This document shows, in pieces, positions 1-64,000 of a stretch of 64,000 bases of DNA. The notes below the pieces were generated by a model. The model saw only the letters and a list, made by a program, of their open reading frames with translations, did not search any database and was not told the origin of the DNA. Origin of the DNA: Candidatus Poribacteria bacterium (lineage in GTDB: Bacteria > Poribacteria > WGA-4E > PCPOR2b); assembly GCA_965218095.1 (NCBI GenBank), contig OZ244587.1, positions 3,744,001-3,808,000 on the forward strand, written 5' to 3'. The position numbers and the translations under genes are program-made. Numbering within the stretch: the stretch's first letter is position 1; each line of letters opens with the position of its first letter.

Positions 1-15
1 ATTCTCCTTCGACTT

Positions 16-993
16 TCAGCTTACTGCCATCATCGCAGCGCGGCTGACAATATTTTGGGTGAGCATGACTTTATAGCCATTGTCATTCATGGGTTCAGCG
101 TTCTTCACGGCATCTATCCCTGCCTGCCTTGCAGCAGTTTCTGTAATGCGTTTACCGTTCAACGCCGCTTCAGCTTCCTTGGAGCGCCAGGGTATTGGAG
201 CGACCCCACCAAGCACGATATTCGCTGCCTGGCAGGTTGCGTCAGCCATCTCAAAGACAGCAGCGACACTTGCCAGTGCAAAGTCGAAAGAGCCCCTTTC
301 GCGGACTTTGATATAGAAGCTCTTTGTGTTCCCCTTCGGTTGTGGGATGTGGACCTCGGCAACGACTTCGTTCGGTTCGAGGACGTTTTCACGTTGCGGG
401 TTGACTTCTGGCAGAATGAAGAAATCCTCTAGCGGCATCGTCTTTTCCTCCCCTGGCCCAATAATCTTCACCGTTGCGCCGAGCGCGATTAGCGCCGGCG
501 CAACGTCAGAAGGATGGACAATATAGACAGGTCCGCCCCCGAAGATTGCATGGTACTTGTTCAATCCCTCGACTGCGTAGCATATATCGCCGCCCTTCTT
601 GAGGCAGATGATGTCCGGGTTGCGATAGTACCAGCAGCGGGGACGTTGGCACAGGTTGCCGCCAAGCGTGCCAACATTCCGAATCTGCGGTGATGCAACG
701 GAGTCCGCAGCTTCTGCAAGCACGGTATAATGTTTTTGAATCGTTGGGTGCGCAGCAATCTCCGCAAGCGTCACCAACGCACCGATTGTCAACCCGGATG
801 AATCGGCTTTGATCTCATTGAGCCCGGGGATCGTTTTGAGGTTGACTACCTTTTTCGGCGTTTCAATATACTCTTTGAGTTCACCGAGGAGATCTGTGCC
901 TCCCGCAATAATTTTCGTTTCGTCCCAATCTTCGCCCAGTAGTGAGGAAGCCTCTTCGACGCTTGTCGTGTTGATGTAAGCGAAATTTTCCAT
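16..993 (-). CDS. Xanthine dehydrogenase family FAD-binding (medium) subunit, YagS/PaoB-like
   Basis: IAGGTDL and ASPQIRNVGTLGGNLCQRPRCWYYR motifs, Cys insert CLKKGGDIC typical of PaoB/YagS. Start moved to ATG 993 (MENFAY) directly after the large-subunit stop. Confidence 0.92.
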   Translation of the reverse strand: MENFAYINTTSVEEASSLLGEDWDETKIIAGGTDLLGELKEYIETPKKVVNLKTIPGLNEIKADSSGLTIGALVTLAEIAAHPTIQKHYTVLAEAADSVASPQIRNVGTLGGNLCQRPRCWYYRNPDIICLKKGGDICYAVEGLNKYHAIFGGGPVYIVHPSDVAPALIALGATVKIIGPGEEKTMPLEDFFILPEVNPQRENVLEPNEVVAEVHIPQPKGNTKSFYIKVRERGSFDFALASVAAVFEMADATCQAANIVLGGVAPIPWRSKEAEAALNGKRITETAARQAGIDAVKNAEPMNDNGYKVMLTQNIVSRAAMMAVS

Positions 994-997
994 CTGT

Positions 998-3133
998 TTA
1001 TGCCTTTCCTTTCCCAGCAAGGGCGTTGAGTACCTTATCCGGTGTAATCGGCAGGTCTCGGATGCGGACGCCAATTGCGTTATAGACCGCATTCGCAATC
1101 GCTCCCGGTGTTGGAATGTTTGGCGGCTCACCAATTCCGGTCACCTTCCGATCGGTGTCGAAGGCAATGGCTTTAATCTCAGGAATCTCCATCGCTCCCA
1201 AGACCTTATAATCTTCCAAGTTTGGGTTAATCATCTTCCCAGTCTGGGCATCCATGATGCGGTTCTCAAGCAGGGCGTAGCCCATTCCCATGAGAATGCC
1301 GCCGTTGATTTGGCTTTCAGTCGTCAAGCGGTTCACCACCAAGCCACAGTCTTGGACTGCGACAATCTTGATGACCTTGACAAGTCCGGTTTCCGTGTCA
1401 ACTTCGACCTCGGCAAACTGTACGCCGGCGACATCGCCGATGCGGAGGTCTTCGTCCCACTCGCCGCCTTCGGAGATGGTCTCCATGCCGAGATGCCCGG
1501 TTGCTTGTTTCCATGAAATGGTCTTTGTCCGATCAGACACCACATAGATCTTCCCACCTGCCGCCCGGAGGTCTTCAGGTTGGACTTCCAGTAGTGGCGC
1601 CGTATGTTCAAAGAGCTTACCCTTGGCTGCTATCGCTGCGGTTTTCATTACCGGCGCAACAGAGCCAATCGTCTGGCTGCCCCCACTCCCGCGAGAGGGC
1701 AATCCCGGTTCGGTGTCTCCAATCTTCACCGTGATGTCTCGGGGCTGCAACCCAAGTTCTTCCGCGACGACAATCGCAATGACAGTTCGGATACCTGTAC
1801 CGATATCTTGCGTACCGGTGACTGCTTCGACAGCGCCACTTGCGTGGATAGTCACACGGACCTGCGTTCCCGCCCCGCCGCCACCGCCCCACAATCCACA
1901 GCCCATACCGATGCCACGTTTCTTAACGCCTTTTCCTGCACCGGGGACTTTATTGCGTCGGTGCCAACCGATCTCCTGTGCGCCGAGGGTGTATTCCTCC
2001 TGACGAATTTGGTTTCGACGCTCATTATTGTCCCCATTCAACCGACGAAACTCCAGCGGGTCCATGCCCAGCTTTTCAGCGAGCTCATCCATCAGCGAAT
2101 CCATCCCAAACGCACCTTGTGGGTGTCCCGGCGCGCGCATGGCGCGGGCATTCCCCGCGTTGATTGCAACAGCGAACTTTTCAGTCCGGTAGTTCGGAAC
2201 GTGATGCACATAAGGACCGGTAAAGCCAGCGCCGCCGCTGATGCCGCCTGTGCCGTAACCCCGCAGGTCGTAGGCAATTAGGCGACCATCCTTCGTCGCG
2301 CCGGCGCGGACATGCTGCGTCATTGACGGACGATTGCCAGCGACAAGGTGCTCATCTTTACGGGTTAACATCAGCTTGACGGGCGCCCCCACTTTCCGGG
2401 CAAGTTTCGCGGCGGCGATGCCTTCCACACCGGGCCCAAACTTACTCCCGAAGCCGCCGCCCATATGCTCGGTGATGACACGCACCTGATTCTCGGGTAG
2501 TTCAAAATGCTGTGCAAAATTTCGGCGTGTTCCAAATACCGCCTGCGTTGACGCCCAAACGGTCAGTTTGTCTCCGTCCCATTGGGCGACATGCCCATGG
2601 GGCTCTAAACAGACATGGGTTTGGACAGGTGCGCTGTAAGTGGCTTCAACCTCAACAGCAGCTTCAGCAAACCCCGCCTCAATATCACCGCGTTCACCAA
2701 CGCTTGGCTTCCTCTGATTTCTGGGCCAGTCTTCATTGATGTGTGGCGCATCCTCCCCCATCGCTTCTTCGACATCAACCACATACTCTAATTCGTCGTA
2801 GTCAAATCGGATTAATCGAAGCGCATCCTTTGCGATGTCGTCAGTGACAGCGGCGACAGCGGCAATCTCCTGTCCTTCATAGCGTATCCGTTTGCCCGGC
2901 TCAGTCAGCGGAATGGCGGCTTTGACACCAGGCAGGGCTTCTGCTTCGCTGAGATCGATTGCGGTAACCGTCGCATGGGCGACCGGCGACCGCAAGATCT
3001 GACCGTAAAGCATTCCAGGGTGATTGATGTCAAACGTGTACTTCGCCCTTCCTGTGACTTTATCTTTTCCTGACAAGCGCGGGATGCGTTTGCCAATTAA
3101 GCGTGAATCCTTTGCTTCTCCCCATGATGCCAT
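998..3133 (-). CDS. Xanthine dehydrogenase family molybdopterin-binding (large) subunit
   Basis: KVTGRAKY, GGGFGSK, AMRAPGHPQG, QDIGTG, QINGG and GIGEPP (catalytic Glu) motifs; 711 aa. Confidence 0.95.
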   Translation of the reverse strand: MASWGEAKDSRLIGKRIPRLSGKDKVTGRAKYTFDINHPGMLYGQILRSPVAHATVTAIDLSEAEALPGVKAAIPLTEPGKRIRYEGQEIAAVAAVTDDIAKDALRLIRFDYDELEYVVDVEEAMGEDAPHINEDWPRNQRKPSVGERGDIEAGFAEAAVEVEATYSAPVQTHVCLEPHGHVAQWDGDKLTVWASTQAVFGTRRNFAQHFELPENQVRVITEHMGGGFGSKFGPGVEGIAAAKLARKVGAPVKLMLTRKDEHLVAGNRPSMTQHVRAGATKDGRLIAYDLRGYGTGGISGGAGFTGPYVHHVPNYRTEKFAVAINAGNARAMRAPGHPQGAFGMDSLMDELAEKLGMDPLEFRRLNGDNNERRNQIRQEEYTLGAQEIGWHRRNKVPGAGKGVKKRGIGMGCGLWGGGGGAGTQVRVTIHASGAVEAVTGTQDIGTGIRTVIAIVVAEELGLQPRDITVKIGDTEPGLPSRGSGGSQTIGSVAPVMKTAAIAAKGKLFEHTAPLLEVQPEDLRAAGGKIYVVSDRTKTISWKQATGHLGMETISEGGEWDEDLRIGDVAGVQFAEVEVDTETGLVKVIKIVAVQDCGLVVNRLTTESQINGGILMGMGYALLENRIMDAQTGKMINPNLEDYKVLGAMEIPEIKAIAFDTDRKVTGIGEPPNIPTPGAIANAVYNAIGVRIRDLPITPDKVLNALAGKGKA

Positions 3134-3136
3134 TGT

Positions 3137-3778
3137 CTAACCTCCCATCTTACGCGACGCCGTTTTAACCGCCTCAAAGATAAAGGGATAGGTACCACAG
3201 CGGCAGATGTTGCCCGCCAATCCCATTTTAATCTCGTCAAAGCTCGGACTTGGGTTCTGATCTAACAACGATTTCGCAGCCACGACAAAGCCAGGTGTGC
3301 AGAAACCGCACATTAGGGCGTCGTGTTGGACAAACGCTTCTTGAACGGGATGCAACTGATCGCCGTTGGCAAGCCCCTCCACTGTCGTAATCTGCTTCCC
3401 TTGGGCATCAGTGGCAAGCATCATACAAGAGTAGACAGCTTTTCCATTAACTTGCACCGTGCATCCACCGCACTCACCACGATCGCAGATGGGCTTTGCG
3501 CCGGTCAGATCTATGCGTTTGCCGTTGGTGTTGAAGCCGTCTCGCAAGATACTCAACAACGTCGTGCGCGGTTCGACTTCAACTTCATAGTTTTTGCTGT
3601 TAATATTGAGCTTGATTTTGGTGCGGGTGATTTCTTCACCCATCTGGGCTTCCACCGCCGTCTCCGCACCAACGAAAACAGTCGGTGCAACGCTTGCGGC
3701 GATCGCGCCGGTGCTCACACCTTTCAGGAAACTCCGCCGCGATATGGGGGTTCCCTTTTGGTCTTTTTCTTTTGACAT
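3137..3778 (-). CDS. 2Fe-2S small subunit with Tat signal, YagT/PaoA-like
   Basis: SRRSFLK twin-arginine motif; CDRGECGGC, CGFCTPG and CRC 2Fe-2S ligands; AGGAGAG RBS upstream. Confidence 0.95.
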   Translation of the reverse strand: MSKEKDQKGTPISRRSFLKGVSTGAIAASVAPTVFVGAETAVEAQMGEEITRTKIKLNINSKNYEVEVEPRTTLLSILRDGFNTNGKRIDLTGAKPICDRGECGGCTVQVNGKAVYSCMMLATDAQGKQITTVEGLANGDQLHPVQEAFVQHDALMCGFCTPGFVVAAKSLLDQNPSPSFDEIKMGLAGNICRCGTYPFIFEAVKTASRKMGG

Positions 3779-4180
3779 GCTCTCCTCCTAACTAGAGTCG
3801 TCAGCTTACGATTTGAGTTATTCAGTTTCCATTTGTGTCAACTTAACGGAAACGACTCAGACTTCCGAAGTTTTGACACTAGATCTGATAACCTGAAACC
3901 TTGCCAGATCTGTCAAGGCCAAAAGTGTCGTGCAGCCTACAGATTCGTTAACGCTCGGCACGTACGATCAAACCTCTCGCGAAGGAAAAACCTGCTCTGC
4001 TACGACAAGCGACTCGGCCCAAAATGGCGACCATTGCCGTGACGGTTGGTGCTACGTCTGCATCGGCAGTGAGCAATGCCGCCGGTGGCACGAATACATG
4101 TGTTCGAGGGGAGTGTCCACCTGCTCGCAATATAACAAGTTGTTTCCCCACGCGTTACATATTTGTCGTCATTGTTTCTT

Positions 4181-7100
4181 CTAGCGCGCAAGCTTCTCAG
4201 TCGTAGGTTCCATCTGTGAAATCCAATCGCGCAACAGTTGTATAGCTTGGCGATCGACCACCGAAGTCGCCAGGGGCGGCATTTGGCCGGCGCCTCGACG
4301 CAACACACGATGGTAAATAATCGAACGGTCGGGGCTGCCGGGCGCAATGAGCATCGCGTTGGAGATTCCAAATGTGTCGTGCTGCGGGCGGACACCGAAG
4401 GTGTAGGTTTTATCCCGCTCTGCGGTGAACTCCAGCACGATATGCGCGTTGCCTCCCCCTGTGTGGACATGGCAATTTGCGCAGGCAGCATGCAGATAAG
4501 AACGGGCCCTCGCGTCAAGGGATTCTTGAGGGTTGTACGGATTAACCAGCTTGGGGTACTCCTCCGGGCGCTTCGGCAGCGGCTTGGTGAAAATGCCAAG
4601 ATGATCTAGCGTCCGAAGTTGGTTGTCGGATACGCCACCATAATCATGCGTCTTGTTCATTTGCATTGTGTTGAGCCCCAACACATAGTTGGCTGCGCGG
4701 CTGTGGCAGACCATACACTCAACCCGGCTGGGATAGCGCCAGATCTGTTCCCGACTCCCTTCAGGGGACTTTGAATCCTGAATCGTAAGGATACGATCCA
4801 TTCCATCAGCCGCCACAAGCGTCGCATCGGTCTGCTCGTCATTCCAGACATAGGAATATCCCACCCACTCGTTCTGCTGTCGGGTGAGCAACCGCGTTTC
4901 AATCCGATGCCTAGAGGTTGCTTTGAATCGAGATTGCTCTGAATCCTCGACGCTTCGTCGGGATGCAATCGGGGCAGGATTTCCTGCTTCCAGATCGAGC
5001 GCAAAGGTTTGAACCAGGACCGTCCCATCGGGAAAGGTCCACCCATGCGATGTCGTGAAGTCGATCTGGGAATCGCCCGGAAGCCCAATGAACCGCTCCA
5101 TGTGTGCACCATCAGCCCACAACGGCGCGTTGACCGAGTAGGGAATCAGCCCTGGAACGGTCTGATGATCTTTGACCGATGCGAACAAGCCAGTTCCACT
5201 CAGTCGAGTGGGGAATTTTGCGGTCAGTTCGTCTTTGGGTTTATGCTCCAACTGAAAGATTCCGCTGGCGAGATCTGCGATTAATATCTCGTCGTTGTGG
5301 TCAATCCCAAAGCTCACAATCTGCAGCGTCGTGTCGGCGATTTCCCTGTGCCAGATAATCCGCTCCCCATTGTGACGTAACGCCCAAATCTTGCCGGTCG
5401 CGTAGTCACCATAGATATAGGCGCCACGCAGCTCTGGAAACTTCGATCCGTAGTACACAACCCCACCGGTGATGGAGCGAGATTCGGAGTGGGGATGTTC
5501 GACCGTTGGCTTGACGATGGGCGTAGGGCCAGGTTTTCGGTTCAGGAAGAACGGATGGCTACCTTCGTAGAGACTCCAACCGTAGTTATCCCCACGACGA
5601 ACAAGGTGAATCATCTCCCACTGATCTTGCCCGACATTTCCCACCCAAAGATGTCCTGTTTCTTGATCAAAGGTCATACGCCAGGGATTGCGGATACCGT
5701 AGGCCCAGATTTCGGGTCGTGCGCCTTCAAAGCCGATGAAAGGGTTGTCGGCGGGGACCGAATAAGCTCGTCCTGCTTCGGGATGATCGACGTCGATCCG
5801 CATGATCGTCGCAAGCACATTGCTTATATCTTGGCCCTTGGGTTCTCTGTCATAACTTCCGGGCTGGCCGGTGAGGTTTGTATCGGAGTCCATGGCGCCG
5901 TCGCCCGCAGCAATGTAGAGGAATCCATCGGGACCAAACGCCAGATCGCCGCCATTGTGGTTGTTCGACTGCCACTCCATGATAATCGGCTCAGAATGCT
6001 TGTCACAGTGATACGGCGGCTGACGCTCGACACTGCATCGCGATATACGGTTCTTTGTTTCTGTAACTTTTCCACCCTTGGGCCCGTTGCTGACGACATA
6101 AAGGTCGCCGTTCTTTTCGTAATCAGGATGGAATGTCAAGCCATAGGTCTCGCGGCCCGTGTCGAAAAGGAGTTCGGCCTCATCAACCTCCGGATCATCC
6201 GTGAAGCGACGAATCTTACCGCCTAGCTCTATCACCAGGAGTTGGTCTGTACCCGGTTCGCGCTCAATGTACACCGGTTGATCCAATTTCAGTTTGGTGA
6301 ACGTCTGTTTGGGGTGCAATGACAATGGCGGGCCGGTTTCCGCCGTTTTGCCGGTCAGGGTTGATAAAAACGCGAGTAAATCATAATACTCAGCGACCGA
6401 CAGTATCTGTGAGTAGTTGGTCGGCATCGGGGAAGTAACATTGAGTCGTTTACCCAAAGCACGACTATACTCCGGATCGCCGGCGAGGTCTTCGTACTTG
6501 TCGAAGGTTCGTTCGCTGCCATCAATTTTTAAGGTAATTTCAGCCTCGTTTTCAGAGATGAGCTCTCCAACAATCGGTTCATCATTATATGGGGTCACAA
6601 TCGCCTGGACCTTCACATTCGATTTTGACACCGTTTGCACCCCATCCCCAACCTTGAGTGTGATGTTTTTGTCAGTCGCTTCAATGAGATCGCCGCTTAT
6701 CGGCGTTGTGGAATCAGCAGGCATGACCTGAATCCAAAAATATCCCTTTTCCTTTAGATTGACCAACGCCTCGATAGGTTCGGGGTCAAGTTCGCTCAAT
6801 AGAATGGCCCTTTCCGTTTCAGCCCCGTTAGCTCCTTTGATACGCAGAACGATTTTTTCGTTATCCCCGATAAGATCGGGATTCAAATTGCTCTGAATCC
6901 TCGATGCTTCATCGGGAGCAACCTGCGAGACGAGCGTTCCTTGAATCACAGCGCCGCCTGTTCGCACAGTTGCTAGACCGTATCCGCGCACAATTCCGGC
7001 ATTTGGTTTAAGGATTGATTCTTCGATATAACGGACACTATTTAATGTGGCAATATCCGTTAAATCAGGCCCCAGAACAATTTCAACCCCCTCGTCAAGG

Positions 7101-7924
7101 CGCTGATTGACTGGTTTTTCAATCCCATCGACATTGTGGCATGCAATACATTTTGCAGTATTGACGAAGACATTTTTGCCGCGCTCGATATCGCCGGCAA
7201 GAACGGGTGGACGCGCCTCCATCTCCTTTGCAACACTTTGTATATCAATGAAAGGTTCAAACGGCGTCAGATCTACCTCTCCTCCCTGGCTCTGAAGGAA
7301 CGCGATGACAGCTTCAATCTCCAAATTCGATAAACTGATCGGGGGCTTCCAGGCCGGCATCATAGTTTTGCCATAACCAGGGACAAGGAATGCGTCCGGG
7401 GCATATAGGGACTCAATGAGATACGCTTTCGACCCCATGTCCGGTTTCGGCTTCGCCGAGAATCCCGCGAAGCGGGGCTTTCGTGTCGCGGCTCTCGCCC
7501 CGATATCCGTGAGATCAGGGCCTCTACTCTTCGGCGCCGAGGGATTCAGCGTGTGACAGGAGTAGCACGTCCCCTTTCCGTTAAAGATTGCTTTCCCTGC
7601 TTCGACAAATGCCTCTGGCTTACGTTCTATGCTTGAAAGATTGACTTGCGTTTCAGGTACGATGCTATCGGCGTCAGGAAACCCCACAACGTGGGATGTC
7701 GTCCACGGAATGCGCCGATCAATTCCGTAAGGTTTCTGGTTCTCCGTGTTTTTGCCGGAAGACGCTTCTCCATGGTTGTCCGACATCAGCATAACACCTA
7801 CCCCAAACGCCAAAAGCACACCGGCGACCGTACAGAAACGGGCAAGACGCAAAACATGCCTGGCAATTTGCCGTCCATCGCGGAGGCTGGCAGGTCGGAG
7901 AAGCATAAAACCGATGATAGGCAT
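4181..7924 (-). CDS. Multiheme cytochrome c / PQQ-dependent glucose-sorbosone dehydrogenase (GSDH) fusion protein
   Basis: Four CxxCH motifs (CYSCH, CIACH, CMVCH, CANCH); GSDH motifs HNGGDLAFGPDGFLYI, EIWAYGIRNPWR, SITGG; C-terminal YSVNAPLWADGA...MPPLA region. Start placed at ATG 7924 (GAGGT RBS) because the track start 7966 lies inside the predicted promoter. Confidence 0.88.
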   Translation of the reverse strand: MPIIGFMLLRPASLRDGRQIARHVLRLARFCTVAGVLLAFGVGVMLMSDNHGEASSGKNTENQKPYGIDRRIPWTTSHVVGFPDADSIVPETQVNLSSIERKPEAFVEAGKAIFNGKGTCYSCHTLNPSAPKSRGPDLTDIGARAATRKPRFAGFSAKPKPDMGSKAYLIESLYAPDAFLVPGYGKTMMPAWKPPISLSNLEIEAVIAFLQSQGGEVDLTPFEPFIDIQSVAKEMEARPPVLAGDIERGKNVFVNTAKCIACHNVDGIEKPVNQRLDEGVEIVLGPDLTDIATLNSVRYIEESILKPNAGIVRGYGLATVRTGGAVIQGTLVSQVAPDEASRIQSNLNPDLIGDNEKIVLRIKGANGAETERAILLSELDPEPIEALVNLKEKGYFWIQVMPADSTTPISGDLIEATDKNITLKVGDGVQTVSKSNVKVQAIVTPYNDEPIVGELISENEAEITLKIDGSERTFDKYEDLAGDPEYSRALGKRLNVTSPMPTNYSQILSVAEYYDLLAFLSTLTGKTAETGPPLSLHPKQTFTKLKLDQPVYIEREPGTDQLLVIELGGKIRRFTDDPEVDEAELLFDTGRETYGLTFHPDYEKNGDLYVVSNGPKGGKVTETKNRISRCSVERQPPYHCDKHSEPIIMEWQSNNHNGGDLAFGPDGFLYIAAGDGAMDSDTNLTGQPGSYDREPKGQDISNVLATIMRIDVDHPEAGRAYSVPADNPFIGFEGARPEIWAYGIRNPWRMTFDQETGHLWVGNVGQDQWEMIHLVRRGDNYGWSLYEGSHPFFLNRKPGPTPIVKPTVEHPHSESRSITGGVVYYGSKFPELRGAYIYGDYATGKIWALRHNGERIIWHREIADTTLQIVSFGIDHNDEILIADLASGIFQLEHKPKDELTAKFPTRLSGTGLFASVKDHQTVPGLIPYSVNAPLWADGAHMERFIGLPGDSQIDFTTSHGWTFPDGTVLVQTFALDLEAGNPAPIASRRSVEDSEQSRFKATSRHRIETRLLTRQQNEWVGYSYVWNDEQTDATLVAADGMDRILTIQDSKSPEGSREQIWRYPSRVECMVCHSRAANYVLGLNTMQMNKTHDYGGVSDNQLRTLDHLGIFTKPLPKRPEEYPKLVNPYNPQESLDARARSYLHAACANCHVHTGGGNAHIVLEFTAERDKTYTFGVRPQHDTFGISNAMLIAPGSPDRSIIYHRVLRRGAGQMPPLATSVVDRQAIQLLRDWISQMEPTTEKLAR
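4916..4972 (-). repeat. Nested micro-insertion (27-bp unit containing a 30-bp unit at 4932-4961), in frame, +19 aa
   Basis: Minus strand gCC[CCGATTGCATC{CCGACGAAGCGTCGAGGATTCAGAGCAATC}TCGATTCAAAGCAACC]tct; removal gives NPA-SRHRIETRL. Confidence 0.85.
5837..5869. repeat. 33-bp in-frame insertion flanked by TGGCC direct repeats
   Basis: TGGCC at 5832-5836 and 5865-5869; protein TGQ[PGSYDREPKGQ]DIS. Confidence 0.6.
6867..6923 (+). repeat. Nested micro-insertion (27-bp unit containing an inverted 30-bp unit at 6886-6915), in frame, +19 aa
   Basis: tCC[CCGATAAGATCGGGATTCA{AATTGCTCTGAATCCTCGATGCTTCATCGG}GAGCAACC]tg; removal gives LVSQ-DNEKIV. Confidence 0.88.
7443..7475 (-). repeat. 33-bp double-hairpin micro-insertion, in frame, +11 aa
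   Basis: Minus strand gCC[CCGCTTCGCGGGATTCTCGGCGAAGCCGAAACC]gg; removal gives ATRKP-DMGSK. Confidence 0.78.
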
Positions 7925-7956
7925 CGCAAAAACCTCGATAAAAGATTGACAAGCAC

Positions 7957-7985
7957 AATTTATCACATTTCATCATTTCCGTCAA
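7957..7985 (-). promoter_or_regulatory. Putative sigma70 promoter of the cytochrome/GSDH gene
   Basis: Minus strand TTGACG-17 nt-TAAATT with TGn extension. Confidence 0.6.
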
Positions 7986-8011
7986 GCAAAAATTCTCCCT
8001 TTTCTTTTAAC

Positions 8012-8041
8012 TTGACGCTGCAACTTAAAGTGTGATAAACT
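8012..8041 (+). promoter_or_regulatory. Putative sigma70 promoter of the DUF1326-like gene (back-to-back with the previous one)
   Basis: TTGACG-18 nt-TAAACT with TGn extension. Confidence 0.55.
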
Positions 8042-8117
8042 CCCCTAACAAGACGCACATGCAGCCATTTGTGTGTGGATGCTCACTTTTAAATCTGATA
8101 TTCAGAAGGGAGATAAG

Positions 8118-8771
8118 ATGATGACTAAGGTAACCCTGACGGCAATTGCGCTTTTACTGACCGTAGCCGGTGCATTGGCTACGCAACCCGAAACCGTGCA
8201 GGGCGAGTATTTGGAAGCCCGATCTGTCAGTGTCTATGTCGGGGCATGCCACTACGGGGCTGAGTACGTCGAAGGCGGCAGGGAGGCAACCCTCGTTTGG
8301 AATATCCGCCAAGGGACCTGGAAAGGTATCTCACTGAAGGGATTGACCGTTGTTGCAGTGGTCACAGCACAGAACAATCTTGCGATTGATACCAACACAC
8401 GTCGCAGCGTCCTATATGTCGATGAAAAGGCGACATCGGAACAGCGTACCGCCTTAGTAGATCTGATGACCGAGAAACGCAGTGAACTCCTCGGCGAGGT
8501 CGTTAGCACGGAGAGCGCGCCAATCACTTTCACTAAGGAAGGTGTGAAATATGATCTGCGGGTTGGGAAGGTGCTAACACTATCCGTTTCGCGCTACCCT
8601 TGCCAAAACTGTACCCAGCCGCACCAGATCTGGTACAAGCCGCTGGAACAACTTGATACCCCTATCGTCGGTAAATCAACCTCCTATTGCTATCAAGACA
8701 AAATTCTCTCCGTCACTTGGAATTGTGGTGAGGACACGAACAACGTTTTCGTTGGAGATTTTGCAATGTAG
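8118..8771 (+). CDS. Secreted DUF1326-like protein
   Basis: Signal peptide MMTKVTLTAIALLLTVAGALA; GEYLEARSVSVYVGACHYGAE motif; GGGAGA RBS. Confidence 0.7.
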   Translation: MMTKVTLTAIALLLTVAGALATQPETVQGEYLEARSVSVYVGACHYGAEYVEGGREATLVWNIRQGTWKGISLKGLTVVAVVTAQNNLAIDTNTRRSVLYVDEKATSEQRTALVDLMTEKRSELLGEVVSTESAPITFTKEGVKYDLRVGKVLTLSVSRYPCQNCTQPHQIWYKPLEQLDTPIVGKSTSYCYQDKILSVTWNCGEDTNNVFVGDFAM

Positions 8772-8826
8772 AAATTAGGAGGTAGGAGAGGCTCATGTCG
8801 AAAGAATCAGTGCAGAGTAGCTCAGA

Positions 8827-8859
8827 GAAACCGAGTTTTTGGCAAAAACTCGGTTTCTT
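8827..8859. repeat. REP-like palindrome, possible terminator; related copy near 12272-12304
   Basis: AGAAACCGAGTTTTTG-G-CAAAAACTCGGTTTCT perfect stem; AGAAACCGAATGTTTCAGAAAAACTCGATTTCT at about 12272. Confidence 0.7.
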
Positions 8860-9174
8860 TGTACTATTTCTTAACATGAGCAATAGGAGATAAGATAGAT
8901 GGCGATAAAGGCGATAAAGGTATCACTAATCAATATGAAAGGCGGAGTTGGGAAAACAACGCTTGCCGTGAATCTTGCTTGGCAATTCGCTGCTGATGCT
9001 GATATGAACGGATGGGGAAAAAGGGTCTTGCTGGTTGACCTTGACCCCCAGTTTAATGCAAGCCAATATGTGCTTGGTGGCCGCCGGTATAAGGAAAGTA
9101 TCCATGAAGCAAAAGCACCGACAGTTCAGCACATATTTGAGGCACGCGAAACTCCATTAGATCATAACTTAGTT

Positions 9175-10285
9175 GAGGGGTGTGCATAAATATAGTTGAC
9201 ATAATCAAGCCAAAAGGGTTTCCTATTGTTATCATAGCAAAAGGAGCCCCAATATGGTACAAAGACCAATGTTGGCTGATTATGTCACTCTTATTATGCA
9301 ACTCTTTGAGCAGTTTATGCAACACCGTATTGACAAACCAGGTGTCACACACGCAAAACCATTGACATATTCAACCACCTCGTTTATCATTTTCTTCATG
9401 TTGATGCAGTTTCACGGCATCTATGGCTTCAAAACGCAATGGCGGTGGCTAATCAATCACCCAGAAGTGTTACAAATGCTGGGGTGGCAACAGCCCCCTC
9501 ATCGAACCACGATTGCACGTCGCTATAAGGCATTATATGAAGTGATAGAGGCATTTGTATTGTTTATCGGTCAGTATGCCACTGACTTGTCCCAACAATT
9601 CAACTTGGCTCATCTGGTAGCCGACAAAAGTTTATTTAAGGCACGAGGACCCGTCTGGCATCAAACTGACCGCAAAGCAGGAAAAGCACCTAAACATCTA
9701 CGCAACCTCGACACCGATGCCACGTGGAGCAAGAGTGGTTATCATGGCTGGGTCTATGGCTACGGACTTCACATTATCTGCACACAAGGTGCGTTCCCAA
9801 CACTGATAACTGTGCACCGTGCGTCGGTCTCCGAAAGTTGGGCGATAGATGCTAAAGCGTCTGAGATTCTGACACAACTTTCACCGCAGACACTCACTGC
9901 CGATGATGCCTATACCCAAGCAGACCGTATCCGTCGTTGGGCGAAGGCACAAGTCGCTTTGATTACCCCGGCACTTAGATGGACAAAGGGACGGTTTGCC
10001 AAGGCGTATCATCGATTTATCAACCAACCCAAGCAGCGTCTCTGTTTAAGCAAACGTCGCAGTTCGGTTGAACCGTTGTTTGACTTGATTGCTAAAGTGA
10101 TAGGCACCACTCCTCAACAGAAGCAGTTACCGGTCAAGGGGTTTTTCAATGTACGCTGTTGTTTAGCTATCGGGGTGTTATCAGTGCAAGTGGCTATGAT
10201 TGCCAATGCCATATGGAAGTTACCTGCTCGCAATATCTCTCATATGGCGGCTGTTTTCCAATGAACTACTATGCACACCCCTCTA
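9175..10285 (+). mobile_element. DDE insertion sequence (IS4/IS5/IS982-like superfamily, family not assigned)
   Basis: 14-bp TIR GAGGGGTGTGCATA (9175) / TATGCACACCCCTC (10270-10283); 6-bp direct repeat TTAGTT on both sides. Confidence 0.9.
9254..10264 (+). CDS. DDE transposase
   Basis: VADKSL, DTDATWSKSGYHGWVYGYGLH, LTADDAY and RRSSVEPLF motifs; lies between the TIRs. Confidence 0.88.
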   Translation: MVQRPMLADYVTLIMQLFEQFMQHRIDKPGVTHAKPLTYSTTSFIIFFMLMQFHGIYGFKTQWRWLINHPEVLQMLGWQQPPHRTTIARRYKALYEVIEAFVLFIGQYATDLSQQFNLAHLVADKSLFKARGPVWHQTDRKAGKAPKHLRNLDTDATWSKSGYHGWVYGYGLHIICTQGAFPTLITVHRASVSESWAIDAKASEILTQLSPQTLTADDAYTQADRIRRWAKAQVALITPALRWTKGRFAKAYHRFINQPKQRLCLSKRRSSVEPLFDLIAKVIGTTPQQKQLPVKGFFNVRCCLAIGVLSVQVAMIANAIWKLPARNISHMAAVFQ

Positions 10286-10884
10286 TTAGTTATTCGTAAT
10301 GTGCCTATACACCTGTACGATAACTATGGTTACCTATATTCTGTATCAACTTCACGACTGGATTTGATCCCTTCACATTTGGAATTAGCCTATGTCTTAC
10401 GCCAGCCAGAACAAAAGGAACATCTATTGGCGGAGTTTATCTCTGAAGTCGAAAACAGATACCACCTGATATTCTTTGATTGTCCGCCAACTGAGTCGCT
10501 GTTTACTACCGCAGCGTATCTGGCGAGTGATTATCTGCTGGTGCCGGTCAAGCCTGAATTTCTGTCTACAGTTGGACTTCCATTGTTAGCTCGATCAATG
10601 AAAGACTTCAATGACAAATTCCCAGACAGAAAACTCCAGCTTGCAGGGATTGTTTTTAATACAGCCACAGAATATATTCCAGAAGAGATGCAAGCTAAAC
10701 AATGGGTGCGCCAACTGGCAGACAAGCATAACTGGCACGTATTTGAGAACGAAATAAGCTACTCACGTTCATACGCCAAGGGGGCACGCGAAGGCCAACC
10801 AATCTCCCGTACCTCCTATGCCAAGGGGTACCGGGTCGATGAGTTCCGTGCCTTCGCTCATGAATTCCAAGTTAGAATCGGCTT

Positions 10885-11412
10885 ATGATTACACGACAAC
10901 AGAAAGAACTATTGATAGACTTGGCTAAGTTATTCGACAAGTACGGCACAAAGCCGTTTGAGGAGCTTGCTGATCTGCTTTCCTCCCCTGAAACCATTCA
11001 ATTATGGGTGGATTTTCTAAGAGAGAGTTCGATCGCAGCTCAGGAAGCTGGATTTGAGCAGGGCGGTAAGCGGAAAGGGCGACCGCGCCGTGCCGTAAAG
11101 TTGGAATTGGAACGTATTAAGTCCGATGATCCAGAGAAACATAAAGCACTAACCCTGTTCCGTGATGTACTCTTGTCCAAAACCGTTCTGCCAAACCTGA
11201 GAGATATTCGTAACTTCGCGCAGGATCGCGGCTTGCCTGTGATAACAGCCAAGAGTCGCGAACAAGCAATATTCCCGCTCCTCCAATCAATGATTCCGTT
11301 GGATGCCGACGCAATCAATGAGATTACTGAGTCATTGCCGCACTCACACACGGAATCTTTTAACGACCTTGAGGGGTGGGCCAATATCATAATGGACAAG
11401 AAACGCGGGTGA
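10885..11412 (+). CDS. Hypothetical protein translationally coupled to ParA
   Basis: ATGA overlap with the ParA stop; 175 aa, no family recognised. Confidence 0.7.
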   Translation: MITRQQKELLIDLAKLFDKYGTKPFEELADLLSSPETIQLWVDFLRESSIAAQEAGFEQGGKRKGRPRRAVKLELERIKSDDPEKHKALTLFRDVLLSKTVLPNLRDIRNFAQDRGLPVITAKSREQAIFPLLQSMIPLDADAINEITESLPHSHTESFNDLEGWANIIMDKKRG

Positions 11413-11581
11413 TTGAAATTTTGCGATATAGACCACTCAGATAGGAGGGGCATCCCCCATCCTTCCTCTCTTTTTTCTTGCCCAACCAACTCCTATTCTC
11501 AATCCAAATTCCAAGAACAGTGGATCTACTGTTCTTTTTTCCTTACATAACCGTTGCTTTAACAACTCAGAGGAGATATCA

Positions 11582-12262
11582 ATGCTAGACAATAACGTAT
11601 TTTTAGGTGAACTCACACGGAAAGAACTAGGGGAAGCCATCTCCAGCGGCACTGTGAAAGGGGCGATTGTCCCAACAGGTGCCTGTGAACAGCATCAAGA
11701 CCATCTGGCGATGATTCACGATACCGCTAGTGTCACAGAAATTGCCAAACGCGCTGCGACGAACTTTTATCCCCATGTGCTAGTCACACCCACCGTCTCT
11801 ATGTCGGTGTCGGAACACCACATGGATCGCGGCGGCGCGTTGACGATACGTCCGGAGATCCATCTTGAATATGTCCACGATGTATGTCATAGCCTGAAAC
11901 GGTTGGGCGTCCCAAAAGTCATGGTGCTCAACGGACACGGCGGCAACAAGCGACAGAATCTTGAGCCCGTCGCTCCCGACCAGATGAAGAGGCTCGATGA
12001 CATGGATGTCACGTATGTGACCTATTGGGAGACTGCCCCGCAATCCTTTTATGAGGCGAATCTGGAGTTGGAGCGGAGCGCAGGCCACGCAGGCGAGTTT
12101 GAGACCTCATTTGCGATGGTCGTTTTTCCGGAGCGCATCCGGACGGAGGAGGTCAATTATGACAACGCAAAATTGGCAAGCATCCCCAAGGGCGGACATA
12201 TTCTCAACGCTGTCGTCGAAGGTGTCACGGAGGAAGTTCGGCGGATGCTGGATGAAACGTAA
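11582..12262 (+). CDS. Creatininase/MftE family amidohydrolase
   Basis: PTGACEQHQDHL, SEHH, LNGHGGN and GHAGEFETS motifs; GAGGAG RBS. Confidence 0.92.
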   Translation: MLDNNVFLGELTRKELGEAISSGTVKGAIVPTGACEQHQDHLAMIHDTASVTEIAKRAATNFYPHVLVTPTVSMSVSEHHMDRGGALTIRPEIHLEYVHDVCHSLKRLGVPKVMVLNGHGGNKRQNLEPVAPDQMKRLDDMDVTYVTYWETAPQSFYEANLELERSAGHAGEFETSFAMVVFPERIRTEEVNYDNAKLASIPKGGHILNAVVEGVTEEVRRMLDET

Positions 12263-12353
12263 GAGCCAGTAAGAAACCGAATGTTTCAGAAAAACTCGAT
12301 TTCTGGGCATGTCCCACGGACGTGGCTTCCGTGGGCAAAGGAGGAGATTTGCA

Positions 12354-13226
12354 GTGGCTACATACAGTTTAGCTTCTGGGCTTTTCGTTTTTGACAAAGA
12401 GAACCAGGTAACAGGCACCCCGGTAGCGGTGCTGGAGTCAATCGCTGCCGCCGGTTTCCGCGAAACCGAGTTGATGGCTGAAGGAGACGAGTGGCAGACA
12501 CCCGGTTCTCACAACGCCAGGCAGTGCCGCGAGGCGCTAGAGCGGCTTGAGATTTTTCCACACACGATACACACACCAATGTCCGGCGTGAACTTAGCGA
12601 GTTCGGATGAGGGGGTGCGAATTGACAGCGTTGCGCGTATTGCGGACGCGATGCAGTTTCTGGCAGAATTGGGCGGGCGGACAGCTATCGTGCATCCGAC
12701 GGGAAGGGCAGTCTCCGGAGAGCCGCCCTACGCGCTGGAAAACATCGGGGCTGCGATGGAGCATACGCATCGCTCTGTGACGGAGTTAGTCAAAGTGGCG
12801 GAGGAGACCGGTGTCCGCATTGCGCTGGAGAATCTACCGAACACAGGTCTGGCTTGTCGTCCACTCATGTCGATGCAAGAGTTGCGAGCGTTTATCACTG
12901 ATTTCCCGTCTCAACATGTGGGGCTTTGCCTCGACACAGGACACGCCTGCATCAGCGGACTGGATCCAGCGGAACAGGCGCGGATCGCTTCGGAAAGGCT
13001 TTATGCCCTGCACATACAAGACGTTGATGGACAGAACGACTGTCACTGGGTTCCGGGACATGGCGTTATTGACTGGTCTGCTGTGGGAGCGGCGCTTTTG
13101 GACATCGGCTTCGATGGCGCATGGACAATAGAGGCGCTATCTGGACGTACAAATGCTACGGCGGAACAGGTTGCTGCTGAGTGCGCAGCTTTATGCGAAC
13201 GTTGGGAAGTAAGCGGGATGTCTTAG
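12354..13226 (+). CDS. Sugar phosphate isomerase/epimerase (AP endonuclease 2 TIM-barrel) family
   Basis: IALENLP, LCLDTGH, LHIQD, HWVPGHG and WTIE metal motifs; GTG start after GGAGGAG. Confidence 0.88.
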   Translation: MATYSLASGLFVFDKENQVTGTPVAVLESIAAAGFRETELMAEGDEWQTPGSHNARQCREALERLEIFPHTIHTPMSGVNLASSDEGVRIDSVARIADAMQFLAELGGRTAIVHPTGRAVSGEPPYALENIGAAMEHTHRSVTELVKVAEETGVRIALENLPNTGLACRPLMSMQELRAFITDFPSQHVGLCLDTGHACISGLDPAEQARIASERLYALHIQDVDGQNDCHWVPGHGVIDWSAVGAALLDIGFDGAWTIEALSGRTNATAEQVAAECAALCERWEVSGMS

Positions 13227-13251
13227 TTGTGATACCCATAAGGAATTACGC

Positions 13252-13964
13252 ATGATCTCGATCGCGGCGACGACACCGTTTACCGCACCACCCACCTGGG
13301 CCATACTCGAGCAGCAGTTGTTTGACATCATGGACCAATCGGTGCACCCGTTCCTGGAGAAGTATACTCATCCGGACAGGAGCCTGATCGGTGGCGAGCA
13401 TATCGGCGGCAGCGAGGACGACTTCTACGAGAGCTTCTACAATTGGCCCCTGCTCTATCTTCTGGGCGGTGGAGATGGTTTGTCAGATCTGGGATCTGGG
13501 AGCGCGGCAATGGAACGCCATCACCCACCAATTGACCAAAATGGGGCTGGTCCACAAGGAATACGCACGGCGCGGTGATCAGTTCCATCAGGCTGAGAGC
13601 GACATCCCGAAAGCGCCCCAGTCTGCCCAGAGATGTCGCCGCGCTAGTCGGAACACTTGAAGCAGACCGCACGGTGCTACAGTTGATAAACCTGAGTCCC
13701 TTTGACACCAAGAAAGTCATTGTGCAGGCAGGTGCATTCGGTGAACATCGATTTACAAAGGGGCGGTATTCTCATCGCACGAGTGAGTACCCCGGACAAA
13801 TCGAGGCCTATGCCGCACCACCTGTGGAACAGGAGACTCGAACTGTCTCTGTACAAAATGCGCACCTGCAGATCGTTTTGCCGCCTGCGACCGAAATTAC
13901 ACTTGACTTGGGAACAACTCGATTCGTTAATCGTCTGTCCGCTGCCCTTCCTTGGGCAACCTGA
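13252..13964 (+). pseudogene. Fragmented hypothetical protein (frameshift, probable large internal deletion)
   Basis: Three overlapping frames (DDFYESFYNWPLLYLLGG / RQWNAITHQLT / LPRDVAALV...VQAGAFGEH); 7-bp tandem duplication GATCTGG near 13485 shifts the frame. Confidence 0.65.
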
Positions 13965-13980
13965 TGCGAGGAAGAAAAAA

Positions 13981-14868
13981 ATGCAAAAGAACAGACGTAT
14001 CTTTGAAATCCGTGGCCCGGTTTCGCCGGATCGCAACTACGTTGTCCCGCGCACGGCGGCAATCGCCGATCTTGTCAACCGATTGGCGCAGGTTTTGATG
14101 GAAGATATGGACATTTCGCTTGATGAAACGATACGACCAATATCTGTCGGGACAAACGATTTGAGACTATCTTGATGGGGACCTGCTCGTATAAGAGAGG
14201 GGTTGCCTTCAACGTTCGCAACGAGTTCATCAGCGAATTGGCGACCTACGGCGTCGTGAAGGAGGGGGCTGACGGTATGTGCAAAATTGCCAACCCAATT
14301 TACCAATACTGCATCATGCAGGCGTTCTAGCCGCTTTTTAATGGACTGGAGCGGGACTACCTTCCCGAAGATACCGATGGAAGTTTTTTCGATTACTTGA
14401 CACCCGACGGGAAGATTGACATGTAGGCGCTCATAGCCAACTTCCGCGATTTCATCGCTCATGCGGGGTATCGTATCCTCGAAGTGCCAGAAACACCCCA
14501 AGAGTTTGTTGGGCAGTATCTTCTGTTTGCCTATCTTGATTAGTTCGTCCGTCAAGTGCGCGGATTCATGTGCTTCGAAGCCCGCACGGGGCGTGGGCGA
14601 ATAGACCTAATCATCCTCTACGGAGGGGAAGTACATCGTCGAAACCAAGATCTAGGAAGGGAAAAGCCCCTATGGCGCGGGCAAACGTCAATTGGCGGAA
14701 TATCTCAAACTGGAAGGCGTAACTGAGGGGTACTATATCGTGTTTGATCACCGTTCAAAGCCCCAAGTGCAGGCAGAGGAGGAGAAAGTCGAAAGAAGGT
14801 CCATTGTGAGCTACACCATCCCTGTCGTGCAAAAAAGACTGTCTCATGTGACAAAGTTAGAGGGTTGA
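13981..14868 (+). pseudogene. Decayed AAA-like ATPase / PD-(D/E)XK nuclease protein
   Basis: N-terminus FEIRGPVSPDRNYVVPR; C-terminal IANPIY, GRGRIDLII, YIVETKI, GKRQLAEYL; multiple in-frame stops and frameshifts, P-loop region missing. Confidence 0.75.
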
Positions 14869-14966
14869 TGAAGTATGTGAAGAATGAAAACTTGGCCTGT
14901 GGAAAAACGAAGTCTTAACCTGCCTGAAAGCCTTAATTTCGTATTAGAAATAGAGACTTAATAGAT

Positions 14967-15860
14967 ATGTTGACGCCATCGCAAATTGACGAATTTCATC
15001 GCAACGGTTTCCTCAACGGCGGTCGCATCCTCAACGATGACGAATTAGACGACCTGCGGGCAGATCTAGATCGCGTCATGGAGAAGGGCCCGGACGGCTT
15101 TACCGCAGACGAACCGCGTCCAGTGCGATTTAGCAACATGTCCGCTAGGCGCGAACAGGACAGTGAACGCGCTGTCTGGCAGATCGTCAATATCTGGGAG
15201 GCGGCGCCGGCTTTTGGGTGGCTGATCTACCACCCGTTCATCGTTAAGGCGATCAGCCAGTTGACGGACGCGCCTGATTTAATGGTTTGGCACGACCAGA
15301 TTCAGTACAAACCTGCCCACCATGGTGGGGCAACCCGGTGGCACCAGGATGCGCCGCTGTGGCCGATTATCCTTCCAATGACACCGGTGTCTGCCTGGAT
15401 TCCGCTCGACGACGCCGACGAGGAAAACGGCTGCATGTGGATGGTGCCTGGAAGCTACAAATGGGGAAACCAGATCGATTTTCTCCGCACCCAGAATCAT
15501 CTCGCTCAGCGCGAAGAATTCATGAACATTCAAGGCTTCACCCCGCCAGCCGATGCGGAAGTCAGCATTGTGGCGCCGCAGCCATGGCCGATCAAGAAAG
15601 GCGAGGTGTCGTTCCACCATTCGCTGGCCTGGCACGGTTCGCCCTTCAATCGCTCAGATCGTCCACGGCGAGCGATTGCCGTCCACTACATGACCGGGGA
15701 GTCGCGTTTTGTCGCTAGCGGCGAGCATGTGATGAAGCAGTTTGTGGACTTGGACGACGGGGCGCCCATGGCCGAAGCAGGTGACCATTTCCCGACAGTC
15801 TGCCGGAACGGCGAACCGGTCGGTGTTCCGGTGGGGTTGCAAACTTCAAAGACAAATTAG
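14967..15860 (+). CDS. Phytanoyl-CoA dioxygenase (PhyH) family 2OG-Fe(II) oxygenase
   Basis: WHQD HxD motif, SAWIPLDDADEENGC, WHGS and RRA. Confidence 0.93.
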   Translation: MLTPSQIDEFHRNGFLNGGRILNDDELDDLRADLDRVMEKGPDGFTADEPRPVRFSNMSARREQDSERAVWQIVNIWEAAPAFGWLIYHPFIVKAISQLTDAPDLMVWHDQIQYKPAHHGGATRWHQDAPLWPIILPMTPVSAWIPLDDADEENGCMWMVPGSYKWGNQIDFLRTQNHLAQREEFMNIQGFTPPADAEVSIVAPQPWPIKKGEVSFHHSLAWHGSPFNRSDRPRRAIAVHYMTGESRFVASGEHVMKQFVDLDDGAPMAEAGDHFPTVCRNGEPVGVPVGLQTSKTN

Positions 15861-15946
15861 GCGTCTTTTGGAGGAAAATTCGATTCAAGAGTACCCACGA
15901 AATTATTGGGGCGTAATTCAACACCACTTTCAATTTGGAAAAATCT

Positions 15947-16894
15947 ATGACTTCCCAGAAAAAAACAGGTTTTGTGTACCACGCCGATTATCTGAAACAC
16001 GATACAGGTGTACACCTTGAGCGTCCAGAGCGGCTGATGGCGATCATCAAAGCGCTTCAAGCCTCAGATTTTTGGACAGATCTGTATCAGATCGAGCCGA
16101 CCCCTGCGACGGTTGATCAAATCTGCTATGCACACACCAGAGGGGCTGTTGATCGGGTCAAGCAGTACTCTGAACAAAACATCCCCCTCGATTACGATAC
16201 GCCAGTTTCACCCGCATCGTTCGACATCGCGCTTCTCTCCACCGGTGGTGTGTTGAGAGCAGCCGATGCTGTCATGGTGGGTGCCGTTAGCAATGCTTTC
16301 GCACTTGTCCGCCCGCCCGGACATCACGCTGTCCCATATTGCAGCATGGGCTTCTGTTTGTTCAATAACGTTGCGATCACGGCTCGGCACTTGCAGCGTG
16401 AGTATGGCATCGACAAAATCGCAATTGTGGATTGGGACGTACATCACGGCAACGGAACACAGGATATTTTTTATGATGACCCATCCGTCTTTTTCTTCTC
16501 AATCCATCAGTCGCCGCTCTACCCCGGCTCAGGGATGGTTAACGAGACGGGAACTGGTGAAGCCGTTGGCACAACTTTGAATGCACCCATGCGTGCGGGC
16601 AGTGATACAAGCGACTGTATCGAAGTGTTCAAAACGAAGCTCAAGCCGGCGCTCCTCGATTTTTCGCCGGATTTCGTTCTCATCTCAGCCGGGTTTGATG
16701 CACACTGTTTAGATCCCCTGGCTGCAATCAACATGACAGCGGAGGGCTTTGCAACCCTGACTGACATCGTTGCTGAGATTGCAGCGGAAACCTGTGAGGG
16801 ACGCCTAGTTTCGGCATTGGAAGGTGGATATAGCATCAAAGGGCTATCAGAATCGGTCGTTGCTCATGTTGAAGGGTTGATGCAGCGCTCGTGA
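15947..16894 (+). CDS. Histone deacetylase / acetylpolyamine amidohydrolase family protein
   Basis: RPPGHHA, GFCLFNN, DWDVHHGNGTQ, ISAGFDAH and LEGGY motifs. Confidence 0.95.
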   Translation: MTSQKKTGFVYHADYLKHDTGVHLERPERLMAIIKALQASDFWTDLYQIEPTPATVDQICYAHTRGAVDRVKQYSEQNIPLDYDTPVSPASFDIALLSTGGVLRAADAVMVGAVSNAFALVRPPGHHAVPYCSMGFCLFNNVAITARHLQREYGIDKIAIVDWDVHHGNGTQDIFYDDPSVFFFSIHQSPLYPGSGMVNETGTGEAVGTTLNAPMRAGSDTSDCIEVFKTKLKPALLDFSPDFVLISAGFDAHCLDPLAAINMTAEGFATLTDIVAEIAAETCEGRLVSALEGGYSIKGLSESVVAHVEGLMQRS

Positions 16895-17044
16895 TAGGGG
16901 TTTGGAAGATAAAAAATGCGAGCGCTTTGTTACACAACATCTGACAGGGTGGTAAGGTTTTGATACGCCTTCGGCTGCTCAACCGGGCGGATTCTATCTT
17001 GGTTCTTCAGCGGAATGACCAATCGCACAAGCCGTTAAATAATA

Positions 17045-17095
17045 ACCCAAGTTGCCACCTATCGGAAAACTTTCTTGGTAAGTAGCAACTTGGAT
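17045..17095. mobile_element. 51-bp MITE derived from the IS982-family element
   Basis: Ends ACCCAAGTTGC / GCAACTTGGAT match the IS at 29445-30385; 9-bp direct repeat TAAATAATA. Confidence 0.88.
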
Positions 17096-17167
17096 TAAAT
17101 AATAGACTTTAATAAGATTTCAGGTTTTCGATGGATTGTCAAGCTAATATCTATAGAGGAGTAAGTT

Positions 17168-19114
17168 ATGTCACAAACCAAAAATTCCGATCGATGGGAC
17201 ACGCGTTCCGTGAATCATCCATTAGAGCCTTTAGCCGCAGATGAAATTAAGCTGGCAGTCAGCATTCTGCGGCGCCAGCAGCAACTGCCGGATACTGCCC
17301 GTTTCTCTTATATCGCTCTTAAAGATCCAGCTAAGTCGTCGGCCTGGAATCATATTGATGGTAAACCATTTGACCGAGAGGTCTTCTGTATCATTCTGGA
17401 CAGAGCGACGGCTCAGACTTATGAAGCAGTGGTTTGTTTAGTCAATAAAGAAGTTAAATCCTACGTTCATCGCCCGGGAGTCCAATCCTCTATCACGTTG
17501 GACGAATTTGCCGAATGTGAGAAAATTATCAAGGCAGATTCCAAGGTTCGGGCCGCGTTGAAACTGAGAGGGATTGAAGATACAAGCCTTATCATGTGCG
17601 ATCCTTGGTCTGCCGGAAACTACGGCTACCCTGACGAAGAGGGTAGACGCCTGGTCCGCGCAATGTGCTGGCTCAAAACAAGCCTGGAGGATAATGGCTA
17701 TGCCCGCCCTATTGAGGGTGTTGTCCCGGTTGTTGATCTGACCGAAATGCGGATTGTCAGAGTCGATGATTACGGCGTGGTACCTTTGCCTCTTGAGGAC
17801 GGCAATTACGCCGCAAGCTATATTAAACATTTCCGGACTGACCTGAAACCTATTAAGATTACTCAGCCTGAGGGGTTCAGCTTTAAAGTTGATGGTCACC
17901 ATATATCATGGCAGAAATGGTCTTTGCGCATCGGTTTTAACCCGCGCGAGGGACTTGTTCTATATACTGTGGCGTATGATGACGATGACACGGTCCGGCC
18001 TGTACTCTATCGAGCCTCACTTGCCGAAATGGTGGTACCATACGCGGATCCGAGTGGTAACCACTATCGGAAAAATGCCTTTGATGTGGGTGAATATGGC
18101 GTCGGTATGATGGCAAACTCGCTGGCTATCGGCTGTGACTGCCTCGGTGAAATTTATTATTTCGACGCTGTTATGCACAATTCACTCGGAGAACCTATGG
18201 TCATTCCGAACGCAGTATGCATGCACGAGGAGGATTACGGCATCCTCTGGAAGCATATGGACTGGCGAACTGAGGCGACAGAAGTGCGACGCTCGCGCCG
18301 ACTTGTAATATCTTTCGTCGCCACTGCCGGCAACTATGAATATGGTTTCTTCTGGTACTTCTACCAAGACGGTTCAATTCAATATGAAGTCAAACTGACA
18401 GGCATTTGCAATACCGCCGCTGTCCCCGAAGGCGAGAGGCCGAAATATGGAAGACTAGTGGCGCCCCAGTTGAACGCTCAAATCCACCAGCATTTCTTCA
18501 ACATGCGACTCAACATGGCGATTGATGGCGCTGAGAATTCAGTGGTTGAGGTCAATACCTATCCAGAGCCAATGGGAGAAACCAACCCGCATGGTAATGC
18601 GCACCACGCCGAGGAAACCGTGCTTAAGACGGAATCTGAAGCGCAGCGAGATCTGAACGGTGAAACCCAGCGCTACTGGAGATTCATCAACCCTGATAAA
18701 ACCAATCGACTGGGAGACCCTGTCGGCTATCGCCTCCTCGGCGTTGAGACCACAAAGCCATTTGCGCATCCTGAAGCTAGCGTCTCGAAGCGCGCAGGTT
18801 TCATGAATCATCATTTGTGGGTCACGCCCTATAATCCGGTGGAAAGGTATCCTGCAGGCGATCACCCCAACCAGAACCCTGGCGGTGATGGCTTGCCTAG
18901 GTGGATATCAGCCAACAGGAACATCGAAAACACCGATATTGTGGCCTGGTATACTTTCGCTCACCATCATATTCCGCGACTTGAGGATTGGCCTGTTATG
19001 TCGGTCTCCTGTTGTGGATTTTGGCTCAAGCCTTGCGGCTTCTTCGATCGGAATCCCGCCCTCGACGTTCCGCCTTCGAGCAAGGCTCATGAGACGTGCT
19101 ACAATGCCGAGTGA
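17168..19114 (+). CDS. tynA: Copper-containing primary amine oxidase
   Basis: HPLEPL N-terminus, TPQ consensus GNYEY, Cu ligands HQH and HHI, EDWPVM, FFDRNPALDVP. Confidence 0.93.
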   Translation: MSQTKNSDRWDTRSVNHPLEPLAADEIKLAVSILRRQQQLPDTARFSYIALKDPAKSSAWNHIDGKPFDREVFCIILDRATAQTYEAVVCLVNKEVKSYVHRPGVQSSITLDEFAECEKIIKADSKVRAALKLRGIEDTSLIMCDPWSAGNYGYPDEEGRRLVRAMCWLKTSLEDNGYARPIEGVVPVVDLTEMRIVRVDDYGVVPLPLEDGNYAASYIKHFRTDLKPIKITQPEGFSFKVDGHHISWQKWSLRIGFNPREGLVLYTVAYDDDDTVRPVLYRASLAEMVVPYADPSGNHYRKNAFDVGEYGVGMMANSLAIGCDCLGEIYYFDAVMHNSLGEPMVIPNAVCMHEEDYGILWKHMDWRTEATEVRRSRRLVISFVATAGNYEYGFFWYFYQDGSIQYEVKLTGICNTAAVPEGERPKYGRLVAPQLNAQIHQHFFNMRLNMAIDGAENSVVEVNTYPEPMGETNPHGNAHHAEETVLKTESEAQRDLNGETQRYWRFINPDKTNRLGDPVGYRLLGVETTKPFAHPEASVSKRAGFMNHHLWVTPYNPVERYPAGDHPNQNPGGDGLPRWISANRNIENTDIVAWYTFAHHHIPRLEDWPVMSVSCCGFWLKPCGFFDRNPALDVPPSSKAHETCYNAE

Positions 19115-19139
19115 ATGGATTTGTTGAAAGGGATTTTCC

Positions 19140-20333
19140 ATGAAAACTTCACAGATTCTCCTCGACTGCTTGGTTTTTGGAATTGAACCAGTGACAGAGA
19201 GCCACACCGCTGAAGTCAAGATTACTGCCAGCGACGCAGCGGCATACGACAATTTCGGCGTTTCCGTCGCCATCAGTGGAGACACCGCCATCGTCGGGGC
19301 TCGATATGACGATGATGCCGGAGACCGGTCCGGTTCAGCGTATATCTTCGTGCGCAACGGGACGAGTTGGACCCAGCAGGCGAAGCTTGCCGCCAGCGAC
19401 ACGGCGGCAGGAGATGAATTCGGCCTTTCCGTTGCCGTCAGTGGAGATACTGCCATTGTTGGGGCTCGATATGACGATGATGCCGGAGACCGGTCCGGTT
19501 CAGCGTATATCTTCGTGCGCAACGGGACGAGTTGGACCCAACAGGCGAAACTCACTGCCAGTGACGCCGCCGCTGGTAACGAATTCGGTGTTTCCGTTGC
19601 CATTAGTGGAGAGGTCGCCATCGTCGGGGCTTGGCGGGACGATGATGCGGGGGATGCTTCAGGGTCGGCGTATATCTTTGTGCGTAGCGGGACGAGTTGG
19701 ACGCAGCAGTCGAAACTCATCGCCAGCAACACAGCAGCATACGACAATTTCGGCGTTTCTGTCGCCATCAGCGGGGATACCGCCATCATCGGGGCTTTTG
19801 TAGTAGACTTCGCGTATATCTTCGTGCGCAACGGGACGAGTTGGATCCAGCAAGCAAAACTCACTGCCAGCGACGCGGTGATTGGGAACGGGTTCGGAGA
19901 GTCTGTCTCCATTAGCGGGGACACCGCCATCGTCGGGGCTGTATATGACGATGATGCCGGAGGTAACTCAGGCGCAACGTATATCTTCGTGCGCAGCGGA
20001 ACGAGTTGGACCCAGCAGACGAAACTCACCGCTAGTGACACGACGGTAGGTGACTGGTTCGGATGCTCCGTCGCCATCAGCGGGGAGGTCGCTATCGTTG
20101 GGGCTTGGCGGGACGATGATGCGGGGGATGCTTCAGGGTCGGCGTATATCTTCGTACGCAATGGGAACCGTTGGATCCAGCAGGCGAAACTCACCGCCAG
20201 CGACGCGGCGGAAAATGACATATTCGGCGCGTCCGTCGCCATCAACAGAGCCTTCGCCATTGTTGGGGTTTATGGGGATGATCATGCTAGGGGAAGTGAT
20301 TCAGGCTCGGCGTATATCTATCATTCCAGATAA
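19140..20333 (+). CDS. FG-GAP repeat beta-propeller protein
   Basis: Seven repeats of about 55 aa, KLTASD...FGxSVAISGDTAIVGA...GSAYIF. Confidence 0.9.
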   Translation: MKTSQILLDCLVFGIEPVTESHTAEVKITASDAAAYDNFGVSVAISGDTAIVGARYDDDAGDRSGSAYIFVRNGTSWTQQAKLAASDTAAGDEFGLSVAVSGDTAIVGARYDDDAGDRSGSAYIFVRNGTSWTQQAKLTASDAAAGNEFGVSVAISGEVAIVGAWRDDDAGDASGSAYIFVRSGTSWTQQSKLIASNTAAYDNFGVSVAISGDTAIIGAFVVDFAYIFVRNGTSWIQQAKLTASDAVIGNGFGESVSISGDTAIVGAVYDDDAGGNSGATYIFVRSGTSWTQQTKLTASDTTVGDWFGCSVAISGEVAIVGAWRDDDAGDASGSAYIFVRNGNRWIQQAKLTASDAAENDIFGASVAINRAFAIVGVYGDDHARGSDSGSAYIYHSR

Positions 20334-20554
20334 GACCTCTCTCCGCGTCGAGCCGTTTATATTCACGGCGACAACGTTGGGTCAAGTCAAGCAACGCGAA
20401 AAATCTCAGCATGTGGCAAAATTTGTGGGACATTTCGATATGGAGTTGGTATAATAATAGGAATTCGCACGCAGAAGTTCAGATACAACATACATACAAA
20501 ACTATCCCATTTTCTCATTTGGTCATACTGGCCAAAAAGAGGAGGTCATAAAAA

Positions 20555-21403
20555 ATGAACGTTATCGTAACAAGATTAAGTATAGTCAGCATCAACTTAT
20601 TCATCATCAGCCTAATGTTGACGGGTGGAAGCGATGCCAAAATTGAACTTGAAGACGTTGTTGCCACGTGGCTCTTTGAAGAGGAGAAGGAGGGTGGTGT
20701 TGGTGCCGATACATCCGGCAACGGTCATCATGGCGAGCTGGTGAATAGACCGAAAGTGGTAGACGGAAAGTTCGGCAAGGCATTGCAGTTTAATGGAAAG
20801 GACAATCTTGCCGCTGGTGCGAGCTTTGTCAAGGTTCCACACGATGAAGCCCTAAACCTGCCTGATGCCGTGTCCATTTCGGCATGGGTTATCAGACGCA
20901 AATTTGACTTTTTAACTCATGAGGCAAGATCACAGACGATTCTTGCCAAAGGTGGAGATTGGGCGCCTTTGACACATTCCGGCTACGGATTCGCCCTCCA
21001 CGAGGTTCTGGACAATATGTTTTTTTTCTATTTTAAGGATGGTTGGCGGGGCGCAGCGACGGTTCCAGACCAGGAATGGCATCATTATGCAGTCACTGCC
21101 AAAACAAGAGACAAAGATCCAGCCCTGTATATTGATGGTGAATTACAGACAATTGTACATCGGGGTGGTAAAGCTAATAAGATCGAGTGGACGCTTAATG
21201 AGGGACCGTTAGAGATTGGCGGACAAACACGAGCAGATGAATGGTTCAGCTCAAACATTATTGACGACGTTGGCCTCTTCAATAGAGTCCTGACTCAAGA
21301 GGAAGTTCAACGGCTCACGAAAGGACTTCAGACTGCCGTCTTCGCTGTTTCTCCATCGGGCAAACTTGCCACAACCTGGGCTGAGATTAAACAAAGGAAG
21401 TGA
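20555..21403 (+). CDS. Secreted LamG-like jellyroll protein (copy 1)
   Basis: Signal peptide, DTSGNGHHG, GKFGKALQFNG, WHHYA, LYIDG, IDDV; C-terminus AVSPSGKLATTWAEIK. Confidence 0.92.
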   Translation: MNVIVTRLSIVSINLFIISLMLTGGSDAKIELEDVVATWLFEEEKEGGVGADTSGNGHHGELVNRPKVVDGKFGKALQFNGKDNLAAGASFVKVPHDEALNLPDAVSISAWVIRRKFDFLTHEARSQTILAKGGDWAPLTHSGYGFALHEVLDNMFFFYFKDGWRGAATVPDQEWHHYAVTAKTRDKDPALYIDGELQTIVHRGGKANKIEWTLNEGPLEIGGQTRADEWFSSNIIDDVGLFNRVLTQEEVQRLTKGLQTAVFAVSPSGKLATTWAEIKQRK

Positions 21404-21461
21404 GCCGGGTTGAGTAACAAAAGTGGTTTGGGAACAAACAGTTAGCGACTTTTCGGCATAT

Positions 21462-21521
21462 ATTGCTCCTGATGAAGCATTGAGGATTCAGAGCAATCTG
21501 AATGCCGGTGCTTCATCGGGG
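21462..21521. repeat. Intergenic nested micro-insertion pair (30-bp unit 21469-21498 inside an inverted unit)
   Basis: ATTGCTC[CTGATGAAGCATTGAGGATTCAGAGCAATC]TGAATGCCGGTGCTTCATCGGGG. Confidence 0.85.
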
Positions 21522-21698
21522 CTTGTCAAACAACAGAAGGGGATTCTTGGAGAGGAGGGTCCGAGGGAACGAGTCAAAACTCCTCGCTCCCTGGCGTCTA
21601 TTTTCCACGATGGATGAGAAGTAGGATAAAACGGACCGTGACATCGATCCTACCGAGTTTTCGAGAGCGCTCAAACCCCAAAAAGGAGGTAATCAAAG

Positions 21699-22550
21699 AT
21701 GAACAGTATCATAACAAAATTAAACGGCGTCGGCATTAGCTTACTCATCATGAGTCTGATGTTTCCAGGCAGAAGTGAGGCCAAAATTGAACTTGAAGAC
21801 GTTGTTGGCGTGTGGCTCTTTGATGAAATCAAGGATAAGGTCGCCAAGGATGCCACCGGCAACGGTCATGATGGAGAGTTAATTAATAAATCGAAGCATG
21901 TAGAGGGGAAGTTCGGCAAGGCATTGAAGTTTAATGGAAAGGACAATCTTGCCGCTGGTGCCAGTTATGTCAAGGTGCCACACCATGAGGACCTGAACCT
22001 TCCTGATGTCGTGTCCATTTCGGCATGGGTTATCAGACGCGAATTTGACTTTTTGGTTCATGAGGCAAGAGCACAGGTAATCCTTGCAAAAGGTGGAACC
22101 TGGGCGTGGTTGCGAGAGTCTGGTTACGGATTAGCCCTCCATGAGGTTTTAGACAATATGTTTGTTTTCTATTTTAGGGATGGCTGGCGGGGCGCAGCGA
22201 CTGTCCCAGATAAGGCGTGGCACCATTATGCAGCCGTTGCCCAAAAAGGAAAGGCAGAGCCAATTCTGTATATTGATGGTGAGCCGCAGCCAATCGTACA
22301 TAAGGGTGGTGAGGCGAACAAGATGGCTTGGACGCCCCTTGAACAGCCATTGCCATTAGAAATTGGCGGACAAACACCGGGTGATGAATTCTACAGCTCA
22401 AACATCATTGATGACGTTGCCATCTTCAATAGAGCTCTGACTCAAGAGGACGTTCAGCGGCTCATGAAAGGGATTCAAACTGCCGTCTTCGCTGTTTCCC
22501 CATCGGGCAAACTTGCTACCACTTGGGCGGAGATTAAACAAAGGAGGTGA
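21699..22550 (+). CDS. Secreted LamG-like jellyroll protein (copy 2)
   Basis: Paralog of copy 1; AGGAGGT RBS; same C-terminal motif. Confidence 0.92.
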   Translation: MNSIITKLNGVGISLLIMSLMFPGRSEAKIELEDVVGVWLFDEIKDKVAKDATGNGHDGELINKSKHVEGKFGKALKFNGKDNLAAGASYVKVPHHEDLNLPDVVSISAWVIRREFDFLVHEARAQVILAKGGTWAWLRESGYGLALHEVLDNMFVFYFRDGWRGAATVPDKAWHHYAAVAQKGKAEPILYIDGEPQPIVHKGGEANKMAWTPLEQPLPLEIGGQTPGDEFYSSNIIDDVAIFNRALTQEDVQRLMKGIQTAVFAVSPSGKLATTWAEIKQRR

Positions 22551-22739
22551 ACAAAAAGTCAAATGTCCCTAACTGCAATTTGGGTCGCTTGACTTGACAT
22601 TTCGAATTGTCCGGTCACTTAAATCGGTATGCAAAGCGCCCTCCGATAGATCAGGATTTCACTGTGTTCAACTTGTATACAAAACCACCCCATTTTCTTA
22701 ACAGGGTACTTATCAGCCCCCAAAAGGAGGTAATCAAAA

Positions 22740-23594
22740 ATGAACAATCGGATGCCGGGCTTAAGCGGAGTTGGTATCAGCTTACTCATCATAGGTCTGA
22801 TGTTGACGGGCGGAAGTGAGGCCAAAATTGACCTCGAAGACGTTGTTGCAATGTGGTTCTTTGATGAAATTGACGGTGATGTTGTCAAGGATGACACCGG
22901 CAACGGTCATGATGGAAAATTGATTAATAAATCGAAACATGTAGATGGGAAGTTCGGCAAGGCATTGAAGTTTAATGGGAAAGACAATCTTGCCGCTGGC
23001 GCGAGCTATATGGAGGTGCCACACCATGAAGAGCTCCAATTCCCTGATGCTGTATCCATTTCAGCATGGGTTATCAGACGAAAATTTGACTTTTTGGTTC
23101 ATGAGGCAAGGCCACAAATGATTCTTGGAAAAAATGCTGATTGGCCGTATTTAAGGGAGCAGACCGGTTTTGGAACAGGTCTCCACGAAGTTTTGGACGA
23201 TATGTTTTTTTTCTATTCTGAACTTGCATGGCGGGGTGTAAAGACTGTCCCAGATGAAGAGTGGCACCATTACGCAGTCGTTGCCAAACAAGGAGACAAG
23301 GATCCATCCATGTATATTGATGGCGAGTTGCAGCCAATCGAGCATCGGGGTGGTGATAAAAAAAATAAGAAGCTGACATGGAATGACAGTGTAGGAGAGT
23401 TATTTATTGGTGCGATATTAGTCGGAGATGAATACTTCAGCACAAACACTGTCGATGAGGTCGCCATCTTCAAGACTGCTCTGACTCAAGAGGACGTTCA
23501 GCGGCTCATGAAAGGACTTAAGGTTGGTGTCCTCGCTGTTTCCCCGTCAGGCAAACTCGCTACCACCTGGGCAGAAATTAAAGGAAGCCGGTGA
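22740..23594 (+). CDS. Secreted LamG-like jellyroll protein (copy 3)
   Basis: Paralog of copies 1-2; leader CCCCAAAAAGGAGGTAATCAAA shared with copy 2. Confidence 0.92.
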   Translation: MNNRMPGLSGVGISLLIIGLMLTGGSEAKIDLEDVVAMWFFDEIDGDVVKDDTGNGHDGKLINKSKHVDGKFGKALKFNGKDNLAAGASYMEVPHHEELQFPDAVSISAWVIRRKFDFLVHEARPQMILGKNADWPYLREQTGFGTGLHEVLDDMFFFYSELAWRGVKTVPDEEWHHYAVVAKQGDKDPSMYIDGELQPIEHRGGDKKNKKLTWNDSVGELFIGAILVGDEYFSTNTVDEVAIFKTALTQEDVQRLMKGLKVGVLAVSPSGKLATTWAEIKGSR

Positions 23595-23852
23595 GCAAAG
23601 CGTCAAGCCCCCCAACTGCACAACTGCAATTTGCTTACTTTTACCCAAATCTTTTCTTATGGGTTAGGACTTACACAGCCGATGTGCAGAACCTGCGATT
23701 TGACTGCACCCTGAATCCGATACAAGACACACAAGAGGTTGGGGGATAATCAGCCGATTCAATTGTGTCAATCCTGTGGGTAATAGCAAGTGCTACGCGA
23801 GGTCACCGATCTATCAGGGCTGTGACGTTTTACGAAATACGCAATATGGAAG

Positions 23853-26800
23853 ATGTACTACATGGGACGATTAACCGGACCGACTCGGAAAATGAACTTC
23901 CCCGGTGTGCTGTTCCTCCTCGGAGCTGTGGGCTTCCTTGGGGCATTCATATCCATAACAGAAAACGCCTCCGGCGCCGCCGAATCCCAAGTTACCGTGC
24001 CCCTGGGGATGTCATCTGCACATCCCGAACCAGCGCCGCGTCCAGTGACACCCGGCCACGAAAAGATGGTTGCGCTTCTCAAGGGGCTCGCCGACCGAGC
24101 CATAGAAGAGAATAGCTACATCGGGAATGGAACGGCGCGTCGGCTGCGTGAGCGGCTCGCGGATTTGCCTGCCAATACACCAGGCCCAGACAGATGGCGT
24201 CTTCATATGCAAGCAGGAGAGGCAGAGCTTAGTCTGGGCAATGAAGCAGAGGCAATCGATCACCTCACACAGGCTCGCCAGTTGCTAAACCAGTCGAGGT
24301 ACAACATTCCGTCCTCGGTAGTGAATCAGACCCTCTTTCGCCTTGGCGTGGCACACATGAGGCTAGGCGAGACACAAAATTGTTGCTTGCGCCACACGCC
24401 TGAAAGCTGCATTCTGCCCATCCAGGGAAGCGGCATCCACAACAAACAGAACGGGTCGAAACAGGCCATCACCTATTTTACCGAGGTCCTGCAAAGGTCC
24501 CCGAAAAACTCATCTGAGCACCTCAAAGCCAAATGGCTGCTCAACATCGCCTACATGACAATCGGCGGCTATCCTGATGAAGTTCCGCAGCAATACCGGA
24601 TTCAGGCGGAGGTGTTTGAGTCTGACGAGGCCATCCCGAGGTTTGTGAACCTTGCGCCCGGACTCGGTCTGGATACGTTTGACCTGGCTGGTGGGGCAAT
24701 TATCGACGATTTTGACAACGACGGTTACCTGGACATCGTGGTGTCCTCGTGGGATGCGACCGAGCAGATGCGTTTCTTTCGCAACAACCAGGATGGCACG
24801 TTTTCCGATCGAACCGAGCAGACAAACCTTGTGGGCTTGCTCGGTGGGTTCAATCTCGTACAGGCTGACTACGACAACGATGGCGACGTCGATATCTTTA
24901 TGCTGCGGGGCGCCTGGCTCCTCAAAAATGGGAGCTATCCAAACTCCCTGCTGCGCAACAACGGGGATGGTACGTTCACGGAAGTGACCTTTGAGGCAGG
25001 ACTCGGCGATGTGCATTATCCGACGCAAACGGCCGGGTGGGCGGACTACGATAATGATGGCAATGTCGATCTTTACATTGGCAACGAAGCGATTAATGAT
25101 TTTATCGCTCCTTGCCAACTGTTCCACAACAATGGCGATGGGAGTTTTACCGATGTGGCTATGGAAGCGGGCGTGCAAAATGGCGGTTTTACCAAGGCAG
25201 TGATCTGGGGTGATTACGATGGCGATCGCTGGCCCGATCTTTACGTGTCCAATTATGCAGCCAAGAATCGCCTGTATCGCAACAATGGCGATGGAACGTT
25301 CACCGACGTAGCTGGGCACCTCCATATCGACCGCCCAATGCGCAGCTTTCCTGCCTGGTTCTGGGACTTTGACAACGACGGGATGCTAGACTTGTATGTG
25401 GCATCCTTTGTGGAGGACCTTGCTCCTGTCGTAGCAAGCTACCTTGGCATGCCCACCAAGGTCGAAACAGCTTCCCTTTATCACGCCAATGGCAGTGGTG
25501 GCTTCGTGAACGTTGCCCGCCAGCAGAACCTGACACGGTTCTATCCTGTAATGGGGTCAAACTTCGGTGACCTGGATAACGATGGTTTCCTCGATTTCTA
25601 CCTCGGAACCGGGGCTCCGGATTACGACACCTTGATGCCTAATGTTATGTTCCGCAATCAGGGTGGGGCGGGCTTCTCGGATGTGACCTACGCTGGTGGC
25701 TTTGGCCACCTTCAGAAGGGCCATGCCATCGTCTTTGCTGACCTTGACAACGACGGCGATCAGGACGTCTTTGAGCAAATGGGCGGTTTTTACCCCGGCG
25801 ACAAATTCGGCAATGCCTTGTTCGAGAACCCCGGTTTCGGTAATCGTTGGATTGCCGTCAAACTCATCGGTGTCCGCTCCAATCGATCGGCGATCGGGGC
25901 GCGCATCCATGTCAAGGTCACCGAAAACAGAGATCGACGCTCGATCTACAAACACGTCAACAGCGGCGGCAGTTTCGGCGCCAATCCACTTCGGCAAACA
26001 ATCGGCCTGGGTAAAGCCTCAAAAATCGAAGCACTTGAGATTTTCTGGCCAACCACCGGCATCACACAAACCTTCCACAACGTGTCTGTCGATCAGTTTA
26101 TTCAGATCGTTGAGGGTGCGGAACAGTACACAACCCTTACTCTCAAAAAGCTGGAGTTGGACGCGGAGCGTCTGGGCTCAGACCTTTATGTATCCGTGGG
26201 GGGAGAGGATGACGAAAAGCGCCAGGCCCGTCTCTTTTACGATGAGGGCACGCAGGCAATTCTTCGCAGGGACTATAAAGACGCGCTGGCGGCATTTGAG
26301 CATGCCGTGACACTCGACCCATCGTTGGCAGATGCCCATTATCGCTTGGCTCTACTTTACGGGCGGCAAGACCACGGGAAACAATATCAATGGAAACAGG
26401 CTGTCCAGGCACTCCAGAGTGCCATTTCCGCAGATCCAAACCATATTGATGCCTACTATCAACTGGGTGAAATCTACCTGGAGGCGATGGCACGCACGGC
26501 GGAGGCTATCCCGCCCCTACAGAAGGCGATTCAGATGGACCCCAACTATGCGAGCGCGCGGCGGCTGTTGGGAAGTGCCTACCTGCGCCAGAGGCATACC
26601 GATGAAGCGATTCACGAACTCCAGCGGGCTGTGGCACTTAACCCTTCTGACACAAAAGCCCATTATACCCTCGGTCTCGCTTATTTTCAGGGTGGCGAAT
26701 TTGAAAAGGCAAGCCAGCGCTTCAAAGCGGTACTTGAACAAGATCCCTTGCATGCAAAGGCGTACTTTCATCTCAGTAATGCTTACCGTCGCACGGGTAG

Positions 26801-27317
26801 AACAGCAGAAGGAAAAGAAGCTCTACAAACCTTTGAAAAACTGAGTCAGGAGGAGGTGCAAATCAAGATACTCAAGCGTTTTCTGGGCGCCAACCCCATA
26901 GACGCCGAGGCGTGGCATGAGTTGGGGCGCCTTCTGATGGGAAGGCAGGAATGGGCTGACGCCGCCGCTGCCTTTGAAGAGTACATTGCGCTCAAGCCTC
27001 ACGATAAACGTGGCTATGAGACACTTGGCTACCTTTACTTCCAACTAAAAAATCGCGAGAAAGCAGGGGAGATATACAGCGAGCTCGTTCAGCGTCATCC
27101 CGATGTTGCGACATATCGAAACAGTCTGGGGCTCGTCTATGCGATGATGGAAAAGTATCCCCAGGCGATTGAGGCGTTTCAAACAGCGATTCGACTAAAG
27201 CCTTCTGAGCCCAGCTTTCACCTGAATCTGGCGAAAGCCTACAAACTCGTTGGAAAGACCGCAAAGGCTGAAGCGGAATATCGTCTCTATCAGCGTCTCA
27301 AGTCTCACAACCACTGA
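23853..27317 (+). CDS. FG-GAP/ASPIC-UnbV (CRTAC1-like) protein with N- and C-terminal TPRs
   Basis: Repeated DxDNDGxxD calcium loops, NRSAIGARI...SGGSFGANPL UnbV motif, about 10 C-terminal TPR units; exact start uncertain. Confidence 0.9.
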   Translation: MYYMGRLTGPTRKMNFPGVLFLLGAVGFLGAFISITENASGAAESQVTVPLGMSSAHPEPAPRPVTPGHEKMVALLKGLADRAIEENSYIGNGTARRLRERLADLPANTPGPDRWRLHMQAGEAELSLGNEAEAIDHLTQARQLLNQSRYNIPSSVVNQTLFRLGVAHMRLGETQNCCLRHTPESCILPIQGSGIHNKQNGSKQAITYFTEVLQRSPKNSSEHLKAKWLLNIAYMTIGGYPDEVPQQYRIQAEVFESDEAIPRFVNLAPGLGLDTFDLAGGAIIDDFDNDGYLDIVVSSWDATEQMRFFRNNQDGTFSDRTEQTNLVGLLGGFNLVQADYDNDGDVDIFMLRGAWLLKNGSYPNSLLRNNGDGTFTEVTFEAGLGDVHYPTQTAGWADYDNDGNVDLYIGNEAINDFIAPCQLFHNNGDGSFTDVAMEAGVQNGGFTKAVIWGDYDGDRWPDLYVSNYAAKNRLYRNNGDGTFTDVAGHLHIDRPMRSFPAWFWDFDNDGMLDLYVASFVEDLAPVVASYLGMPTKVETASLYHANGSGGFVNVARQQNLTRFYPVMGSNFGDLDNDGFLDFYLGTGAPDYDTLMPNVMFRNQGGAGFSDVTYAGGFGHLQKGHAIVFADLDNDGDQDVFEQMGGFYPGDKFGNALFENPGFGNRWIAVKLIGVRSNRSAIGARIHVKVTENRDRRSIYKHVNSGGSFGANPLRQTIGLGKASKIEALEIFWPTTGITQTFHNVSVDQFIQIVEGAEQYTTLTLKKLELDAERLGSDLYVSVGGEDDEKRQARLFYDEGTQAILRRDYKDALAAFEHAVTLDPSLADAHYRLALLYGRQDHGKQYQWKQAVQALQSAISADPNHIDAYYQLGEIYLEAMARTAEAIPPLQKAIQMDPNYASARRLLGSAYLRQRHTDEAIHELQRAVALNPSDTKAHYTLGLAYFQGGEFEKASQRFKAVLEQDPLHAKAYFHLSNAYRRTGRTAEGKEALQTFEKLSQEEVQIKILKRFLGANPIDAEAWHELGRLLMGRQEWADAAAAFEEYIALKPHDKRGYETLGYLYFQLKNREKAGEIYSELVQRHPDVATYRNSLGLVYAMMEKYPQAIEAFQTAIRLKPSEPSFHLNLAKAYKLVGKTAKAEAEYRLYQRLKSHNH

Positions 27318-27341
27318 CGATAGATTGCCCTACCCGGATAG

Positions 27342-27388
27342 TTGTAGTAGCGCAATTACTTACATCCCGATCCATCGGAGTCATTGCG
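27342..27388. repeat. GTAG-type REP with a 24-bp micro-insertion (27358-27381) in its loop
   Basis: TTGTAGTAGCGCAATT[ACTTACATCCCGATCCATCGGAGT]CATTGCG; uninterrupted form at 52845-52880. Confidence 0.8.
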
Positions 27389-27720
27389 TGTTTCCCCGTG
27401 ACGTGTATAGTTACTTCACCACAAATACTATTCCTCTCTCACGATCACTTTTGAAATTCTTGTACAAAACTCTGAGTCCAAAAAGAAACCAATCTGTTCG
27501 TTGTACGCTATTCGTACCTAACGAGAAAGAAGGTGCGCTAGTCCAGTTAGCACGGTACAGCCCAGTTGACAAACTCAAAAATAGTTTATTCAGACCAAGT
27601 GCACCACCGTTCATGTGGTTTCTGTTAAAAGTTTCAACCGGCTTTTCGATACGCTTTGCTACTCAACCGACATTCGCTAACTGAAAAACTCGTGTGGTTC
27701 CACGTTTTGCACAATACACA

Positions 27721-29445
27721 ATGATTTCGATACGGTTTTGCCGACTCAATCGGAGCCGCATTACGCATCACGTATCATCTATCATGCTTTTGTCTCTTGC
27801 CGGACTTCTGTTTGTAACAATCAATGTGTCTGTAGGGGTGCCTCAAGTACAATTCATCGATGTTACAGCGGCGTCGGGGATTTGCTTCAGGCATGTGAAC
27901 GGGGCAAAGGGGGACTATCATTTACCAGAAATGTTTGGCGCCGGCGGGGCGTTCTTAGACTATGATAACGATGGAGATCTCGACCTTTTTCTGGTAAACG
28001 GCGGTGATTTAACCGGCGGTTCTTTGGAAGAACCATCAACGAGCGTCCTCTATCGCAACAACGGCGACAGGACGTTCACAGACATAACCTCCACAGCAGG
28101 GGTGAGCAACGCCGGAAATTACGGGCTGGGCGTCGCATGTGGTGACTACGACAATGATGGCACCCCGGATCTCTACATGACGAATTTTGGCGCAAATGTG
28201 CTCTACCGCAATAATGGAGATGGCAGCTTCACAGACGTCACCGAAGAAGCTGGCGTGGGGGATGCATTGTGGAGTAGCAGTGCAACCTTCTTTGATTACA
28301 ACCGCGACGGTCACCTTGATCTCTACGTTGTCAACTATGTGCTCTATCCCCTTGACATCACCTATCCTCCCTGCGATGGTGATGGTTTTCGCACCTACTG
28401 CCACCCACTATACTTTAAGGGTGCGCCTGACCGGCTCTATCGAAATAACGGGGACGGCAGCTTTGTGGACGCCACCAAAGCTGCGGGTATCACCGACATG
28501 GGCGGTCCCTTTCATGGAAAAGGATTGGGGGTCGTCGCGGCAGATTTTAACAATGACGGAAATCCAGACCTTTATGTCGCTAACGATGTCACACCCAACT
28601 ACCTCTTCAACAACCAGGGGGATGGTACATTCGTGGAGATAGGGGTTGCCGCGGGTTGTGCCTACAGTACCGACGGTGCGGCGCAAGCTGGCATGGGCGT
28701 TGACGCCGGAGACTACGACGGTGATGGGTTTCTTGACATCTTCGTCACCAATTTCTCCTATGAGACGAATGCCCTTTATCGGAATAATGGTGATGATACG
28801 TTCACCGATGTGAGTTACGAAACACATCTGGGGGATGAGAGTTACCTTCGCCTGGGATTTGGCGTGGGCTTTTTCGATTATAACAACGATGGCTATCCGG
28901 ATCTCTTTGTCGCAAACGGGCATATTTTCGAGCACATCAAGCGGACGACAGACGTTGTCACATATCCCCAGCAGAATCAACTGTTTCATAACAATGGGAA
29001 CGGCGGGTTTACCGAAGTATCTTTCAAGTCCGGCGGGTACTTCCAACGGAAAGGTGTCAGCCGTGGGGCAATCTTTGGCGATTATGATAACGATGGCGAC
29101 CTCGATATTGTGGTGACCCAATTGAACCAGTCGGCGGAGCTTTTGCGCAATGAAGGAGGCAATCGTCGAAACTGGGTGCGGATTAAGACGGTCGGTGTCC
29201 TCAGCAACCGGGATGGCATCGGCGCGCGGGTGACATTGACGGTGGGAGGCCACTCGCGGGTACAAGAGGTGCATGCCGGATCGAGTTATCAGTGCAGCAA
29301 TGACCCTCAAGTTTTTTTCGGTCTGGGTGACCATCGCACGATTGATCGTTTGGAAATTCGTTGGCCTAGTGGAGTTGTACAGGTTCTTGAGAACATCCCG
29401 GCAAATCAGGAAATTGTCGTGACCGAAGATAGTGATAAGAAATAA
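27721..29445 (+). CDS. CRTAC1-like FG-GAP/ASPIC-UnbV protein (paralog A)
   Basis: DYDNDGDLD repeats, NRDGIGARV, GSSYQCS, EIRWPSG; ATG 27721 chosen by alignment with paralog B. Confidence 0.92.
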   Translation: MISIRFCRLNRSRITHHVSSIMLLSLAGLLFVTINVSVGVPQVQFIDVTAASGICFRHVNGAKGDYHLPEMFGAGGAFLDYDNDGDLDLFLVNGGDLTGGSLEEPSTSVLYRNNGDRTFTDITSTAGVSNAGNYGLGVACGDYDNDGTPDLYMTNFGANVLYRNNGDGSFTDVTEEAGVGDALWSSSATFFDYNRDGHLDLYVVNYVLYPLDITYPPCDGDGFRTYCHPLYFKGAPDRLYRNNGDGSFVDATKAAGITDMGGPFHGKGLGVVAADFNNDGNPDLYVANDVTPNYLFNNQGDGTFVEIGVAAGCAYSTDGAAQAGMGVDAGDYDGDGFLDIFVTNFSYETNALYRNNGDDTFTDVSYETHLGDESYLRLGFGVGFFDYNNDGYPDLFVANGHIFEHIKRTTDVVTYPQQNQLFHNNGNGGFTEVSFKSGGYFQRKGVSRGAIFGDYDNDGDLDIVVTQLNQSAELLRNEGGNRRNWVRIKTVGVLSNRDGIGARVTLTVGGHSRVQEVHAGSSYQCSNDPQVFFGLGDHRTIDRLEIRWPSGVVQVLENIPANQEIVVTEDSDKK

Positions 29446-30385
29446 CCCAAGTTGCGACCTATTCATCGAATATGTGAGTGAACTGAATATGTGAGTGAAC
29501 TCAGAGCTGATTAATACTGCTAGCCAATACAAACAAGACCACTTTCAATTCAAATCCGTGTCGCGTTACTGCATGGATTGAACGTGGAAGCAGTTTGTTA
29601 ATCAAACTGCCAGCCGTCTCAACAGACTTACGATGGTAATTAGCCAAGTAGGTCTCCCATGGTGGATACAGCCGCTTGGAATTCTTCTTGCGTACTGGCT
29701 TTAATTCGACTCCGACTGATGTAACAATATCTTCTATCTCATAATTATTGTATGCTTTGTCACCATAGCCCGGTGGCAAGTCGAAGTCAAACCACTGTAA
29801 CCCTTCAACGTCCCCTGTACTGGCTGGGGTCACAAAAAATTCAACAGGGTGTCGACTCGCAGTCACTAGCAGATGAACTTTCAAGCCATAGAAATACCGA
29901 CGTTTGGACGCTTGATAGCCTCGATATGCCTTATCGGTATAGATTTTTGACCGACGAATGCGGAACAAACAGCAATTGGTATGGTATCCAGTGCATAGAT
30001 TTTCTGTTGATTAAGTTGCACATAGCTTCGTCCCAAGATTTTGAACAATGTGGTGAACATCGGTTTAATTCGATGAAGTCGTCGGTTGAATCGACTTTTT
30101 GAAAGCATCTTGGGTATATAGCCATGAGTCTTTAGAAAGTCACAAGTGGTTTGCAAGTTTGCCCCGAAGAACAACGCAGCGACGATGCCGGTGGTCATCA
30201 CTTCGGCATCAGACATCTGCGTTTGTGGGTGTGGTTTTGAGTTGAGTGTTTCTAAGAGCTTGTCACAGAGATAGAAAATGGTTACAATTTGGATGTCCAT
30301 GGGTTTCTCCTTTGAGGTATTATGGTTTGGATTACCTCTACTTTAACGGAAAACCCATGGATTTTCAATTACTAGCAACTTGGGT
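29445..30385 (-). mobile_element. IS982-family insertion sequence with frameshifted transposase
   Basis: TIR ACCCAAGTTGC / GCAACTTGGGT; 9-bp direct repeat TAAGAAATA; transposase split into 29881-30300 (MSDAEVMT, SRFNRRL) and 29501-29968 (YFYGLKVHL, GDKAY, RKSVET). Confidence 0.92.
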
Positions 30386-30780
30386 TAAGAAATAAGTGAC
30401 AAAACGTGGATTAGGGAGTTGGTTCCATAATCCTCAATCCCCTCTAACCCCCTGTCAAATTGCAATATTCATCATTGAAGCCGCCGAATCATCAAGTTTA
30501 ACGGAAAACAATCAGGTAATAAAGCCTTGCGAGGATTTCAAACCTGTGCAAAGTTGAATCCAACCACTACCTAAATAAAATCTTAATCTTCACTATTGGT
30601 GAGGAATCGTCGCTCGCTTTCATCTCGCAAAGGACACAGCGTAGAAAGAGGAGAGAGAATGGGCAAGTCGAACGCAGCGAAATCCCGTGTGCCAGGGGGA
30701 GTAAGGAAGAAAGTGAGCGTGCTGGCTTTTTGGATCGCTGACTTTCCAGCTTTCTGGTTTCAGGGCTTACGCAATATGCA

Positions 30781-32499
30781 ATGATTTCGATACAGCTTTG
30801 CCGACTCAGTCCAAGCCGCATTACGCATCACGTTTCACGTTTCACGCTTTTGCGTCTTGTAGGACTTCTGCTTGTAACAATCAGTGCGTACCCGGAAGTT
30901 CCTCAAGTACAATTGATTGATGTTACAGCGGCGTCGGGGATTCGCTTCAGGCATGTGAACGGGGCAAAGGGCGATTACCATTTACCAGAAACAGTTGGCG
31001 CCGGCGGGGCGTTCTTCGACTATGATAACGACGGAGATCTCGACCTTTTTCTTGTGAACAGCGGTGATTTAACCGGTGCCCCTTTGGAAGCACCATCTAC
31101 AAACATCCTCTATCGCAACAACGGCGATGGAACGTTCACGGACGTAACCTCCACAGCAGGGGTGAGCAACGCCGGAAATTACGGGCTGGGCGTCGCCTGC
31201 GGCGACTACGACAATGATGGTGCCCCGGACCTTTACGTGACGAACTTTGGCGCAAATGTGCTCTATCGCAATAATGGAGATGGCAGCTTTACAGACGTCA
31301 CCGAAGAAACTGGCGTGGGGGATGAGCTGTGGAGCAGCAGCGCGACTTTCTTTGATTATGACCGCGATGGTTACCTTGATCTCTACGTTGTAAATTATGT
31401 ACTCTATCCGCTGGATGTTCCCCATCCTCTCTGCGATGGTTATTGCCACCCGCTGTACTTTGAAGGGGCACCTGATCGCCTCTATCGAAATAATGGAGAC
31501 GGCACCTTCGTGGACGCCACCAAAATCGCAGGTATCAACGACATTGGCGGCTCCTTTCATGGGAAAGGCTTGGGCGTCGTCGCAGCAGATTTTAACAATG
31601 ACGGCAATCCAGACCTTTATGTCGCCAACGATGTCACACCCAACTACCTCTTCAACAACCAAGGGGATGGTACATTCGTGGAGATAGGGGTTGCCGCGGG
31701 TTGTGCCTACAGTGCCGACGGTGCAGCGCAGGCTGGCATGGGTGTTGACACCGGGGACTATAACGGTGATGGATTTCTTGACATCTTTGTCACCAATTTC
31801 TCCTATGAGACGAACGCCCTCTATCGGAATAACGGCGATGATACGTTTACCGATGTGAGTTACCAAGCGCATCTGGGAGATGAGAGTTACTTGCTTTTAG
31901 GATTTGGCACGGGCTTTTTCGATTATGACAACGATGGTCATCTGGATCTCTTCGTCGCGAATGGGCATATTTTCGATCGCGTCAAGCAGACGACAGACAT
32001 TGTCACATATCCTCAACGGAATCAACTGTTTCATAACAACGGGAACGGCAGGTTTACTGAAGTGTCTTTCAAGTCCGGCGACTACTTCCGGCAGAAGGGC
32101 GTCAGCCGCGGGGCAATCTTCGGCGATTATGACAACGATGGCGACCTTGATATTGTGGTGACCCAATTGAACCAGTCGGCGGAGCTTTTGCGCAATGAAG
32201 GAGGCAATCGTCAAAACTGGGTGCGGATTAAGACGGTCGGCATCCTTAGCAACCGGGATGGCATCGGTGCGCGGGTGACATTGACGGTGGGAGGCCACTC
32301 GCGGGTAGAAGAGGTGCATGCCGGATCGAGTTATCAATGCAGTCATGACCCTCGGGCTTTCTTCGGTCTAGGTGACCACACCACGATCGATCGTTTGGAA
32401 ATTCGTTGGCCTAGTGGGGTTGTACAGGTTCTTGAGAACATCCCGGCAAATCAGGAAATTGTCGTGACCGAAGACAGTGATAAAGAAAAACGCAATTAG
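30781..32499 (+). CDS. CRTAC1-like FG-GAP/ASPIC-UnbV protein (paralog B)
   Basis: Near-colinear duplicate of 27721-29445. Confidence 0.92.
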   Translation: MISIQLCRLSPSRITHHVSRFTLLRLVGLLLVTISAYPEVPQVQLIDVTAASGIRFRHVNGAKGDYHLPETVGAGGAFFDYDNDGDLDLFLVNSGDLTGAPLEAPSTNILYRNNGDGTFTDVTSTAGVSNAGNYGLGVACGDYDNDGAPDLYVTNFGANVLYRNNGDGSFTDVTEETGVGDELWSSSATFFDYDRDGYLDLYVVNYVLYPLDVPHPLCDGYCHPLYFEGAPDRLYRNNGDGTFVDATKIAGINDIGGSFHGKGLGVVAADFNNDGNPDLYVANDVTPNYLFNNQGDGTFVEIGVAAGCAYSADGAAQAGMGVDTGDYNGDGFLDIFVTNFSYETNALYRNNGDDTFTDVSYQAHLGDESYLLLGFGTGFFDYDNDGHLDLFVANGHIFDRVKQTTDIVTYPQRNQLFHNNGNGRFTEVSFKSGDYFRQKGVSRGAIFGDYDNDGDLDIVVTQLNQSAELLRNEGGNRQNWVRIKTVGILSNRDGIGARVTLTVGGHSRVEEVHAGSSYQCSHDPRAFFGLGDHTTIDRLEIRWPSGVVQVLENIPANQEIVVTEDSDKEKRN

Positions 32500-32538
32500 T
32501 ATTTTAGGGCTTGATAATGCATTGAAAGTCGTGGCTGC

Positions 32539-32811
32539 TCAGGGGTTAAGAATAACTTCCCTACTTTTATCGACTTTCCTATCTTTATGCTGACCGATTT
32601 TGATAATCATTTCATCAACTTGAGCCTCAGAAGCCTGACGCAAAACATGAATTAAACGCGGTTTATCCTCAGTGGTATAAGCATCAAGAACGAAGTTATA
32701 AGGACCCTCTTCGTTGGCATCTTCAAACTTTGTAAGACGGCCTATGAGATTTACATCAACGTAATCTCTACCAAACAAACCTTTTAGAAATATTGAAATC
32801 ACCGCTTTCAA
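32539..32811 (-). other. AT-rich hypothetical ORF or gene fragment next to IS3
   Basis: 90-aa ORF with TTG start and no clear RBS; may be the remnant of a longer gene. Confidence 0.3.
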
Positions 32812-32841
32812 TCAAATTGGACAGCTAAGGGAAGTTCCCCT

Positions 32842-34079
32842 TGTACTGCCATCGGAAATTTAGCCCATTGTCTAAACCAAGATTGTGATACAATGACAGT
32901 CAGATTGAAAGGAGAATCCGATGGCAAAACGAAGAAGATTCACACCCCAATTTAAGGCGGAAGTCGTTATTGAGGCACTTACCAACCAAAGTTCACAAGC
33001 GCAACTCTGTCGACAGCATAACCTCAGCGAAGAACAACTATCAAAGTGGAAACACCAACTCCTTGACAACGCAGCGATTCTCTTTGAATCCACTGATAAG
33101 CAATCCAACGACTCTAAAGAGCGGATTGCTCAACTGGAGCAACTCCTCGGTCGATTGACCCTAGCATTAGACATCCAAAAAAAGCCTCGACTTGGCTGAC
33201 TTGAATCGGTTTCAAAAGCGACAGATGGTTGAGGCTTTACAGACCGATTACTCGGTTCGACACATTTGTGAGGTTCTCGGCTTCAATCAGAGCAGTCTCT
33301 ATTATCAATCTAAAAGCGACCCCTTAGAGCCAGTGCTACGAGATGAAATCGAAAAACTATCTGCCCGTTATCCGAAATATGGCTATAGGCGTATCACGCA
33401 GTTGCTGTTGCGTATGGGATACACGGTCGGTTACCGACGCATCGCCCGATTGATGAAAGCGGATAATCTGTGGGTCGCCGTAAAATGTGGCAGTCAAACC
33501 ACCCAATCGTTTGACTGTGTTGGTCAATCGGTCAATCGGGTTGAGAATCTTGACATCTGTCGAAGCAATCAAGTTTGGGTTGGTGATATCACCTATGTCC
33601 GACTCAAAGGACAATTCGTCTATGTTTCGGTGTTAATCGATGTCTTGACCCGAATGATAAGAGGTTGGCAGATGAGTCGGCACTTGACACAACCTCTCAC
33701 ATTAAGACCGTTGCAACAGGCATTAAGCCAAAGCATTCCAGAAATTCATCATAGCGACCAGGGAGTTGAGTATCTTCCGACAGCCTATATTTCCACGCTT
33801 ATTGGTCATGGGGTTGAGATTTCCTTAGCGCATTGGGGGCGTCCGTGGGAGAACGGCTATGCTGAGAGGCTGATAAGAACCCTCAAGGAGGAAGAGGTCC
33901 ATCTCAATGACTACGATGATATAATGGATGCCAGAGCGCGAATCGGTCATTTTATTGGACAGGTTTATAACCAGAAACGACCTCACTCGGCGTTAGGGTA
34001 TTTGACGCCAGTTGAATTTGAGCAAAAACACTTGTCTTAACTTTGATGATTTCTGGTCTAAATTAACGTTGGTACTTCA
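32842..34079 (+). mobile_element. IS3-family insertion sequence (OrfA 32921-33199, OrfB 33192-34040)
   Basis: Imperfect TG...CA IRs TGTACTGCCATCGGAAATTTAGCCCA / TGGTCTAAATTAACGTTGGTACTTCA; OrfA HTH RRFTPQFKAEVV; OrfB WVGDITY, HHSDQG, ENGYAER; A7G slippery site near 33177. No target duplication seen. Confidence 0.92.
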
Positions 34080-34124
34080 GGCCTTATCTATCTTTACCCA
34101 AATACTCTTAATGAGGCAGCCAGA

Positions 34125-35138
34125 ATGAAGATCACAAAAGTAGAGCAGTTTATCACAGCCGTCCCCCACATTCCTGCTATCGAGAAACACCGTCCCGGAG
34201 ACTACATCGAATGCCCAATCCCCATCATCAAGGTTCACACGGACGAAGGCGTCTACGGCTTAGGCGAAGGTGGACGGGGTCAGCGGTTTGATGACGTGAT
34301 GGATAGCTGGATCGGTATAGATCCAATAGAGCTCAAATGGCAGGACCTTGGCGGCGCTTTTGGATCGGCGATATTTGATATTGTCGGCAAGGCGCTAGGC
34401 ATACCTGCCCACAAACTGATGGGCGCACAGCACTGGGAAAAAGTCCCTGTCGGTTACTGGTCGTGTCCGATGGAGCCGGCGGAGTTTGCGGCGGAGGCAG
34501 AGGTTGGCGTCAAACTGGGCTTCAAGACCCATAAGCTCAAGGCGCGTCCATGGAACATCGCCGAGACCGTCCGACTCATGACGGAGGCGGCGGGGAAGGA
34601 TTACGGGATTATCGTCGATCCGAACTTTACCTTTGAAACCCCAGAGCAGTCAATTCGCCTCGCACATGAGTTGGAACGATATAATATTCAGGCGTTTGAA
34701 GATCCGTTTTCGTATTATGAGTATGGTTGGGACAGCTACTGCGAATTTCGTGAGCAGACCCACATTCCCCTCGCACCCCATATCTCTGATCCAAAAATGA
34801 TTATGGAAGCCATTAAAGCCGATGCAGCGGATATGTTCAACACCGCTGGAAGTCCGGCGGGCGCGATGCAAAACGCTGGCATTGCTGAAGCCGCAGGGTT
34901 GCCGGTGTGGCTACAAGTTGTCGGGCTTGGTTTGGGCGTATCGGGCGCTTTTGGAACCCATGTTCACGCAGTCATCAAGAACGCGACGATTCCGAGCGAT
35001 TCCCTCCATTTCGTCCGCGAGAACGATTTAATCTACGGGGCACTGACGCCGAAAGATGGCTTCGTCGAAGTGCCGACGGTGCCGGGTTTGGGCGTCGAAT
35101 TGGATATGACGGCGGTGGAAAAGTATCGTGTAGGATAG
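34125..35138 (+). CDS. Mandelate racemase / muconate lactonizing enzyme (enolase superfamily)
   Basis: HTDEGVYGLGE, DIVGKALGIP, KLK, VDPN, FEDP and PGLGVELD motifs. Confidence 0.92.
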   Translation: MKITKVEQFITAVPHIPAIEKHRPGDYIECPIPIIKVHTDEGVYGLGEGGRGQRFDDVMDSWIGIDPIELKWQDLGGAFGSAIFDIVGKALGIPAHKLMGAQHWEKVPVGYWSCPMEPAEFAAEAEVGVKLGFKTHKLKARPWNIAETVRLMTEAAGKDYGIIVDPNFTFETPEQSIRLAHELERYNIQAFEDPFSYYEYGWDSYCEFREQTHIPLAPHISDPKMIMEAIKADAADMFNTAGSPAGAMQNAGIAEAAGLPVWLQVVGLGLGVSGAFGTHVHAVIKNATIPSDSLHFVRENDLIYGALTPKDGFVEVPTVPGLGVELDMTAVEKYRVG

Positions 35139-35210
35139 ATAGCAGTGTGAGTTTCATCTTGGAAGAGGAAAAACCTTAACAACCTAAATGAGGCTTGGTC
35201 ATAAATGCCG

Positions 35211-35277
35211 GTAGCCGAACTTGTGAGAGTTCGGTTGTTCTGTCGCGGCGGGCCCGAATTCTCACGAATTCAGCTAC
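35211..35277. repeat. GTAG-type REP doublet (REPIN-like)
   Basis: GTAGCCGAACTTGTGAGAGTTCGG and inverted CCGAATTCTCACGAATTCAGCTAC separated by 19 nt. Confidence 0.8.
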
Positions 35278-35304
35278 AGCTAAAAAGTGGACTAAGGGCC
35301 GGTA

Positions 35305-35472
35305 TCAGTCGTCTTGAGACGACTTGAGCTTTGAGCCTGAACTTCGTTCCCCATCTTCCGCAACTTCAGCATGAAATCCGTGGCTTTCCAGAGCACTGCG
35401 AACCTTTAATGAAATGAGTCTCACATCCTCAACCACAAGGACACGTTGCTTTCGATTCTCAGAATTGTTCAT
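35305..35472 (-). pseudogene. Truncated response-regulator receiver domain
   Basis: Hand translation MNNSENRKQRVLVVEDVRLISLKVRSALESHGFHAEVAEDGE, which then runs into repeat DNA before the phospho-Asp. Confidence 0.75.
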
Positions 35473-35539
35473 GGTAAACACTAATGGTTTTTACGAGTCT
35501 GCCTTGCCCTCAAGCAATCAAGAATGAAGTTTTGTTCAA

Positions 35540-35730
35540 TGTGGATACCTCTAGGTCCATCTTTGTTCGCAAGGGCAGTGAGTACTTCCTTGAGCCGCCC
35601 GATTTCTTGGGTCAAAATGGTGTACTGTTCCTCGACAGTGGAGAGATCGCCCTCGCGCCCATCGTTTCCAACTTCAGTGCGGCATCAAAAGCCGGTTGAG
35701 CGTAAAGTTCGCCGACCAACCCCTTCAAGC
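35540..35730 (-). pseudogene. Hpt domain remnant (frameshifted)
   Basis: Hand translation LKGLVGELYAQPAFDAALKLETMG, shift, REGDLSTVEEQYTILTQEIGRLKEVL. Confidence 0.65.
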
Positions 35731-35817
35731 CGTAGACAGCCCATTCGCTGTTTCATTGTGAGACGGCGTGTTGTAATTGAACCGGTTGAAACTTTTCACG
35801 CTAGTAAATAGCGTAGG

Positions 35818-35988
35818 TTAATCATAGCAAAAGCAATACAATTGTACCGGTATTTCCTTCAGGACTTTAATGTGATCAGAGGAAACAACATAGGTAAGAT
35901 CTTTATCCACACATGTAATCAGTCCAACCTGAATTAAAATACGCCAAATCTCTCCCCATTGCTCTTTAGGGATGCGGACAAGTGGCAT
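35818..35988 (-). CDS. Small hypothetical protein (56 aa), below the ORF-track cutoff
   Basis: AAAGGAGGT RBS 7 nt before ATG; MPLVRIPKEQWGEIWRILIQVGLITCVDKDLTYVVSSDHIKVLKEIPVQLYCFCYD. Confidence 0.55.
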   Translation of the reverse strand: MPLVRIPKEQWGEIWRILIQVGLITCVDKDLTYVVSSDHIKVLKEIPVQLYCFCYD

Positions 35989-36064
35989 CGTATGAACCTC
36001 CTTTCAGACTGCCGTGCGGAAATTATAACGCGCCTTTAGATGGGATGGCAAGCAAGAAAGATAA

Positions 36065-37984
36065 ATGACAAATAAGCCAATGGAAAACTCCGAAACGAAA
36101 ACACCGCTCGATATCGATGCTCGTCGTCGCGATCTGAAAGGTGTCTGGAAATGGGTCTTCGAGCTCATCGCCGTTGGCTTTGTCCTCTTTTACATTTACA
36201 GCGCGGGTTTCGGCACTGCGGGAGAGCAGTACCACGTCGGGTTATACCTGCTTCTCACGTTTGTGTTGATTGGCATATTCTACCGCTTCCGGCGAAACTC
36301 ACCCGAATCGCGTCCGTCGGCGGTGGATTGCCTGCTAGTTGTGTCGACGGTTTTCGTAATCGGATACTGGATTGTCGAGTATAAAACGCTTGCAGGGAGG
36401 GCGGGTGCATATAGCAAACTCGATGTGATCGTTGGAGCGTTGGCGGTGCTCTTGAGCCTCGAGTATAGCCGTCGGACGGTTGGTTGGGCGCTGACCATAA
36501 TCGCTGTGGCCGGGGTTTTGTACGCTCTGTTTGGCAGAGCGATGCCCTCGGTCATCGCACACCGAGGATTTCCGCTGCGCCGGATCTTTGAGTACAGTTT
36601 CTTCAGCCAAGCCGGCATCTTCGGCATCATGGCAAACGTCATGGCGACGTATGTCATCCTGTTTATTTTCTTCGGCGCGTTTCTGGAGAAATCGGGCGTG
36701 GGACAATTTTTCATCGATCTACCGATAGCGGTGGCGGGACGGTCGGTCGGGGGACCGGCAAAGGTGGCGGTCATCGCTTCTGGATTCTTCGGCTCTGTCG
36801 CGGGGAGCGCCATTGCAAATACTGTAGCGACTGGCGCGTTCACCATCCCGCTGATGAAGCGCACCGGCTTTCGACCACACGTCGCTGGCGCAATTGAAGC
36901 AACCGCATCGGTCGGTGGGCAATTTCTACCGCCGGTGATGGGGGCAGGCGCATTTATGATGGCGGAACGCACAGAGCTTCCGTATAGCTACATCGCGCTT
37001 CTGTCGATTATCCCTGCGTTGCTCTACTTCTTTTCGGTATGGGTGATGGTACACTTTGAAGCGAAGAAATGGGGCATCAAAGGTTTGCCGAAGGAAGAAC
37101 TCCCCCGCCTCCCTACGCTCCTCAAAAGCCAATGGTACTGTCTAATTCCGTTAATTACGTTGATTGCGACACTGATCGCGGGGTATACGGCGTCCAAATC
37201 GGCATTTTTCGCCATCCTGGCGACCTGCCTCGTCAGCTACTTTCGCCCGGAGACACGCCTCACGCCCAAACGACTCTGGGAGGCGATGGTGGCCGGCGCG
37301 AAAAACTCACTCGCGATCGGTGGGGCAGTTGGCAGCATCGGCATTATCATCGCTGTAATCGACCTCACCGGGTTAGGCCGAATCTTTCCTGACCTTGTAC
37401 TCTCTGTCGCGGGAAACAGCAGCGTGATTGCCATCCTGCTGCTCGCTGTCGCGTCGCTCATCCTGGGTATGGGCATCCCCGTCACCGCTGCCTACCTGAT
37501 TACGTCCGAGCTCGCTGTCCCCATCCTCACAAGCGATCAGATGGGGGTACCCTTTATCGCCGCACACCTCATCATCTTCTGGCTCAGTCAAGATTCTAAC
37601 ATTACGCCGCCCGTCGCGCTCGGGGCGTATGCCGGCGCCGCAATCGCACGCGCCAATCCATGGAAAACGGGCTGGGCCTGTTTCAAATTCGCCAAGCTCC
37701 TGTACGTTATGCCCTTGCTGTTCGCTTACACCCACATTCTATTCGATGGTACCCTCCTGCAAAACGCTTTGTCCGTTGTGACCGCCGTGGTTGGTACATT
37801 CATCTTTTCAATCGTCACGATGGGGTACTTCCTCCGAAAAACGACGTGGGGCGAGTGGGTGCTCCTCGCGATTGCCGCCTTCTTAGCATACATTTATAAT
37901 GTCTATACTTTCGCGATCGCCCTGGGGTTACTCACGGTGGTGTATTTTATTCAAAAACGCACCAGCGCAACGGAAATCAACTAA
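36065..37984 (+). CDS. TRAP transporter fused 4TM/12TM permease (TAXI type)
   Basis: GGPAKVAV, GSAIANTVATGAFTIP, GGQFLPPVMGAGAF, LGMGIPVTAAY and ITPPVAL motifs. Confidence 0.95.
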   Translation: MTNKPMENSETKTPLDIDARRRDLKGVWKWVFELIAVGFVLFYIYSAGFGTAGEQYHVGLYLLLTFVLIGIFYRFRRNSPESRPSAVDCLLVVSTVFVIGYWIVEYKTLAGRAGAYSKLDVIVGALAVLLSLEYSRRTVGWALTIIAVAGVLYALFGRAMPSVIAHRGFPLRRIFEYSFFSQAGIFGIMANVMATYVILFIFFGAFLEKSGVGQFFIDLPIAVAGRSVGGPAKVAVIASGFFGSVAGSAIANTVATGAFTIPLMKRTGFRPHVAGAIEATASVGGQFLPPVMGAGAFMMAERTELPYSYIALLSIIPALLYFFSVWVMVHFEAKKWGIKGLPKEELPRLPTLLKSQWYCLIPLITLIATLIAGYTASKSAFFAILATCLVSYFRPETRLTPKRLWEAMVAGAKNSLAIGGAVGSIGIIIAVIDLTGLGRIFPDLVLSVAGNSSVIAILLLAVASLILGMGIPVTAAYLITSELAVPILTSDQMGVPFIAAHLIIFWLSQDSNITPPVALGAYAGAAIARANPWKTGWACFKFAKLLYVMPLLFAYTHILFDGTLLQNALSVVTAVVGTFIFSIVTMGYFLRKTTWGEWVLLAIAAFLAYIYNVYTFAIALGLLTVVYFIQKRTSATEIN

Positions 37985-38080
37985 ATAGGAGTTATACGCA
38001 GTTGCCCTCCAATTGGTTCACGGCTCATTCCGATGGATTGGAATTTCCGTGCGCGTTCATACATCGGACTTCGCTTCAAT

Positions 38081-38122
38081 CTGCATCCTATATCTTGATC
38101 GGGTGCAAGATATAGGATGCAG
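38081..38122. repeat. Perfect 17-bp inverted repeat between convergent genes
   Basis: CTGCATCCTATATCTTG-8 nt-CAAGATATAGGATGCAG. Confidence 0.75.
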
Positions 38123-38176
38123 GCAGAGCGGTATTTGCTCAACCTGAAGTGCAACCCCTACGAAAATTTGTTTTGT

Positions 38177-38524
38177 TCACTCCGCGTTGAGTGCTTCAAT
38201 GGCTTCATCTTCGCTATCGAAAGGTTCAAACGTTTCAATCAACTTGCTCCGAATCATGAGGTTTTCGATGTTCGTACCAATGTTGACGAGAGCAACTAGC
38301 CCACCTCTTTTTTCAACAGATATGTATGCGCCTGTTAATGCGCCAAGTCCCGAGCTGCCCATTATTGTGACATCGGCAAAATCAACTAAGAATTTAGGTG
38401 TGCCAGAACAATTGGCAAGTTGTTCATCAAACACCTTTTTAAGTTCAAGCGCAACGGCGCCAAAGATCTGACCACTCAGTTCCAAAATGATAACACCCGC
38501 TCTATGACGGATATTGACTGCCAC
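38177..38524 (-). CDS. STAS-domain anti-sigma factor antagonist
   Basis: VDFADVTIMGSSGLGAL motif; GTG start after AGGAGA; the longer track ORF starts inside the IS. Confidence 0.88.
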   Translation of the reverse strand: MAVNIRHRAGVIILELSGQIFGAVALELKKVFDEQLANCSGTPKFLVDFADVTIMGSSGLGALTGAYISVEKRGGLVALVNIGTNIENLMIRSKLIETFEPFDSEDEAIEALNAE

Positions 38525-38562
38525 AGCATCTCTCCTATCTGTTAATTGATTTCGTTGATTTA

Positions 38563-39383
38563 GGTTCTGTTGACATTTGAGTATAAGGTTGTGGCATAAT
38601 AGAAGAATGACGCCAATAACCTTACCTGATGACCAATGGAATAAGATATACCGGTTTCTTCTTAGCTGTCCCACCATCTATGTTGGCGACGAAGCTGCTA
38701 CACGCCGCTTCGTCGAAGCCGTCCTGTGGGTGACTCGTAGCGGGGCTCAATGGAGACTTCTACCAGACACCTATGGCAAATGGAACACCCGCTACAAGCG
38801 ATTTGCTCGATGGTGCGACAAAGGGGGCTTCACACAGATGCACCCCCACTTCGCCTCTGACCCCGATATCGAGTCGCTTATTGTGGACAGTACCATCTGC
38901 CGCGCTCACCCGTCTGCGGCGGGCGCCTTAAAAAAAAGGGTGGCACTGAAAACCAAGCATTAGGTCGGTCTCGGGGCGGTTTCAGTACAAAAAATCACAT
39001 CACAGTTGACGGACTAGGCAATCCCCTAAGAATTCATCTGACCCCCGGTCAGAGACATGACATAACTGAGGCGGAAGGGTTGATAATCGGATATAACAGT
39101 GAATATGTAATTGGAGAGCAAGGGGTACGATTCGGACGCTTTTATCGCGGTTATCAAGGCGAATGGAGCGATTGCGGTGATACCGCCAAAAAGTCATCGT
39201 GTTGACCAAAGAACGTATGACAAACATCTGTACAAAGAGAGACATCGGGTTGAATGTTTCATCAACAAGATAAAATGGTATCGTCGTATCTTCTCTCGGT
39301 TTGAGAAGCTAGCTGTCCGTTATTTTGGATTTCTCAGCTTTGTCTCCACTCTTATATGGCTCCGTTGAAATGTCAACAGAACC
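38563..39383 (+). mobile_element. IS5-family (IS427-like) element, copy 1
   Basis: TIR GGTTCTGTTGACATTT, TA flanks; OrfA (LPDDQW, RSGAQWRLLP, IVDST) with an A8G slippery site; OrfB (GRSRGG, DKHLYKERHRVECF) carries an extra frameshift near 39115. Confidence 0.93.
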
Positions 39384-39467
39384 TAGTAACCTTCGGCAAT
39401 ATGAGCCGGAATGGCTAAAGCCGACTTGCGAATCGTTTGTCCCTCTTTTCAGAACTGTGGTTTCTGT

Positions 39468-40397
39468 TCACTCCACGAGGTATTTGAACACCGCACCTAG
39501 GTTGTCATCGGGCGAATACAGTTGTTCAATCTTAATGTTGTTTTCAATCACGATCCCTGGCAAGCGTGAATAGAAATCATCTGGCTTGTGGGTTTCGAGC
39601 ACTAGACCGCCATCCAGTGAATCAAACTTAACGCTCACAACATCTTCAAAATCGACACAGATCGATGCCAACAAGCGGGGTTTGTCACAACTCAGGTAGA
39701 CATTGTGTGGATGTTCATCAATCAGCTCGCGGATGTGAGAGATGTTTCCTTCCGCCAGAATGCGCCCGTGATAGATGAGCAGGATGGTGCTTGTCATCGA
39801 TTCGATTTCGTGGAGAACATGGCTGGAAACGATAACGCTCACCCCGCTTTCGCCAAGTTCTCGGATTAGGCGAATTGTCTGTCGCCGTCCGATGGCATCC
39901 ATGCCTGCCAACGGCTCATCCAAAAAAAGCAGCTCAGGACCGTGAACGAGCGCTTGTGCTAACTTGATCCGCTGACGCATCCCCTTACTGTATGCCCCAA
40001 TACGTTTGTCCTTCGCTTCGACCAGATCGACGATTTCGATGACTTTCATTGTCCGCGCCTCCGTTTCCTCACGCGAATATCCATTGAGCATCGCCAGAAA
40101 CCGCACAAACTCAAAGCCCGTCATGAATTCGTAAAATGCATCCCCATCCGGACAGTATCCAACCCGACGATTGAGCTCTGGATTATTCCAGACACGTTCA
40201 TCGAGGACAGTCAGTGTGCCTCTGCTCGGTTTGAGTTGTCCCGTCATCAATTTGAGCAAAGTGGATTTCCCCGCGCCATTGGGCCCTAACAGCCCTGTCA
40301 CTCCTGCCTTGATGGTCAGTGTGATATCATTGACACCAATGACTTGGCCATACCATTTGGAAAGGTTCTCCGTCTGAACGAGATTTACGTTTGCCAT
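39468..40397 (-). CDS. ABC transporter ATP-binding protein
   Basis: GPNGAGKST, YSKGMRQR, LFLDEP, SSH; start set at MANVNL. Confidence 0.93.
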   Translation of the reverse strand: MANVNLVQTENLSKWYGQVIGVNDITLTIKAGVTGLLGPNGAGKSTLLKLMTGQLKPSRGTLTVLDERVWNNPELNRRVGYCPDGDAFYEFMTGFEFVRFLAMLNGYSREETEARTMKVIEIVDLVEAKDKRIGAYSKGMRQRIKLAQALVHGPELLFLDEPLAGMDAIGRRQTIRLIRELGESGVSVIVSSHVLHEIESMTSTILLIYHGRILAEGNISHIRELIDEHPHNVYLSCDKPRLLASICVDFEDVVSVKFDSLDGGLVLETHKPDDFYSRLPGIVIENNIKIEQLYSPDDNLGAVFKYLVE

Positions 40398-40807
40398 TTT
40401 CGTGAACCGTGATGCGTAACCATGATGTGTGATGAAAAAACTCACTTGTCATTAATAGGACTTACGCAAGCTCCATGCGAATCGCAGGAGATTTGAGTTG
40501 TTGTCGTAAATACTCCTCCAACACTCCGTGTTTGACCTGATAAATGGTTTGCTGGGTCTGATACGCCACGTGCTCGAGCCGAATCCAAACGAATAATGCA
40601 CAACCAATATGGTTGCGAACAAGCTGTGCCACTCGGCATTGACAACCTTCAACTCCTGTCAACTGTTTGGCTTGCCGGTGAAATTGCTCAATCTTCCAGC
40701 GCTAGTTACACGCCTGTTGTGCAACCGAAGTGTCGTTTTGAGCCAAGTCGTTGGTCACAACATAATCCGTGCGTCTGTTAGAAGACGCGACCCAGAAAAG
40801 TTTCACC

Positions 40808-40834
40808 CTCGATCTTATCGGGATTCAGAGCACC
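40808..40834 (+). repeat. 27-bp micro-insertion in the IS701 transposase (introduces TGA)
   Basis: CACC[CTCGATCTTATCGGGATTCAGAGCACC]; removal restores HKV-KLF. Confidence 0.85.
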
Positions 40835-40951
40835 TTGTGATGCTTGGGAAATCCGCTGATTTTGAGAAGTTTCCCGCGTCGGATTTTGGTCTCACTCCAC
40901 TGCAATCGATCAACACGCGGGTAAGGCTTTTGCGCATTGGAATCATCCACC

Positions 40952-40978
40952 CCGATAAGATCGAGATTCGAAGCAACC
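40952..40978 (+). repeat. 27-bp micro-insertion in the IS701 transposase, in frame +9 aa
   Basis: CACC[CCGATAAGATCGAGATTCGAAGCAACC]tg; protein NRQV[ASNLDLIGV]DDS. Confidence 0.87.
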
Positions 40979-41092
40979 TGACGATTGGATTTCAGCGGGC
41001 AATAGTAATGTTTTCGGAGCCGCTCAATGTGTATCATCAAATCTTTGGTGGCATACCAGCAATCCATAAGGAGAGTTGCTTGTGATAAACTA

Positions 41093-41930
41093 GGTTCTGT
41101 TGACATTTCAAGGGAGCCATATAAGAGTGGCGACAAAGCTGAGAAATCCAAAATAACGGATAGATAACTTCTCGAACCGAGAGAAGATGCGGCGATACCA
41201 TTTTATCTTGTTGATACCATTTTATCTTGTTAATGAAACATTCAACCCGATGTCTCTCTTTGTACAGATGTTTGTCGTAATCTCTTTGATCCACACGATG
41301 ACTTTTTGGCGGTATCACCGCAATCGCTCCATTCGCCTCAATAACCGCGATAAAATTGTCGGAGTCATATCCCTTGTCTCCAATCACATACTCGCTTTTA
41401 TATCCAAGTATCAACGCTTCTGCTTCCGCTATGTCGTTTCTTTGACCGGGGGTCAGATGTATTCTTAGTGGATTACCTAGGCCGTCAACTGTGATGTGAT
41501 TTTTTGTACTGAAACTGCCCCGAGACCGACCTAATGCTTGGTTTTCAGTCCCACCATTTTTTTTCGGCACCCGCCGCAGACGGGTGAGCGCGGCAGATGG
41601 TACTGTCCACAATAAGCGACTCGATATCGGGGTCAGAGGCGAAGTGGGGGTGGATCTGTGTGAAGACCCCTTTGTCGCACCACCGAGCAAACCGCTTATA
41701 GAGGGTGTTCGATTTACCATAGGTGTCTGGCAGAATCCGCCATTGAGCACCGCTACGGGTCGTCCAGAGAACAGCTTCGATAAAGCGGCGTGTTGTCGCT
41801 TCGTTGCCAACATAGATGGTGGGACAAGTTAGAAGAAACGAGTATATCTTTTTCCATTGGTCATCGGGTAAGGTTATTGGCATCATTCTTCTATTATGCC
41901 ACAACCTTATACTCAAATGTCAACAGAACC
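41093..41930 (-). mobile_element. IS5-family element, copy 2 (inactivated)
   Basis: Same TIRs; 19-bp tandem duplication at 41194-41231 and an altered slippery region. Confidence 0.93.
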
Positions 41931-42525
41931 TAGTAGGGATAACATCTCCTTAACGTAATCTAATTTGCTCTTGCCATCCCCCTGTGGGTCGTACAGAAAC
42001 GGTCTAAGGCGGGATTGACATAGACACAAGTCACCACACCGATACCGTTGCTTTCGCGTTTCCACTATACTGACGACGCACCAACGCGATGTTCCGGGCG
42101 TAGCGTTTGTCCAAAACGGTGTCATCAAAGATGACATTTCCCTGTTGGGTTTGCACAATGTGCGGTTTGACATTTTCCCATACCAAGCGAGGCAGGATAC
42201 GCTCACCGGCGAGATAACGGTTTATCATATCATGACTGAAACTTCTGCTATGGTCAGCGAAATGGGTTAAGGTATAGTTGATTGGGCTGCTGAGCAAATA
42301 CTGACAGTAGTTGAGTCGAGTGGGTTTGGCCATATTCACCTCCATGCTGCTCATTCTACTGCTTTTCACCGCTTGTGTCTATTTATTTTGCGTAAGTCCT
42401 AATTAATATATGATTAACAGTTGTTAAAAGTTTCCTAAAAAATCACCCCAAAACAAACAGGCAGATTACATGTTAATTTTATCATAACTAATGTTAGGTC
42501 AAAACATCCCCAATGCTATCGTGGA

Positions 42526-43419
42526 CTACTCCTCAAGAGTGAACCGATATGGAATCCGTATCCGCATAGGCACGGCTGTTTTCCCTTGCTTGGCTGGAGC
42601 AAAGCGAGAGGCTTTCAGGGCTTTAACCGCCGCCTCATCGCAGCCGAATCCTAACGATTCCACCACCTGAATGTCTCTTGCCATTCTGTCCACGCCGATT
42701 GTCGCTTCAAGCATGACCACGCCTTCCTTTTGAGCGCGGCGGGCGGGTTCCGGGTAATCTAGCTTAACCCCTTTGATGAAGTGAGGTCGCTGGACGATTT
42801 CACCTGGTGCCTCAGTGGGGAGGTCAACGAGGGTTAGATCTGGAGCAGTCTCCAACTCAAGTTTCGAGATAATCAATGTAGAGCGCTGGAGTTTAAGTTT
42901 TGGCATCGTCGAAGGGATTTCTGCCCGGTAATCCTCCGCCAGATTTTTATCAAGCCTTTCTGCAATCGAAACCCCACCATCGGAAGGAACACCCGCCGGG
43001 ATAGACAGATTGTCACTAGGAATGGTAAACCGCGCATCCTCCGATGGAATTTCGACCGCTGTTGTGGTTGGCTGCCGTAACTGTGTCGTCCGAATTCGTA
43101 GGGATTTGGGGGGCGTTACGCTTTTTATTTTTCGAGGCGGCAGGCGGCGTTTGGCTTTCGGGGCAGCCCGCACTTTCGTAAGTTCCACGATAACAGCATC
43201 ATCCTCGACGTTTGCCGCTTGAACGATGTAGAGGGTTGCCACCAACGCCGCAATGAGATGGAGACCGAGAGAGGTCAGCAACGCAAAACGCTTGGAGGTA
43301 AGGGCCTGATTGCCTTTTGCCGGATCCGCAGCCATTTGCACGGCAGAAATCGCCTTTTTCTGTTCTCGATCTAGTGAAAGGGGCTTCAACGGAACAGAAG
43401 CCGGCAGGCCAACTTTCAA
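42526..43419 (-). CDS. TonB family energy transducer
   Basis: TM helix SLGLHLIA, Pro-rich linker, YPEPARRAQKEGVV, GFGCDEAA, RFAPAKQ; start uncertain (ATG 43335 possible). Confidence 0.88.
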   Translation of the reverse strand: MKVGLPASVPLKPLSLDREQKKAISAVQMAADPAKGNQALTSKRFALLTSLGLHLIAALVATLYIVQAANVEDDAVIVELTKVRAAPKAKRRLPPRKIKSVTPPKSLRIRTTQLRQPTTTAVEIPSEDARFTIPSDNLSIPAGVPSDGGVSIAERLDKNLAEDYRAEIPSTMPKLKLQRSTLIISKLELETAPDLTLVDLPTEAPGEIVQRPHFIKGVKLDYPEPARRAQKEGVVMLEATIGVDRMARDIQVVESLGFGCDEAAVKALKASRFAPAKQGKTAVPMRIRIPYRFTLEE

Positions 43420-43631
43420 CCGCTTTCGGCACTGGACGATTTCCTTCGCCGATCTTGTTTGGCACTTAGATATTCGGGAAGTGTGTTGTTTTGGATATTC
43501 ATCATAGCTTTTACGTCCAGGGTTGGAAGTTCAGGCACAGCAGGGGTTTACTTCCTTCCATCCTTCCTTTCTTTTTCGCTGTTAGTGGGACAAGAACAGA
43601 GAAAATTGATTTTTCAGAGGTCATTGACAAC

Positions 43632-45977
43632 TCACCCTGACTCTGCCGGTTCGATTCGTTGCTGCGATTCCGCTTCGTCCGAAATCTGGCCCCAGTCCCA
43701 AAGTTGCGGGATATACTCGACGTTTGCCCACATTTCTGCCTGGTCAGCATAGTGTGGACTTCCAGGGTGGCCCGATGCTCCCAACGGCACAATCCATCGG
43801 GACTTCGTCCAATCTGACGGGTCGTGGATGTAACGATTGACGGACATGCCCGTGGCGATGAATTCATTGTGGAGCGCGTAACTCCCGGCAAGCGGCGTGT
43901 CGCCGTCACCGTGAATCGGGACCGAGGGAGGATTCAGCAGTTCGGCAAGTTCCGGAAACACCAACGAGAGCGGGTGTTGCGGACACGTGTGGTGGAGACT
44001 GCCCCACTGCCACTTCGACATATCGTCACCGAGCCGTTCTCTGAGGTCCGCGACAGCACGCCGGAGTGCGGAAGCCAACACGCCCCACCAATCGTGCCCG
44101 GGCGGCAGCATGGAATTGTCACCCTGCTCAAGTGCCAGATTCATCGCCACGACAATCTGACGGACATGCGCGTCGCCCCCTGCGACGCCTGAAAATACCT
44201 CCTCAGCCATATCTCCCATCAGGTAATCGAGAAGGAAGCGGATGACTTGCGTCTTGGTCTTGGCGTAAATTAACGGCTGGGCTAGGTCGCGGTCTATACT
44301 GTAGTCCCACGCTCGCAGCAAAGCCAACGCCTCTGCTGAATCTTCGTCAAGCGGCGTGACGCCAACCAGCGCTTCTGTGAAGATACGCGCCGGATTTGAA
44401 ATGCGTTCGGCGTGAATACGCGCCATATCGTCGACGGTTGCCGTTCCCGGTTTGAGCGCAAGAATCCGTGTTTGAACGCGTCGGGCGCGATACTCAGATG
44501 TGAAAGACAGCCCCACATAGTACGGGTAGTCGTGACCAGCGACACGCTGGTTGCAGGTGACTGCGTACCCGGTGTCCGGGTTGATGGCTTTTGGAAGTTC
44601 GTTGTGGGGGATGTAGCCGTTCCACTCATATTCGCCGGTGCAGCCCGGCACTGCCCGCCAGCCGTTTGATTCGGGCCGAATCGGAATTTTGCCCTCGTGC
44701 AGGTAACCAAAGTTTCCATACACATCGCCGACAGCGTAGTTATTCACACGGTCTGTCCAGTTGCGGAACGCTTCATGCAATTCATCCACGGACTTCGCTC
44801 GCATGGCACCGCGTGCGGCATCGACCCACTGGGAGCCCGCAATGAGACCTGGATCGCTGATTGCCACAGCCGTTCCTGATGCGGGGGGCCCGGCGACAAC
44901 GGGACCGTGATGGGTAATTGTCACCTCAAGCGGTACCGAGTCAGCACCACGCACCTCGATTGTTTCGCTGAGAACCTCGGCGGGCCGCCATTCGTCCTTG
45001 AACAGATACTCACGACCATTTGGCCCCTCACGGAAGCATTCAATGAAGAGGTCTTGCGTATCCGCCCCACCATGCGTCATCCCCCACGCGACATATTCGT
45101 TGTGGCAGAAGTGGAGTGTGCCCGGCATCCCCGGCACAGCGTGGCCAATAACCGTGAATTCGGGGCACGATAGGTGAACTTGGTAGTAAACGCTCGGCGT
45201 GTCAAGAGCGCGATGCGAGTCACCGCACACCAGTGGCAGTCCCGATTTGGTAAGTTCGCCGGAAATCGACCAGCCATTTGACCCCGCGTCCACCTCATCA
45301 AGCCAGTTGGCCGCTTCAGCAGCCTCGCTCAGTTCATCAAGCCCCTCAAGCGGAGGCCCTTCGTAAATGTCGCTAGGCGGTACAGTGAGTAGGTGACCAT
45401 TCGGGTATCCTTTCATGAGTTCAGCGAGCTTCTCCGGCCCGAGCGCCTTTACCAAGCGCATCCGGAAGAGCTTCGGTTCGAACGTTCCCAAGAGCGTATT
45501 GCGCATCTTGTAGATGGCAAGACAATGCCAGTTCTCCCAGCGTTCGGGCGTTTGGTCAAGAATTTTGTACTCAATAGGCAGCGCTTGGCATGTGTTGAGG
45601 AAAGCATTCACACCAGCCGTGTACGCATCAACCATAACCTTGGCTTTAGGGCTGCTGATTTTGTAGTCGAGCTTTGCGGTGCGGCCCATTCCCGCCGTTC
45701 GCAACAGACGGTCTTGAGCAACTCCACTTGGTCCGGCGAACTCCGCCCATCTCCCGAGCACCCGATGCCGGTCAAAATCCATGTGCCAAAGCCGATCCTG
45801 AGCGGTTACGAAACCCTGTGCAAAAAATAGGTCATTCTCGTCCTTCGCCTTGATGTGAGGAATGCCCCACCGGTCCCGATACACTTCAACGGGGTTGTGG
45901 AGTCCCGAAAAGCGCATTGTGGTGGTGACATTGGGCAGGGCAGCTTTCAAGTCTTTTTCCGTAATTTCCACTGGCAT
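43632..45977 (-). CDS. Penicillin acylase family Ntn-hydrolase
   Basis: RDRWGIPHI, AQGFVTAQDRLWHMD, nucleophile GSNGW, GASGHPGSPHYADQ; no signal peptide. Confidence 0.94.
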   Translation of the reverse strand: MPVEITEKDLKAALPNVTTTMRFSGLHNPVEVYRDRWGIPHIKAKDENDLFFAQGFVTAQDRLWHMDFDRHRVLGRWAEFAGPSGVAQDRLLRTAGMGRTAKLDYKISSPKAKVMVDAYTAGVNAFLNTCQALPIEYKILDQTPERWENWHCLAIYKMRNTLLGTFEPKLFRMRLVKALGPEKLAELMKGYPNGHLLTVPPSDIYEGPPLEGLDELSEAAEAANWLDEVDAGSNGWSISGELTKSGLPLVCGDSHRALDTPSVYYQVHLSCPEFTVIGHAVPGMPGTLHFCHNEYVAWGMTHGGADTQDLFIECFREGPNGREYLFKDEWRPAEVLSETIEVRGADSVPLEVTITHHGPVVAGPPASGTAVAISDPGLIAGSQWVDAARGAMRAKSVDELHEAFRNWTDRVNNYAVGDVYGNFGYLHEGKIPIRPESNGWRAVPGCTGEYEWNGYIPHNELPKAINPDTGYAVTCNQRVAGHDYPYYVGLSFTSEYRARRVQTRILALKPGTATVDDMARIHAERISNPARIFTEALVGVTPLDEDSAEALALLRAWDYSIDRDLAQPLIYAKTKTQVIRFLLDYLMGDMAEEVFSGVAGGDAHVRQIVVAMNLALEQGDNSMLPPGHDWWGVLASALRRAVADLRERLGDDMSKWQWGSLHHTCPQHPLSLVFPELAELLNPPSVPIHGDGDTPLAGSYALHNEFIATGMSVNRYIHDPSDWTKSRWIVPLGASGHPGSPHYADQAEMWANVEYIPQLWDWGQISDEAESQQRIEPAESG

Positions 45978-46063
45978 TGTTTTCTTCCTCTGCAGATAAT
46001 ATGATTTCTCGTAGCGTTACACGGTTGTCCTGCATCATCCATGGACGTTTATTCTAGCTTGCA

Positions 46064-46831
46064 TTACTGCGCGACTTCGGTACGCTTCTTCTGCCAACGC
46101 TCATACCAGTCTAGCAACTCAGGCGTTGGCGCGATATCGTGGATGGTGACGCGCTTACGGTCGGGCAGGTAATTTCCGATGTGCCAGCCGTTGGGATGAT
46201 AAAGCGCGAAATCGCCCGCGTCCATGGACAGCCGCACTGCCCGCGGCATGCCCTGGGCATATTCAAGGCATTTCCGCTCACGCTCTTCATAGGAGGCATT
46301 TTCGGGCGGCAGTGATGCTTCGGCAGCGGCAACCTCGTCAGGCAGATCATCTCGCAGGTAGCTCCCCGGCACGTACCAGGTACAGTTGTCCTCATACAAC
46401 GGACAGTTAATCTGATTGAACCACAGTGGGTCGTGGGCTAGATGGCGAAACTCCTCCACGTCTGGCACATTCGACGTCTCGCGGATGTCGCGGTGCCATT
46501 TGGTGCACCAAGGTTGTTCAGCAGGTTCAAGCAGAAGCCCGGTCCTGTTGAAGTGGCCCATCTTGTGTCGCGGTGTGAGCACCTTGCTGATAGCATCCGC
46601 AAGTGCTGGTAGGTCTGCGTAATCCTGAAAAGGCCTGAAATCGATGTCGTAGTTCGCAATGGGCTGAAGCCGTTGAGACTGTGGGCCATGCTGTTCGCGG
46701 GCATACGCATGCGCCTTCTTGGTCGCCCGGCGCAGGTCTTTGACGAGCGACGGCGGCAGAATCTGCCGAAACACTACATAGCCCTGCGTGCGATAATCGT
46801 GAATCATAGAATCACAGAATTGGAACGCCAT
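46064..46831 (-). CDS. PhyH family 2OG-Fe(II) oxygenase
   Basis: YRTQGYVV, WHRD, YVPGS, AGD...WHIG and R motifs. Confidence 0.85.
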   Translation of the reverse strand: MAFQFCDSMIHDYRTQGYVVFRQILPPSLVKDLRRATKKAHAYAREQHGPQSQRLQPIANYDIDFRPFQDYADLPALADAISKVLTPRHKMGHFNRTGLLLEPAEQPWCTKWHRDIRETSNVPDVEEFRHLAHDPLWFNQINCPLYEDNCTWYVPGSYLRDDLPDEVAAAEASLPPENASYEERERKCLEYAQGMPRAVRLSMDAGDFALYHPNGWHIGNYLPDRKRVTIHDIAPTPELLDWYERWQKKRTEVAQ

Positions 46832-46907
46832 GGCCGTTTTCCTCTTGGGTCTGTAAAATTTTTGTCAGATTCCTTACACACCTTTTCCTCTTAATCCCGT
46901 TGACTTT

Positions 46908-47927
46908 TCACTCGATGACTTCTTGCGCAATGACCATCATCGTATCACCCTTCTTGACGAGGGCTTGGAATTGCTGCATCAGAAGATACCCGTTGCGAGG
47001 GGCGTGAATCTCTAATCCGGGGCTGCCAACTCGTTCAAAATCGCAGATTCGCCCAACAAGCTGCCCCTGTTCCACAAAATTGCCAACTCTGAAAATCGGT
47101 TCAAAAACGCCGGTAATCGGCGCAGGGATGTACTCATCGAGATGGATTGCCGTTACTAACTTGGGAGGCGTGTCCCGATTCAAATCTATCTTCCTGATTT
47201 CCCCAGGCAGAATCTGATAGTGATGTAGCACATTCTTGATGCCCTGATAGGCATGCTGCAAGCCTTGATGCAGCACCCCGGCAGAATGTCCCAACTCGCT
47301 GCCGATGGTGACCTTGCCCATCGCTTCCGCCTCATCAGTCAACAATCCACTCGCCATCTCACTGGAGTATATCATGATAAATGGGGTGTCGAACAGGCCG
47401 GCAATATGTTTCATCTCCACGTACTGTTTAGGGTCATCGATCTGGTGAAACGAGGAGCATAGGGCAAATTCGGGCCCATTACCCGCCGAGTGAATGTCAA
47501 GTACGATGTTTACTAGCGGAAAGACCCTGGACGTTATGAAGTGGGCAATGCGGTACGTCAAAGTTCCTTTTGAGTCACCGGGGAAAGCACGGTTCATATT
47601 CACCCCGTCCTCCGGCGATTCACGGGTGCCGGCGTCACATGCTGGAACGTTCAAACGAGGAATCAGGATGACTCGCCCGCTAATTTCCGCCGGATCAAGC
47701 TCGTGCATCAGCCGCCATACTGCCACCTGCCCCTCATACTCATTGCCGTGTGTGCCACCGAAACAGACAACGTTCTTGCCTGGTCCGGCCGTCCCGTTGA
47801 TGACCGTCATCGGGACCAAGGTGTTGCCCCATGTTCCATCGTAGTGAAACGCCACTTCATACATCGATTTGCCAGGCTTCTCAAAATCGATGAGGTCGTG
47901 GTCGTGAATTGTTGTGACATCGTTCAT
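46908..47927 (-). CDS. Succinylglutamate desuccinylase / aspartoacylase family deacylase
   Basis: GGTHGNEYEG, NMNRAFPG, LDIHS, ELG motifs; C-terminal biotinyl-like GD. Confidence 0.92.
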   Translation of the reverse strand: MNDVTTIHDHDLIDFEKPGKSMYEVAFHYDGTWGNTLVPMTVINGTAGPGKNVVCFGGTHGNEYEGQVAVWRLMHELDPAEISGRVILIPRLNVPACDAGTRESPEDGVNMNRAFPGDSKGTLTYRIAHFITSRVFPLVNIVLDIHSAGNGPEFALCSSFHQIDDPKQYVEMKHIAGLFDTPFIMIYSSEMASGLLTDEAEAMGKVTIGSELGHSAGVLHQGLQHAYQGIKNVLHHYQILPGEIRKIDLNRDTPPKLVTAIHLDEYIPAPITGVFEPIFRVGNFVEQGQLVGRICDFERVGSPGLEIHAPRNGYLLMQQFQALVKKGDTMMVIAQEVIE

Positions 47928-47992
47928 CGCTTAAATATCTCCTTAAGAAAAGAATCAACCTCCCGAAGGTTCTAAACCTTCGGAACGCTTTA

Positions 47993-48130
47993 GGTTCTGT
48001 TGACATTTGATGGATTGAACCAATCCTGATGCACCTTGAGGCGATTTCGGATAACCGCCTGGGTTTTTGGCGGGTAGCGCGATGATTACAGCGTTTCCCA
48101 AATTCGCGATGGCAAAATGTCAACAGAACC
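47993..48130. mobile_element. 138-bp MITE with the IS5-copy TIRs
   Basis: TA-GGTTCTGTTGACATTT ... AAATGTCAACAGAACC-TA with a non-coding interior. Confidence 0.9.
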
Positions 48131-48181
48131 TAGGTCTTTCAAGGAAAATAATTCTCCCAGACTGCTCCCATCGGAGGGGTT

Positions 48182-48345
48182 CTCCCCCTTCGGCTGAGCT
48201 CAGGTCCAAGCCTTGCCAAGGGGGAGTTAGAGGGGGTTGGTGCTTTGCACCATTGCCAAATCCGACGGTTCGGATCCGGTTATGGCCCCGATGGATCGAG
48301 ATTCAAAGCGACTTGGATTTGGCAATCCAAGCCAAGCGAGTGGGA
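48182..48345. repeat. Cluster of REP-like palindromes carrying micro-insertions (48191-48214 and about 48288-48313)
   Basis: CTCCCCCTT[24 bp]GCCAAGGGGGAG; TTGCCAAATCC...GGATTTGGCAA enclosing CCGATGGATCGAGATTCAAAGCGAC. Confidence 0.75.
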
Positions 48346-48380
48346 TGTTTTATTTCTTGCAAAAACCTTATTGACGCATT

Positions 48381-49247
48381 TCAGCCAATCCCCAACCGCT
48401 CACAGATTTCGTCCAATTCCCGCTGAGCCATGTCGTCGAGTGGGGCGGATCCCGGAGAACGCCAGCGAGGGGATTTGATAACACCTTCGCGGTAGAGGAT
48501 CTCCTTGTGAACAAGCCCTCCCACGCGGAGAATTGGGGCAATCTCACGTTCCCAGACCTCACGCGCTGTAGTCTCGTCACTGGACTGCCAGTGGTCCCAA
48601 ACCTCGACGAAGGCGTGCGGTCGGCTCGGCCAGGGCATGGTGCCTTGCGATCCACGTCGTAATTCTTCGATCAGGTACGACCCGCTCGCGCCACCAAATA
48701 CTGTGACCAGATCGGCTCCATGCTGAACCGCCTCGTATACCTTCTGCGCTGGCGGTGCGTTCTCGACTTTGGCATAACGGACCCGTTCGCTCTCCTCGGC
48801 GATCTGTCGCAGAAGCGATCCGCCAAGCGCCGTACCTGCTTCCTGAACGAAGATGGGGATACCGACAGCATCTGATATTGCCTTGAAGTATGCCTTTTTT
48901 TCGTCCACCGGCACATCTGCTGCAGGGGGTGTGCACATCACCGCCGTTGCTCCGAGGTCTTCAGTTTGCTGGCTATATTGCACGGTTGCGTAGGTTGACA
49001 CCGCGCCGGTGTTCACAACGACTGGCACCCGGCCGCGTGCCTGCTCGATCACCACTTGGGTAACACACAGTCGCTCGGTGTCAGTGAGTTTCATAATCTC
49101 TGTGGCGAACGCTATCACCACGCCGTGGACCCCGGCGCTGATGTTGTACTCCACGACGCTCCTCAAGCTGTCCTCATCGACACGGTCCTGTTCATCAAAG
49201 GGCGTCACCAGGACCGGAAACATACCGCGCATAGGTTGTTGGGACAT
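48381..49247 (-). CDS. Dihydrodipicolinate synthase / N-acetylneuraminate lyase family aldolase
   Basis: PVLVTPFD, GRVPVVV, CTPP, Schiff-base Lys in YAKVE. Confidence 0.9.
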   Translation of the reverse strand: MSQQPMRGMFPVLVTPFDEQDRVDEDSLRSVVEYNISAGVHGVVIAFATEIMKLTDTERLCVTQVVIEQARGRVPVVVNTGAVSTYATVQYSQQTEDLGATAVMCTPPAADVPVDEKKAYFKAISDAVGIPIFVQEAGTALGGSLLRQIAEESERVRYAKVENAPPAQKVYEAVQHGADLVTVFGGASGSYLIEELRRGSQGTMPWPSRPHAFVEVWDHWQSSDETTAREVWEREIAPILRVGGLVHKEILYREGVIKSPRWRSPGSAPLDDMAQRELDEICERLGIG

Positions 49248-49280
49248 TTCATGTACCTCCTTGGTTTCCCTGTTTCAAAT

Positions 49281-50346
49281 TCACCTTCGACACTGGCTCA
49301 AAAACACGCGATAAATCTCCTCAAACAATCTCACATCCGTCAGCGTATCCTCGCCGGAAGATTGGAACGGTTCATCACGCCGGACGTTCTCAATGAAGTG
49401 CTCGGCTTCTCGTCGGTAAGCCCACGTCCAACGCGACTTCGGGATTGGGCGTGAGATCTCCTGTTCCTCCCCCGCACGGTAGATCTCGACTTCTGCGGGA
49501 GTGTTTTTGAGGAGAAGTGGGGGCGACCATGTATGCACAACCATATTCAAAGTAGATCAGGGTATGCTCGTCCCACTGATAGTGCGAAACACTTCCCGTT
49601 TCGAGGGTCACGCGCAAACCTGCCATATCAAAGATTACAATGCCGGTGCGACCGTCATCGTCGAGATCGACGGATTTTACACGAACCCCATCCCCAGCAT
49701 CCAGAAACCAGCGCAGCAGGTTGATGTTGTGGGTGTACTGCTGCAAGTAACTCAAGTAAGGACCGGCCCATTCCGTCGGCAGCCATTCAGAGGCCTTTGC
49801 CGGCGCGGGTGGTTTCGGCTCGTCGGTAATCTCCATCGGCGTATCAAGGTTACAGACCCAATCGCCACCAAATCCGTGATTACGCATGTAGGTCAACCGT
49901 CCGAGTTTACCTGTTTTCCAAAACTGGTCAACTATGGACTTGACAAGTTCGTTACCGGCATCGTATCTTTTCATGTAACCGACCATCAACTTTTTGCCCG
50001 AGGCCTTCCCGGCGGCGACAATCGACTCCCCCTGCCCAACTGAGATAGCCATCGGCTTCTCCATGAAGACATGTTTGCCTGCGCGGAGCAGGTCTTTCGC
50101 AATCTCCCCTTGCAGGGCGAAGTCCGCAGAGACAGCGACAGCCTCGATTTCGAGGTCGCCTGCCAGTTCGATGTGATCTCTATAAAGGCGGGGAATTCGG
50201 TATCTCTCCTGCACGTTGCGGCCGAGTTTGGGTCGCACCTCCGCTAACCCGATGAGTTCACAATCGGGAATGCTGATCAAGTTCGGAATATGAACCTTTT
50301 GCGCCATGAAGCCGCAACCGACATAACCCAGTTTGACAGGTTCCAT
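49281..50346 (-). pseudogene. Gfo/Idh/MocA oxidoreductase with a frameshift near 49540
   Basis: VGCGFMA, HVFMEKPMA, VGYMKRYD; C-terminus HTWSPPLLLKN...AYRREAEHF lies in another frame. Confidence 0.85.
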
Positions 50347-50651
50347 AATTTTCGGAGCAGGGTTTCGCCTGCGCGTTTACTCCTTTTTCGATAGCGATCT
50401 GTTTTGACGTGAAAGTGTATCAAAGATTGGGGCGAGGATTAAGCGAAATTTGAATTGAAACTGTGTACTATCACACTAAACCTTTGAGAAATCTGTGCCA
50501 TGACTTTCTCGTGCCATAAAAAGGGGAAAATGAAACCCCGATAAATCGGAGCAGAGCCTGGTCTCGCGTAGCGAACTCCGCTCTGCAGACTCTCAGAACG
50601 GAGCTGTGATGCCTGAAACGTGAAGCCTTTTACGCAATACGCAACACGTTC

Positions 50652-50984
50652 TCAGCGGATGAAAGCACTGATGCTGGATTTTCTCACGCATTTAGTGATA
50701 ACACAGAATTTACCTAAAAATTTAACTGAAATTAACACCATGAACTCATTGCGGGTAGTTTCTTGGAAGTCTAATAGAGCGCAGCGAAGAATCTCCTTGT
50801 TAAGCCGAAAAGCGCAATTTCTAGCGGTGGGCAGTATAACACCCCTGGAATCAATGTGTACATTCTCAACATCTGACAGATATTCTTCATAGTCTGCCAA
50901 GCTATGCGTATCCCAAAATTCAGCCGCTTCCGCAATATTCTCGAAGTGTTCAAATATTTTCTTAGTGATGGCTGTGTCTTGCAT
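50652..50984 (-). pseudogene. Truncated CopG/BrnA-like antitoxin
   Basis: AGGAGA RBS; EAAEFWDTHSLADY motif, then divergence after about 46 aa; no toxin seen. Confidence 0.55.
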
Positions 50985-51058
50985 ATTGTCTCCTCTCCTT
51001 ACTGTCTATATCTGTGTCCTGTCAAGTTAAACTTTTATAAACATAGAGATTCGATATT

Positions 51059-51866
51059 ATGGCAAACATCTTCCACGTTGCTATCGGTTTTTATATTTTC
51101 AGTCAGATCCCAGAGCTCCCAGCGGAGCCTTTTGAAGAACGCATTCTGGTAGAACGGGTCCCGCCACCGCCAGTTAAGCTGAAGATCCATCCACGCGAGA
51201 TTCCAAGAGAGATATCCAGGGTTGCACGGGCGCAGCATAAAGCGTGATCCGTACTCATGACGAAGTTGAAACGGCAATCGCCCAAGCAGATTTCGGAAGT
51301 GACTAGTGACTGTGGATGAGCCGGAGATTGTACGGGAGAGCATCGCAATTCGCCGTGAAGTACCGATCAGCCAGATTCTGCCTGTTGCCACAGCATCCGC
51401 CAACTTTGAAGCAAAGGCAGAAGTTCGGGACACAATCGCCGCGCTAGTTGCAGCCCTGACGCTGGTCGCCGGACCCGGCGGCGGAATTATCACTGACCGC
51501 GTCGGCGCGGCGAGTGCTGGTGACACAGGAGAATTATCTAACGTGAACGTCTACGGCACGAACCTGCGGAGTGCGAGCGATTGGGGCGGGGTGTTGGGCG
51601 ATGAGTTTGCCGATTTCTGGGCGGGATTGGAACGCGCGTTAGAACTCAAAGCTGCCATCGTTGTGCTCATTTCGGACGGCGATCCGATTCGCGGCGGCAT
51701 CACCGCCCCGAATCAGATTCTGACATTGATCTGAGCGTACAACACCTCCCATGCGCGCATCATGACGGTCGCACTTAGACATGGGTATTCCGACAGTGGT
51801 GTACGGTTGTTGAAACGCCTCCTGGACGATTACAGGGGGCAGTTGCTGCTAATTGATTTGAGGTAA
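51059..51866 (+). pseudogene. Fragmented vWA-domain protein
   Basis: GTNL, GLERAL, VVLISDGDP, ARIMTVA, LLKRL motifs broken by stops and frameshifts. Confidence 0.6.
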
Positions 51867-51996
51867 TGCGTGAAACGTGATGAGTGATACGTAGAATGGG
51901 ATGGTTCACAATTCCGTTAACACTTCGGTTCAATCAACGAGGATATTGCATAGAACGTATTGCGTTTTGCGTGCAAATTAATAACCAATGGTGCTA

Positions 51997-52816
51997 GGTT
52001 CTGTTGACATTTCAAGGGAGCCATATAAGAGTGGCGACAAAGCTGAGAAATCCAAAATAACGGATAGCTAACTTCTCGAACCGAGAGAAGATGCGGCGAT
52101 ACCATTTTATCTTGTTAATGAAACATTCAACCCGATGTCTCTCTTTGTACAGATGTTTGTCGTAATCTCTTTGATCCACACGATGACTTTTGGGCGGTAT
52201 CACCGCAATCGCTCCATTCGCCTCAATAACCGCGATAAAATTGTCGGAGTCATATCCCTTGTCTCCAATCACATACTCGCTTTTATATCCAAGTATCAAC
52301 GCTTCTGCTTCTGCTATGTCGTTTCTTTGACCGGGTGTCAGATGTATTCTTAGTGGATTACCCAGGCCGTCAACGGTGATGTGAATTTTTGTACTGAATC
52401 CCCCGCGAGAGCAGCCTAACGCTTGGTTTTCAGTGCCACCCTTTTTTTTTCGGCACCCGCCGCACACGGGTGTGCTCGAATGATTGTACTGTCCACAATA
52501 AGCGACTCGATATCGGGGTCAGAGGCGAAGTGGGGGTGCATCTGTGTGAAGCCCCCTTTGTCGCACCACCGAGCAAACCGCTTATAGAGGGTGTTCCATT
52601 TACCATAGGTGTCTGGCAGAAGTCTCCATTGAGCACCGCTACGGGTCGCCCAGAGAACAGCTTCGATAAAGCGGCGTGTTGTCGCTTCGTTGCCAACATA
52701 GATGTTGGGACAAGTTAGAAGAAACGAGTATATCTTATTCCATTGGTCATCGGGTAAGGTTATTGGCATCATTCTTCTATTATGCCACAACCTTATACTC
52801 AAATGTCAACAGAACC
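51997..52816 (-). mobile_element. IS5-family element, copy 3 (apparently intact, -1 frameshift type)
   Basis: TIRs with CTAG targets; OrfA 52416-52802 and OrfB 52012-52467 overlap at an A-run plus GGG. Confidence 0.94.
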
Positions 52817-52844
52817 TAGTTCCTCAGAAGGTAGATGCCATGTA

Positions 52845-52880
52845 GTTTGTAGTAGCGCAATTCATTGCGCTACTACAAAC
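52845..52880. repeat. Perfect GTAG-containing palindrome (REP-like)
   Basis: GTTTGTAGTAGCGCAAT-TC-ATTGCGCTACTACAAAC. Confidence 0.8.
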
Positions 52881-53048
52881 CAAAAGTTAATAATTGTCAG
52901 GGACGATCTCAGGAAATATCAGATACGAAATACGAAATACAAATTGACAGGCGACGGGATTTTTTTCAAATCGTGCAAAAAGTATCAGCCGAACTTTCCA
53001 AGAAAATGAACCATCCCGTTTTAGCTTCGCGCATCCTGTATCAAGAAC

Positions 53049-54086
53049 TTACTGACACAAATGCACTTTGATTGCGCCGAATCGCTTATCAGCAGCAATC
53101 TTGAACGCTTCAGCGACATCAGTCAGTGGAAACCGATGGGTAACTAACTTTGTTGCATCTACCTTGCCTGACGTGATGAGATTGATGGCGGCCTCAAAAT
53201 CGGTGTCCATACCAGTGTAGCCGTAACAGTTGGAGCCGGTGATAATCGCCTCCGACCAGACGACACGACTCAAGTTCACCTCCAACGGCTTGTAATAGCC
53301 TGCGACAAGCACGACAACCCCACATGGTCGAACCATCTCCATCGCAGCATCAAAGTTTTGTCCGCCGCCGACGGTTTCAAGCACAGCGTCCATGCCAAGC
53401 CCACCTGTCAAGTCGTTCACATATTCTTTGGGATCAGTTTCGTCGATATGAACCACATAATCAGCGCCCAATTCTTTCGCGAGTTGAGCTTGCTGGTCAT
53501 ACTTGACGGTGATTAAAGTCTCTTTGACACCGGCCGCTCTTGCGGCTGCTAGGCAAAACTGCCCGGTTATCCCACCGCCAATGATTGCAACGCCATCCTG
53601 ATAGGTCGCGCCGGCCTGCCCCACTGCGCGGTAGGAGACCGCAAGCGGCTCAACCAGAGCTCCCCCTTCAAAACTCATGCTTTGTGGCAGCTTAAAGAGC
53701 CCCGAAGCGTGGGCAACTGTGTACTCCGCGAAGCCGCTGTGTGTGTTGTGCGAAACCCCTTTGCGCTCGAGGCAGTGGTTGTAATAGCCTTTTCGGCAGT
53801 AGACGCAACGCCCGCAGTGTGAAAAACATTCAATAGCAACTTTATCACCCGGTTGAAATTGTGTAACGCCTTCACCAAGCTCGACAACGACGCCACACGT
53901 CTCGTGACCGGCGGCAAGGGTACGCGATTGATCCCAGTGACCAAAATAGCTATGTAGATCGCTGCCGCAAATCCCCGTTTGCCTGGTGTCAATCGTGACA
54001 TACCCCGGTCCTGGGGGAGTGCGTTCGACCTCCTGGATGCTAATCTGTTGAACATCTGTATAAATTGCGGCTTTCATTTTGCTCAT
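53049..54086 (-). CDS. Zinc-dependent alcohol dehydrogenase (MDR family)
   Basis: GICGSDLH, GHE, CGRCVYCRKGYYNHC, LVEPLAV; GGAGGA RBS before MSKMK. Confidence 0.94.
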   Translation of the reverse strand: MSKMKAAIYTDVQQISIQEVERTPPGPGYVTIDTRQTGICGSDLHSYFGHWDQSRTLAAGHETCGVVVELGEGVTQFQPGDKVAIECFSHCGRCVYCRKGYYNHCLERKGVSHNTHSGFAEYTVAHASGLFKLPQSMSFEGGALVEPLAVSYRAVGQAGATYQDGVAIIGGGITGQFCLAAARAAGVKETLITVKYDQQAQLAKELGADYVVHIDETDPKEYVNDLTGGLGMDAVLETVGGGQNFDAAMEMVRPCGVVVLVAGYYKPLEVNLSRVVWSEAIITGSNCYGYTGMDTDFEAAINLITSGKVDATKLVTHRFPLTDVAEAFKIAADKRFGAIKVHLCQ

Positions 54087-54133
54087 GGGAATTCCTCCTT
54101 TAAGCATAGAGCTCACCTGAGTCAAGTTTGATT

Positions 54134-54168
54134 AAACCTTACGAAGGTTTGAAACCTTCGCAAGGTTG
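54134..54168. repeat. REP-like palindrome family (related copies near 30522 and 47957)
   Basis: AACCTTACGAAGGTTTGAAACCTTCGCAAGGTT; AACCTCCCGAAGGTTCTAAACCTTCGGAA; AGCCTTGCGAGGATTTCAAACCTGTGCAAAGTT. Confidence 0.7.
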
Positions 54169-54174
54169 GAGTCA

Positions 54175-55548
54175 TTACGTTTCACGTTGGATGTTATACC
54201 GTCGCATTTTGCGATGCAGGTTGGTACGCTCAATGCCAAGTTGTTTGGCGGTCTCAGTGATGTTCCAATTGTTTGCCTGGAGGCGGTTTTGGATAAAATG
54301 GCTCTCGAATTCGTTCCTTGCCTCTCTAAGCTGGGGCTCTGTACTGATTTGGGGTTCCTCTCCCCTGCGAAAGAGTTCTGCAGGCAGATCTTCCAGCCCG
54401 ATTGTTTCGTGTGGACACAAGATGACAAGCCGTTCGATCAGGTTGCGAAGTTCGCGGACATTGCCGGGCCAATCATACTTGCTCAGAACTTGCAGCGTAT
54501 CCTCGCTCATCCGCATCTGCGGTTTTCGATTTTCTTGGGAGAATCGATCCAAAAAGTAATCAATGAGCAAAGGGAAATCTGCAACCCGTTGACGCAAAGA
54601 CGGAATATGAATGGGCACAACGTTCAACCGGAAGTAGAGATCTTCACGAAAATTGCCGGCCTGAATCTCATCCCGCAAGTTTTTGTTCGTTGCGGAAATA
54701 ACGCGGACATCAACGCGAATGCTCTGTCCTCCGCCAACCCGCTCAAACTCCTGTTCTTCAAGAACACGAAGGACCTTCGCCTGGGTTGATGGACTCATAT
54801 CGCCGATCTCGTCGAGGAAAATTGTGCCGCCATCAGCCTGCTCGAATTTCCCAATGCGTCGACCCGATGCACCGGTAAAGGCACCGCGTTCATGCCCGAA
54901 AAGTTCCGCTTCAATGAGATCTCCGGGGATGGCTGCACAGTTGACTTTGACAAAAGCGGCTTTATGACGTGGACTAAGTTCATGAATCGCATAAGCGACC
55001 AATTCCTTCCCGGTGCCGCTGTCACCGGCGATGAGGACACGCCCATTCGTCGGAGCAATCTGCCGAATTGTCGCCAAGATCTCCTGCATAGGCGGGCTAT
55101 CCCCGATAATCGGGCGTTCAAAACCGCTGCTTTCCCCCAATGGATTTAGATGTCTGATTTCAATCTTCTGAGCCGCTTCTTCCACCCTATCCAGCACGGT
55201 GTCCAGCGAAAGGGGTTTCCCCAGAAAGTCGAGTGCGCCAAGCTGTCCCGCCTCCAATGCGAGTTCAAATGTACCGTGGCCGGTGATTATGATGACTTCT
55301 ATATCAGGGAACAGTTGTTTAATCCGCCGTAGTGTTTCGATTCCGTCAATGCCGCCAAGCATCAGAATGTCCAGAAACACCAGATCAATCTGCTCGCCTG
55401 CGAGGAGACGAATTCCCTCCTCCCCACTGAGGGCAGTCGCAACGCTGTACTCTTCATCCTCTAAGATACCCTGCAGGGATTCGCAAATGCTGGCTTCATC
55501 GTCGATGATTAAGATGTTTGGTTTGAATTGTTGCTTCATAATTTCCAA
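54175..55548 (-). CDS. Sigma54-dependent response regulator, NtrX/NtrC family
   Basis: Receiver IIDDE / FLDILM, GDSGTGKE, GAFTGA, FLDEIGDM, WPGNVREL, Fis-type HTH. Confidence 0.95.
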   Translation of the reverse strand: MEIMKQQFKPNILIIDDEASICESLQGILEDEEYSVATALSGEEGIRLLAGEQIDLVFLDILMLGGIDGIETLRRIKQLFPDIEVIIITGHGTFELALEAGQLGALDFLGKPLSLDTVLDRVEEAAQKIEIRHLNPLGESSGFERPIIGDSPPMQEILATIRQIAPTNGRVLIAGDSGTGKELVAYAIHELSPRHKAAFVKVNCAAIPGDLIEAELFGHERGAFTGASGRRIGKFEQADGGTIFLDEIGDMSPSTQAKVLRVLEEQEFERVGGGQSIRVDVRVISATNKNLRDEIQAGNFREDLYFRLNVVPIHIPSLRQRVADFPLLIDYFLDRFSQENRKPQMRMSEDTLQVLSKYDWPGNVRELRNLIERLVILCPHETIGLEDLPAELFRRGEEPQISTEPQLREARNEFESHFIQNRLQANNWNITETAKQLGIERTNLHRKMRRYNIQRET

Positions 55549-55770
55549 CGTTTATGATAAACACTAGGAGGTATTCATTCTAGCCACTATTCAGTCGCAG
55601 AGTAGGAGGGGCATTATAAACATAAACTTTTGAGAATCCGCATCGGAACTGGAAAATTAACCTCTGAACTCAAATTCCGTATCGTGTTCTTGATACATGA
55701 AATGGAGCAGATTTTCTTACGCATTTAGTGATAGAACACCATCCCCCTTTCCCGCATGGAAAACAAGTGC

Positions 55771-57429
55771 TCAAGCTGCCCTCAACCACAGCGCAAAAGT
55801 CGTGCCGACTTGATCTGACTGAGCCTCCTCAAGACGAATGTCCCCGCCAAGATCTGTGAGGACCTTTTTGACGATTGCCAAACCTAGACCCATGCCCTCT
55901 TTCTTGGTAGAAAGGTGGGGTGTAAACAGTTTCGGTCGGACTTCGCGCGGGATGCCCTTTCCGGTATCGGTGAACTGCACGAACACCTTGGATTGATCCG
56001 CTGATGTAGAAGCGCGAATCGTCAACCGACCTTTTCGCCCCTCTCCCTTGATGGGAGAGGGGTTGGGGGTGAGGGTGTCAAATTCCTCCGACATAGCTTC
56101 CAGTGCGTTTTTGATGAGGTTGAGAAATGCGCGTCTGAGGTAGTCTGCATCGGCGATGACAGGTGGGAGATCGGGCGGGAAATCGATCTGACAATCGATA
56201 TACGCAGGGAGCTCCCCGAAAAGATCCAATGTTACGTCAAGCGTCTCACGTAAGTTGATGGGGGAAAACTGAGGCACTGGCATCCTGGCAAGCAGAGAGA
56301 ACTCATCAAGGAGGTGTCGCAATCCCTCAACTTCGGCGATGATGGTTTGCGTGCAGCGATCCAGGATTTCCGCGAAGCCGTCAGGATTATTACGGTAACG
56401 GCGCTGCAAGCGTTGGGCGGACAACTGAATCGGTGTCAGTGGGTTCTTGATCTCATGCGCCAATTTTTGGGCGATGTCCTGCCACGCCGCAATTTTTTCC
56501 GCACGCTTTAATTCCTCAGTACGCAACTTGAGGTCAAAAACCATCCGGTTAAAGGCGTTGGCTAAAATGGCAAACTCATCATCAGTTTGTACTTCAACCC
56601 TGTAATTGAGGTTTCCATCAGAGATCTGCTCCGTGCCAGTAACAAGCGACCGGATCGGCATGTTAATTCCTTTAGCGAGGAGCTTACTGGCCCAAAAGGC
56701 AACCCCAACAATCGAAGCTGCCGTAATCAACAGGGCGATAAAAGTTGCACGTGTTTCCGTTCGGCGATATTCCGTCCCTTCCTCGTCAATATTCGTTGAC
56801 AACATGTCGATCTTTCGCTGGATTGCCGCCCACTGTTCACGCATCTGGGTTGGCGTCATTGGCATGGATTTCCCGACGACGATAGTGCCTAAACGCTGCT
56901 GTCCGTCTTCCGAAAAAGCTGGCATCCCGCACATCAAAAACCCTTGATTTTCCAACGCATCCGAAATTGTCGGGGCATCCGGTAACTGATCCAACGGGTC
57001 CAAAAAATCGGTGAGGTTTGCTGGCGGCAAGTTCGGATCAGTGCTGAATACTCTATTTCCCGCTCGATCATAAACGGCGATGAGATAACTGTCGTAGGCA
57101 TCGGCAAGTTCAACCGCGCGCGTCTTGACAGCTTCGAGGTCGAACCGATCTAACGCAGCAACCAGGTCGAAGTCGACAGCCAACATCTCAGCGGCATCCG
57201 TCAACGGCCCGGTCTCATGAAGCCCAAGGTTATAAGCCAATTCCTTCGCATCGTTTACAGTCGCCGCAGAATCCTCAAGCGTCAGCGCAATCTGATGGTT
57301 CGCCCACCGTTCTACGCTCCGACTAATCAAATGGTAGGAAACGAGGACAAGTACAACGGTTGGCAACAGCGCCATCCCTGCAAAAATAACCATCAGCTTG
57401 CGTTGAAACGTCAGGCGATTGAGGAGCAT
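55771..57429 (-). CDS. NtrY-like HAMP sensor histidine kinase
   Basis: Two TM helices, HAMP, AAWQDIAQKLAHEIKNPLTPIQLSAQRL, NLIKNALEA, DTGKG, GMGLGLAIV. Confidence 0.94.
   Translation of the reverse strand: MLLNRLTFQRKLMVIFAGMALLPTVVLVLVSYHLISRSVERWANHQIALTLEDSAATVNDAKELAYNLGLHETGPLTDAAEMLAVDFDLVAALDRFDLEAVKTRAVELADAYDSYLIAVYDRAGNRVFSTDPNLPPANLTDFLDPLDQLPDAPTISDALENQGFLMCGMPAFSEDGQQRLGTIVVGKSMPMTPTQMREQWAAIQRKIDMLSTNIDEEGTEYRRTETRATFIALLITAASIVGVAFWASKLLAKGINMPIRSLVTGTEQISDGNLNYRVEVQTDDEFAILANAFNRMVFDLKLRTEELKRAEKIAAWQDIAQKLAHEIKNPLTPIQLSAQRLQRRYRNNPDGFAEILDRCTQTIIAEVEGLRHLLDEFSLLARMPVPQFSPINLRETLDVTLDLFGELPAYIDCQIDFPPDLPPVIADADYLRRAFLNLIKNALEAMSEEFDTLTPNPSPIKGEGRKGRLTIRASTSADQSKVFVQFTDTGKGIPREVRPKLFTPHLSTKKEGMGLGLAIVKKVLTDLGGDIRLEEAQSDQVGTTFALWLRAA
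56038..56076. repeat. 39-bp REP-like palindrome in frame within the kinase HATPase domain
   Basis: CCCCTCTCCCTTGATGGGAGAGGGGTTGGGGGTGAGGGT, encoding TLTPNPSPIKGEG. Confidence 0.85.
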
Positions 57430-57517
57430 AAGGCGTCATAGAACCTTTCATCGGAGCGCGCCTACTCGACCGGCGCTTGACCCAAATTGAAAGAATCAAA
57501 ATTTAGGTGCTTATGGT

Positions 57518-57952
57518 CTAACTATTATCGTCATCGTCGTCATCATCACCGCCATCTCGATTCCCGCTCCGGATGCGGTCCAATGCTTGAGCGGCCTGAA
57601 AAGGAACATGATGACTGTCGTCACGCAAAGCTTTTATCAACGCAGGAACTGCCGCCGGATCTCGAATATTACCCAATGCAAGCGCCGCATTGCTGGCAAT
57701 CAACCGGTCGTTTAAGGCTTCTATCAACGCAGGTATCGCCCTTGGATCACCAATCTGTCTCAATGCACCAGCGGCACTTTCGCGAACCCGTTCGTCGTCA
57801 TCGTTCAAGGCCGCTATCAGTGGCGCTACGGCGAACGCCGGCAGATTGTAATGATCATCATCAGCTAGAGCGCAAGCCGCGTTCATACGAACGGCGCTAT
57901 CGTCGTCTCCAAGTTCCTTGAGTAACCCTTCTACCTCAGCCGGATCTGCCAT
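57518..57952 (-). CDS. HEAT/PBS-lyase repeat protein with acidic tail
   Basis: VRMNAACALA, VRESAAGALRQIGDPRAIPALIEAL, AALALGNIRDPAAVPALIKAL; start uncertain, the IS lies just upstream. Confidence 0.8.
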   Translation of the reverse strand: MADPAEVEGLLKELGDDDSAVRMNAACALADDDHYNLPAFAVAPLIAALNDDDERVRESAAGALRQIGDPRAIPALIEALNDRLIASNAALALGNIRDPAAVPALIKALRDDSHHVPFQAAQALDRIRSGNRDGGDDDDDDDNS

Positions 57953-57975
57953 ACCATTGTTAACGACTTGTGCTA

Positions 57976-58796
57976 GGTTCTGTTGACATTTCAAGGGAGC
58001 CATATAAGAGTGGAGACAAAGCTGAGAAATCCAAAATAACGGATAGATAACTTCTCGAACCGAGAGAAGATGCGGCGATACCATCTTTATCTTGTTAATG
58101 AAACATTCAACCCGATGTCTCTCTTTGTACAGATGTTTGTTGTAATCTCTTTGATCCACACGATGACTTTTGGGCGGTATCACCGCAATCGCTCCATTCG
58201 CCTCAATAACCGCGATAAAATTGTCGGAGTCATATCCCTTGTCTCCAATCACATACTCACTTTTATATCCAAGTATCAACGCTTCTGCTTCCGCTATGTC
58301 GTTTCTTTGACCGGGTGTCAGATGTATTCTTAGGGGATTACCCAGGCCGTCAACTGTGATGTGATTTTTTGTACTGAATCCCCCGCGAGAGCAGCCTAAC
58401 GCTTGGTTTTCAGTGCCACCCTTTTTTTTAAGGCGCCCGCCGCACACGGGTGAGCGTGGCAGATGGTACTGTCCACAATAAGCGACTCGATATCGGGGTC
58501 GGCGGCGAAGTGGTGGTGCATCTGTGTGAAGCCCCCTTTGTCGCACCATCGTGCAAACCGCTTGTAGCGGGTGTTCCATTTACCATAGGTGTCTGGCAGA
58601 ATCCGCCATTGAGCACCGCTACGGGTCGCCTAGAGAACCGCTTCGATAAAGCGGCGTGTTGTCGCTTCGTTGCCAACATAGATGTTGGGACAAGTTAGAA
58701 GAAACGAGTATATCTTTTTCCATTGGTCATCGGGTAAGGTTATTGGCATCATTCTTCTATTATGCCACAACCTTATACTCAAATGTCAACAGAACC
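57976..58796 (-). mobile_element. IS5-family element, copy 4
   Basis: Same TIRs; 1-bp insertion near 58086 lets OrfB read through the TIR; TAG in OrfA. Confidence 0.93.
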
Positions 58797-59064
58797 TAGT
58801 TACTGGCTTAAATCAACCGCAGAGGCGCAGAGTGCGCAGAGTTTTTTAATTCTTCTCTGTGTTCTCTGCGTTAAATAAGCGTGTTACGACTTATTGCGAA
58901 ATGTCAAGCCTTAATCTACTTATTGCGTATAAATATCACCGAGAATATACATATCCGCGACTAAAAATTAATGCACCGTCCCCTTCTGGAAATCGGTGAT
59001 AATGTCCGGAAAACCTGCTAAATAGGATAGCATTGCCGGTGGCTTCTGTCAATACCTATTTCAG

Positions 59065-59092
59065 TTGAATTTCTTTGGCGGTGTGATATAAT
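59065..59092 (+). promoter_or_regulatory. Putative sigma70 promoter of the ABC ATPase gene
   Basis: TTGAAT-16 nt-TATAAT with TGn extension. Confidence 0.55.
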
Positions 59093-59147
59093 ACGCGAAG
59101 CGTAAAACGTGAGACTTACAGCGACTTCGGATTTCCTTTTTGCAGAG

Positions 59148-59906
59148 ATGATTACAACAACAGATCTGACCAAATGTTTCGGCAAACTCACCGCCGTGGA
59201 TCGCTTGACAATGCAGGTCGAAGCGGGCGAGCTCTTCGGCTTCCTCGGTCCCAACGGCGCCGGAAAGACCACAACCATCAACATGCTGACAGGCTTGATC
59301 CGTCCAACGTCCGGTGCAGCGACGGTTTGCGGCTATGATGTCCAAACTCAGGCGCTGCAGGTGAAGGCAACCACGGGACTCATGCCTGATGTTCCCCACC
59401 TCTACGAAACCTTGACGGGGAGGCAGTTTGTCCGCTTCATTGCTGACCTCTACGAGGTTGACGTCAAGCGATCTGAGCCACGGATGGAAGAATTGCTGGA
59501 GGTGTTTGATCTCACCGATGCCGCAGATGCGCTCATTAAAAGCTATTCCTACGGTATGCAGAAGAAAATCCTTTTGACAGCCGTCTTGGTACATGAGCCG
59601 CGTGTCCTATTTCTTGACGAACCGACGAGCGGGCTTGATCCCAAAAGCGCCCGCACAGCAAAGGAGATCCTACGTGCTCTCTGCGATCGAGGTTGTACGG
59701 TGTTCATGACGACACACATCCTTGAGATTGCGGAGCGGGTATGTGATCGGATCGGCATCATTAACGAAGGGAAACTTGTTGCGGTCGGAACAATGGACGA
59801 ACTGCGTCAGAGCAATACAGCGACAGATATGAATCTGGAAGACATCTTTCTCGAACTTACAGACAGCGTTGAACACAAGGAGATGGTGAGGTTTTTAACG
59901 GAATAG
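59148..59906 (+). CDS. ABC transporter ATP-binding protein
   Basis: GPNGAGKTT, YSYGMQKK, LFLDEPTSGLDP, TTH. Confidence 0.94.
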   Translation: MITTTDLTKCFGKLTAVDRLTMQVEAGELFGFLGPNGAGKTTTINMLTGLIRPTSGAATVCGYDVQTQALQVKATTGLMPDVPHLYETLTGRQFVRFIADLYEVDVKRSEPRMEELLEVFDLTDAADALIKSYSYGMQKKILLTAVLVHEPRVLFLDEPTSGLDPKSARTAKEILRALCDRGCTVFMTTHILEIAERVCDRIGIINEGKLVAVGTMDELRQSNTATDMNLEDIFLELTDSVEHKEMVRFLTE

Positions 59907-59942
59907 TTCCCCGTGAAACCTGAAACATGAAGAGGAAGAATA

Positions 59943-61607
59943 ATGCACGTCAAATCGATAGCAAAATGGTTTTTCATTTTCACATATTTTATGCGGATTC
60001 AGGACCCAATCGCCGCAGAAACCCTTCCTCAATTTGTCGATATTACTAGGGAGGCGGGAATCGATTTTGTCCACAATAGCGGCGCTTTTGGGGAAAGGTA
60101 CCTTCCAGAAACGATAGGTTCTGGTTGTGCATTTATCGACTATGACAACGATGGTTGGCAAGATATTCTGTTAGTGAGCGGTAAAGATTGGCCCGGGCAT
60201 TCAACCGGAAAACGGCAAACGATGGGACTTTATTGCAACAACCATGATGGAACCTTCACGGATGTCACGAAAACCGCCGGGCTTGCTGTGGAATTGTACG
60301 GAATGGGTGTCGCGGTGGGCGACTATGATAACGATGGGGATGACGACTTTTATATAAGCTGTCTGGCGGAAGACCGGTTGTTCCAGAATCAGGGAGATGG
60401 AACCTTCGTCGATGTGACGAAGCAGGCTGGGATTCACAACCCCGGTTTTGGGACAAGCTGCGCTTGGTTGGATTACGACAAAGATGGTAATCTCGATCTC
60501 TATGTCGCCAATTATCTGGAGTGGTCAATTGAAACGGATATCTTCTGCACCTTAGACGGCACGAATAAATCGTATTGTACCCCGGAACCATATCAAGGAC
60601 AGTCAAGCCGGCTATTTAGAAATCGCGGCGACGGCACTTTTGCCGATGTGTCGCGGATCGCGCGGGTTGAGGACCCAACGAGCAAATCGCTCGGCGTCTG
60701 TGTTTTCGACTACAACGACGACGGCTTGCCCGACATTTTCGAGGCAAATGACACGCAGCCGAATAAGCTCTATCAGAACAATGGAGACGGGACCTTTATC
60801 GAAAGAGGGATGATCGCCGGTATCGCTTATGATGAGAGCGGGGTTGCAAGAGGGGCAATGGGAATTGACGCGGGAGATTATGATAGCAGCGGCAAAGAAA
60901 GCCTTGTCATCGGCAATTTCTCCAATGAGATGATGAATCTCTATCATAACGAAGGAGAACTTTTTATCGATGATGCATCCATCGCTAACATCGGGAGCGC
61001 GAGTCTATTGACGTTGGCATTTGGCTGTTTCTTCTTTGATTTCGACCTAGATAGTAAACTCGATATTTTTGCAGCCAATGGTCATGTTGAAGACAACATC
61101 AACGCCGTGCAGAGCGAAGTCACTTATGCACAACCCCCACACCTGTTTCGCAACACCGGTGATGGCAAGTTCGAGGACGTCGCGCTAAAAGTTGGCTCAG
61201 ACCTCCAGAAGCCAATCGTCGGACGCGGTGCGGCGTATGGGGACATCGACAACGACAGCGATTGGGATGTGCTTGTCACCACGTCCAACGGCGCCGCCCA
61301 TTTATACCGTAACGATGGCGGGGTTCAAAATAACTGGATTAAACTGAAATTGATCGGGACGAAAAGCAATCGGAGCGGGGTCGGCGCAAAGATTACGGTC
61401 AAGTCAGAATCCGGAACGCAGACACGGACGCTGAAAAGTGGGGCGAGTTACTGTTCGCAGAGCGAGCTTTCAGCCATCTTCGGAATCGGGAATGACGCCC
61501 AGATCGATTCGATTACGGTGAACTGGCCCAGTGGGATTGTTGATCGGCTTGTTGACGTGAAGCCGAATCAGACGCTCGCTTTGGAAGAGGGCAAGGTGAA
61601 TGAGTAA
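59943..61607 (+). CDS. CRTAC1-like FG-GAP/ASPIC-UnbV protein
   Basis: DYDNDG repeats, NRSGVGAKI, GASYCSQSE, WPSG. Confidence 0.92.
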   Translation: MHVKSIAKWFFIFTYFMRIQDPIAAETLPQFVDITREAGIDFVHNSGAFGERYLPETIGSGCAFIDYDNDGWQDILLVSGKDWPGHSTGKRQTMGLYCNNHDGTFTDVTKTAGLAVELYGMGVAVGDYDNDGDDDFYISCLAEDRLFQNQGDGTFVDVTKQAGIHNPGFGTSCAWLDYDKDGNLDLYVANYLEWSIETDIFCTLDGTNKSYCTPEPYQGQSSRLFRNRGDGTFADVSRIARVEDPTSKSLGVCVFDYNDDGLPDIFEANDTQPNKLYQNNGDGTFIERGMIAGIAYDESGVARGAMGIDAGDYDSSGKESLVIGNFSNEMMNLYHNEGELFIDDASIANIGSASLLTLAFGCFFFDFDLDSKLDIFAANGHVEDNINAVQSEVTYAQPPHLFRNTGDGKFEDVALKVGSDLQKPIVGRGAAYGDIDNDSDWDVLVTTSNGAAHLYRNDGGVQNNWIKLKLIGTKSNRSGVGAKITVKSESGTQTRTLKSGASYCSQSELSAIFGIGNDAQIDSITVNWPSGIVDRLVDVKPNQTLALEEGKVNE

Positions 61608-61742
61608 GGTCGGCCATCTTTTTCGTCTGGCACAACAGTTCGCAATCTGCTATACTTTTTTCGCAAAGGGCCATCTTGGCTGCGTGGAAAACATTCGGAT
61701 GGCTCGGCGCAATTATTCAAAAGCAAGAATGACTTCAGGTGT

Positions 61743-64000
61743 TTACTGAAACTCTCCACGAATCATCACCGAACTTGCCACCGAAATAAAATCCCGCCCC
61801 TCTTCGACATGATCGTCGTTGTAGCTGAGTCCAAGATTCAGATTTGCAGTCAGGCGAGTGCTCAACTCGTACCCAAGACGTAAGGAGGTCTCGTATCGCT
61901 CAGATCGTTCCTCCCGATTCGCCCCGAACCTTTCACGACGGAGAACCGTTGAAAAGGTGTTCGTGAGATCTAAGTCGTGCTTGAGGGGAATCCTTTTGCC
62001 AATGAACGGGAGGCGGAGTCCGCCTTCCAGCCGTACTCGGTAATCGATGCTGAGGTTCGGGGTGATAATCAACGAAGTGCTATCAATTCCGTATCTTTCC
62101 TGCTCACGCCGTGTCAGGCGAATACCTAAAGCGCTCCTTGTCGCCTGCTCCCATGTTTGACTCCAACTGATTGAAGGCTCGTGGGCGATGCTTTCGCCGA
62201 TCCGGGTGTTGATGTTGCTCTGATCCCGTAACGTATAGCGGTATCTCATTTGAAGGGTCGAGGTGTTGTTTCCGTTGAAAATCTTAATATCCCCTTCATA
62301 ACTTGAGGACTTGGATCGGGAAGAAGTGCTCGACGTTTTGGTGAAGTTGTTGTTGAAGTCAATATTGCTGCCAAGCGACGCCCACCCCCATGGATCGACA
62401 GAGGTGCGAAATCCGTAGCGGGTCCCTTGGCGGGACTGCGTACGTTCCTCTGCCTCATCCGGGAGTTCTAAGATCTCCACAATCGATATACCTGGATTGA
62501 GCCGCCGGAGGGAGTCCTGGGTATTGAAACTCACATTCGCATTCAGTCCAAAACTTTCGATACTTCTGCGAAAGAGCCCGGTTTCCCCTTTCTCTCGCTG
62601 GCTTTGCCGCTTTCTCAACTTACGTTCCAGTTCCGCCTTATCTCGACTAATCCAATCCCCTCTTTGGCTCTCTACCTCTTCAATCATATCCTGATCAATT
62701 CCTCTGTGTTCAAGTCGTTCGAGTTCCCGTTGGCGTCTTTCTTCAAGTCGCATCTCCTCCTCAAAGCTGTCAAATTCTGCGGACGGCTTAGATTTTGCTT
62801 CTCCTCCTTCCTTGCTTCCTTCCTTGCTTCCTTTTTTCCCTTCACCCCCTTCTTCGTCTATACCCTCTCCATCTGCTTCGGCTGGCGTTTCCGGTTCCGG
62901 TTCCCGGAATAGCCATCCGAACCATGCCCGTGGACGGATGTTGAGTCCCAGGCTAACATTCGCATTGATCGAAGCATCCTTCTTATCGCCGAACCAGTTT
63001 TCACGGAAGCTGACCCGGTTGTTAATTGTTGGGCGTATGCCCAGCAGATCGCGGTTGAGACGCGGGTGCAGAGAAAGTCGATGCTCACGTTGCGCAATGG
63101 TGAATTCTGGCTCCACTGCTGGTTCATCTGTACCCTGCGTATCCGTTGTTGTTGGTGTCGTGCTTGTCGGTAGTCCGAAACCGCTAAAACCAAATCCACG
63201 CCCGCGCTGGGCGTTCGGATCTCGTTTCTCAAGTGTGCGGCGAATCTCATAGGTTGGATTCAGACTGAAACTCGAAATCGGGCTAATGTCGATTGAGATA
63301 CTTCCGCTGTCGACCTTTTCATCCCGGTTGCGTCCATAGCCATAGCCGAATGAGGATCTGCCGCCCCCCGAAGTGTCTGTCACGGTTGATGGATCTGTTT
63401 CAACATCCTCGTGGCGATACTGGAGGTCAAGTCCAAAAACCGAGCCGAGACCGAACCGGAAAGAGCCCGTGTAGAGATCGCTAATTTCTGTGCCTTGACG
63501 TTCGTTCCAGAAGTCCTGCCGATTGAGCGCAAATCCCAACGCCGGCAGTGGCTGCAAATTGAGTCTCACAGAAAAATCGCGATTCTTTGTTTTGCTTTCG
63601 CCGCTCTGGAAAGAACGAAACGACCCACGCTGACTTTCTGTCTCAGTTTCCTGCTCACGGATAGAGTAGCGGATTGGCAGCCAGTGGAAAAGGTTGAGCT
63701 CTGTATCAATGTTGAAGTCGTTACTCGTTGTGCTGAACCCTCGATCTAGCCGGCGTTGGCGTCCTGTATCACCGGCGGAACTCTCAAAATCTTTGTCCTG
63801 TCTTGCGTATCCGCCGTTTACCTGGAGCATATTTCCGAGTGCAATAGACACGTTGCCGCGCCGCGCCCAACCGGAACGCACGAGAGGATTACTCACATGG
63901 ATCTCGTTAACCCACACTTCACCGCTGATCTCCTGATTCGTGTCGTTGCGAATGCCGAGCAGGATGCCGCCGATATTCTTAATCGAAAGCTGAGAACTGT
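61743..64000 (-). CDS. 3' part of a large SprA-like outer-membrane beta-barrel protein (continues past the window end)
   Basis: Frame open to the edge: LSIKNIGGILLGIRN...SGEVWVNEIHV resembles the SprA IGVRN...GEVWxNEL motif; alternating beta-strand pattern; penultimate Phe. Confidence 0.65.
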   Translation of the reverse strand, partial: SSQLSIKNIGGILLGIRNDTNQEISGEVWVNEIHVSNPLVRSGWARRGNVSIALGNMLQVNGGYARQDKDFESSAGDTGRQRRLDRGFSTTSNDFNIDTELNLFHWLPIRYSIREQETETESQRGSFRSFQSGESKTKNRDFSVRLNLQPLPALGFALNRQDFWNERQGTEISDLYTGSFRFGLGSVFGLDLQYRHEDVETDPSTVTDTSGGGRSSFGYGYGRNRDEKVDSGSISIDISPISSFSLNPTYEIRRTLEKRDPNAQRGRGFGFSGFGLPTSTTPTTTDTQGTDEPAVEPEFTIAQREHRLSLHPRLNRDLLGIRPTINNRVSFRENWFGDKKDASINANVSLGLNIRPRAWFGWLFREPEPETPAEADGEGIDEEGGEGKKGSKEGSKEGGEAKSKPSAEFDSFEEEMRLEERRQRELERLEHRGIDQDMIEEVESQRGDWISRDKAELERKLRKRQSQREKGETGLFRRSIESFGLNANVSFNTQDSLRRLNPGISIVEILELPDEAEERTQSRQGTRYGFRTSVDPWGWASLGSNIDFNNNFTKTSSTSSRSKSSSYEGDIKIFNGNNTSTLQMRYRYTLRDQSNINTRIGESIAHEPSISWSQTWEQATRSALGIRLTRREQERYGIDSTSLIITPNLSIDYRVRLEGGLRLPFIGKRIPLKHDLDLTNTFSTVLRRERFGANREERSERYETSLRLGYELSTRLTANLNLGLSYNDDHVEEGRDFISVASSVMIRGEFQ

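Follow-up and report, generated by a model that had tools for sequence, protein, structure and literature searches.

The window, i.e., the whole 64,000-nt stretch of DNA that was analysed, contains eight loci with short hairpin units, as described in a first-pass annotation, and we likewise counted 11 units. Three of the loci lie in one gene. The features are as follows.

4181..7966, minus strand: host gene (ORF call) for a 1261-aa cytochrome-c / glucose-sorbosone-dehydrogenase-like protein with three lineage-specific in-frame insertions.
4917..4975, minus strand: outer insertion, 57 nt in frame (boundaries ±2), the 27-nt outer unit CCCCGATTGCAT...CTCGATTCAAAGCAAC plus a nested 30-nt unit.
4933..4962, minus strand: inner 30-nt unit, CCCGACGAAGCGTCGAGG + ATTCAGAGCAAT, from the unit census.
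6866..6922, no single strand: composite insertion, 57 nt in frame; outer canonical 27-nt unit on the plus strand (6866-6886 plus 6917-6922), inner 30-nt unit on the minus strand (6887-6916).
7448..7480, minus strand: insertion of a sister family, 33 nt in frame; hairpin CCCGC-TTC-GCGGG, then ATTCTCGG and a second small hairpin.
21462..21521, no single strand: intergenic composite of two units, the inner one (30 nt, plus strand, 21468-21497) nested in the tail of the outer minus-strand unit.
27366..27380, no strand given: CCCGATCCATCGGAG hairpin only, without the ATTCAAAGCAAC tail, in the loop of a REP-like palindrome (GCGCAAT...ATTGCG).
40808..40834, plus strand: 27-nt unit, CTCGATCTTATCGGG + ATTCAGAGCACC, in a decayed IS transposase gene.
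40951..40977, plus strand: 27-nt unit, CCCGATAAGATCGAG + ATTCGAAGCAAC, in the same decayed IS.
48287..48312, plus strand: 26-nt unit, not a multiple of three (3n), CCCGATGGATCGAG + ATTCAAAGCGAC, intergenic, before TTGGATTTGGCAAT of a REP-like inverted repeat.

The unit consists of CCCGAT-loop-ATCGGG followed by a conserved 12-nt tail, ATTCAAAGCAAC; its commonest length is 27 nt, and the second is 30 nt. The G+C-rich stem (CCCGAT / ATCGGG) has 5-7 bp and encloses a free loop of 2-6 nt, and the stem variants found in the unit census, CCCGAC/GTCGGG and CCCGC/GCGGG, are compensatory. All loci had been said to share this layout. The hairpin is indeed present at the loci, but the tail differs at two of them: 7448-7480 carries another one (ATTCTCGG...), and 27366 has none. 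These two are members of sister families with the hairpin in common.

The unit is a genuine dispersed repeat, since GATTCAAAGCAA occurs at 52 sites (24+28) in the 6.35-Mb genome of this sponge-associated member of the Poribacteria, compared to 0.76 expected; CCCGATAAGATCGGG occurs at 15 sites versus 0.012 expected. This genome-wide enrichment is decisive. The enrichment within the window alone is weak: CCGATNNNATCG has 5 matches versus 0.86 expected (1 of 100 shuffles reaches 5), and ATTCRRAGCAA, with at most one mismatch, has 11 versus 6.4 expected (10 of 100 shuffles reach 11). After removal of six spurious cases, the census retained 76 hairpin-plus-tail units with 63 distinct flank pairs. 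Units also sit within IS elements and REP-like repeats. IS and MITE-like repeats carry some copies along (hitch-hiking), and therefore insertion events are fewer than the copy number implies.

Orthologues of the host gene in 13 genomes are 1186-1211 aa long and lack the segments of 11, 19 and 19 aa. Clean empty sites were observed in 13/13 orthologues at all three insertions (33, 57 and 57 nt). Each 57-nt insertion comprises a 27-nt unit into which one of 30 nt is nested; units also enter the tails of other units, hence the composites. The insertion at 4917-4975 encodes APIASRRSVEDSEQSRFKA, its empty site reads AATCCT|ACCTCY in 13/13 orthologues, and its inner unit has a sister copy at genome 5099603. 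The insertion at 6866-6922 encodes VAPDEASRIQSNLNPDLIG (empty site TCACAG|GATAAC, 13/13); its inner unit entered the outer tail at ATTCAA^AGCAAC, and the outer unit is found without the inner one at genome 5214266-5214306. Both composites fold better than shuffled sequence (-11.1 kcal/mol, z -2.7, for the strand of 4917-4975; -15.5 kcal/mol, z -4.1, for 6866-6922). The insertion at 7448-7480, also missing in 13/13 orthologues, encodes approximately 11 aa (KPRFAGFSAKP), and copies resembling it occur in two further genes (genome 3687246 and 2120096). Near-identical contigs of the host gene with its inserts were present in three DNA studies. The gene is also covered in part by RNA-library contigs, among them a stretch at 7250-7672 that is gapless across the 33-nt insert.

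The composite at 21462-21521, located between two paralogous genes (282/283 aa), has the architecture of 6866-6922 and of genome 4739562. At 27359|27360, the window holds the empty allele of a 25-nt unit, with filled paralogues at genome 2943115 and 4715991 and a gap-free junction alignment. Two further filled copies of the IS with 40808-40834 were found (genome 944020 and 6251218), and empty paralogues aligned without gaps for this unit (genome 2347773-2347884) and for 40951-40977 (genome 2347649-2347764). The latter, read on the minus strand, adds VASNLDLIG to the transposase frame. For the 26-nt unit, a paralogous copy provides an exact, gap-free empty site (genome 4491050 filled, 338348-338428 empty); the copy at 48287-48312 itself aligns ambiguously. 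Taken over the IS and REP-like repeats of this genome, gap-free paralogous empty sites exist for 25-, 26-, 27-, 30- and 31-nt units, and the net insertion was the exact structural unit in 15/15 gap-free filled/empty pairs aligned. Genic units at genome 3129794, 2672477 and 3397864 correspond to empty sites in 5/5 orthologues of genus g4 for each of the three genes. Reciprocally, genome L060 of g4 has a unit that neither G000 nor any of the other four g4 genomes carries. These alignments support the claim, already made in the annotation, that the units behave as inserted DNA.

Units are oriented alike relative to a target in which C precedes and YTG follows them; on the opposite strand they follow CAR, often a Gln codon, and precede G. 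Over 63 unique units, C was found at -1 in 54, Y at +1 in 57, T at +2 in 45 and G at +3 in 53 (p ~1e-22 to 1e-24 for the C and G positions). A 2-bp CC/TC direct repeat had previously been described at the units. However, no target duplication was seen at the unit flanks or in the empty sites, and most paralogous empty sites already read Y^YTG. The empty sites hold a single copy, and the C^YTG flanks are a target preference, not a duplication.

It had also been proposed that a 3n length holds outside genes and may be intrinsic. This fails within the window itself, at 48287-48312 (26 nt). Indeed, lengths of 25, 26, 29 and 31 nt occur, almost only outside genes, and those of 25, 26 and 31 nt have gap-free empty sites. 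Thirteen of 48 intergenic units are not 3n; 35/48 intergenic units are, compared to 18/19 genic ones, a split that relies on our own crude gene calls. The sole non-3n genic unit falls in a doubtful 190-aa ORF, and the contrast is marginal (Fisher p 0.054 with this ORF, 0.014 without it). About a quarter of the copies (19/76) lie inside called genes, and 19/19 of these are within an open gene frame; one phase is shared by 10/12 antisense units. The occurrence in both orientations, giving different peptides, was borne out, and nested units were found as well. The genic 3n pattern reflects selection acting on a family in which 27 and 30 nt happen to be the most frequent lengths.

Relatives were scanned with an exact 16-mer and with a one-mismatch version. 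The exact 16-mer was detected in 28/176 genomes of the phylum, including 25/28 genomes of family f1; all 20 genomes of genus g4 were positive, with 10-65 exact copies each. The remaining 147 genomes of the phylum essentially lack the repeat, with three single matches among them, and the reversed-pattern control gave 0 in every genome. The repeat is carried by about five genera of one Poribacteria family, with units present in g1, g2, g4 and g7 and absent from g5, g3 and f2-f4. Stem and tail are the same across genera with orthologous proteins only 72-85% identical; loops vary freely. The compared insertion sites differ between genera, and one site differs between species within one genus.

We consider it probable (about 0.7) that the family represents lineage-specific, very small, non-autonomous inserted DNA elements, amplified in trans, with the in-frame copies left by purifying selection. 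The enzyme that amplified the family repeatedly would be encoded elsewhere, act in trans and be specific for both sequence and structure; most likely it would work on single-strand hairpins in the manner of IS200/IS605 / RAYT. This mode is suggested because insertion occurs beside a short specific target, without duplication and with hairpin recognition. Target choice could be guided by the tail, whose two CAA triplets are complementary to TTG in the target. IS200/IS605 elements (IS608, ISDra2) and their non-autonomous derivatives likewise insert beside a short specific sequence without target duplication and depend on hairpins for recognition. However, they have a hairpin at each end and at least ~100 nt, whereas the unit has one hairpin in 27 nt, and here neither a strand bias nor a linked TnpA was found. 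Unit orientation was unrelated to local GC skew (p 0.36-0.82; the genome skew is weak and irregular), which counts against the mechanism because a lagging-strand mechanism predicts a bias. It should be noted that the IS200/IS605 and REPIN models use two hairpins, and the single hairpin of the unit also counts against the proposed mechanism.

No mobiliser was found in the window, in agreement with the annotation, or in the genome. Two TnpB-like and four PDDEXK_3 genes showed no consistent link to the unit. Contigs from three DNA runs showed no filled/empty polymorphism, a weak result given that rare variants are lost in contigs. The unit could instead be part of an ordinary REP/REPIN family whose mobiliser is a RAYT (Y1 HUH transposase), the link having been missed, which we regard as unlikely. 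In favour of this, the repeat is short, with a G+C-rich hairpin and a conserved single-stranded flank, and the genome has four Y1_Tnp genes plus other REP-like families, e.g., AGAAACCGAGTTTT hairpins (46 sites) flanking one of them. REPs of 20-40 bp within ORFs are documented as well (PMC3733652, in the available text). However, when the neighbourhood of the Y1_Tnp genes was inspected, a check proposed in the annotation, all four had different hairpins at their flanks and none (0/4) had the unit. An HUH/RAYT-like nuclease, one option given in the annotation, may still be involved. Y1_Tnp genes also occur in genomes without the unit, and their presence does not track unit abundance across 31 genomes. 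In contrast to the REP/REPIN + RAYT system (Bertels and Rainey 2011, PMC3116915, in its available parts), the head of the unit reads GTTGCTTTGAAT without a GTAG or CGTC tag, the inserted entity is a single unit and not an inverted doublet (27-nt empty sites), the 4-base target is defined, the orientation fixed, and part of the copies genic.

Spread without a dedicated enzyme, through template switching during replication or through short-patch gene conversion among existing copies, aided by microhomology at C...YTG, is distinctly improbable. The conserved C and YTG flanks could act as microhomology, loops occur in either orientation relative to the tail (AAG and CTT in the census), as palindrome-mediated switching would give, and a unit marks the exact junction of one IS3-type/IS4-like chimera. 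Microhomology should yield variable ends, though, and not the exact net insertions that we aligned; the strict orientation relative to the target and the conservation of stem and tail beside freely variable loops across genera also argue against it. We give very little credence to units as excision footprints of a larger transposon with termini CCCGAT... and ...ATCGGGATTCAAAGCAAC. A variable loop between two short inverted arms looks like such a footprint, and IS and MITE-like elements abound in the genome (e.g., an ~820 bp element with ~110 copies), but no tail with a distant hairpin partner was seen among the 82 tail matches listed, no long element bounded by both arms turned up in scans aimed at other features, and exact-length unit-in-unit nesting is not expected. 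Least credible is that the repeat is kept by selection for a function, as a hairpin that binds protein or RNA or as a useful peptide module, or that it arose as an artefact of assembly. Of the antisense genic units, 10/12 share the V/A-A-L-N/S-P-D-x-I/V-G phase, and the 33-nt insert is kept in an RNA-library contig, but dead transposase genes, REP loops and intergenic DNA also harbour copies, in either orientation, one copy introduces a stop codon into a transposase frame, and the same inserts recur in contigs from three independent studies as well as in >25 genomes.

Among known repeats, the small dispersed repeats (SDRs) described by Elhai reportedly form hairpins, nest within each other and insert in genes. 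RPE-1 of Rickettsia measures ~100-150 bp; by this size, the units are 4-5 times smaller, and they belong to an unrelated lineage. Rickettsia palindromic elements are alike in that a palindromic repeat is inserted in frame into functional genes (excerpts of PMC3184786 and PMC3733652). MITEs are also non-autonomous and multicopy, with filled and empty sites, but they have terminal inverted repeats and target duplications (PMC3184786, same excerpt), which the units lack. The closest known kinds are cyanobacterial SDRs and intragenic REPs. The view that known analogues are much larger finds no support, as the accessible parts of the literature already contain mobile 21-27-nt SDRs of Nostocaceae (Elhai et al. 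2008, Genome Res 18:1484, via citing papers) and GTAG-/CGTC-tagged, short palindromic REPs of 20-40 bp, some wholly inside ORFs and encoding amino acids (Di Nocera et al. 2013, PMC3733652). According to the same excerpt, REP dimers or groups encode 20-30 aa, similar to the 19 aa of the 57-nt composites. SDR4-6 resemble the units (25-31 nt here) in size and in being dispersed, thought mobile and without a known mobiliser. SDR5 inserts precisely between nucleotides 3 and 4 of HIP1 (PMC4390886, in part), i.e., also at a short specific site; HIP1 is not enriched in this genome (156 versus 194 expected). In the available text of PMC5861425, SDRs are reported only in Nostocaceae, and by description the unit is set apart from them by its occurrence in Poribacteria, its other target (C^YTG) and its other sequence.

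If the units are indeed non-autonomous elements amplified in trans, the in-frame copies would be the remainder after purifying selection, only 3n, stop-free copies persisting in genes. The surviving genic copies would be translated as short peptides, e.g., VALNPDxIG.

The host gene (window 4181-7966, reverse strand) encodes a 1261-aa cytochrome-c/glucose-sorbosone-dehydrogenase-like protein whose closest relatives lie in MAGs titled Candidatus Poribacteria. It carries five units at three insertion sites; the canonical unit is a CCCGAT-loop-ATCGGG hairpin followed by a conserved 12-nt tail. We compared it with nine orthologues from the unit-rich genus g4 (72-75% identical) and with four more distant orthologues. 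Exactly 11, 19 and 19 residues of the host protein were missing in the orthologues, and the empty sites were as follows:

33-nt insert of the host gene: empty site ACNCGA^AARCCG, clean at the DNA level
First 57-nt insert of the host gene: empty site TCACAR^GAYAAY, clean at the DNA level
Second 57-nt insert of the host gene: empty site AAYCCY^ACCTCY, clean at the DNA level

Each 57-nt insert is a 27-nt unit with a 30-nt unit inside it. At 6866-6922, the inner unit, CCCGATGAAGCATCGAGG plus ATTCAGAGCAAT, lies in reverse orientation within the outer tail at ATTCAA^AGCAAC, and an outer unit of this kind is present in uninterrupted form elsewhere in the source genome (G000). Three further genes of G000 were each compared with five g4 genomes, and in all three the 27-nt unit was missing in every orthologue. 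One g4 genome (locus L060) has a 27-nt unit of its own elsewhere in one of these genes; this unit is missing in G000 and in the four other g4 genomes. The first-pass annotation had proposed orthologous genes as the place to look for empty sites, and these were indeed clean, in 13/13 orthologues for the three host-gene sites and in 5/5 for each of the three other genes.

Paralogous empty alleles were found within G000 as well. An IS3-type element has six empty copies, the IS bearing window units 40808 and 40951 has one, and empty copies of REP-like and MITE-like repeats are also present. One empty allele, that of a 25-nt unit, lies in the window, at 27342-27393. In 15 aligned filled/empty pairs, gap-free across the junction, the insert was exactly 25, 26, 27, 30 or 31 nt long. 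We conclude with good confidence that the units form a mobile mini-insertion family.

To derive the target, we used the 63 units whose flanks are distinct. The preceding base was C in 54/63 and T in 8/63; the first base after it was T or C in 57, the second T in 45 and the third G in 53. The target is thus C^YTG (CAR^G on the opposite strand), entered in a fixed orientation and without duplication. Most empty alleles already read Y^YTG, and since they hold it only once, no target duplication takes place. The 2-bp CC/TC direct repeat described earlier is therefore better explained as the target C beside the CCC of the stem, empty sites having a single flank copy. Where empty paralogues deviate (e.g. 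CCG for CTG), the filled copy has the consensus, which we read as a probable choice of the fitting target copy and not as shifted ends. Of the six antisense genic units compared as filled/empty pairs (five from G000 and one from genome G014), five follow a CAA or CAG codon; among the antisense genic units of G000, 6/12 stand directly after a Gln residue.

Reading frame was assessed with crude gene calls of our own (5174 genes, 78.6% coding). Of the 19 genic units, 15 are 27 nt long and three are 30 nt long; the remaining one, of 31 nt, lies in a doubtful 190-aa ORF. The 48 intergenic units measure 27 nt (23), 30 nt (12), 26 nt (9), 25 nt (2), 29 nt (1) and 31 nt (1), and nine more units overlap gene ends. 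With these crude calls, Fisher's test for lengths of 3n in the 19 genic versus the 48 intergenic units gave p = 0.054, or 0.014 when the doubtful ORF was left out. The first-pass annotation had considered that a length of 3n might be intrinsic to the element; the intergenic units of 25, 26, 29 and 31 nt speak against this. Non-3n variants do arise and insert, but they are found only outside credible genes, and the 3n rule inside genes is therefore the result of selection, 27 nt being no more than the commonest length.

All 19 genic units keep the gene frame open. Ten of the 12 antisense units use the phase V/A-A-L-N/S-P-D-x-I/V-G and two read SCFESRS... By our own codon reading, the canonical unit is open in 4/6 frames, about as many as a random 27-mer, so that no special coding adaptation is seen. 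The copy in an IS4-like transposase is in frame by length, yet introduces a TAA stop codon. For the question of whether the inserts form surface loops, an AlphaFold2 model of host protein residues 300-1100 was built from 14 sequences and had a mean pLDDT of 36.7, too low for the model to be used.

Units were found at all eight loci named in the first-pass annotation. Within the window alone, the motif excess was only weakly distinguishable from chance: CCGATNNNATCG had 5 matches against 0.86 expected (1/100 shuffles reached 5), and the tail with up to one mismatch had 11 against 6.4 (10/100 shuffles reached 11). The genome-wide enrichment that the annotation had suggested examining was unambiguous. 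In the single 6.35-Mb contig of G000 (50% G+C), of which the window covers bases 3744001-3808000, there are 52 copies of the 12-mer GATTCAAAGCAA (0.76 expected) and 15 sites with CCCGATAAGATCGGG (0.012 expected). ATTCRRAGCAA has 82 matches in G000, about 60 of them preceded by the CCCGAT..ATCGGG hairpin. A census scan for the tail with up to two mismatches and a hairpin before it returned 131 candidates; the reversed-tail control gave 446 tail-like matches, 38 with a hairpin before them. By hairpin type 82 candidates were retained, and six were later removed as spurious, leaving 76 units of 25-31 nt, each enclosing a 13-19-nt hairpin. Their loops vary freely, and their stems show two-sided changes (GAC/GTC and CGC/GCG). 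The 57-nt composites fold better than shuffled sequence (z -4.1 and -2.7); a mutated single unit folded no better than its shuffles. In the window and in four metagenome loci, no match to an Rfam family attained the gathering score.

Our own arithmetic predicts roughly 30 occurrences of the hairpin core CCGAT(N2-6)ATCGG; G000 has 366, in many flank contexts, which indicates that several sister families share one hairpin. One such family, TCCGTTCCGAGGAT with a CCCGAC..GTCGGG hairpin, accounts for a 30-nt in-frame insertion (SRSEDPDESG) in orthologues of the G000 gene at 3396100-3399045; the insertion is present in two of five g4 genomes (G003 and G018; L067, L068) and absent from G000. This family also precedes some G000 units and resembles the 33-nt insert of the window. 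At window 50538-50549, the CCGAT/ATCGG hairpin stands in a different multicopy context (…AGCAGAGCCTGGTC…), and at 55102-55114 it lies inside the gene 54175-55548, followed by CGTTCAAAACC, and may be a decayed unit.

Several further loci were recorded. Besides its unit, the gene at 2671418-2674021 (L048) contains another insertion of 27 nt (PAIETLGGG, following a CAA codon) and a Gly/Arg-rich one of 60 nt; neither shows a recognisable unit motif, and both are missing in 5/5 orthologues. The gene at 5214268 has an N-terminal unit in a stretch where its orthologues fail to align. A unit adjoins the orthologue in G018 (L058), where the flank is not conserved between genomes. Tandem paralogous genes of 282 and 283 aa with near-identical C-termini (window 20555-22550) have a composite unit between them at 21462-21521.

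The distribution of the unit was assessed with the exact 16-mer CGGGATTCAAAGCAAC in 176 genomes of the phylum. It is present in 28 of them: 38 copies in G000, 29 in genus g2, seven in g7, two in g6, 10-65 in each of the 20 g4 genomes, 0-1 in g5 genomes and none in g3. Among the 147 genomes outside the family that carries the unit (f1) there were three single matches, and the reversed control gave none in any genome. Genera with 72-85% protein identity between orthologues have the same stem and tail. Six G000 genic sites were compared and g4 shares none of them; one g4 site is species-specific. Such a picture is consistent with repeated amplification, stem and tail being under constraint.

The window gene and its inserts are also present in contigs from three DNA studies, which differ from it by 0-3 letters per long piece and break at the repeats, with ends at 4941-4963 and 6865-6922. 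An RNA-library contig, from a library labelled sponge metagenome, crosses the 33-nt insert. In Logan contigs of public runs, searched for filled/empty polymorphism, no joint skipped an insert; the joints at 4743-4824 and 6454-6604 had sides of less than 30 nt. As contigs drop rare variants, this is weak evidence against polymorphism. In metagenome contigs, an 18-mer of the unit occurred in 55 stretches, with the full canonical unit in about 20 by our reading of the matches; a looser, scripted hairpin flag marked 28/58 matches, three viral ones included. These three were exact 18-mer matches without a hairpin partner, and viral contigs were rejected as carriers, the matches being due to chance. 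About half of the 55 stretches are chance matches or belong to a ~200-nt repeat of one metagenome (L084, L090, L092, L096-L099, L103, L110 and L125; contigs of 126-667 kb), which is probably unrelated to the unit. This repeat encloses the same 18-mer in a ATCCCGAT...ATCGGGAT stem and has no Rfam match; its host looks Bacteroidota-type, with a TonB-dependent receptor gene nearby.

The phenomenon as such is already known; its novelty lies in the lineage and sequence, in the defined target and in the comparative leverage. In the literature searched for small dispersed and palindromic repeats, no account of such a family from Poribacteria turned up; the Poribacteria papers listed, judged by title and opening of the abstract, deal with sponge microbiomes or CRISPR. 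Two citing papers describe the SDRs of Nostocaceae as 21-27 nt long, with SDR5 inserting at a precise position of HIP1 (PMC4390886, PMC5861425). Compared by this description only, the unit resembles them in being very small (25-31 nt), dispersed and inserted at precise sites (C^YTG). HIP1 itself is not enriched in G000 (156 sites against 194 expected). The likeness to IS200/IS605-type elements lies in insertion beside a specific tetra- or pentanucleotide without duplication. However, such elements have a cognate TnpA and a subterminal hairpin at either end, whereas the unit has one hairpin and no cognate TnpA was found. They also favour the lagging-strand template; unit orientation showed no bias against local GC skew, but the skew is so weak that a preference may have gone unseen. 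With REPs and REPINs, the unit shares a short imperfect palindrome (about 20-40 bp) in many dispersed copies. According to PMC3733652, REPs of 20-40 bp from GTAG- and CGTC-tagged families occur inside ORFs, singly or as dimers encoding 20-30 aa, and in-frame fusions of small repeats are treated in a review (PMC3184786). The unit, however, has no GTAG or CGTC tag beside its stem (the conserved flank is ATTCAAAGCAAC, or GTTGCTTTGAAT on the opposite strand), no RAYT flanked by the same repeats was found in G000, and the filled/empty differences are single 25-31-nt units or a unit nested in a unit instead of the inverted doublet of a REPIN, so that it falls outside the REP definition. Nor does the unit match a MITE, having neither terminal inverted repeats nor a target-site duplication: its internal hairpin is the only inverted repeat, the tail is asymmetric, and empty sites hold one flank copy.

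The comparisons thus define a fixed orientation, a 4-base target, insertion without duplication as a single unit, and self-targeting of the tail. A trans-acting enzyme would recognise hairpin and tail; the tail has two CAA triplets, which could base-pair with the target TTG. Enzymes of the IS200/IS605 and RAYT type use a single-strand, hairpin-guided chemistry, which would be the closest working analogy. We hold the assignment to this class with low confidence, given the one hairpin and the apparent lack of strand bias, and given that the candidate genes supplied no cognate. All four PF01797 genes of G000 are flanked by other hairpins, and the presence or absence of Y1_Tnp did not match unit abundance among 31 genomes. 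About 1 kb upstream of one of the two TnpB genes of G000 there is a CCGATAAGATCGG hairpin, but its tail is different. PDDEXK_3 nucleases stand beside two units, but there are only four such genes, in defence-like islands and without consistent adjacency, and no convincing inverted unit pair surrounds a gene. Solitary CRISPR repeats were dismissed as a source because the array repeats of G000 (3.424-3.435 Mb, 4.784-4.788 Mb and a three-repeat candidate at 2.10 Mb) are unrelated to the unit, sharing only the general layout of a hairpin followed by ATT.AAA.

Other mobile and repetitive features of G000 came to light. The Y1_Tnp gene at 3422249-3422581 has AGAAACCGAGTTTT...AAAACTCGGTTTCT hairpins (46 sites genome-wide) on either side and looks like a REPtron; it directly adjoins a CRISPR array of about 115 repeats (3424072-3435136), and a second array at 4.784-4.788 Mb has about 51. 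The region 3518500-3531500 (L133) encodes TPR proteins with FRG or TIR N-terminal domains, an Eco57I-like methylase and small PDDEXK_3 nucleases; the TPR genes there have composite hairpin units at their 3' ends. A chimeric IS at 5866419 (cf. 3616370 and 1078979) combines an IS3-type (rve) left half with an IS4-like right half, joined exactly at a shared 27-nt unit, which suggests recombination between units in different elements. The most abundant repeat is a ~820-bp element with inverted CTAGGTTCTGTTGACATTT ends (e.g. around 4553880), whose 19-mer occurs 113 + 112 times at a modal pair spacing of 800-820 bp; one hairpin-plus-tail unit abuts an end of it. Cumulative GC skew is weak, with several turning points (a minimum at ~2.5-2.7 Mb, local extremes at ~3.3-3.6 and 4.8 Mb), and its irregularity could reflect rearrangements or misassembly in a repeat-rich genome.

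A tentative reading, at a probability of roughly 0.3, sets the units beside the Nostoc SDRs as an independent second case of ultra-small (25-31 nt) mobile DNA with site specificity. Each unit would move as one hairpin, and the enzyme, encoded by the host or by an element, would stand outside the known transposase families; the 27- and 30-nt forms would owe their success to codon neutrality, which would make a habitat of the 79% of the genome called as coding. To our knowledge, how coding-incapable single-hairpin repeats are copied into new sites has been an open question since the Nostoc SDRs were described, and the unit family offers a clean test bed in another phylum, with a 4-base target, exact empty sites, nesting and many complete long-read genomes. 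Copies are plentiful in g1, g2, g4 and g7, and g5, g3 and the remaining phylum have almost none. This sharp boundary between sister genera means that the mobiliser can be sought by phyletic profiling, and, if the tentative reading is correct, gene-content comparison would allow the enzyme to be found. Units also break short-read assemblies and can mislead gene callers and alignments. They remodel proteins, with at least 19 copies in called G000 genes and five units in one 1261-aa enzyme, and selection filters their length and reading phase. If the same reading holds, the family would keep supplying otherwise conserved proteins with lineage-specific peptide loops, VALNPDxIG among them.

Follow-up and report, generated by a model that had tools for sequence, protein, structure and literature searches.

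Among small mobile repeats, REPs carry the tetranucleotide GTAG at their 5' end, and the SDR elements of Nostoc and other cyanobacteria, described by Elhai et al. in 2008, are reportedly repeats of 21-27 nt, some of them with hairpins. The E. coli enzyme TnpA_REP cleaves single-stranded DNA at C^T beside REP hairpins, with TGCC^TGAT as the type I site, and its authors proposed that integration occurs by recombination with a target that carries a REP (PMC3333891). That study names a conserved GTAG tetranucleotide of REPs (PMC3333891), and GTAG is treated as a REP recognition motif in a further source (PMC8266576). The REPIN model takes the doublet as the replicative unit and single REPs as immobile (PMC3116915). 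The spread of REP, BIME and REPIN repeats and the origin of the doublets are still described largely by models; cleavage and strand transfer have been shown in vitro (PMC3333891).

Three further systems are close enough to be considered here. IS200/IS605 elements transpose as single strands through HUH enzymes, make no target duplication, insert by a short specific sequence and have sub-terminal hairpins (PMC6006769, PMC3333891). The cyanobacterial repeat SDR5 targets HIP1, which it enters after the third base and before the fourth (PMC4390886). Rickettsia palindromic elements (RPE) are about 150 bp long and lie in frame in unrelated metabolic genes, to each of which they add a conserved peptide (PMC10969869).

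We analyzed a family of hairpin-bearing repeats in a poribacterium of the sponge-symbiont type, starting from a stretch of 64,000 nt (the window). W coordinates are positions in this window, and C1 denotes a contig of the same Poribacteria genome (6.35 Mb). Among the matches listed in a search of the Poribacteria literature on palindromic repeats, no title or opening of an abstract spoke of such elements.

A mobile 27-nt family and its target site

The basic unit is exactly 27 nt long and consists of a hairpin with a 6-bp stem (CCCGAT-loop-ATCGGG) followed by a 12-nt tail, ATTCAAAGCAAC. A 30-nt variant (the 30-mer) has the hairpin CGATG-AAG-CATCG and the tail ...GGATTCARAGCAAT. There are about 100 family copies in this genome, and the family is present throughout the host's family-level clade. 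The tail sequence GATTCAAAGCAA has 52 exact copies, or 128 if one mismatch is allowed, and a profile search of the genome returned 58 hits at E<=1e-3 and 103 at E<=1. Allowing up to two mismatches, ATCGGGATTCAAAGCAAC was found 73 times here, 55-159 times in 10/10 genomes of genus g4 and 48 times in G001; its reversed control occurred 0 times in 30 of the 31 genomes searched and once in G030. The 30-mer is spread patchily and was found in only 3 of the 31 genomes. Compensated stems are present in the family (CCCGAC/GTCGGG and CCCGC/GCGGG) and in the 30-mer (CGACG/CGTCG). The cumulative GC skew is flat and noisy, and gives no origin or terminus position for a replication-strand bias.

The family is mobile by the kind of evidence used for SDR elements, namely presence and absence of the unit at orthologous and paralogous sites. 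In four genes, encoding a GH3 hydrolase, a CotH kinase, a sarcosine-oxidase-like protein and a fused glycyl-tRNA synthetase (GlyQS), the orthologues in 4-5 relatives lack exactly 9 aa (27 bp) at the unit. The inserted 27 nt are the consensus unit and thus leave nothing over for a target duplication; around the 27-bp inserts of these four genes and the 57-bp inserts in two places, direct repeats in the flanks do not exceed a 1-nt ambiguity. Among 39 dereplicated units, the preceding base (-1) was C in 36, and the following bases were T in 25 or C in 9 (+1), T in 29 (+2), G in 32 (+3) and A in 18 (+4), giving a flank consensus of C^YTGA. The Gln codon (CAG) that flanks units is found in orthologues and therefore belongs to the target rather than to the element. 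Overall, the units insert precisely, without target duplication, at C^YTG(A) on the unit's strand, often within genes and in frame; about 20 genes, including that for glycyl-tRNA synthetase, hold a 27-nt unit in frame. As read from the consensus, the only YTGA on either strand of the unit is the point in the tail's complement at which nesting occurs.

Units nested within units

Several family copies in the window are composites, in which a host unit is split by an inner 30-mer. One gene carries two of them:

4181..7966, minus strand: 1261-aa ORF with cytochrome c and glucose/sorbosone dehydrogenase domains, holding both 57-bp composites in frame
4917..4975, minus strand: second 57-bp composite of this gene, with the 27-nt host CCCGATTGCAT^C..GATTCAAAGCAAC; ends ambiguous by 2 nt
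6866..6886, plus strand: left part of a host unit, hairpin CCCGAT-AAG-ATCGGG and initial tail bases ATTCAA; together with 6917..6922 the exact family consensus
6887..6916, minus strand: inner 30-nt unit, inverted with respect to its host and reading CCCGATGAAGCATCGAGGATTCAGAGCAAT on the minus strand; exact match, an insert missing from paralogues elsewhere
6917..6922, plus strand: remaining right part of this tail, AGCAAC, with CTG after it as in the YTG flank consensus
7442..7474, minus strand: in-frame insert of 33 bp in this gene, specific to the lineage and bearing a hairpin like that of the family (CCCGC-TTC-GCGGG-ATTC…); membership uncertain
21462..21467, minus strand: end of the host tail of an intergenic composite (AGCAAT on the minus strand)
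21468..21497, plus strand: inner 30-mer of that composite, CCTGATGAAGCATTGAGGATTCAGAGCAAT
21498..21521, minus strand: its host hairpin and initial tail bases, 30-mer-like, CCCCGATGAAGCACCGGCATTCAG on the minus strand
40807..40834, plus strand: second, diverged unit in the IS copy that holds the next feature, in the same orientation and starting 144 nt before it
40951..40977, plus strand: monomer 27-nt unit, in frame in an IS transposase gene (…KSNRQ-VASNLDLIG-VDDS…)
48287..48312, plus strand: additional family monomer of 26 nt with a 2-nt loop

No Rfam family was matched anywhere in the window.

The composite at W6866-6922 is a 27-nt unit, CCCGAT-AAG-ATCGGG plus ATTCAAAGCAAC, interrupted at GGGATTCAA^AGCAAC by an inverted 30-nt variant. 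The original prediction placed a 30-mer inverted in another unit's tail, at one and the same junction, in two copies. The 30-mer is indeed present without mismatch on the minus strand at W6886-6915; the plus-strand copy at W21469-21498 has 3 mismatches and likewise lies inverted in a tail, with a junction identical to that of the W6867 composite. The boundary of the inner unit in the first copy was off by one; W6887-6916 fits better, because the host then becomes the exact consensus and the parse agrees with paralogous empty sites. Rejoined in this way, W6866-6886 and W6917-6922 give CCCGATAAGATCGGGATTCAAAGCAAC, which is exactly the family consensus. The CTG that follows is a Gln codon on the coding strand, shared with orthologues, and the whole composite translates as VAPDEASRIQSNLNPDLIG within the 1261-aa ORF. 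The clean match that had been described between the excised 27-mer and a free copy at W40952 was not borne out: only 24 of the 27 positions agree, and that copy is no independent solitary insertion, lying in frame in the transposase gene of an IS with at least 3 copies. The 9 aa contributed by the unit at W40951-40977 are absent from the paralogous IS family.

At W4917-4975, the 30-mer is placed in direct orientation in the 3' arm of the host hairpin and has a compensated stem, CGACG/CGTCG. All nine of nine orthologues of the 1261-aa ORF lack exactly 19 aa (57 bp) at each of the two composite sites. An assembly artefact at W6866-6922 was excluded, as contigs of 4 public runs from 3 studies cover the composite with 0-3 differences, one of them spanning it whole. 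No shorter allele was seen in these contigs, which break at repeats and drop rare variants; the fact that they hold only the filled 57-bp form is therefore uninformative on intermediates.

Further composites lie outside the window. A third, at C1:4739539, and a degenerate fourth, at C1:5119790, use the same junction as those at W6867 and W21462. The former is exactly 30 bp longer than its paralogue C1:4347347, with flanks aligning over more than 150 bp, and the latter is 29 bp longer than the paralogues C1:2943121 and C1:4715997. Since these paralogous loci exist with and without the 30-mer, nesting there was a separate event. The proposal that such composites record two events stands for C1:4739539 and C1:5119790, whose paralogues hold the outer unit without the 30-mer. 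At W6867 all 9 orthologues lack the whole 57 bp, and the data fit either a single 57-bp event or a 27-bp event followed by a 30-bp event.

The 30-mer enters its hosts at two fixed points. In the tail it lies inverted, at GCT^TTGAAT as read on the complement; in the hairpin it splits the 3' arm at AT^CGG. The insertion point was identical across all tail-nested composites, so that the tail is a preferred target, as had been proposed, and the same tail junction was found in hosts with different hairpins (4 in this genome and 2 in G017). The outer units are, as predicted, not identical: the loops of the hosts are AAG, AGG or of the CTATG type, and one host resembles the 30-mer itself. In the relative G014, where 40 of 43 places were fetched, there are at least 7 tail composites that differ in host/flanks, as well as 9 carried within one larger repeat. 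The inner sequence is always the 30-mer, regardless of the host hairpin. Snap-back (fold-back) duplication of the host was rejected on this account, as the inner arm would then complement the host hairpin.

With up to 2 mismatches allowed, the junction motif GATTCARATTGCTCTGAATC was found at 3 places in this genome; of the 30 other genomes searched, 15 have between 1 and 43 copies, and the absence of its reversed control from 31/31 genomes excludes a chance origin of the junction. We rejected GATTCARATTGCTCTGAATC as a pure marker of nesting, as raw junction counts overstate 30-mer composites: 24 of the 40 fetched junction places in G014 belong to another larger repeat, with an inverted family-like unit after GATTCAG. 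By the terms of the original prediction, it would be refuted if 30-mers never occurred alone, and solitary 30-mers are indeed nearly absent: outside other micro-elements we found 0 of 11 here, 1 of 17 in G014 and 0 of 2 in G017. The alternative raised alongside the original prediction, that the composite moves as one unit, holds in places, and some composites do spread whole. One of them, which joins the 30-mer to another kind of outer element, recurs at 5 loci whose flanks are unrelated, and the 9 G014 composites noted above travel in a single larger repeat. That nesting offers a route to longer REP-like palindromes is plausible, since composites fold into long hairpins: monomers fold weakly, and composites reach -13.7 to -18.2 kcal/mol, at z -3.7 to -6.2 and unequalled by any of 200 shuffles, W21462-21521 standing at -18.2 kcal/mol with z -6.2.

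Proposed mechanism and rival explanations

We place the family among REP/REPIN-like micro-elements, as a variant of its own, and infer the mechanism as follows. An HUH tyrosine enzyme of the RAYT/TnpA_REP kind would act in trans, cutting and rejoining the units, which would move as single strands. This enzyme would bind a resident hairpin and cleave nearby at N^YTGA; with the unit's only YTGA lying in the tail complement, 8 nt from the hairpin foot, every resident unit would be a ready target. Insertion at the tail YTGA would produce an inverted doublet folding into a long REPIN-like hairpin, and doublets could later spread in one piece or within larger repeats. Mobile 27-nt units that move as single strands and nest at their own YTGA are, in our view, the best explanation of the data, with about an even chance of being right. 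The wider proposal is more tentative, and we think it somewhat more apt to fail than to hold: that a single hairpin-plus-tail of 27-30 nt is a complete substrate for a RAYT-type HUH enzyme, bears its own target in the tail complement, builds REPIN/BIME-like doublets stepwise and adds in-frame loops of 9 and 19 aa to essential proteins.

A RAYT model has 8 matches in the genome, 3 of them above the cut-off (C1:6008878-6009330, 2554459-2554920 and 626450-626863), and one IS200-type transposase is also present. No family unit was found within 5 kb or in the flanks of the 6 Y1/RAYT-like loci examined; one RAYT-like gene is flanked by another hairpin repeat, distinct from the 27-nt family. The number of RAYT-model matches per genome does not track family copy number, genus g5 having 3-5 matches and 2-4 units. 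Several observations speak against the mechanism: the hairpin-arm sites (AT^CGG) do not fit YTGA, nested sites have T rather than C before the cut, the unit is without the GTAG motif, no enzyme is tied to the family, a 27-nt single hairpin is below any substrate shown to transpose, and the 30-mer is confined to 3/31 genomes. No excision intermediate or present-day activity was seen, public contigs holding only the filled form at W6866-6922.

The 57-nt doublet may instead be the replicating unit, as in REPINs, so that W6866-6922 arose in one step, nested-looking copies are copied doublets and lone 27-mers are partly decayed or reduced doublets. We regard this as rather unlikely. In its favour, both inserts in the 1261-aa gene measure exactly 57 bp and no orthologue has a 27-bp intermediate; the AAG-host plus 30-mer of W6866-6922 recurs, with one base changed, at the G014 loci L086, L092 and L098; the 5 loci with another outer element and unrelated flanks point the same way; and W4917-4975 and C1:5099600 have in common their left half and the compensated 30-mer. 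The 30-mer is almost never solitary, doublets fold far better than monomers, and the replicative unit of REPINs is a doublet (PMC3116915). However, two paralogous sets have the host without the 30-mer in otherwise homologous DNA, composite host hairpins vary as much as monomer hairpins, and 27-mers insert alone, as seen from the exact 27-bp gaps in orthologues of four genes. They also number about 100 in this genome, against 4 tail-nested composites, and one solitary 30-mer does exist in G014. An origin without any dedicated enzyme, through gene conversion, hairpin template switching in replication or microhomology-mediated repair, with the junction marking where repeats pair, is improbable. 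In unique genes (GlyQS, GH3, CotH and sarcosine oxidase), units have exact ends and flanks without homology that could have served as a template, the nested 30-mer has just 6 nt of homology on its right (AGCAAC), snap-back would have left a complement of the host hairpin rather than the invariable 30-mer, and the C^YTGA consensus points to a site-specific cut. This stands against signs that units act as recombination substrates: at C1:5866413 two 1.1-kb repeats are joined in a chimera, with the crossover within their shared unit, C1:2599240 is a copy without the 141 bp separating two direct units, and many family copies ride in larger repeats.

We see very little prospect that the units are ordinary MITEs, mobilised by the DDE transposase of a resident IS whose ends they mimic. 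The genome is rich in insertion sequences and MITEs, and several units do lie inside IS copies, but these sit in mid-gene, away from the IS ends, and are missing from paralogous IS. Target-site duplications are absent, the inserted length equalling the unit, as are terminal inverted repeats, and 27 nt is, to our knowledge, smaller than any known MITE. Least probable of all, to the point of being almost negligible, is a selected protein motif or a regulatory RNA/terminator held by function rather than as mobile DNA. Long ORFs hold fewer units than random placement would give (27 of 80 in ORFs of at least 200 aa, vs 72% of 3000 random positions), and 18 of the 27 within long ORFs read in a single frame as (V/A)AL(N/S)PDxIG. 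This frame bias is nevertheless explained by the stop codons that the consensus unit has in one of the frames on each strand, closing one frame per strand. What is conserved is the DNA itself, on either strand and between genes as well, and the window is without an Rfam match. Orthologues entirely without the motif show that it is not needed for function, and these gaps largely refute the functional reading.

Comparison with known systems

The 27-nt family offers unusually clean natural evidence on how such repeats spread, with exact unit ends from orthologue gaps and a defined flank consensus, and its paralogous filled and empty sites for unit-in-unit nesting at one fixed base bear on the origin of doublets. 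A mobile 27-nt unit lying in frame in genes of a little-studied symbiont phylum also matters for annotation and for protein evolution. If the single-strand mechanism is true, stepwise self-insertion would be a natural record of how palindromic doublets arise, and the same units would remodel essential proteins via in-frame 9-aa and 19-aa loops. The system is open to direct test with oligonucleotides and the genome's own RAYT proteins.

With cyanobacterial SDR the family shares small size and precise site-specific insertion, a likeness of kind as far as the available accounts go; SDR differ in phylum and are unrelated in sequence, and this genome shows no excess of HIP1 (156 copies vs about 97 expected). 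Like RPE, the family is palindromic, lies in frame in unrelated protein genes and adds a conserved peptide. At about 150 bp, however, RPE are five times longer, the added peptide being here 9 aa (19 aa for composites), and self-nesting of RPE goes unmentioned in the available text of PMC10969869. From what is described of IS200/IS605, the absence of target duplication, insertion next to a short specific sequence and the presence of hairpins are shared features, and HUH movement would be another. These elements and their palindrome-associated derivatives differ in having an unlike hairpin at each end and in containing, or descending from, a transposase gene; here the whole element is a single hairpin of 27-30 nt.

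The closest likeness is to REP, BIME and REPIN repeats, which are also short high-copy hairpin units with a conserved single-stranded flank, form inverted doublets that give long hairpins and are conserved in sequence across genera. Imperfect palindromes of 27-30 nt with a 5-6 bp stem, within the range of about 20-40 nt typical of REPs, 58-103 profile hits and RAYT genes in the genome all fit the REP/REPIN-RAYT picture. The junction consensus C^YTGA resembles the C^T and TGCC^TGAT cleavage sites of E. coli TnpA_REP, and insertion of units into resident units is akin to the published model of integration at a REP-bearing target (PMC3333891). Several features nevertheless set the family apart. 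REPs are described with GTAG, whereas the 27-nt consensus starts with (C)CCCGAT and contains neither GTAG nor CTAC. In a REPtron the RAYT gene is flanked by repeats, an arrangement seen at none of the 6 loci here. REPs are extragenic, whereas a third of the family copies lie inside long ORFs (27/80), with five genes confirmed by orthologues. The doublet is the commoner and better conserved form of REPINs; here monomers prevail, the genome having about 100 units and 4 doublets of the tail-nested form. Singlets are taken to be immobile in REPIN theory (PMC3116915), whereas the single 27-nt unit inserts alone. Finally, a REPIN consists of two units and a spacer, whereas the doublet described here is formed by one unit splitting the tail of another.

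Hairpin units and their insertion sites

The composite at W6866-6922 (W, window position; C1, position in the whole contig) reads CCCGATAAGATCGGGATTCAA + ATTGCTCTGAATCCTCGATGCTTCATCGGG + AGCAAC, and its middle 30 nt are CCCGATGAAGCATCGAGGATTCAGAGCAAT on the minus strand; it lies in an ORF of 1261 aa with cytochrome c and glucose/sorbosone dehydrogenase domains. This 30-mer, with the hairpin CGATG-AAG-CATCG, is a variant of a family in which the hairpin CCCGAT-loop-ATCGGG is followed by a 12-nt tail. The source genome (a single contig, 6.35 Mb, 50% G+C) holds 52 exact copies of the tail GATTCAAAGCAA and 128 with at most one mismatch, and a profile made from 54 dereplicated copies found 58 places at an E-value cut-off of 1e-3, 80 at 0.1 and 103 at 1. 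The unit is 27 nt long in 25 of the 39 strict dereplicated copies, the others having 25-35 nt and a differing loop, and its stem shows compensated variants (CCCGAC/GTCGGG and CCCGC/GCGGG; CGACG/CGTCG in the 30-mer). Counts of ATCGGGATTCAAAGCAAC with up to two mismatches are 73 in this genome, 48 in G001, 55-159 per genome for 10 members of genus g4, 2-4 for genus g5 and 0-5 for other families; its reversed control gave no match in any genome searched except G030 (1 match). The relatives identified through a protein of the window bear the name Candidatus Poribacteria.

Of 80 units, 27 lie in ORFs that run 200 aa or more from stop to stop (length being a proxy for coding), as compared with 72% of 3000 random positions, so that the family prefers intergenic DNA yet is tolerated within genes. 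Eighteen of these 27 units are read as (V/A)AL(N/S)PDxIG; another 2 use that strand's other frame, and in 7 it is the unit's own strand that is read.

Comparison with orthologues, which covered five genes, showed precise insertion. Nine orthologues (72-75% identical) of the composite-bearing gene lack exactly 19 aa at W6866-6922, and a second composite, W4917-4975, corresponds to another gap of exactly 19 aa in them. At unit sites of four further genes (GH3 hydrolase, CotH kinase, a sarcosine-oxidase-like protein and a fused glycyl-tRNA synthetase) exactly 9 aa are absent from 4-5 relatives. The insert of 27 nt is the unit itself, CCCGAT through AGCAAC, and there is thus no target duplication. 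The CotH orthologue in G014 bears its own unit at a different place, so movement of the family is not confined to a single lineage. A C precedes the unit in 36 of 39 copies and YTG(A) follows it; this YTG belongs to the target rather than to the element, since orthologues, too, have the Gln codon that it encodes on the opposite strand.

The composite-bearing gene also has two other lineage-specific in-frame inserts, of 33 bp (W7442-7474; a family-like hairpin CCCGC-TTC-GCGGG-ATTC, then a second small hairpin) and 21 bp (W7646-7666; not repeated elsewhere in the genome).

Nesting of the 30-mer

The same 30-mer, with 3 differences, occupies W21468-21497 on the plus strand. As originally predicted, it sits inverted at one common junction in the W6866 and W21462 hosts, whose oppositely oriented tails are split at the same base. 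The predicted coordinates were one base off our preferred parse, in which the W6866 host becomes the exact family consensus and paralogous empty sites need no extra changes. The "clean 27-mer" that excision was said to leave is an incomplete match to the free copy at W40952, with 24 of 27 positions identical. Every one of the source genome's 11 copies of the 30-mer lies inside another micro-element:

Nesting positions of the 30-mer in the source genome
Tail-nested, inverted, at GGGATTCAA^AGCAAC: W6887, W21468, C1:4739561 and C1:5119796 (degenerate); n=4
Direct orientation, in the 3' arm of the 27-mer hairpin at AT^CGG: W4917-4975 and C1:5099602; n=2
At the corresponding AT^CGG position in a second family, GGTTGGAGCGAAGTCCGATCAGAT^CGGACGAGCACGG; n=5

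The second family has the same architecture (hairpin GTCCGA-TTC-TCGGAC, tail GAGCAC) and about 70 places in the genome, e.g. C1 79631, 201883 and 4569657, with none seen in the window; CGGACGAGCAC with at most one mismatch gives 140 matches, about half of them with the hairpin.

Hosts with and without the insert were found among paralogues: C1:4739539 is 30 bp longer than C1:4347347, and C1:5119790 exceeds C1:2943121 and C1:4715997 by 29 bp. Among the 31 genomes compared, the 30-mer core occurs in three (9 in the source genome, 17 in G014 and 2 in G017). By coordinates, 16 of the 17 copies in G014 share the tail junction, 9 in one larger repeat and 7 in differing hosts or flanks (a sorting based on 40 of 43 junction places fetched), and one stands solitary; both copies in G017 are nested. 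The inner unit and its cut point are constant across varying hosts, which argues for targeted insertion and against a fold-back copy.

A larger repeat in G014 and other g4 genomes (loci L066, L068-L070, L052-L056 and others; 24 of the 40 fetched G014 places) has an inverted family-like unit immediately behind GATTCAG and ahead of GCAATAAT, and looks like a unit lodged in a tail-like sequence without a host hairpin.

Events and possible route of movement

The nested form was predicted to reflect two events rather than a composite moving as one. Two events are borne out at the paralogous sets, and spread as a unit also occurs at other loci: the second-family composite has unrelated flanks at five loci (intact hosts stand at C1:4569657 and C1:1270252), and W4917-4975 and C1:5099600 have their left half and a compensated 30-mer in common, so that doublets propagate too. 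At W6866-6922 itself one step and two both fit; the nine orthologues include no intermediate allele there, and contigs of four public runs show the full form only. The predicted folds of the composites as single-stranded DNA are long, imperfect hairpins that leave 6 nt overhanging (-13.7 to -18.2 kcal/mol, z -3.7 to -6.2; 0 of 200 shuffles as good), as compared with -3.6 kcal/mol (z -1.5) predicted for the 30-mer by itself.

The units may have been moved by single-strand HUH transposition, as for IS200/IS605 and the REP-associated tyrosine transposases (RAYTs), a mechanism to which we give an even chance. Precise ends, lack of duplication, the hairpin and, next to it, a short conserved cut site fit this mechanism. 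In E. coli, TnpA_REP cuts at C^T both left and right of the hairpin, its type I site being TGCC^TGAT, and the authors of that work proposed integration by recombination with a target in which a REP is already present (PMC3333891). The only YTGA of our unit lies on the tail complement and is the exact nesting point, and spacerless head-to-tail units (AGCAAC/CCCGAT), found at four loci, would be the expected outcome if a unit inserted at the right-end site of a resident one. Against HUH transposition, the GTAG motif is absent, the AT^CGG sites deviate from YTGA, and no family unit adjoins any examined RAYT-like or IS200-type gene of the genome, where the RAYT model has 8 matches (3 above cut-off) besides one IS200-type gene.

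Units also serve as crossover points (C1:5866413, 1078974 and 3616364; C1:2599240 vs 944016-944192): one copy of a 1.1-kb repeat is chimeric, two repeat families meeting in a common 33-nt unit, and in one IS copy the 141 bp separating two direct units are missing.

Other repeats and known systems

One second-family copy lies ~400 bp from the RAYT gene C1:6008890-6009357. Another RAYT-like ORF, C1:3422003-3422785, below the family cut-off, has on both sides a third hairpin repeat, AGAAACCGAGTTTT…AAAACTCGGTTTCT, whose 12-mers occur ~100 times, and its region directly adjoins a CRISPR array of 115 repeats at 71-75 nt spacing; C1:3420749-3432513 has the look of a REPtron beside a CRISPR locus. The 37-nt CRISPR repeat (C1:3424086-3432513) has CCCCGATGAA then GGGGACTGAAAG, and the 30-mer (W6887-6916) has CCCGATGAAG then GAGGATTCAGAG; they have one 9-mer in common and a similar 3' part, a likeness that may be due to chance. 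It brings to mind a speculation in the literature that CRISPRs arose from REPIN-like elements (PMC3116915). The commonest 14-mers of the genome come from a further repeat, TAGGTTCTGTTGACATTT (~150 on each strand), which is probably an insertion-sequence or MITE end and abuts a family unit at C1:4553903.

Among the papers listed by our literature search, none dealt with such repeats in Poribacteria. The family works like REP/REPIN elements but departs from them in four defining features that could be tested, namely GTAG, a REPtron, extragenic location and doublet dominance. It resembles the cyanobacterial small dispersed repeats (SDRs) in size and precision, a comparison that leaves nesting aside, and Rickettsia palindromic elements in its in-frame entry into genes. 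Its value lies in unusually clear natural evidence of unit-in-unit insertion at a fixed base.
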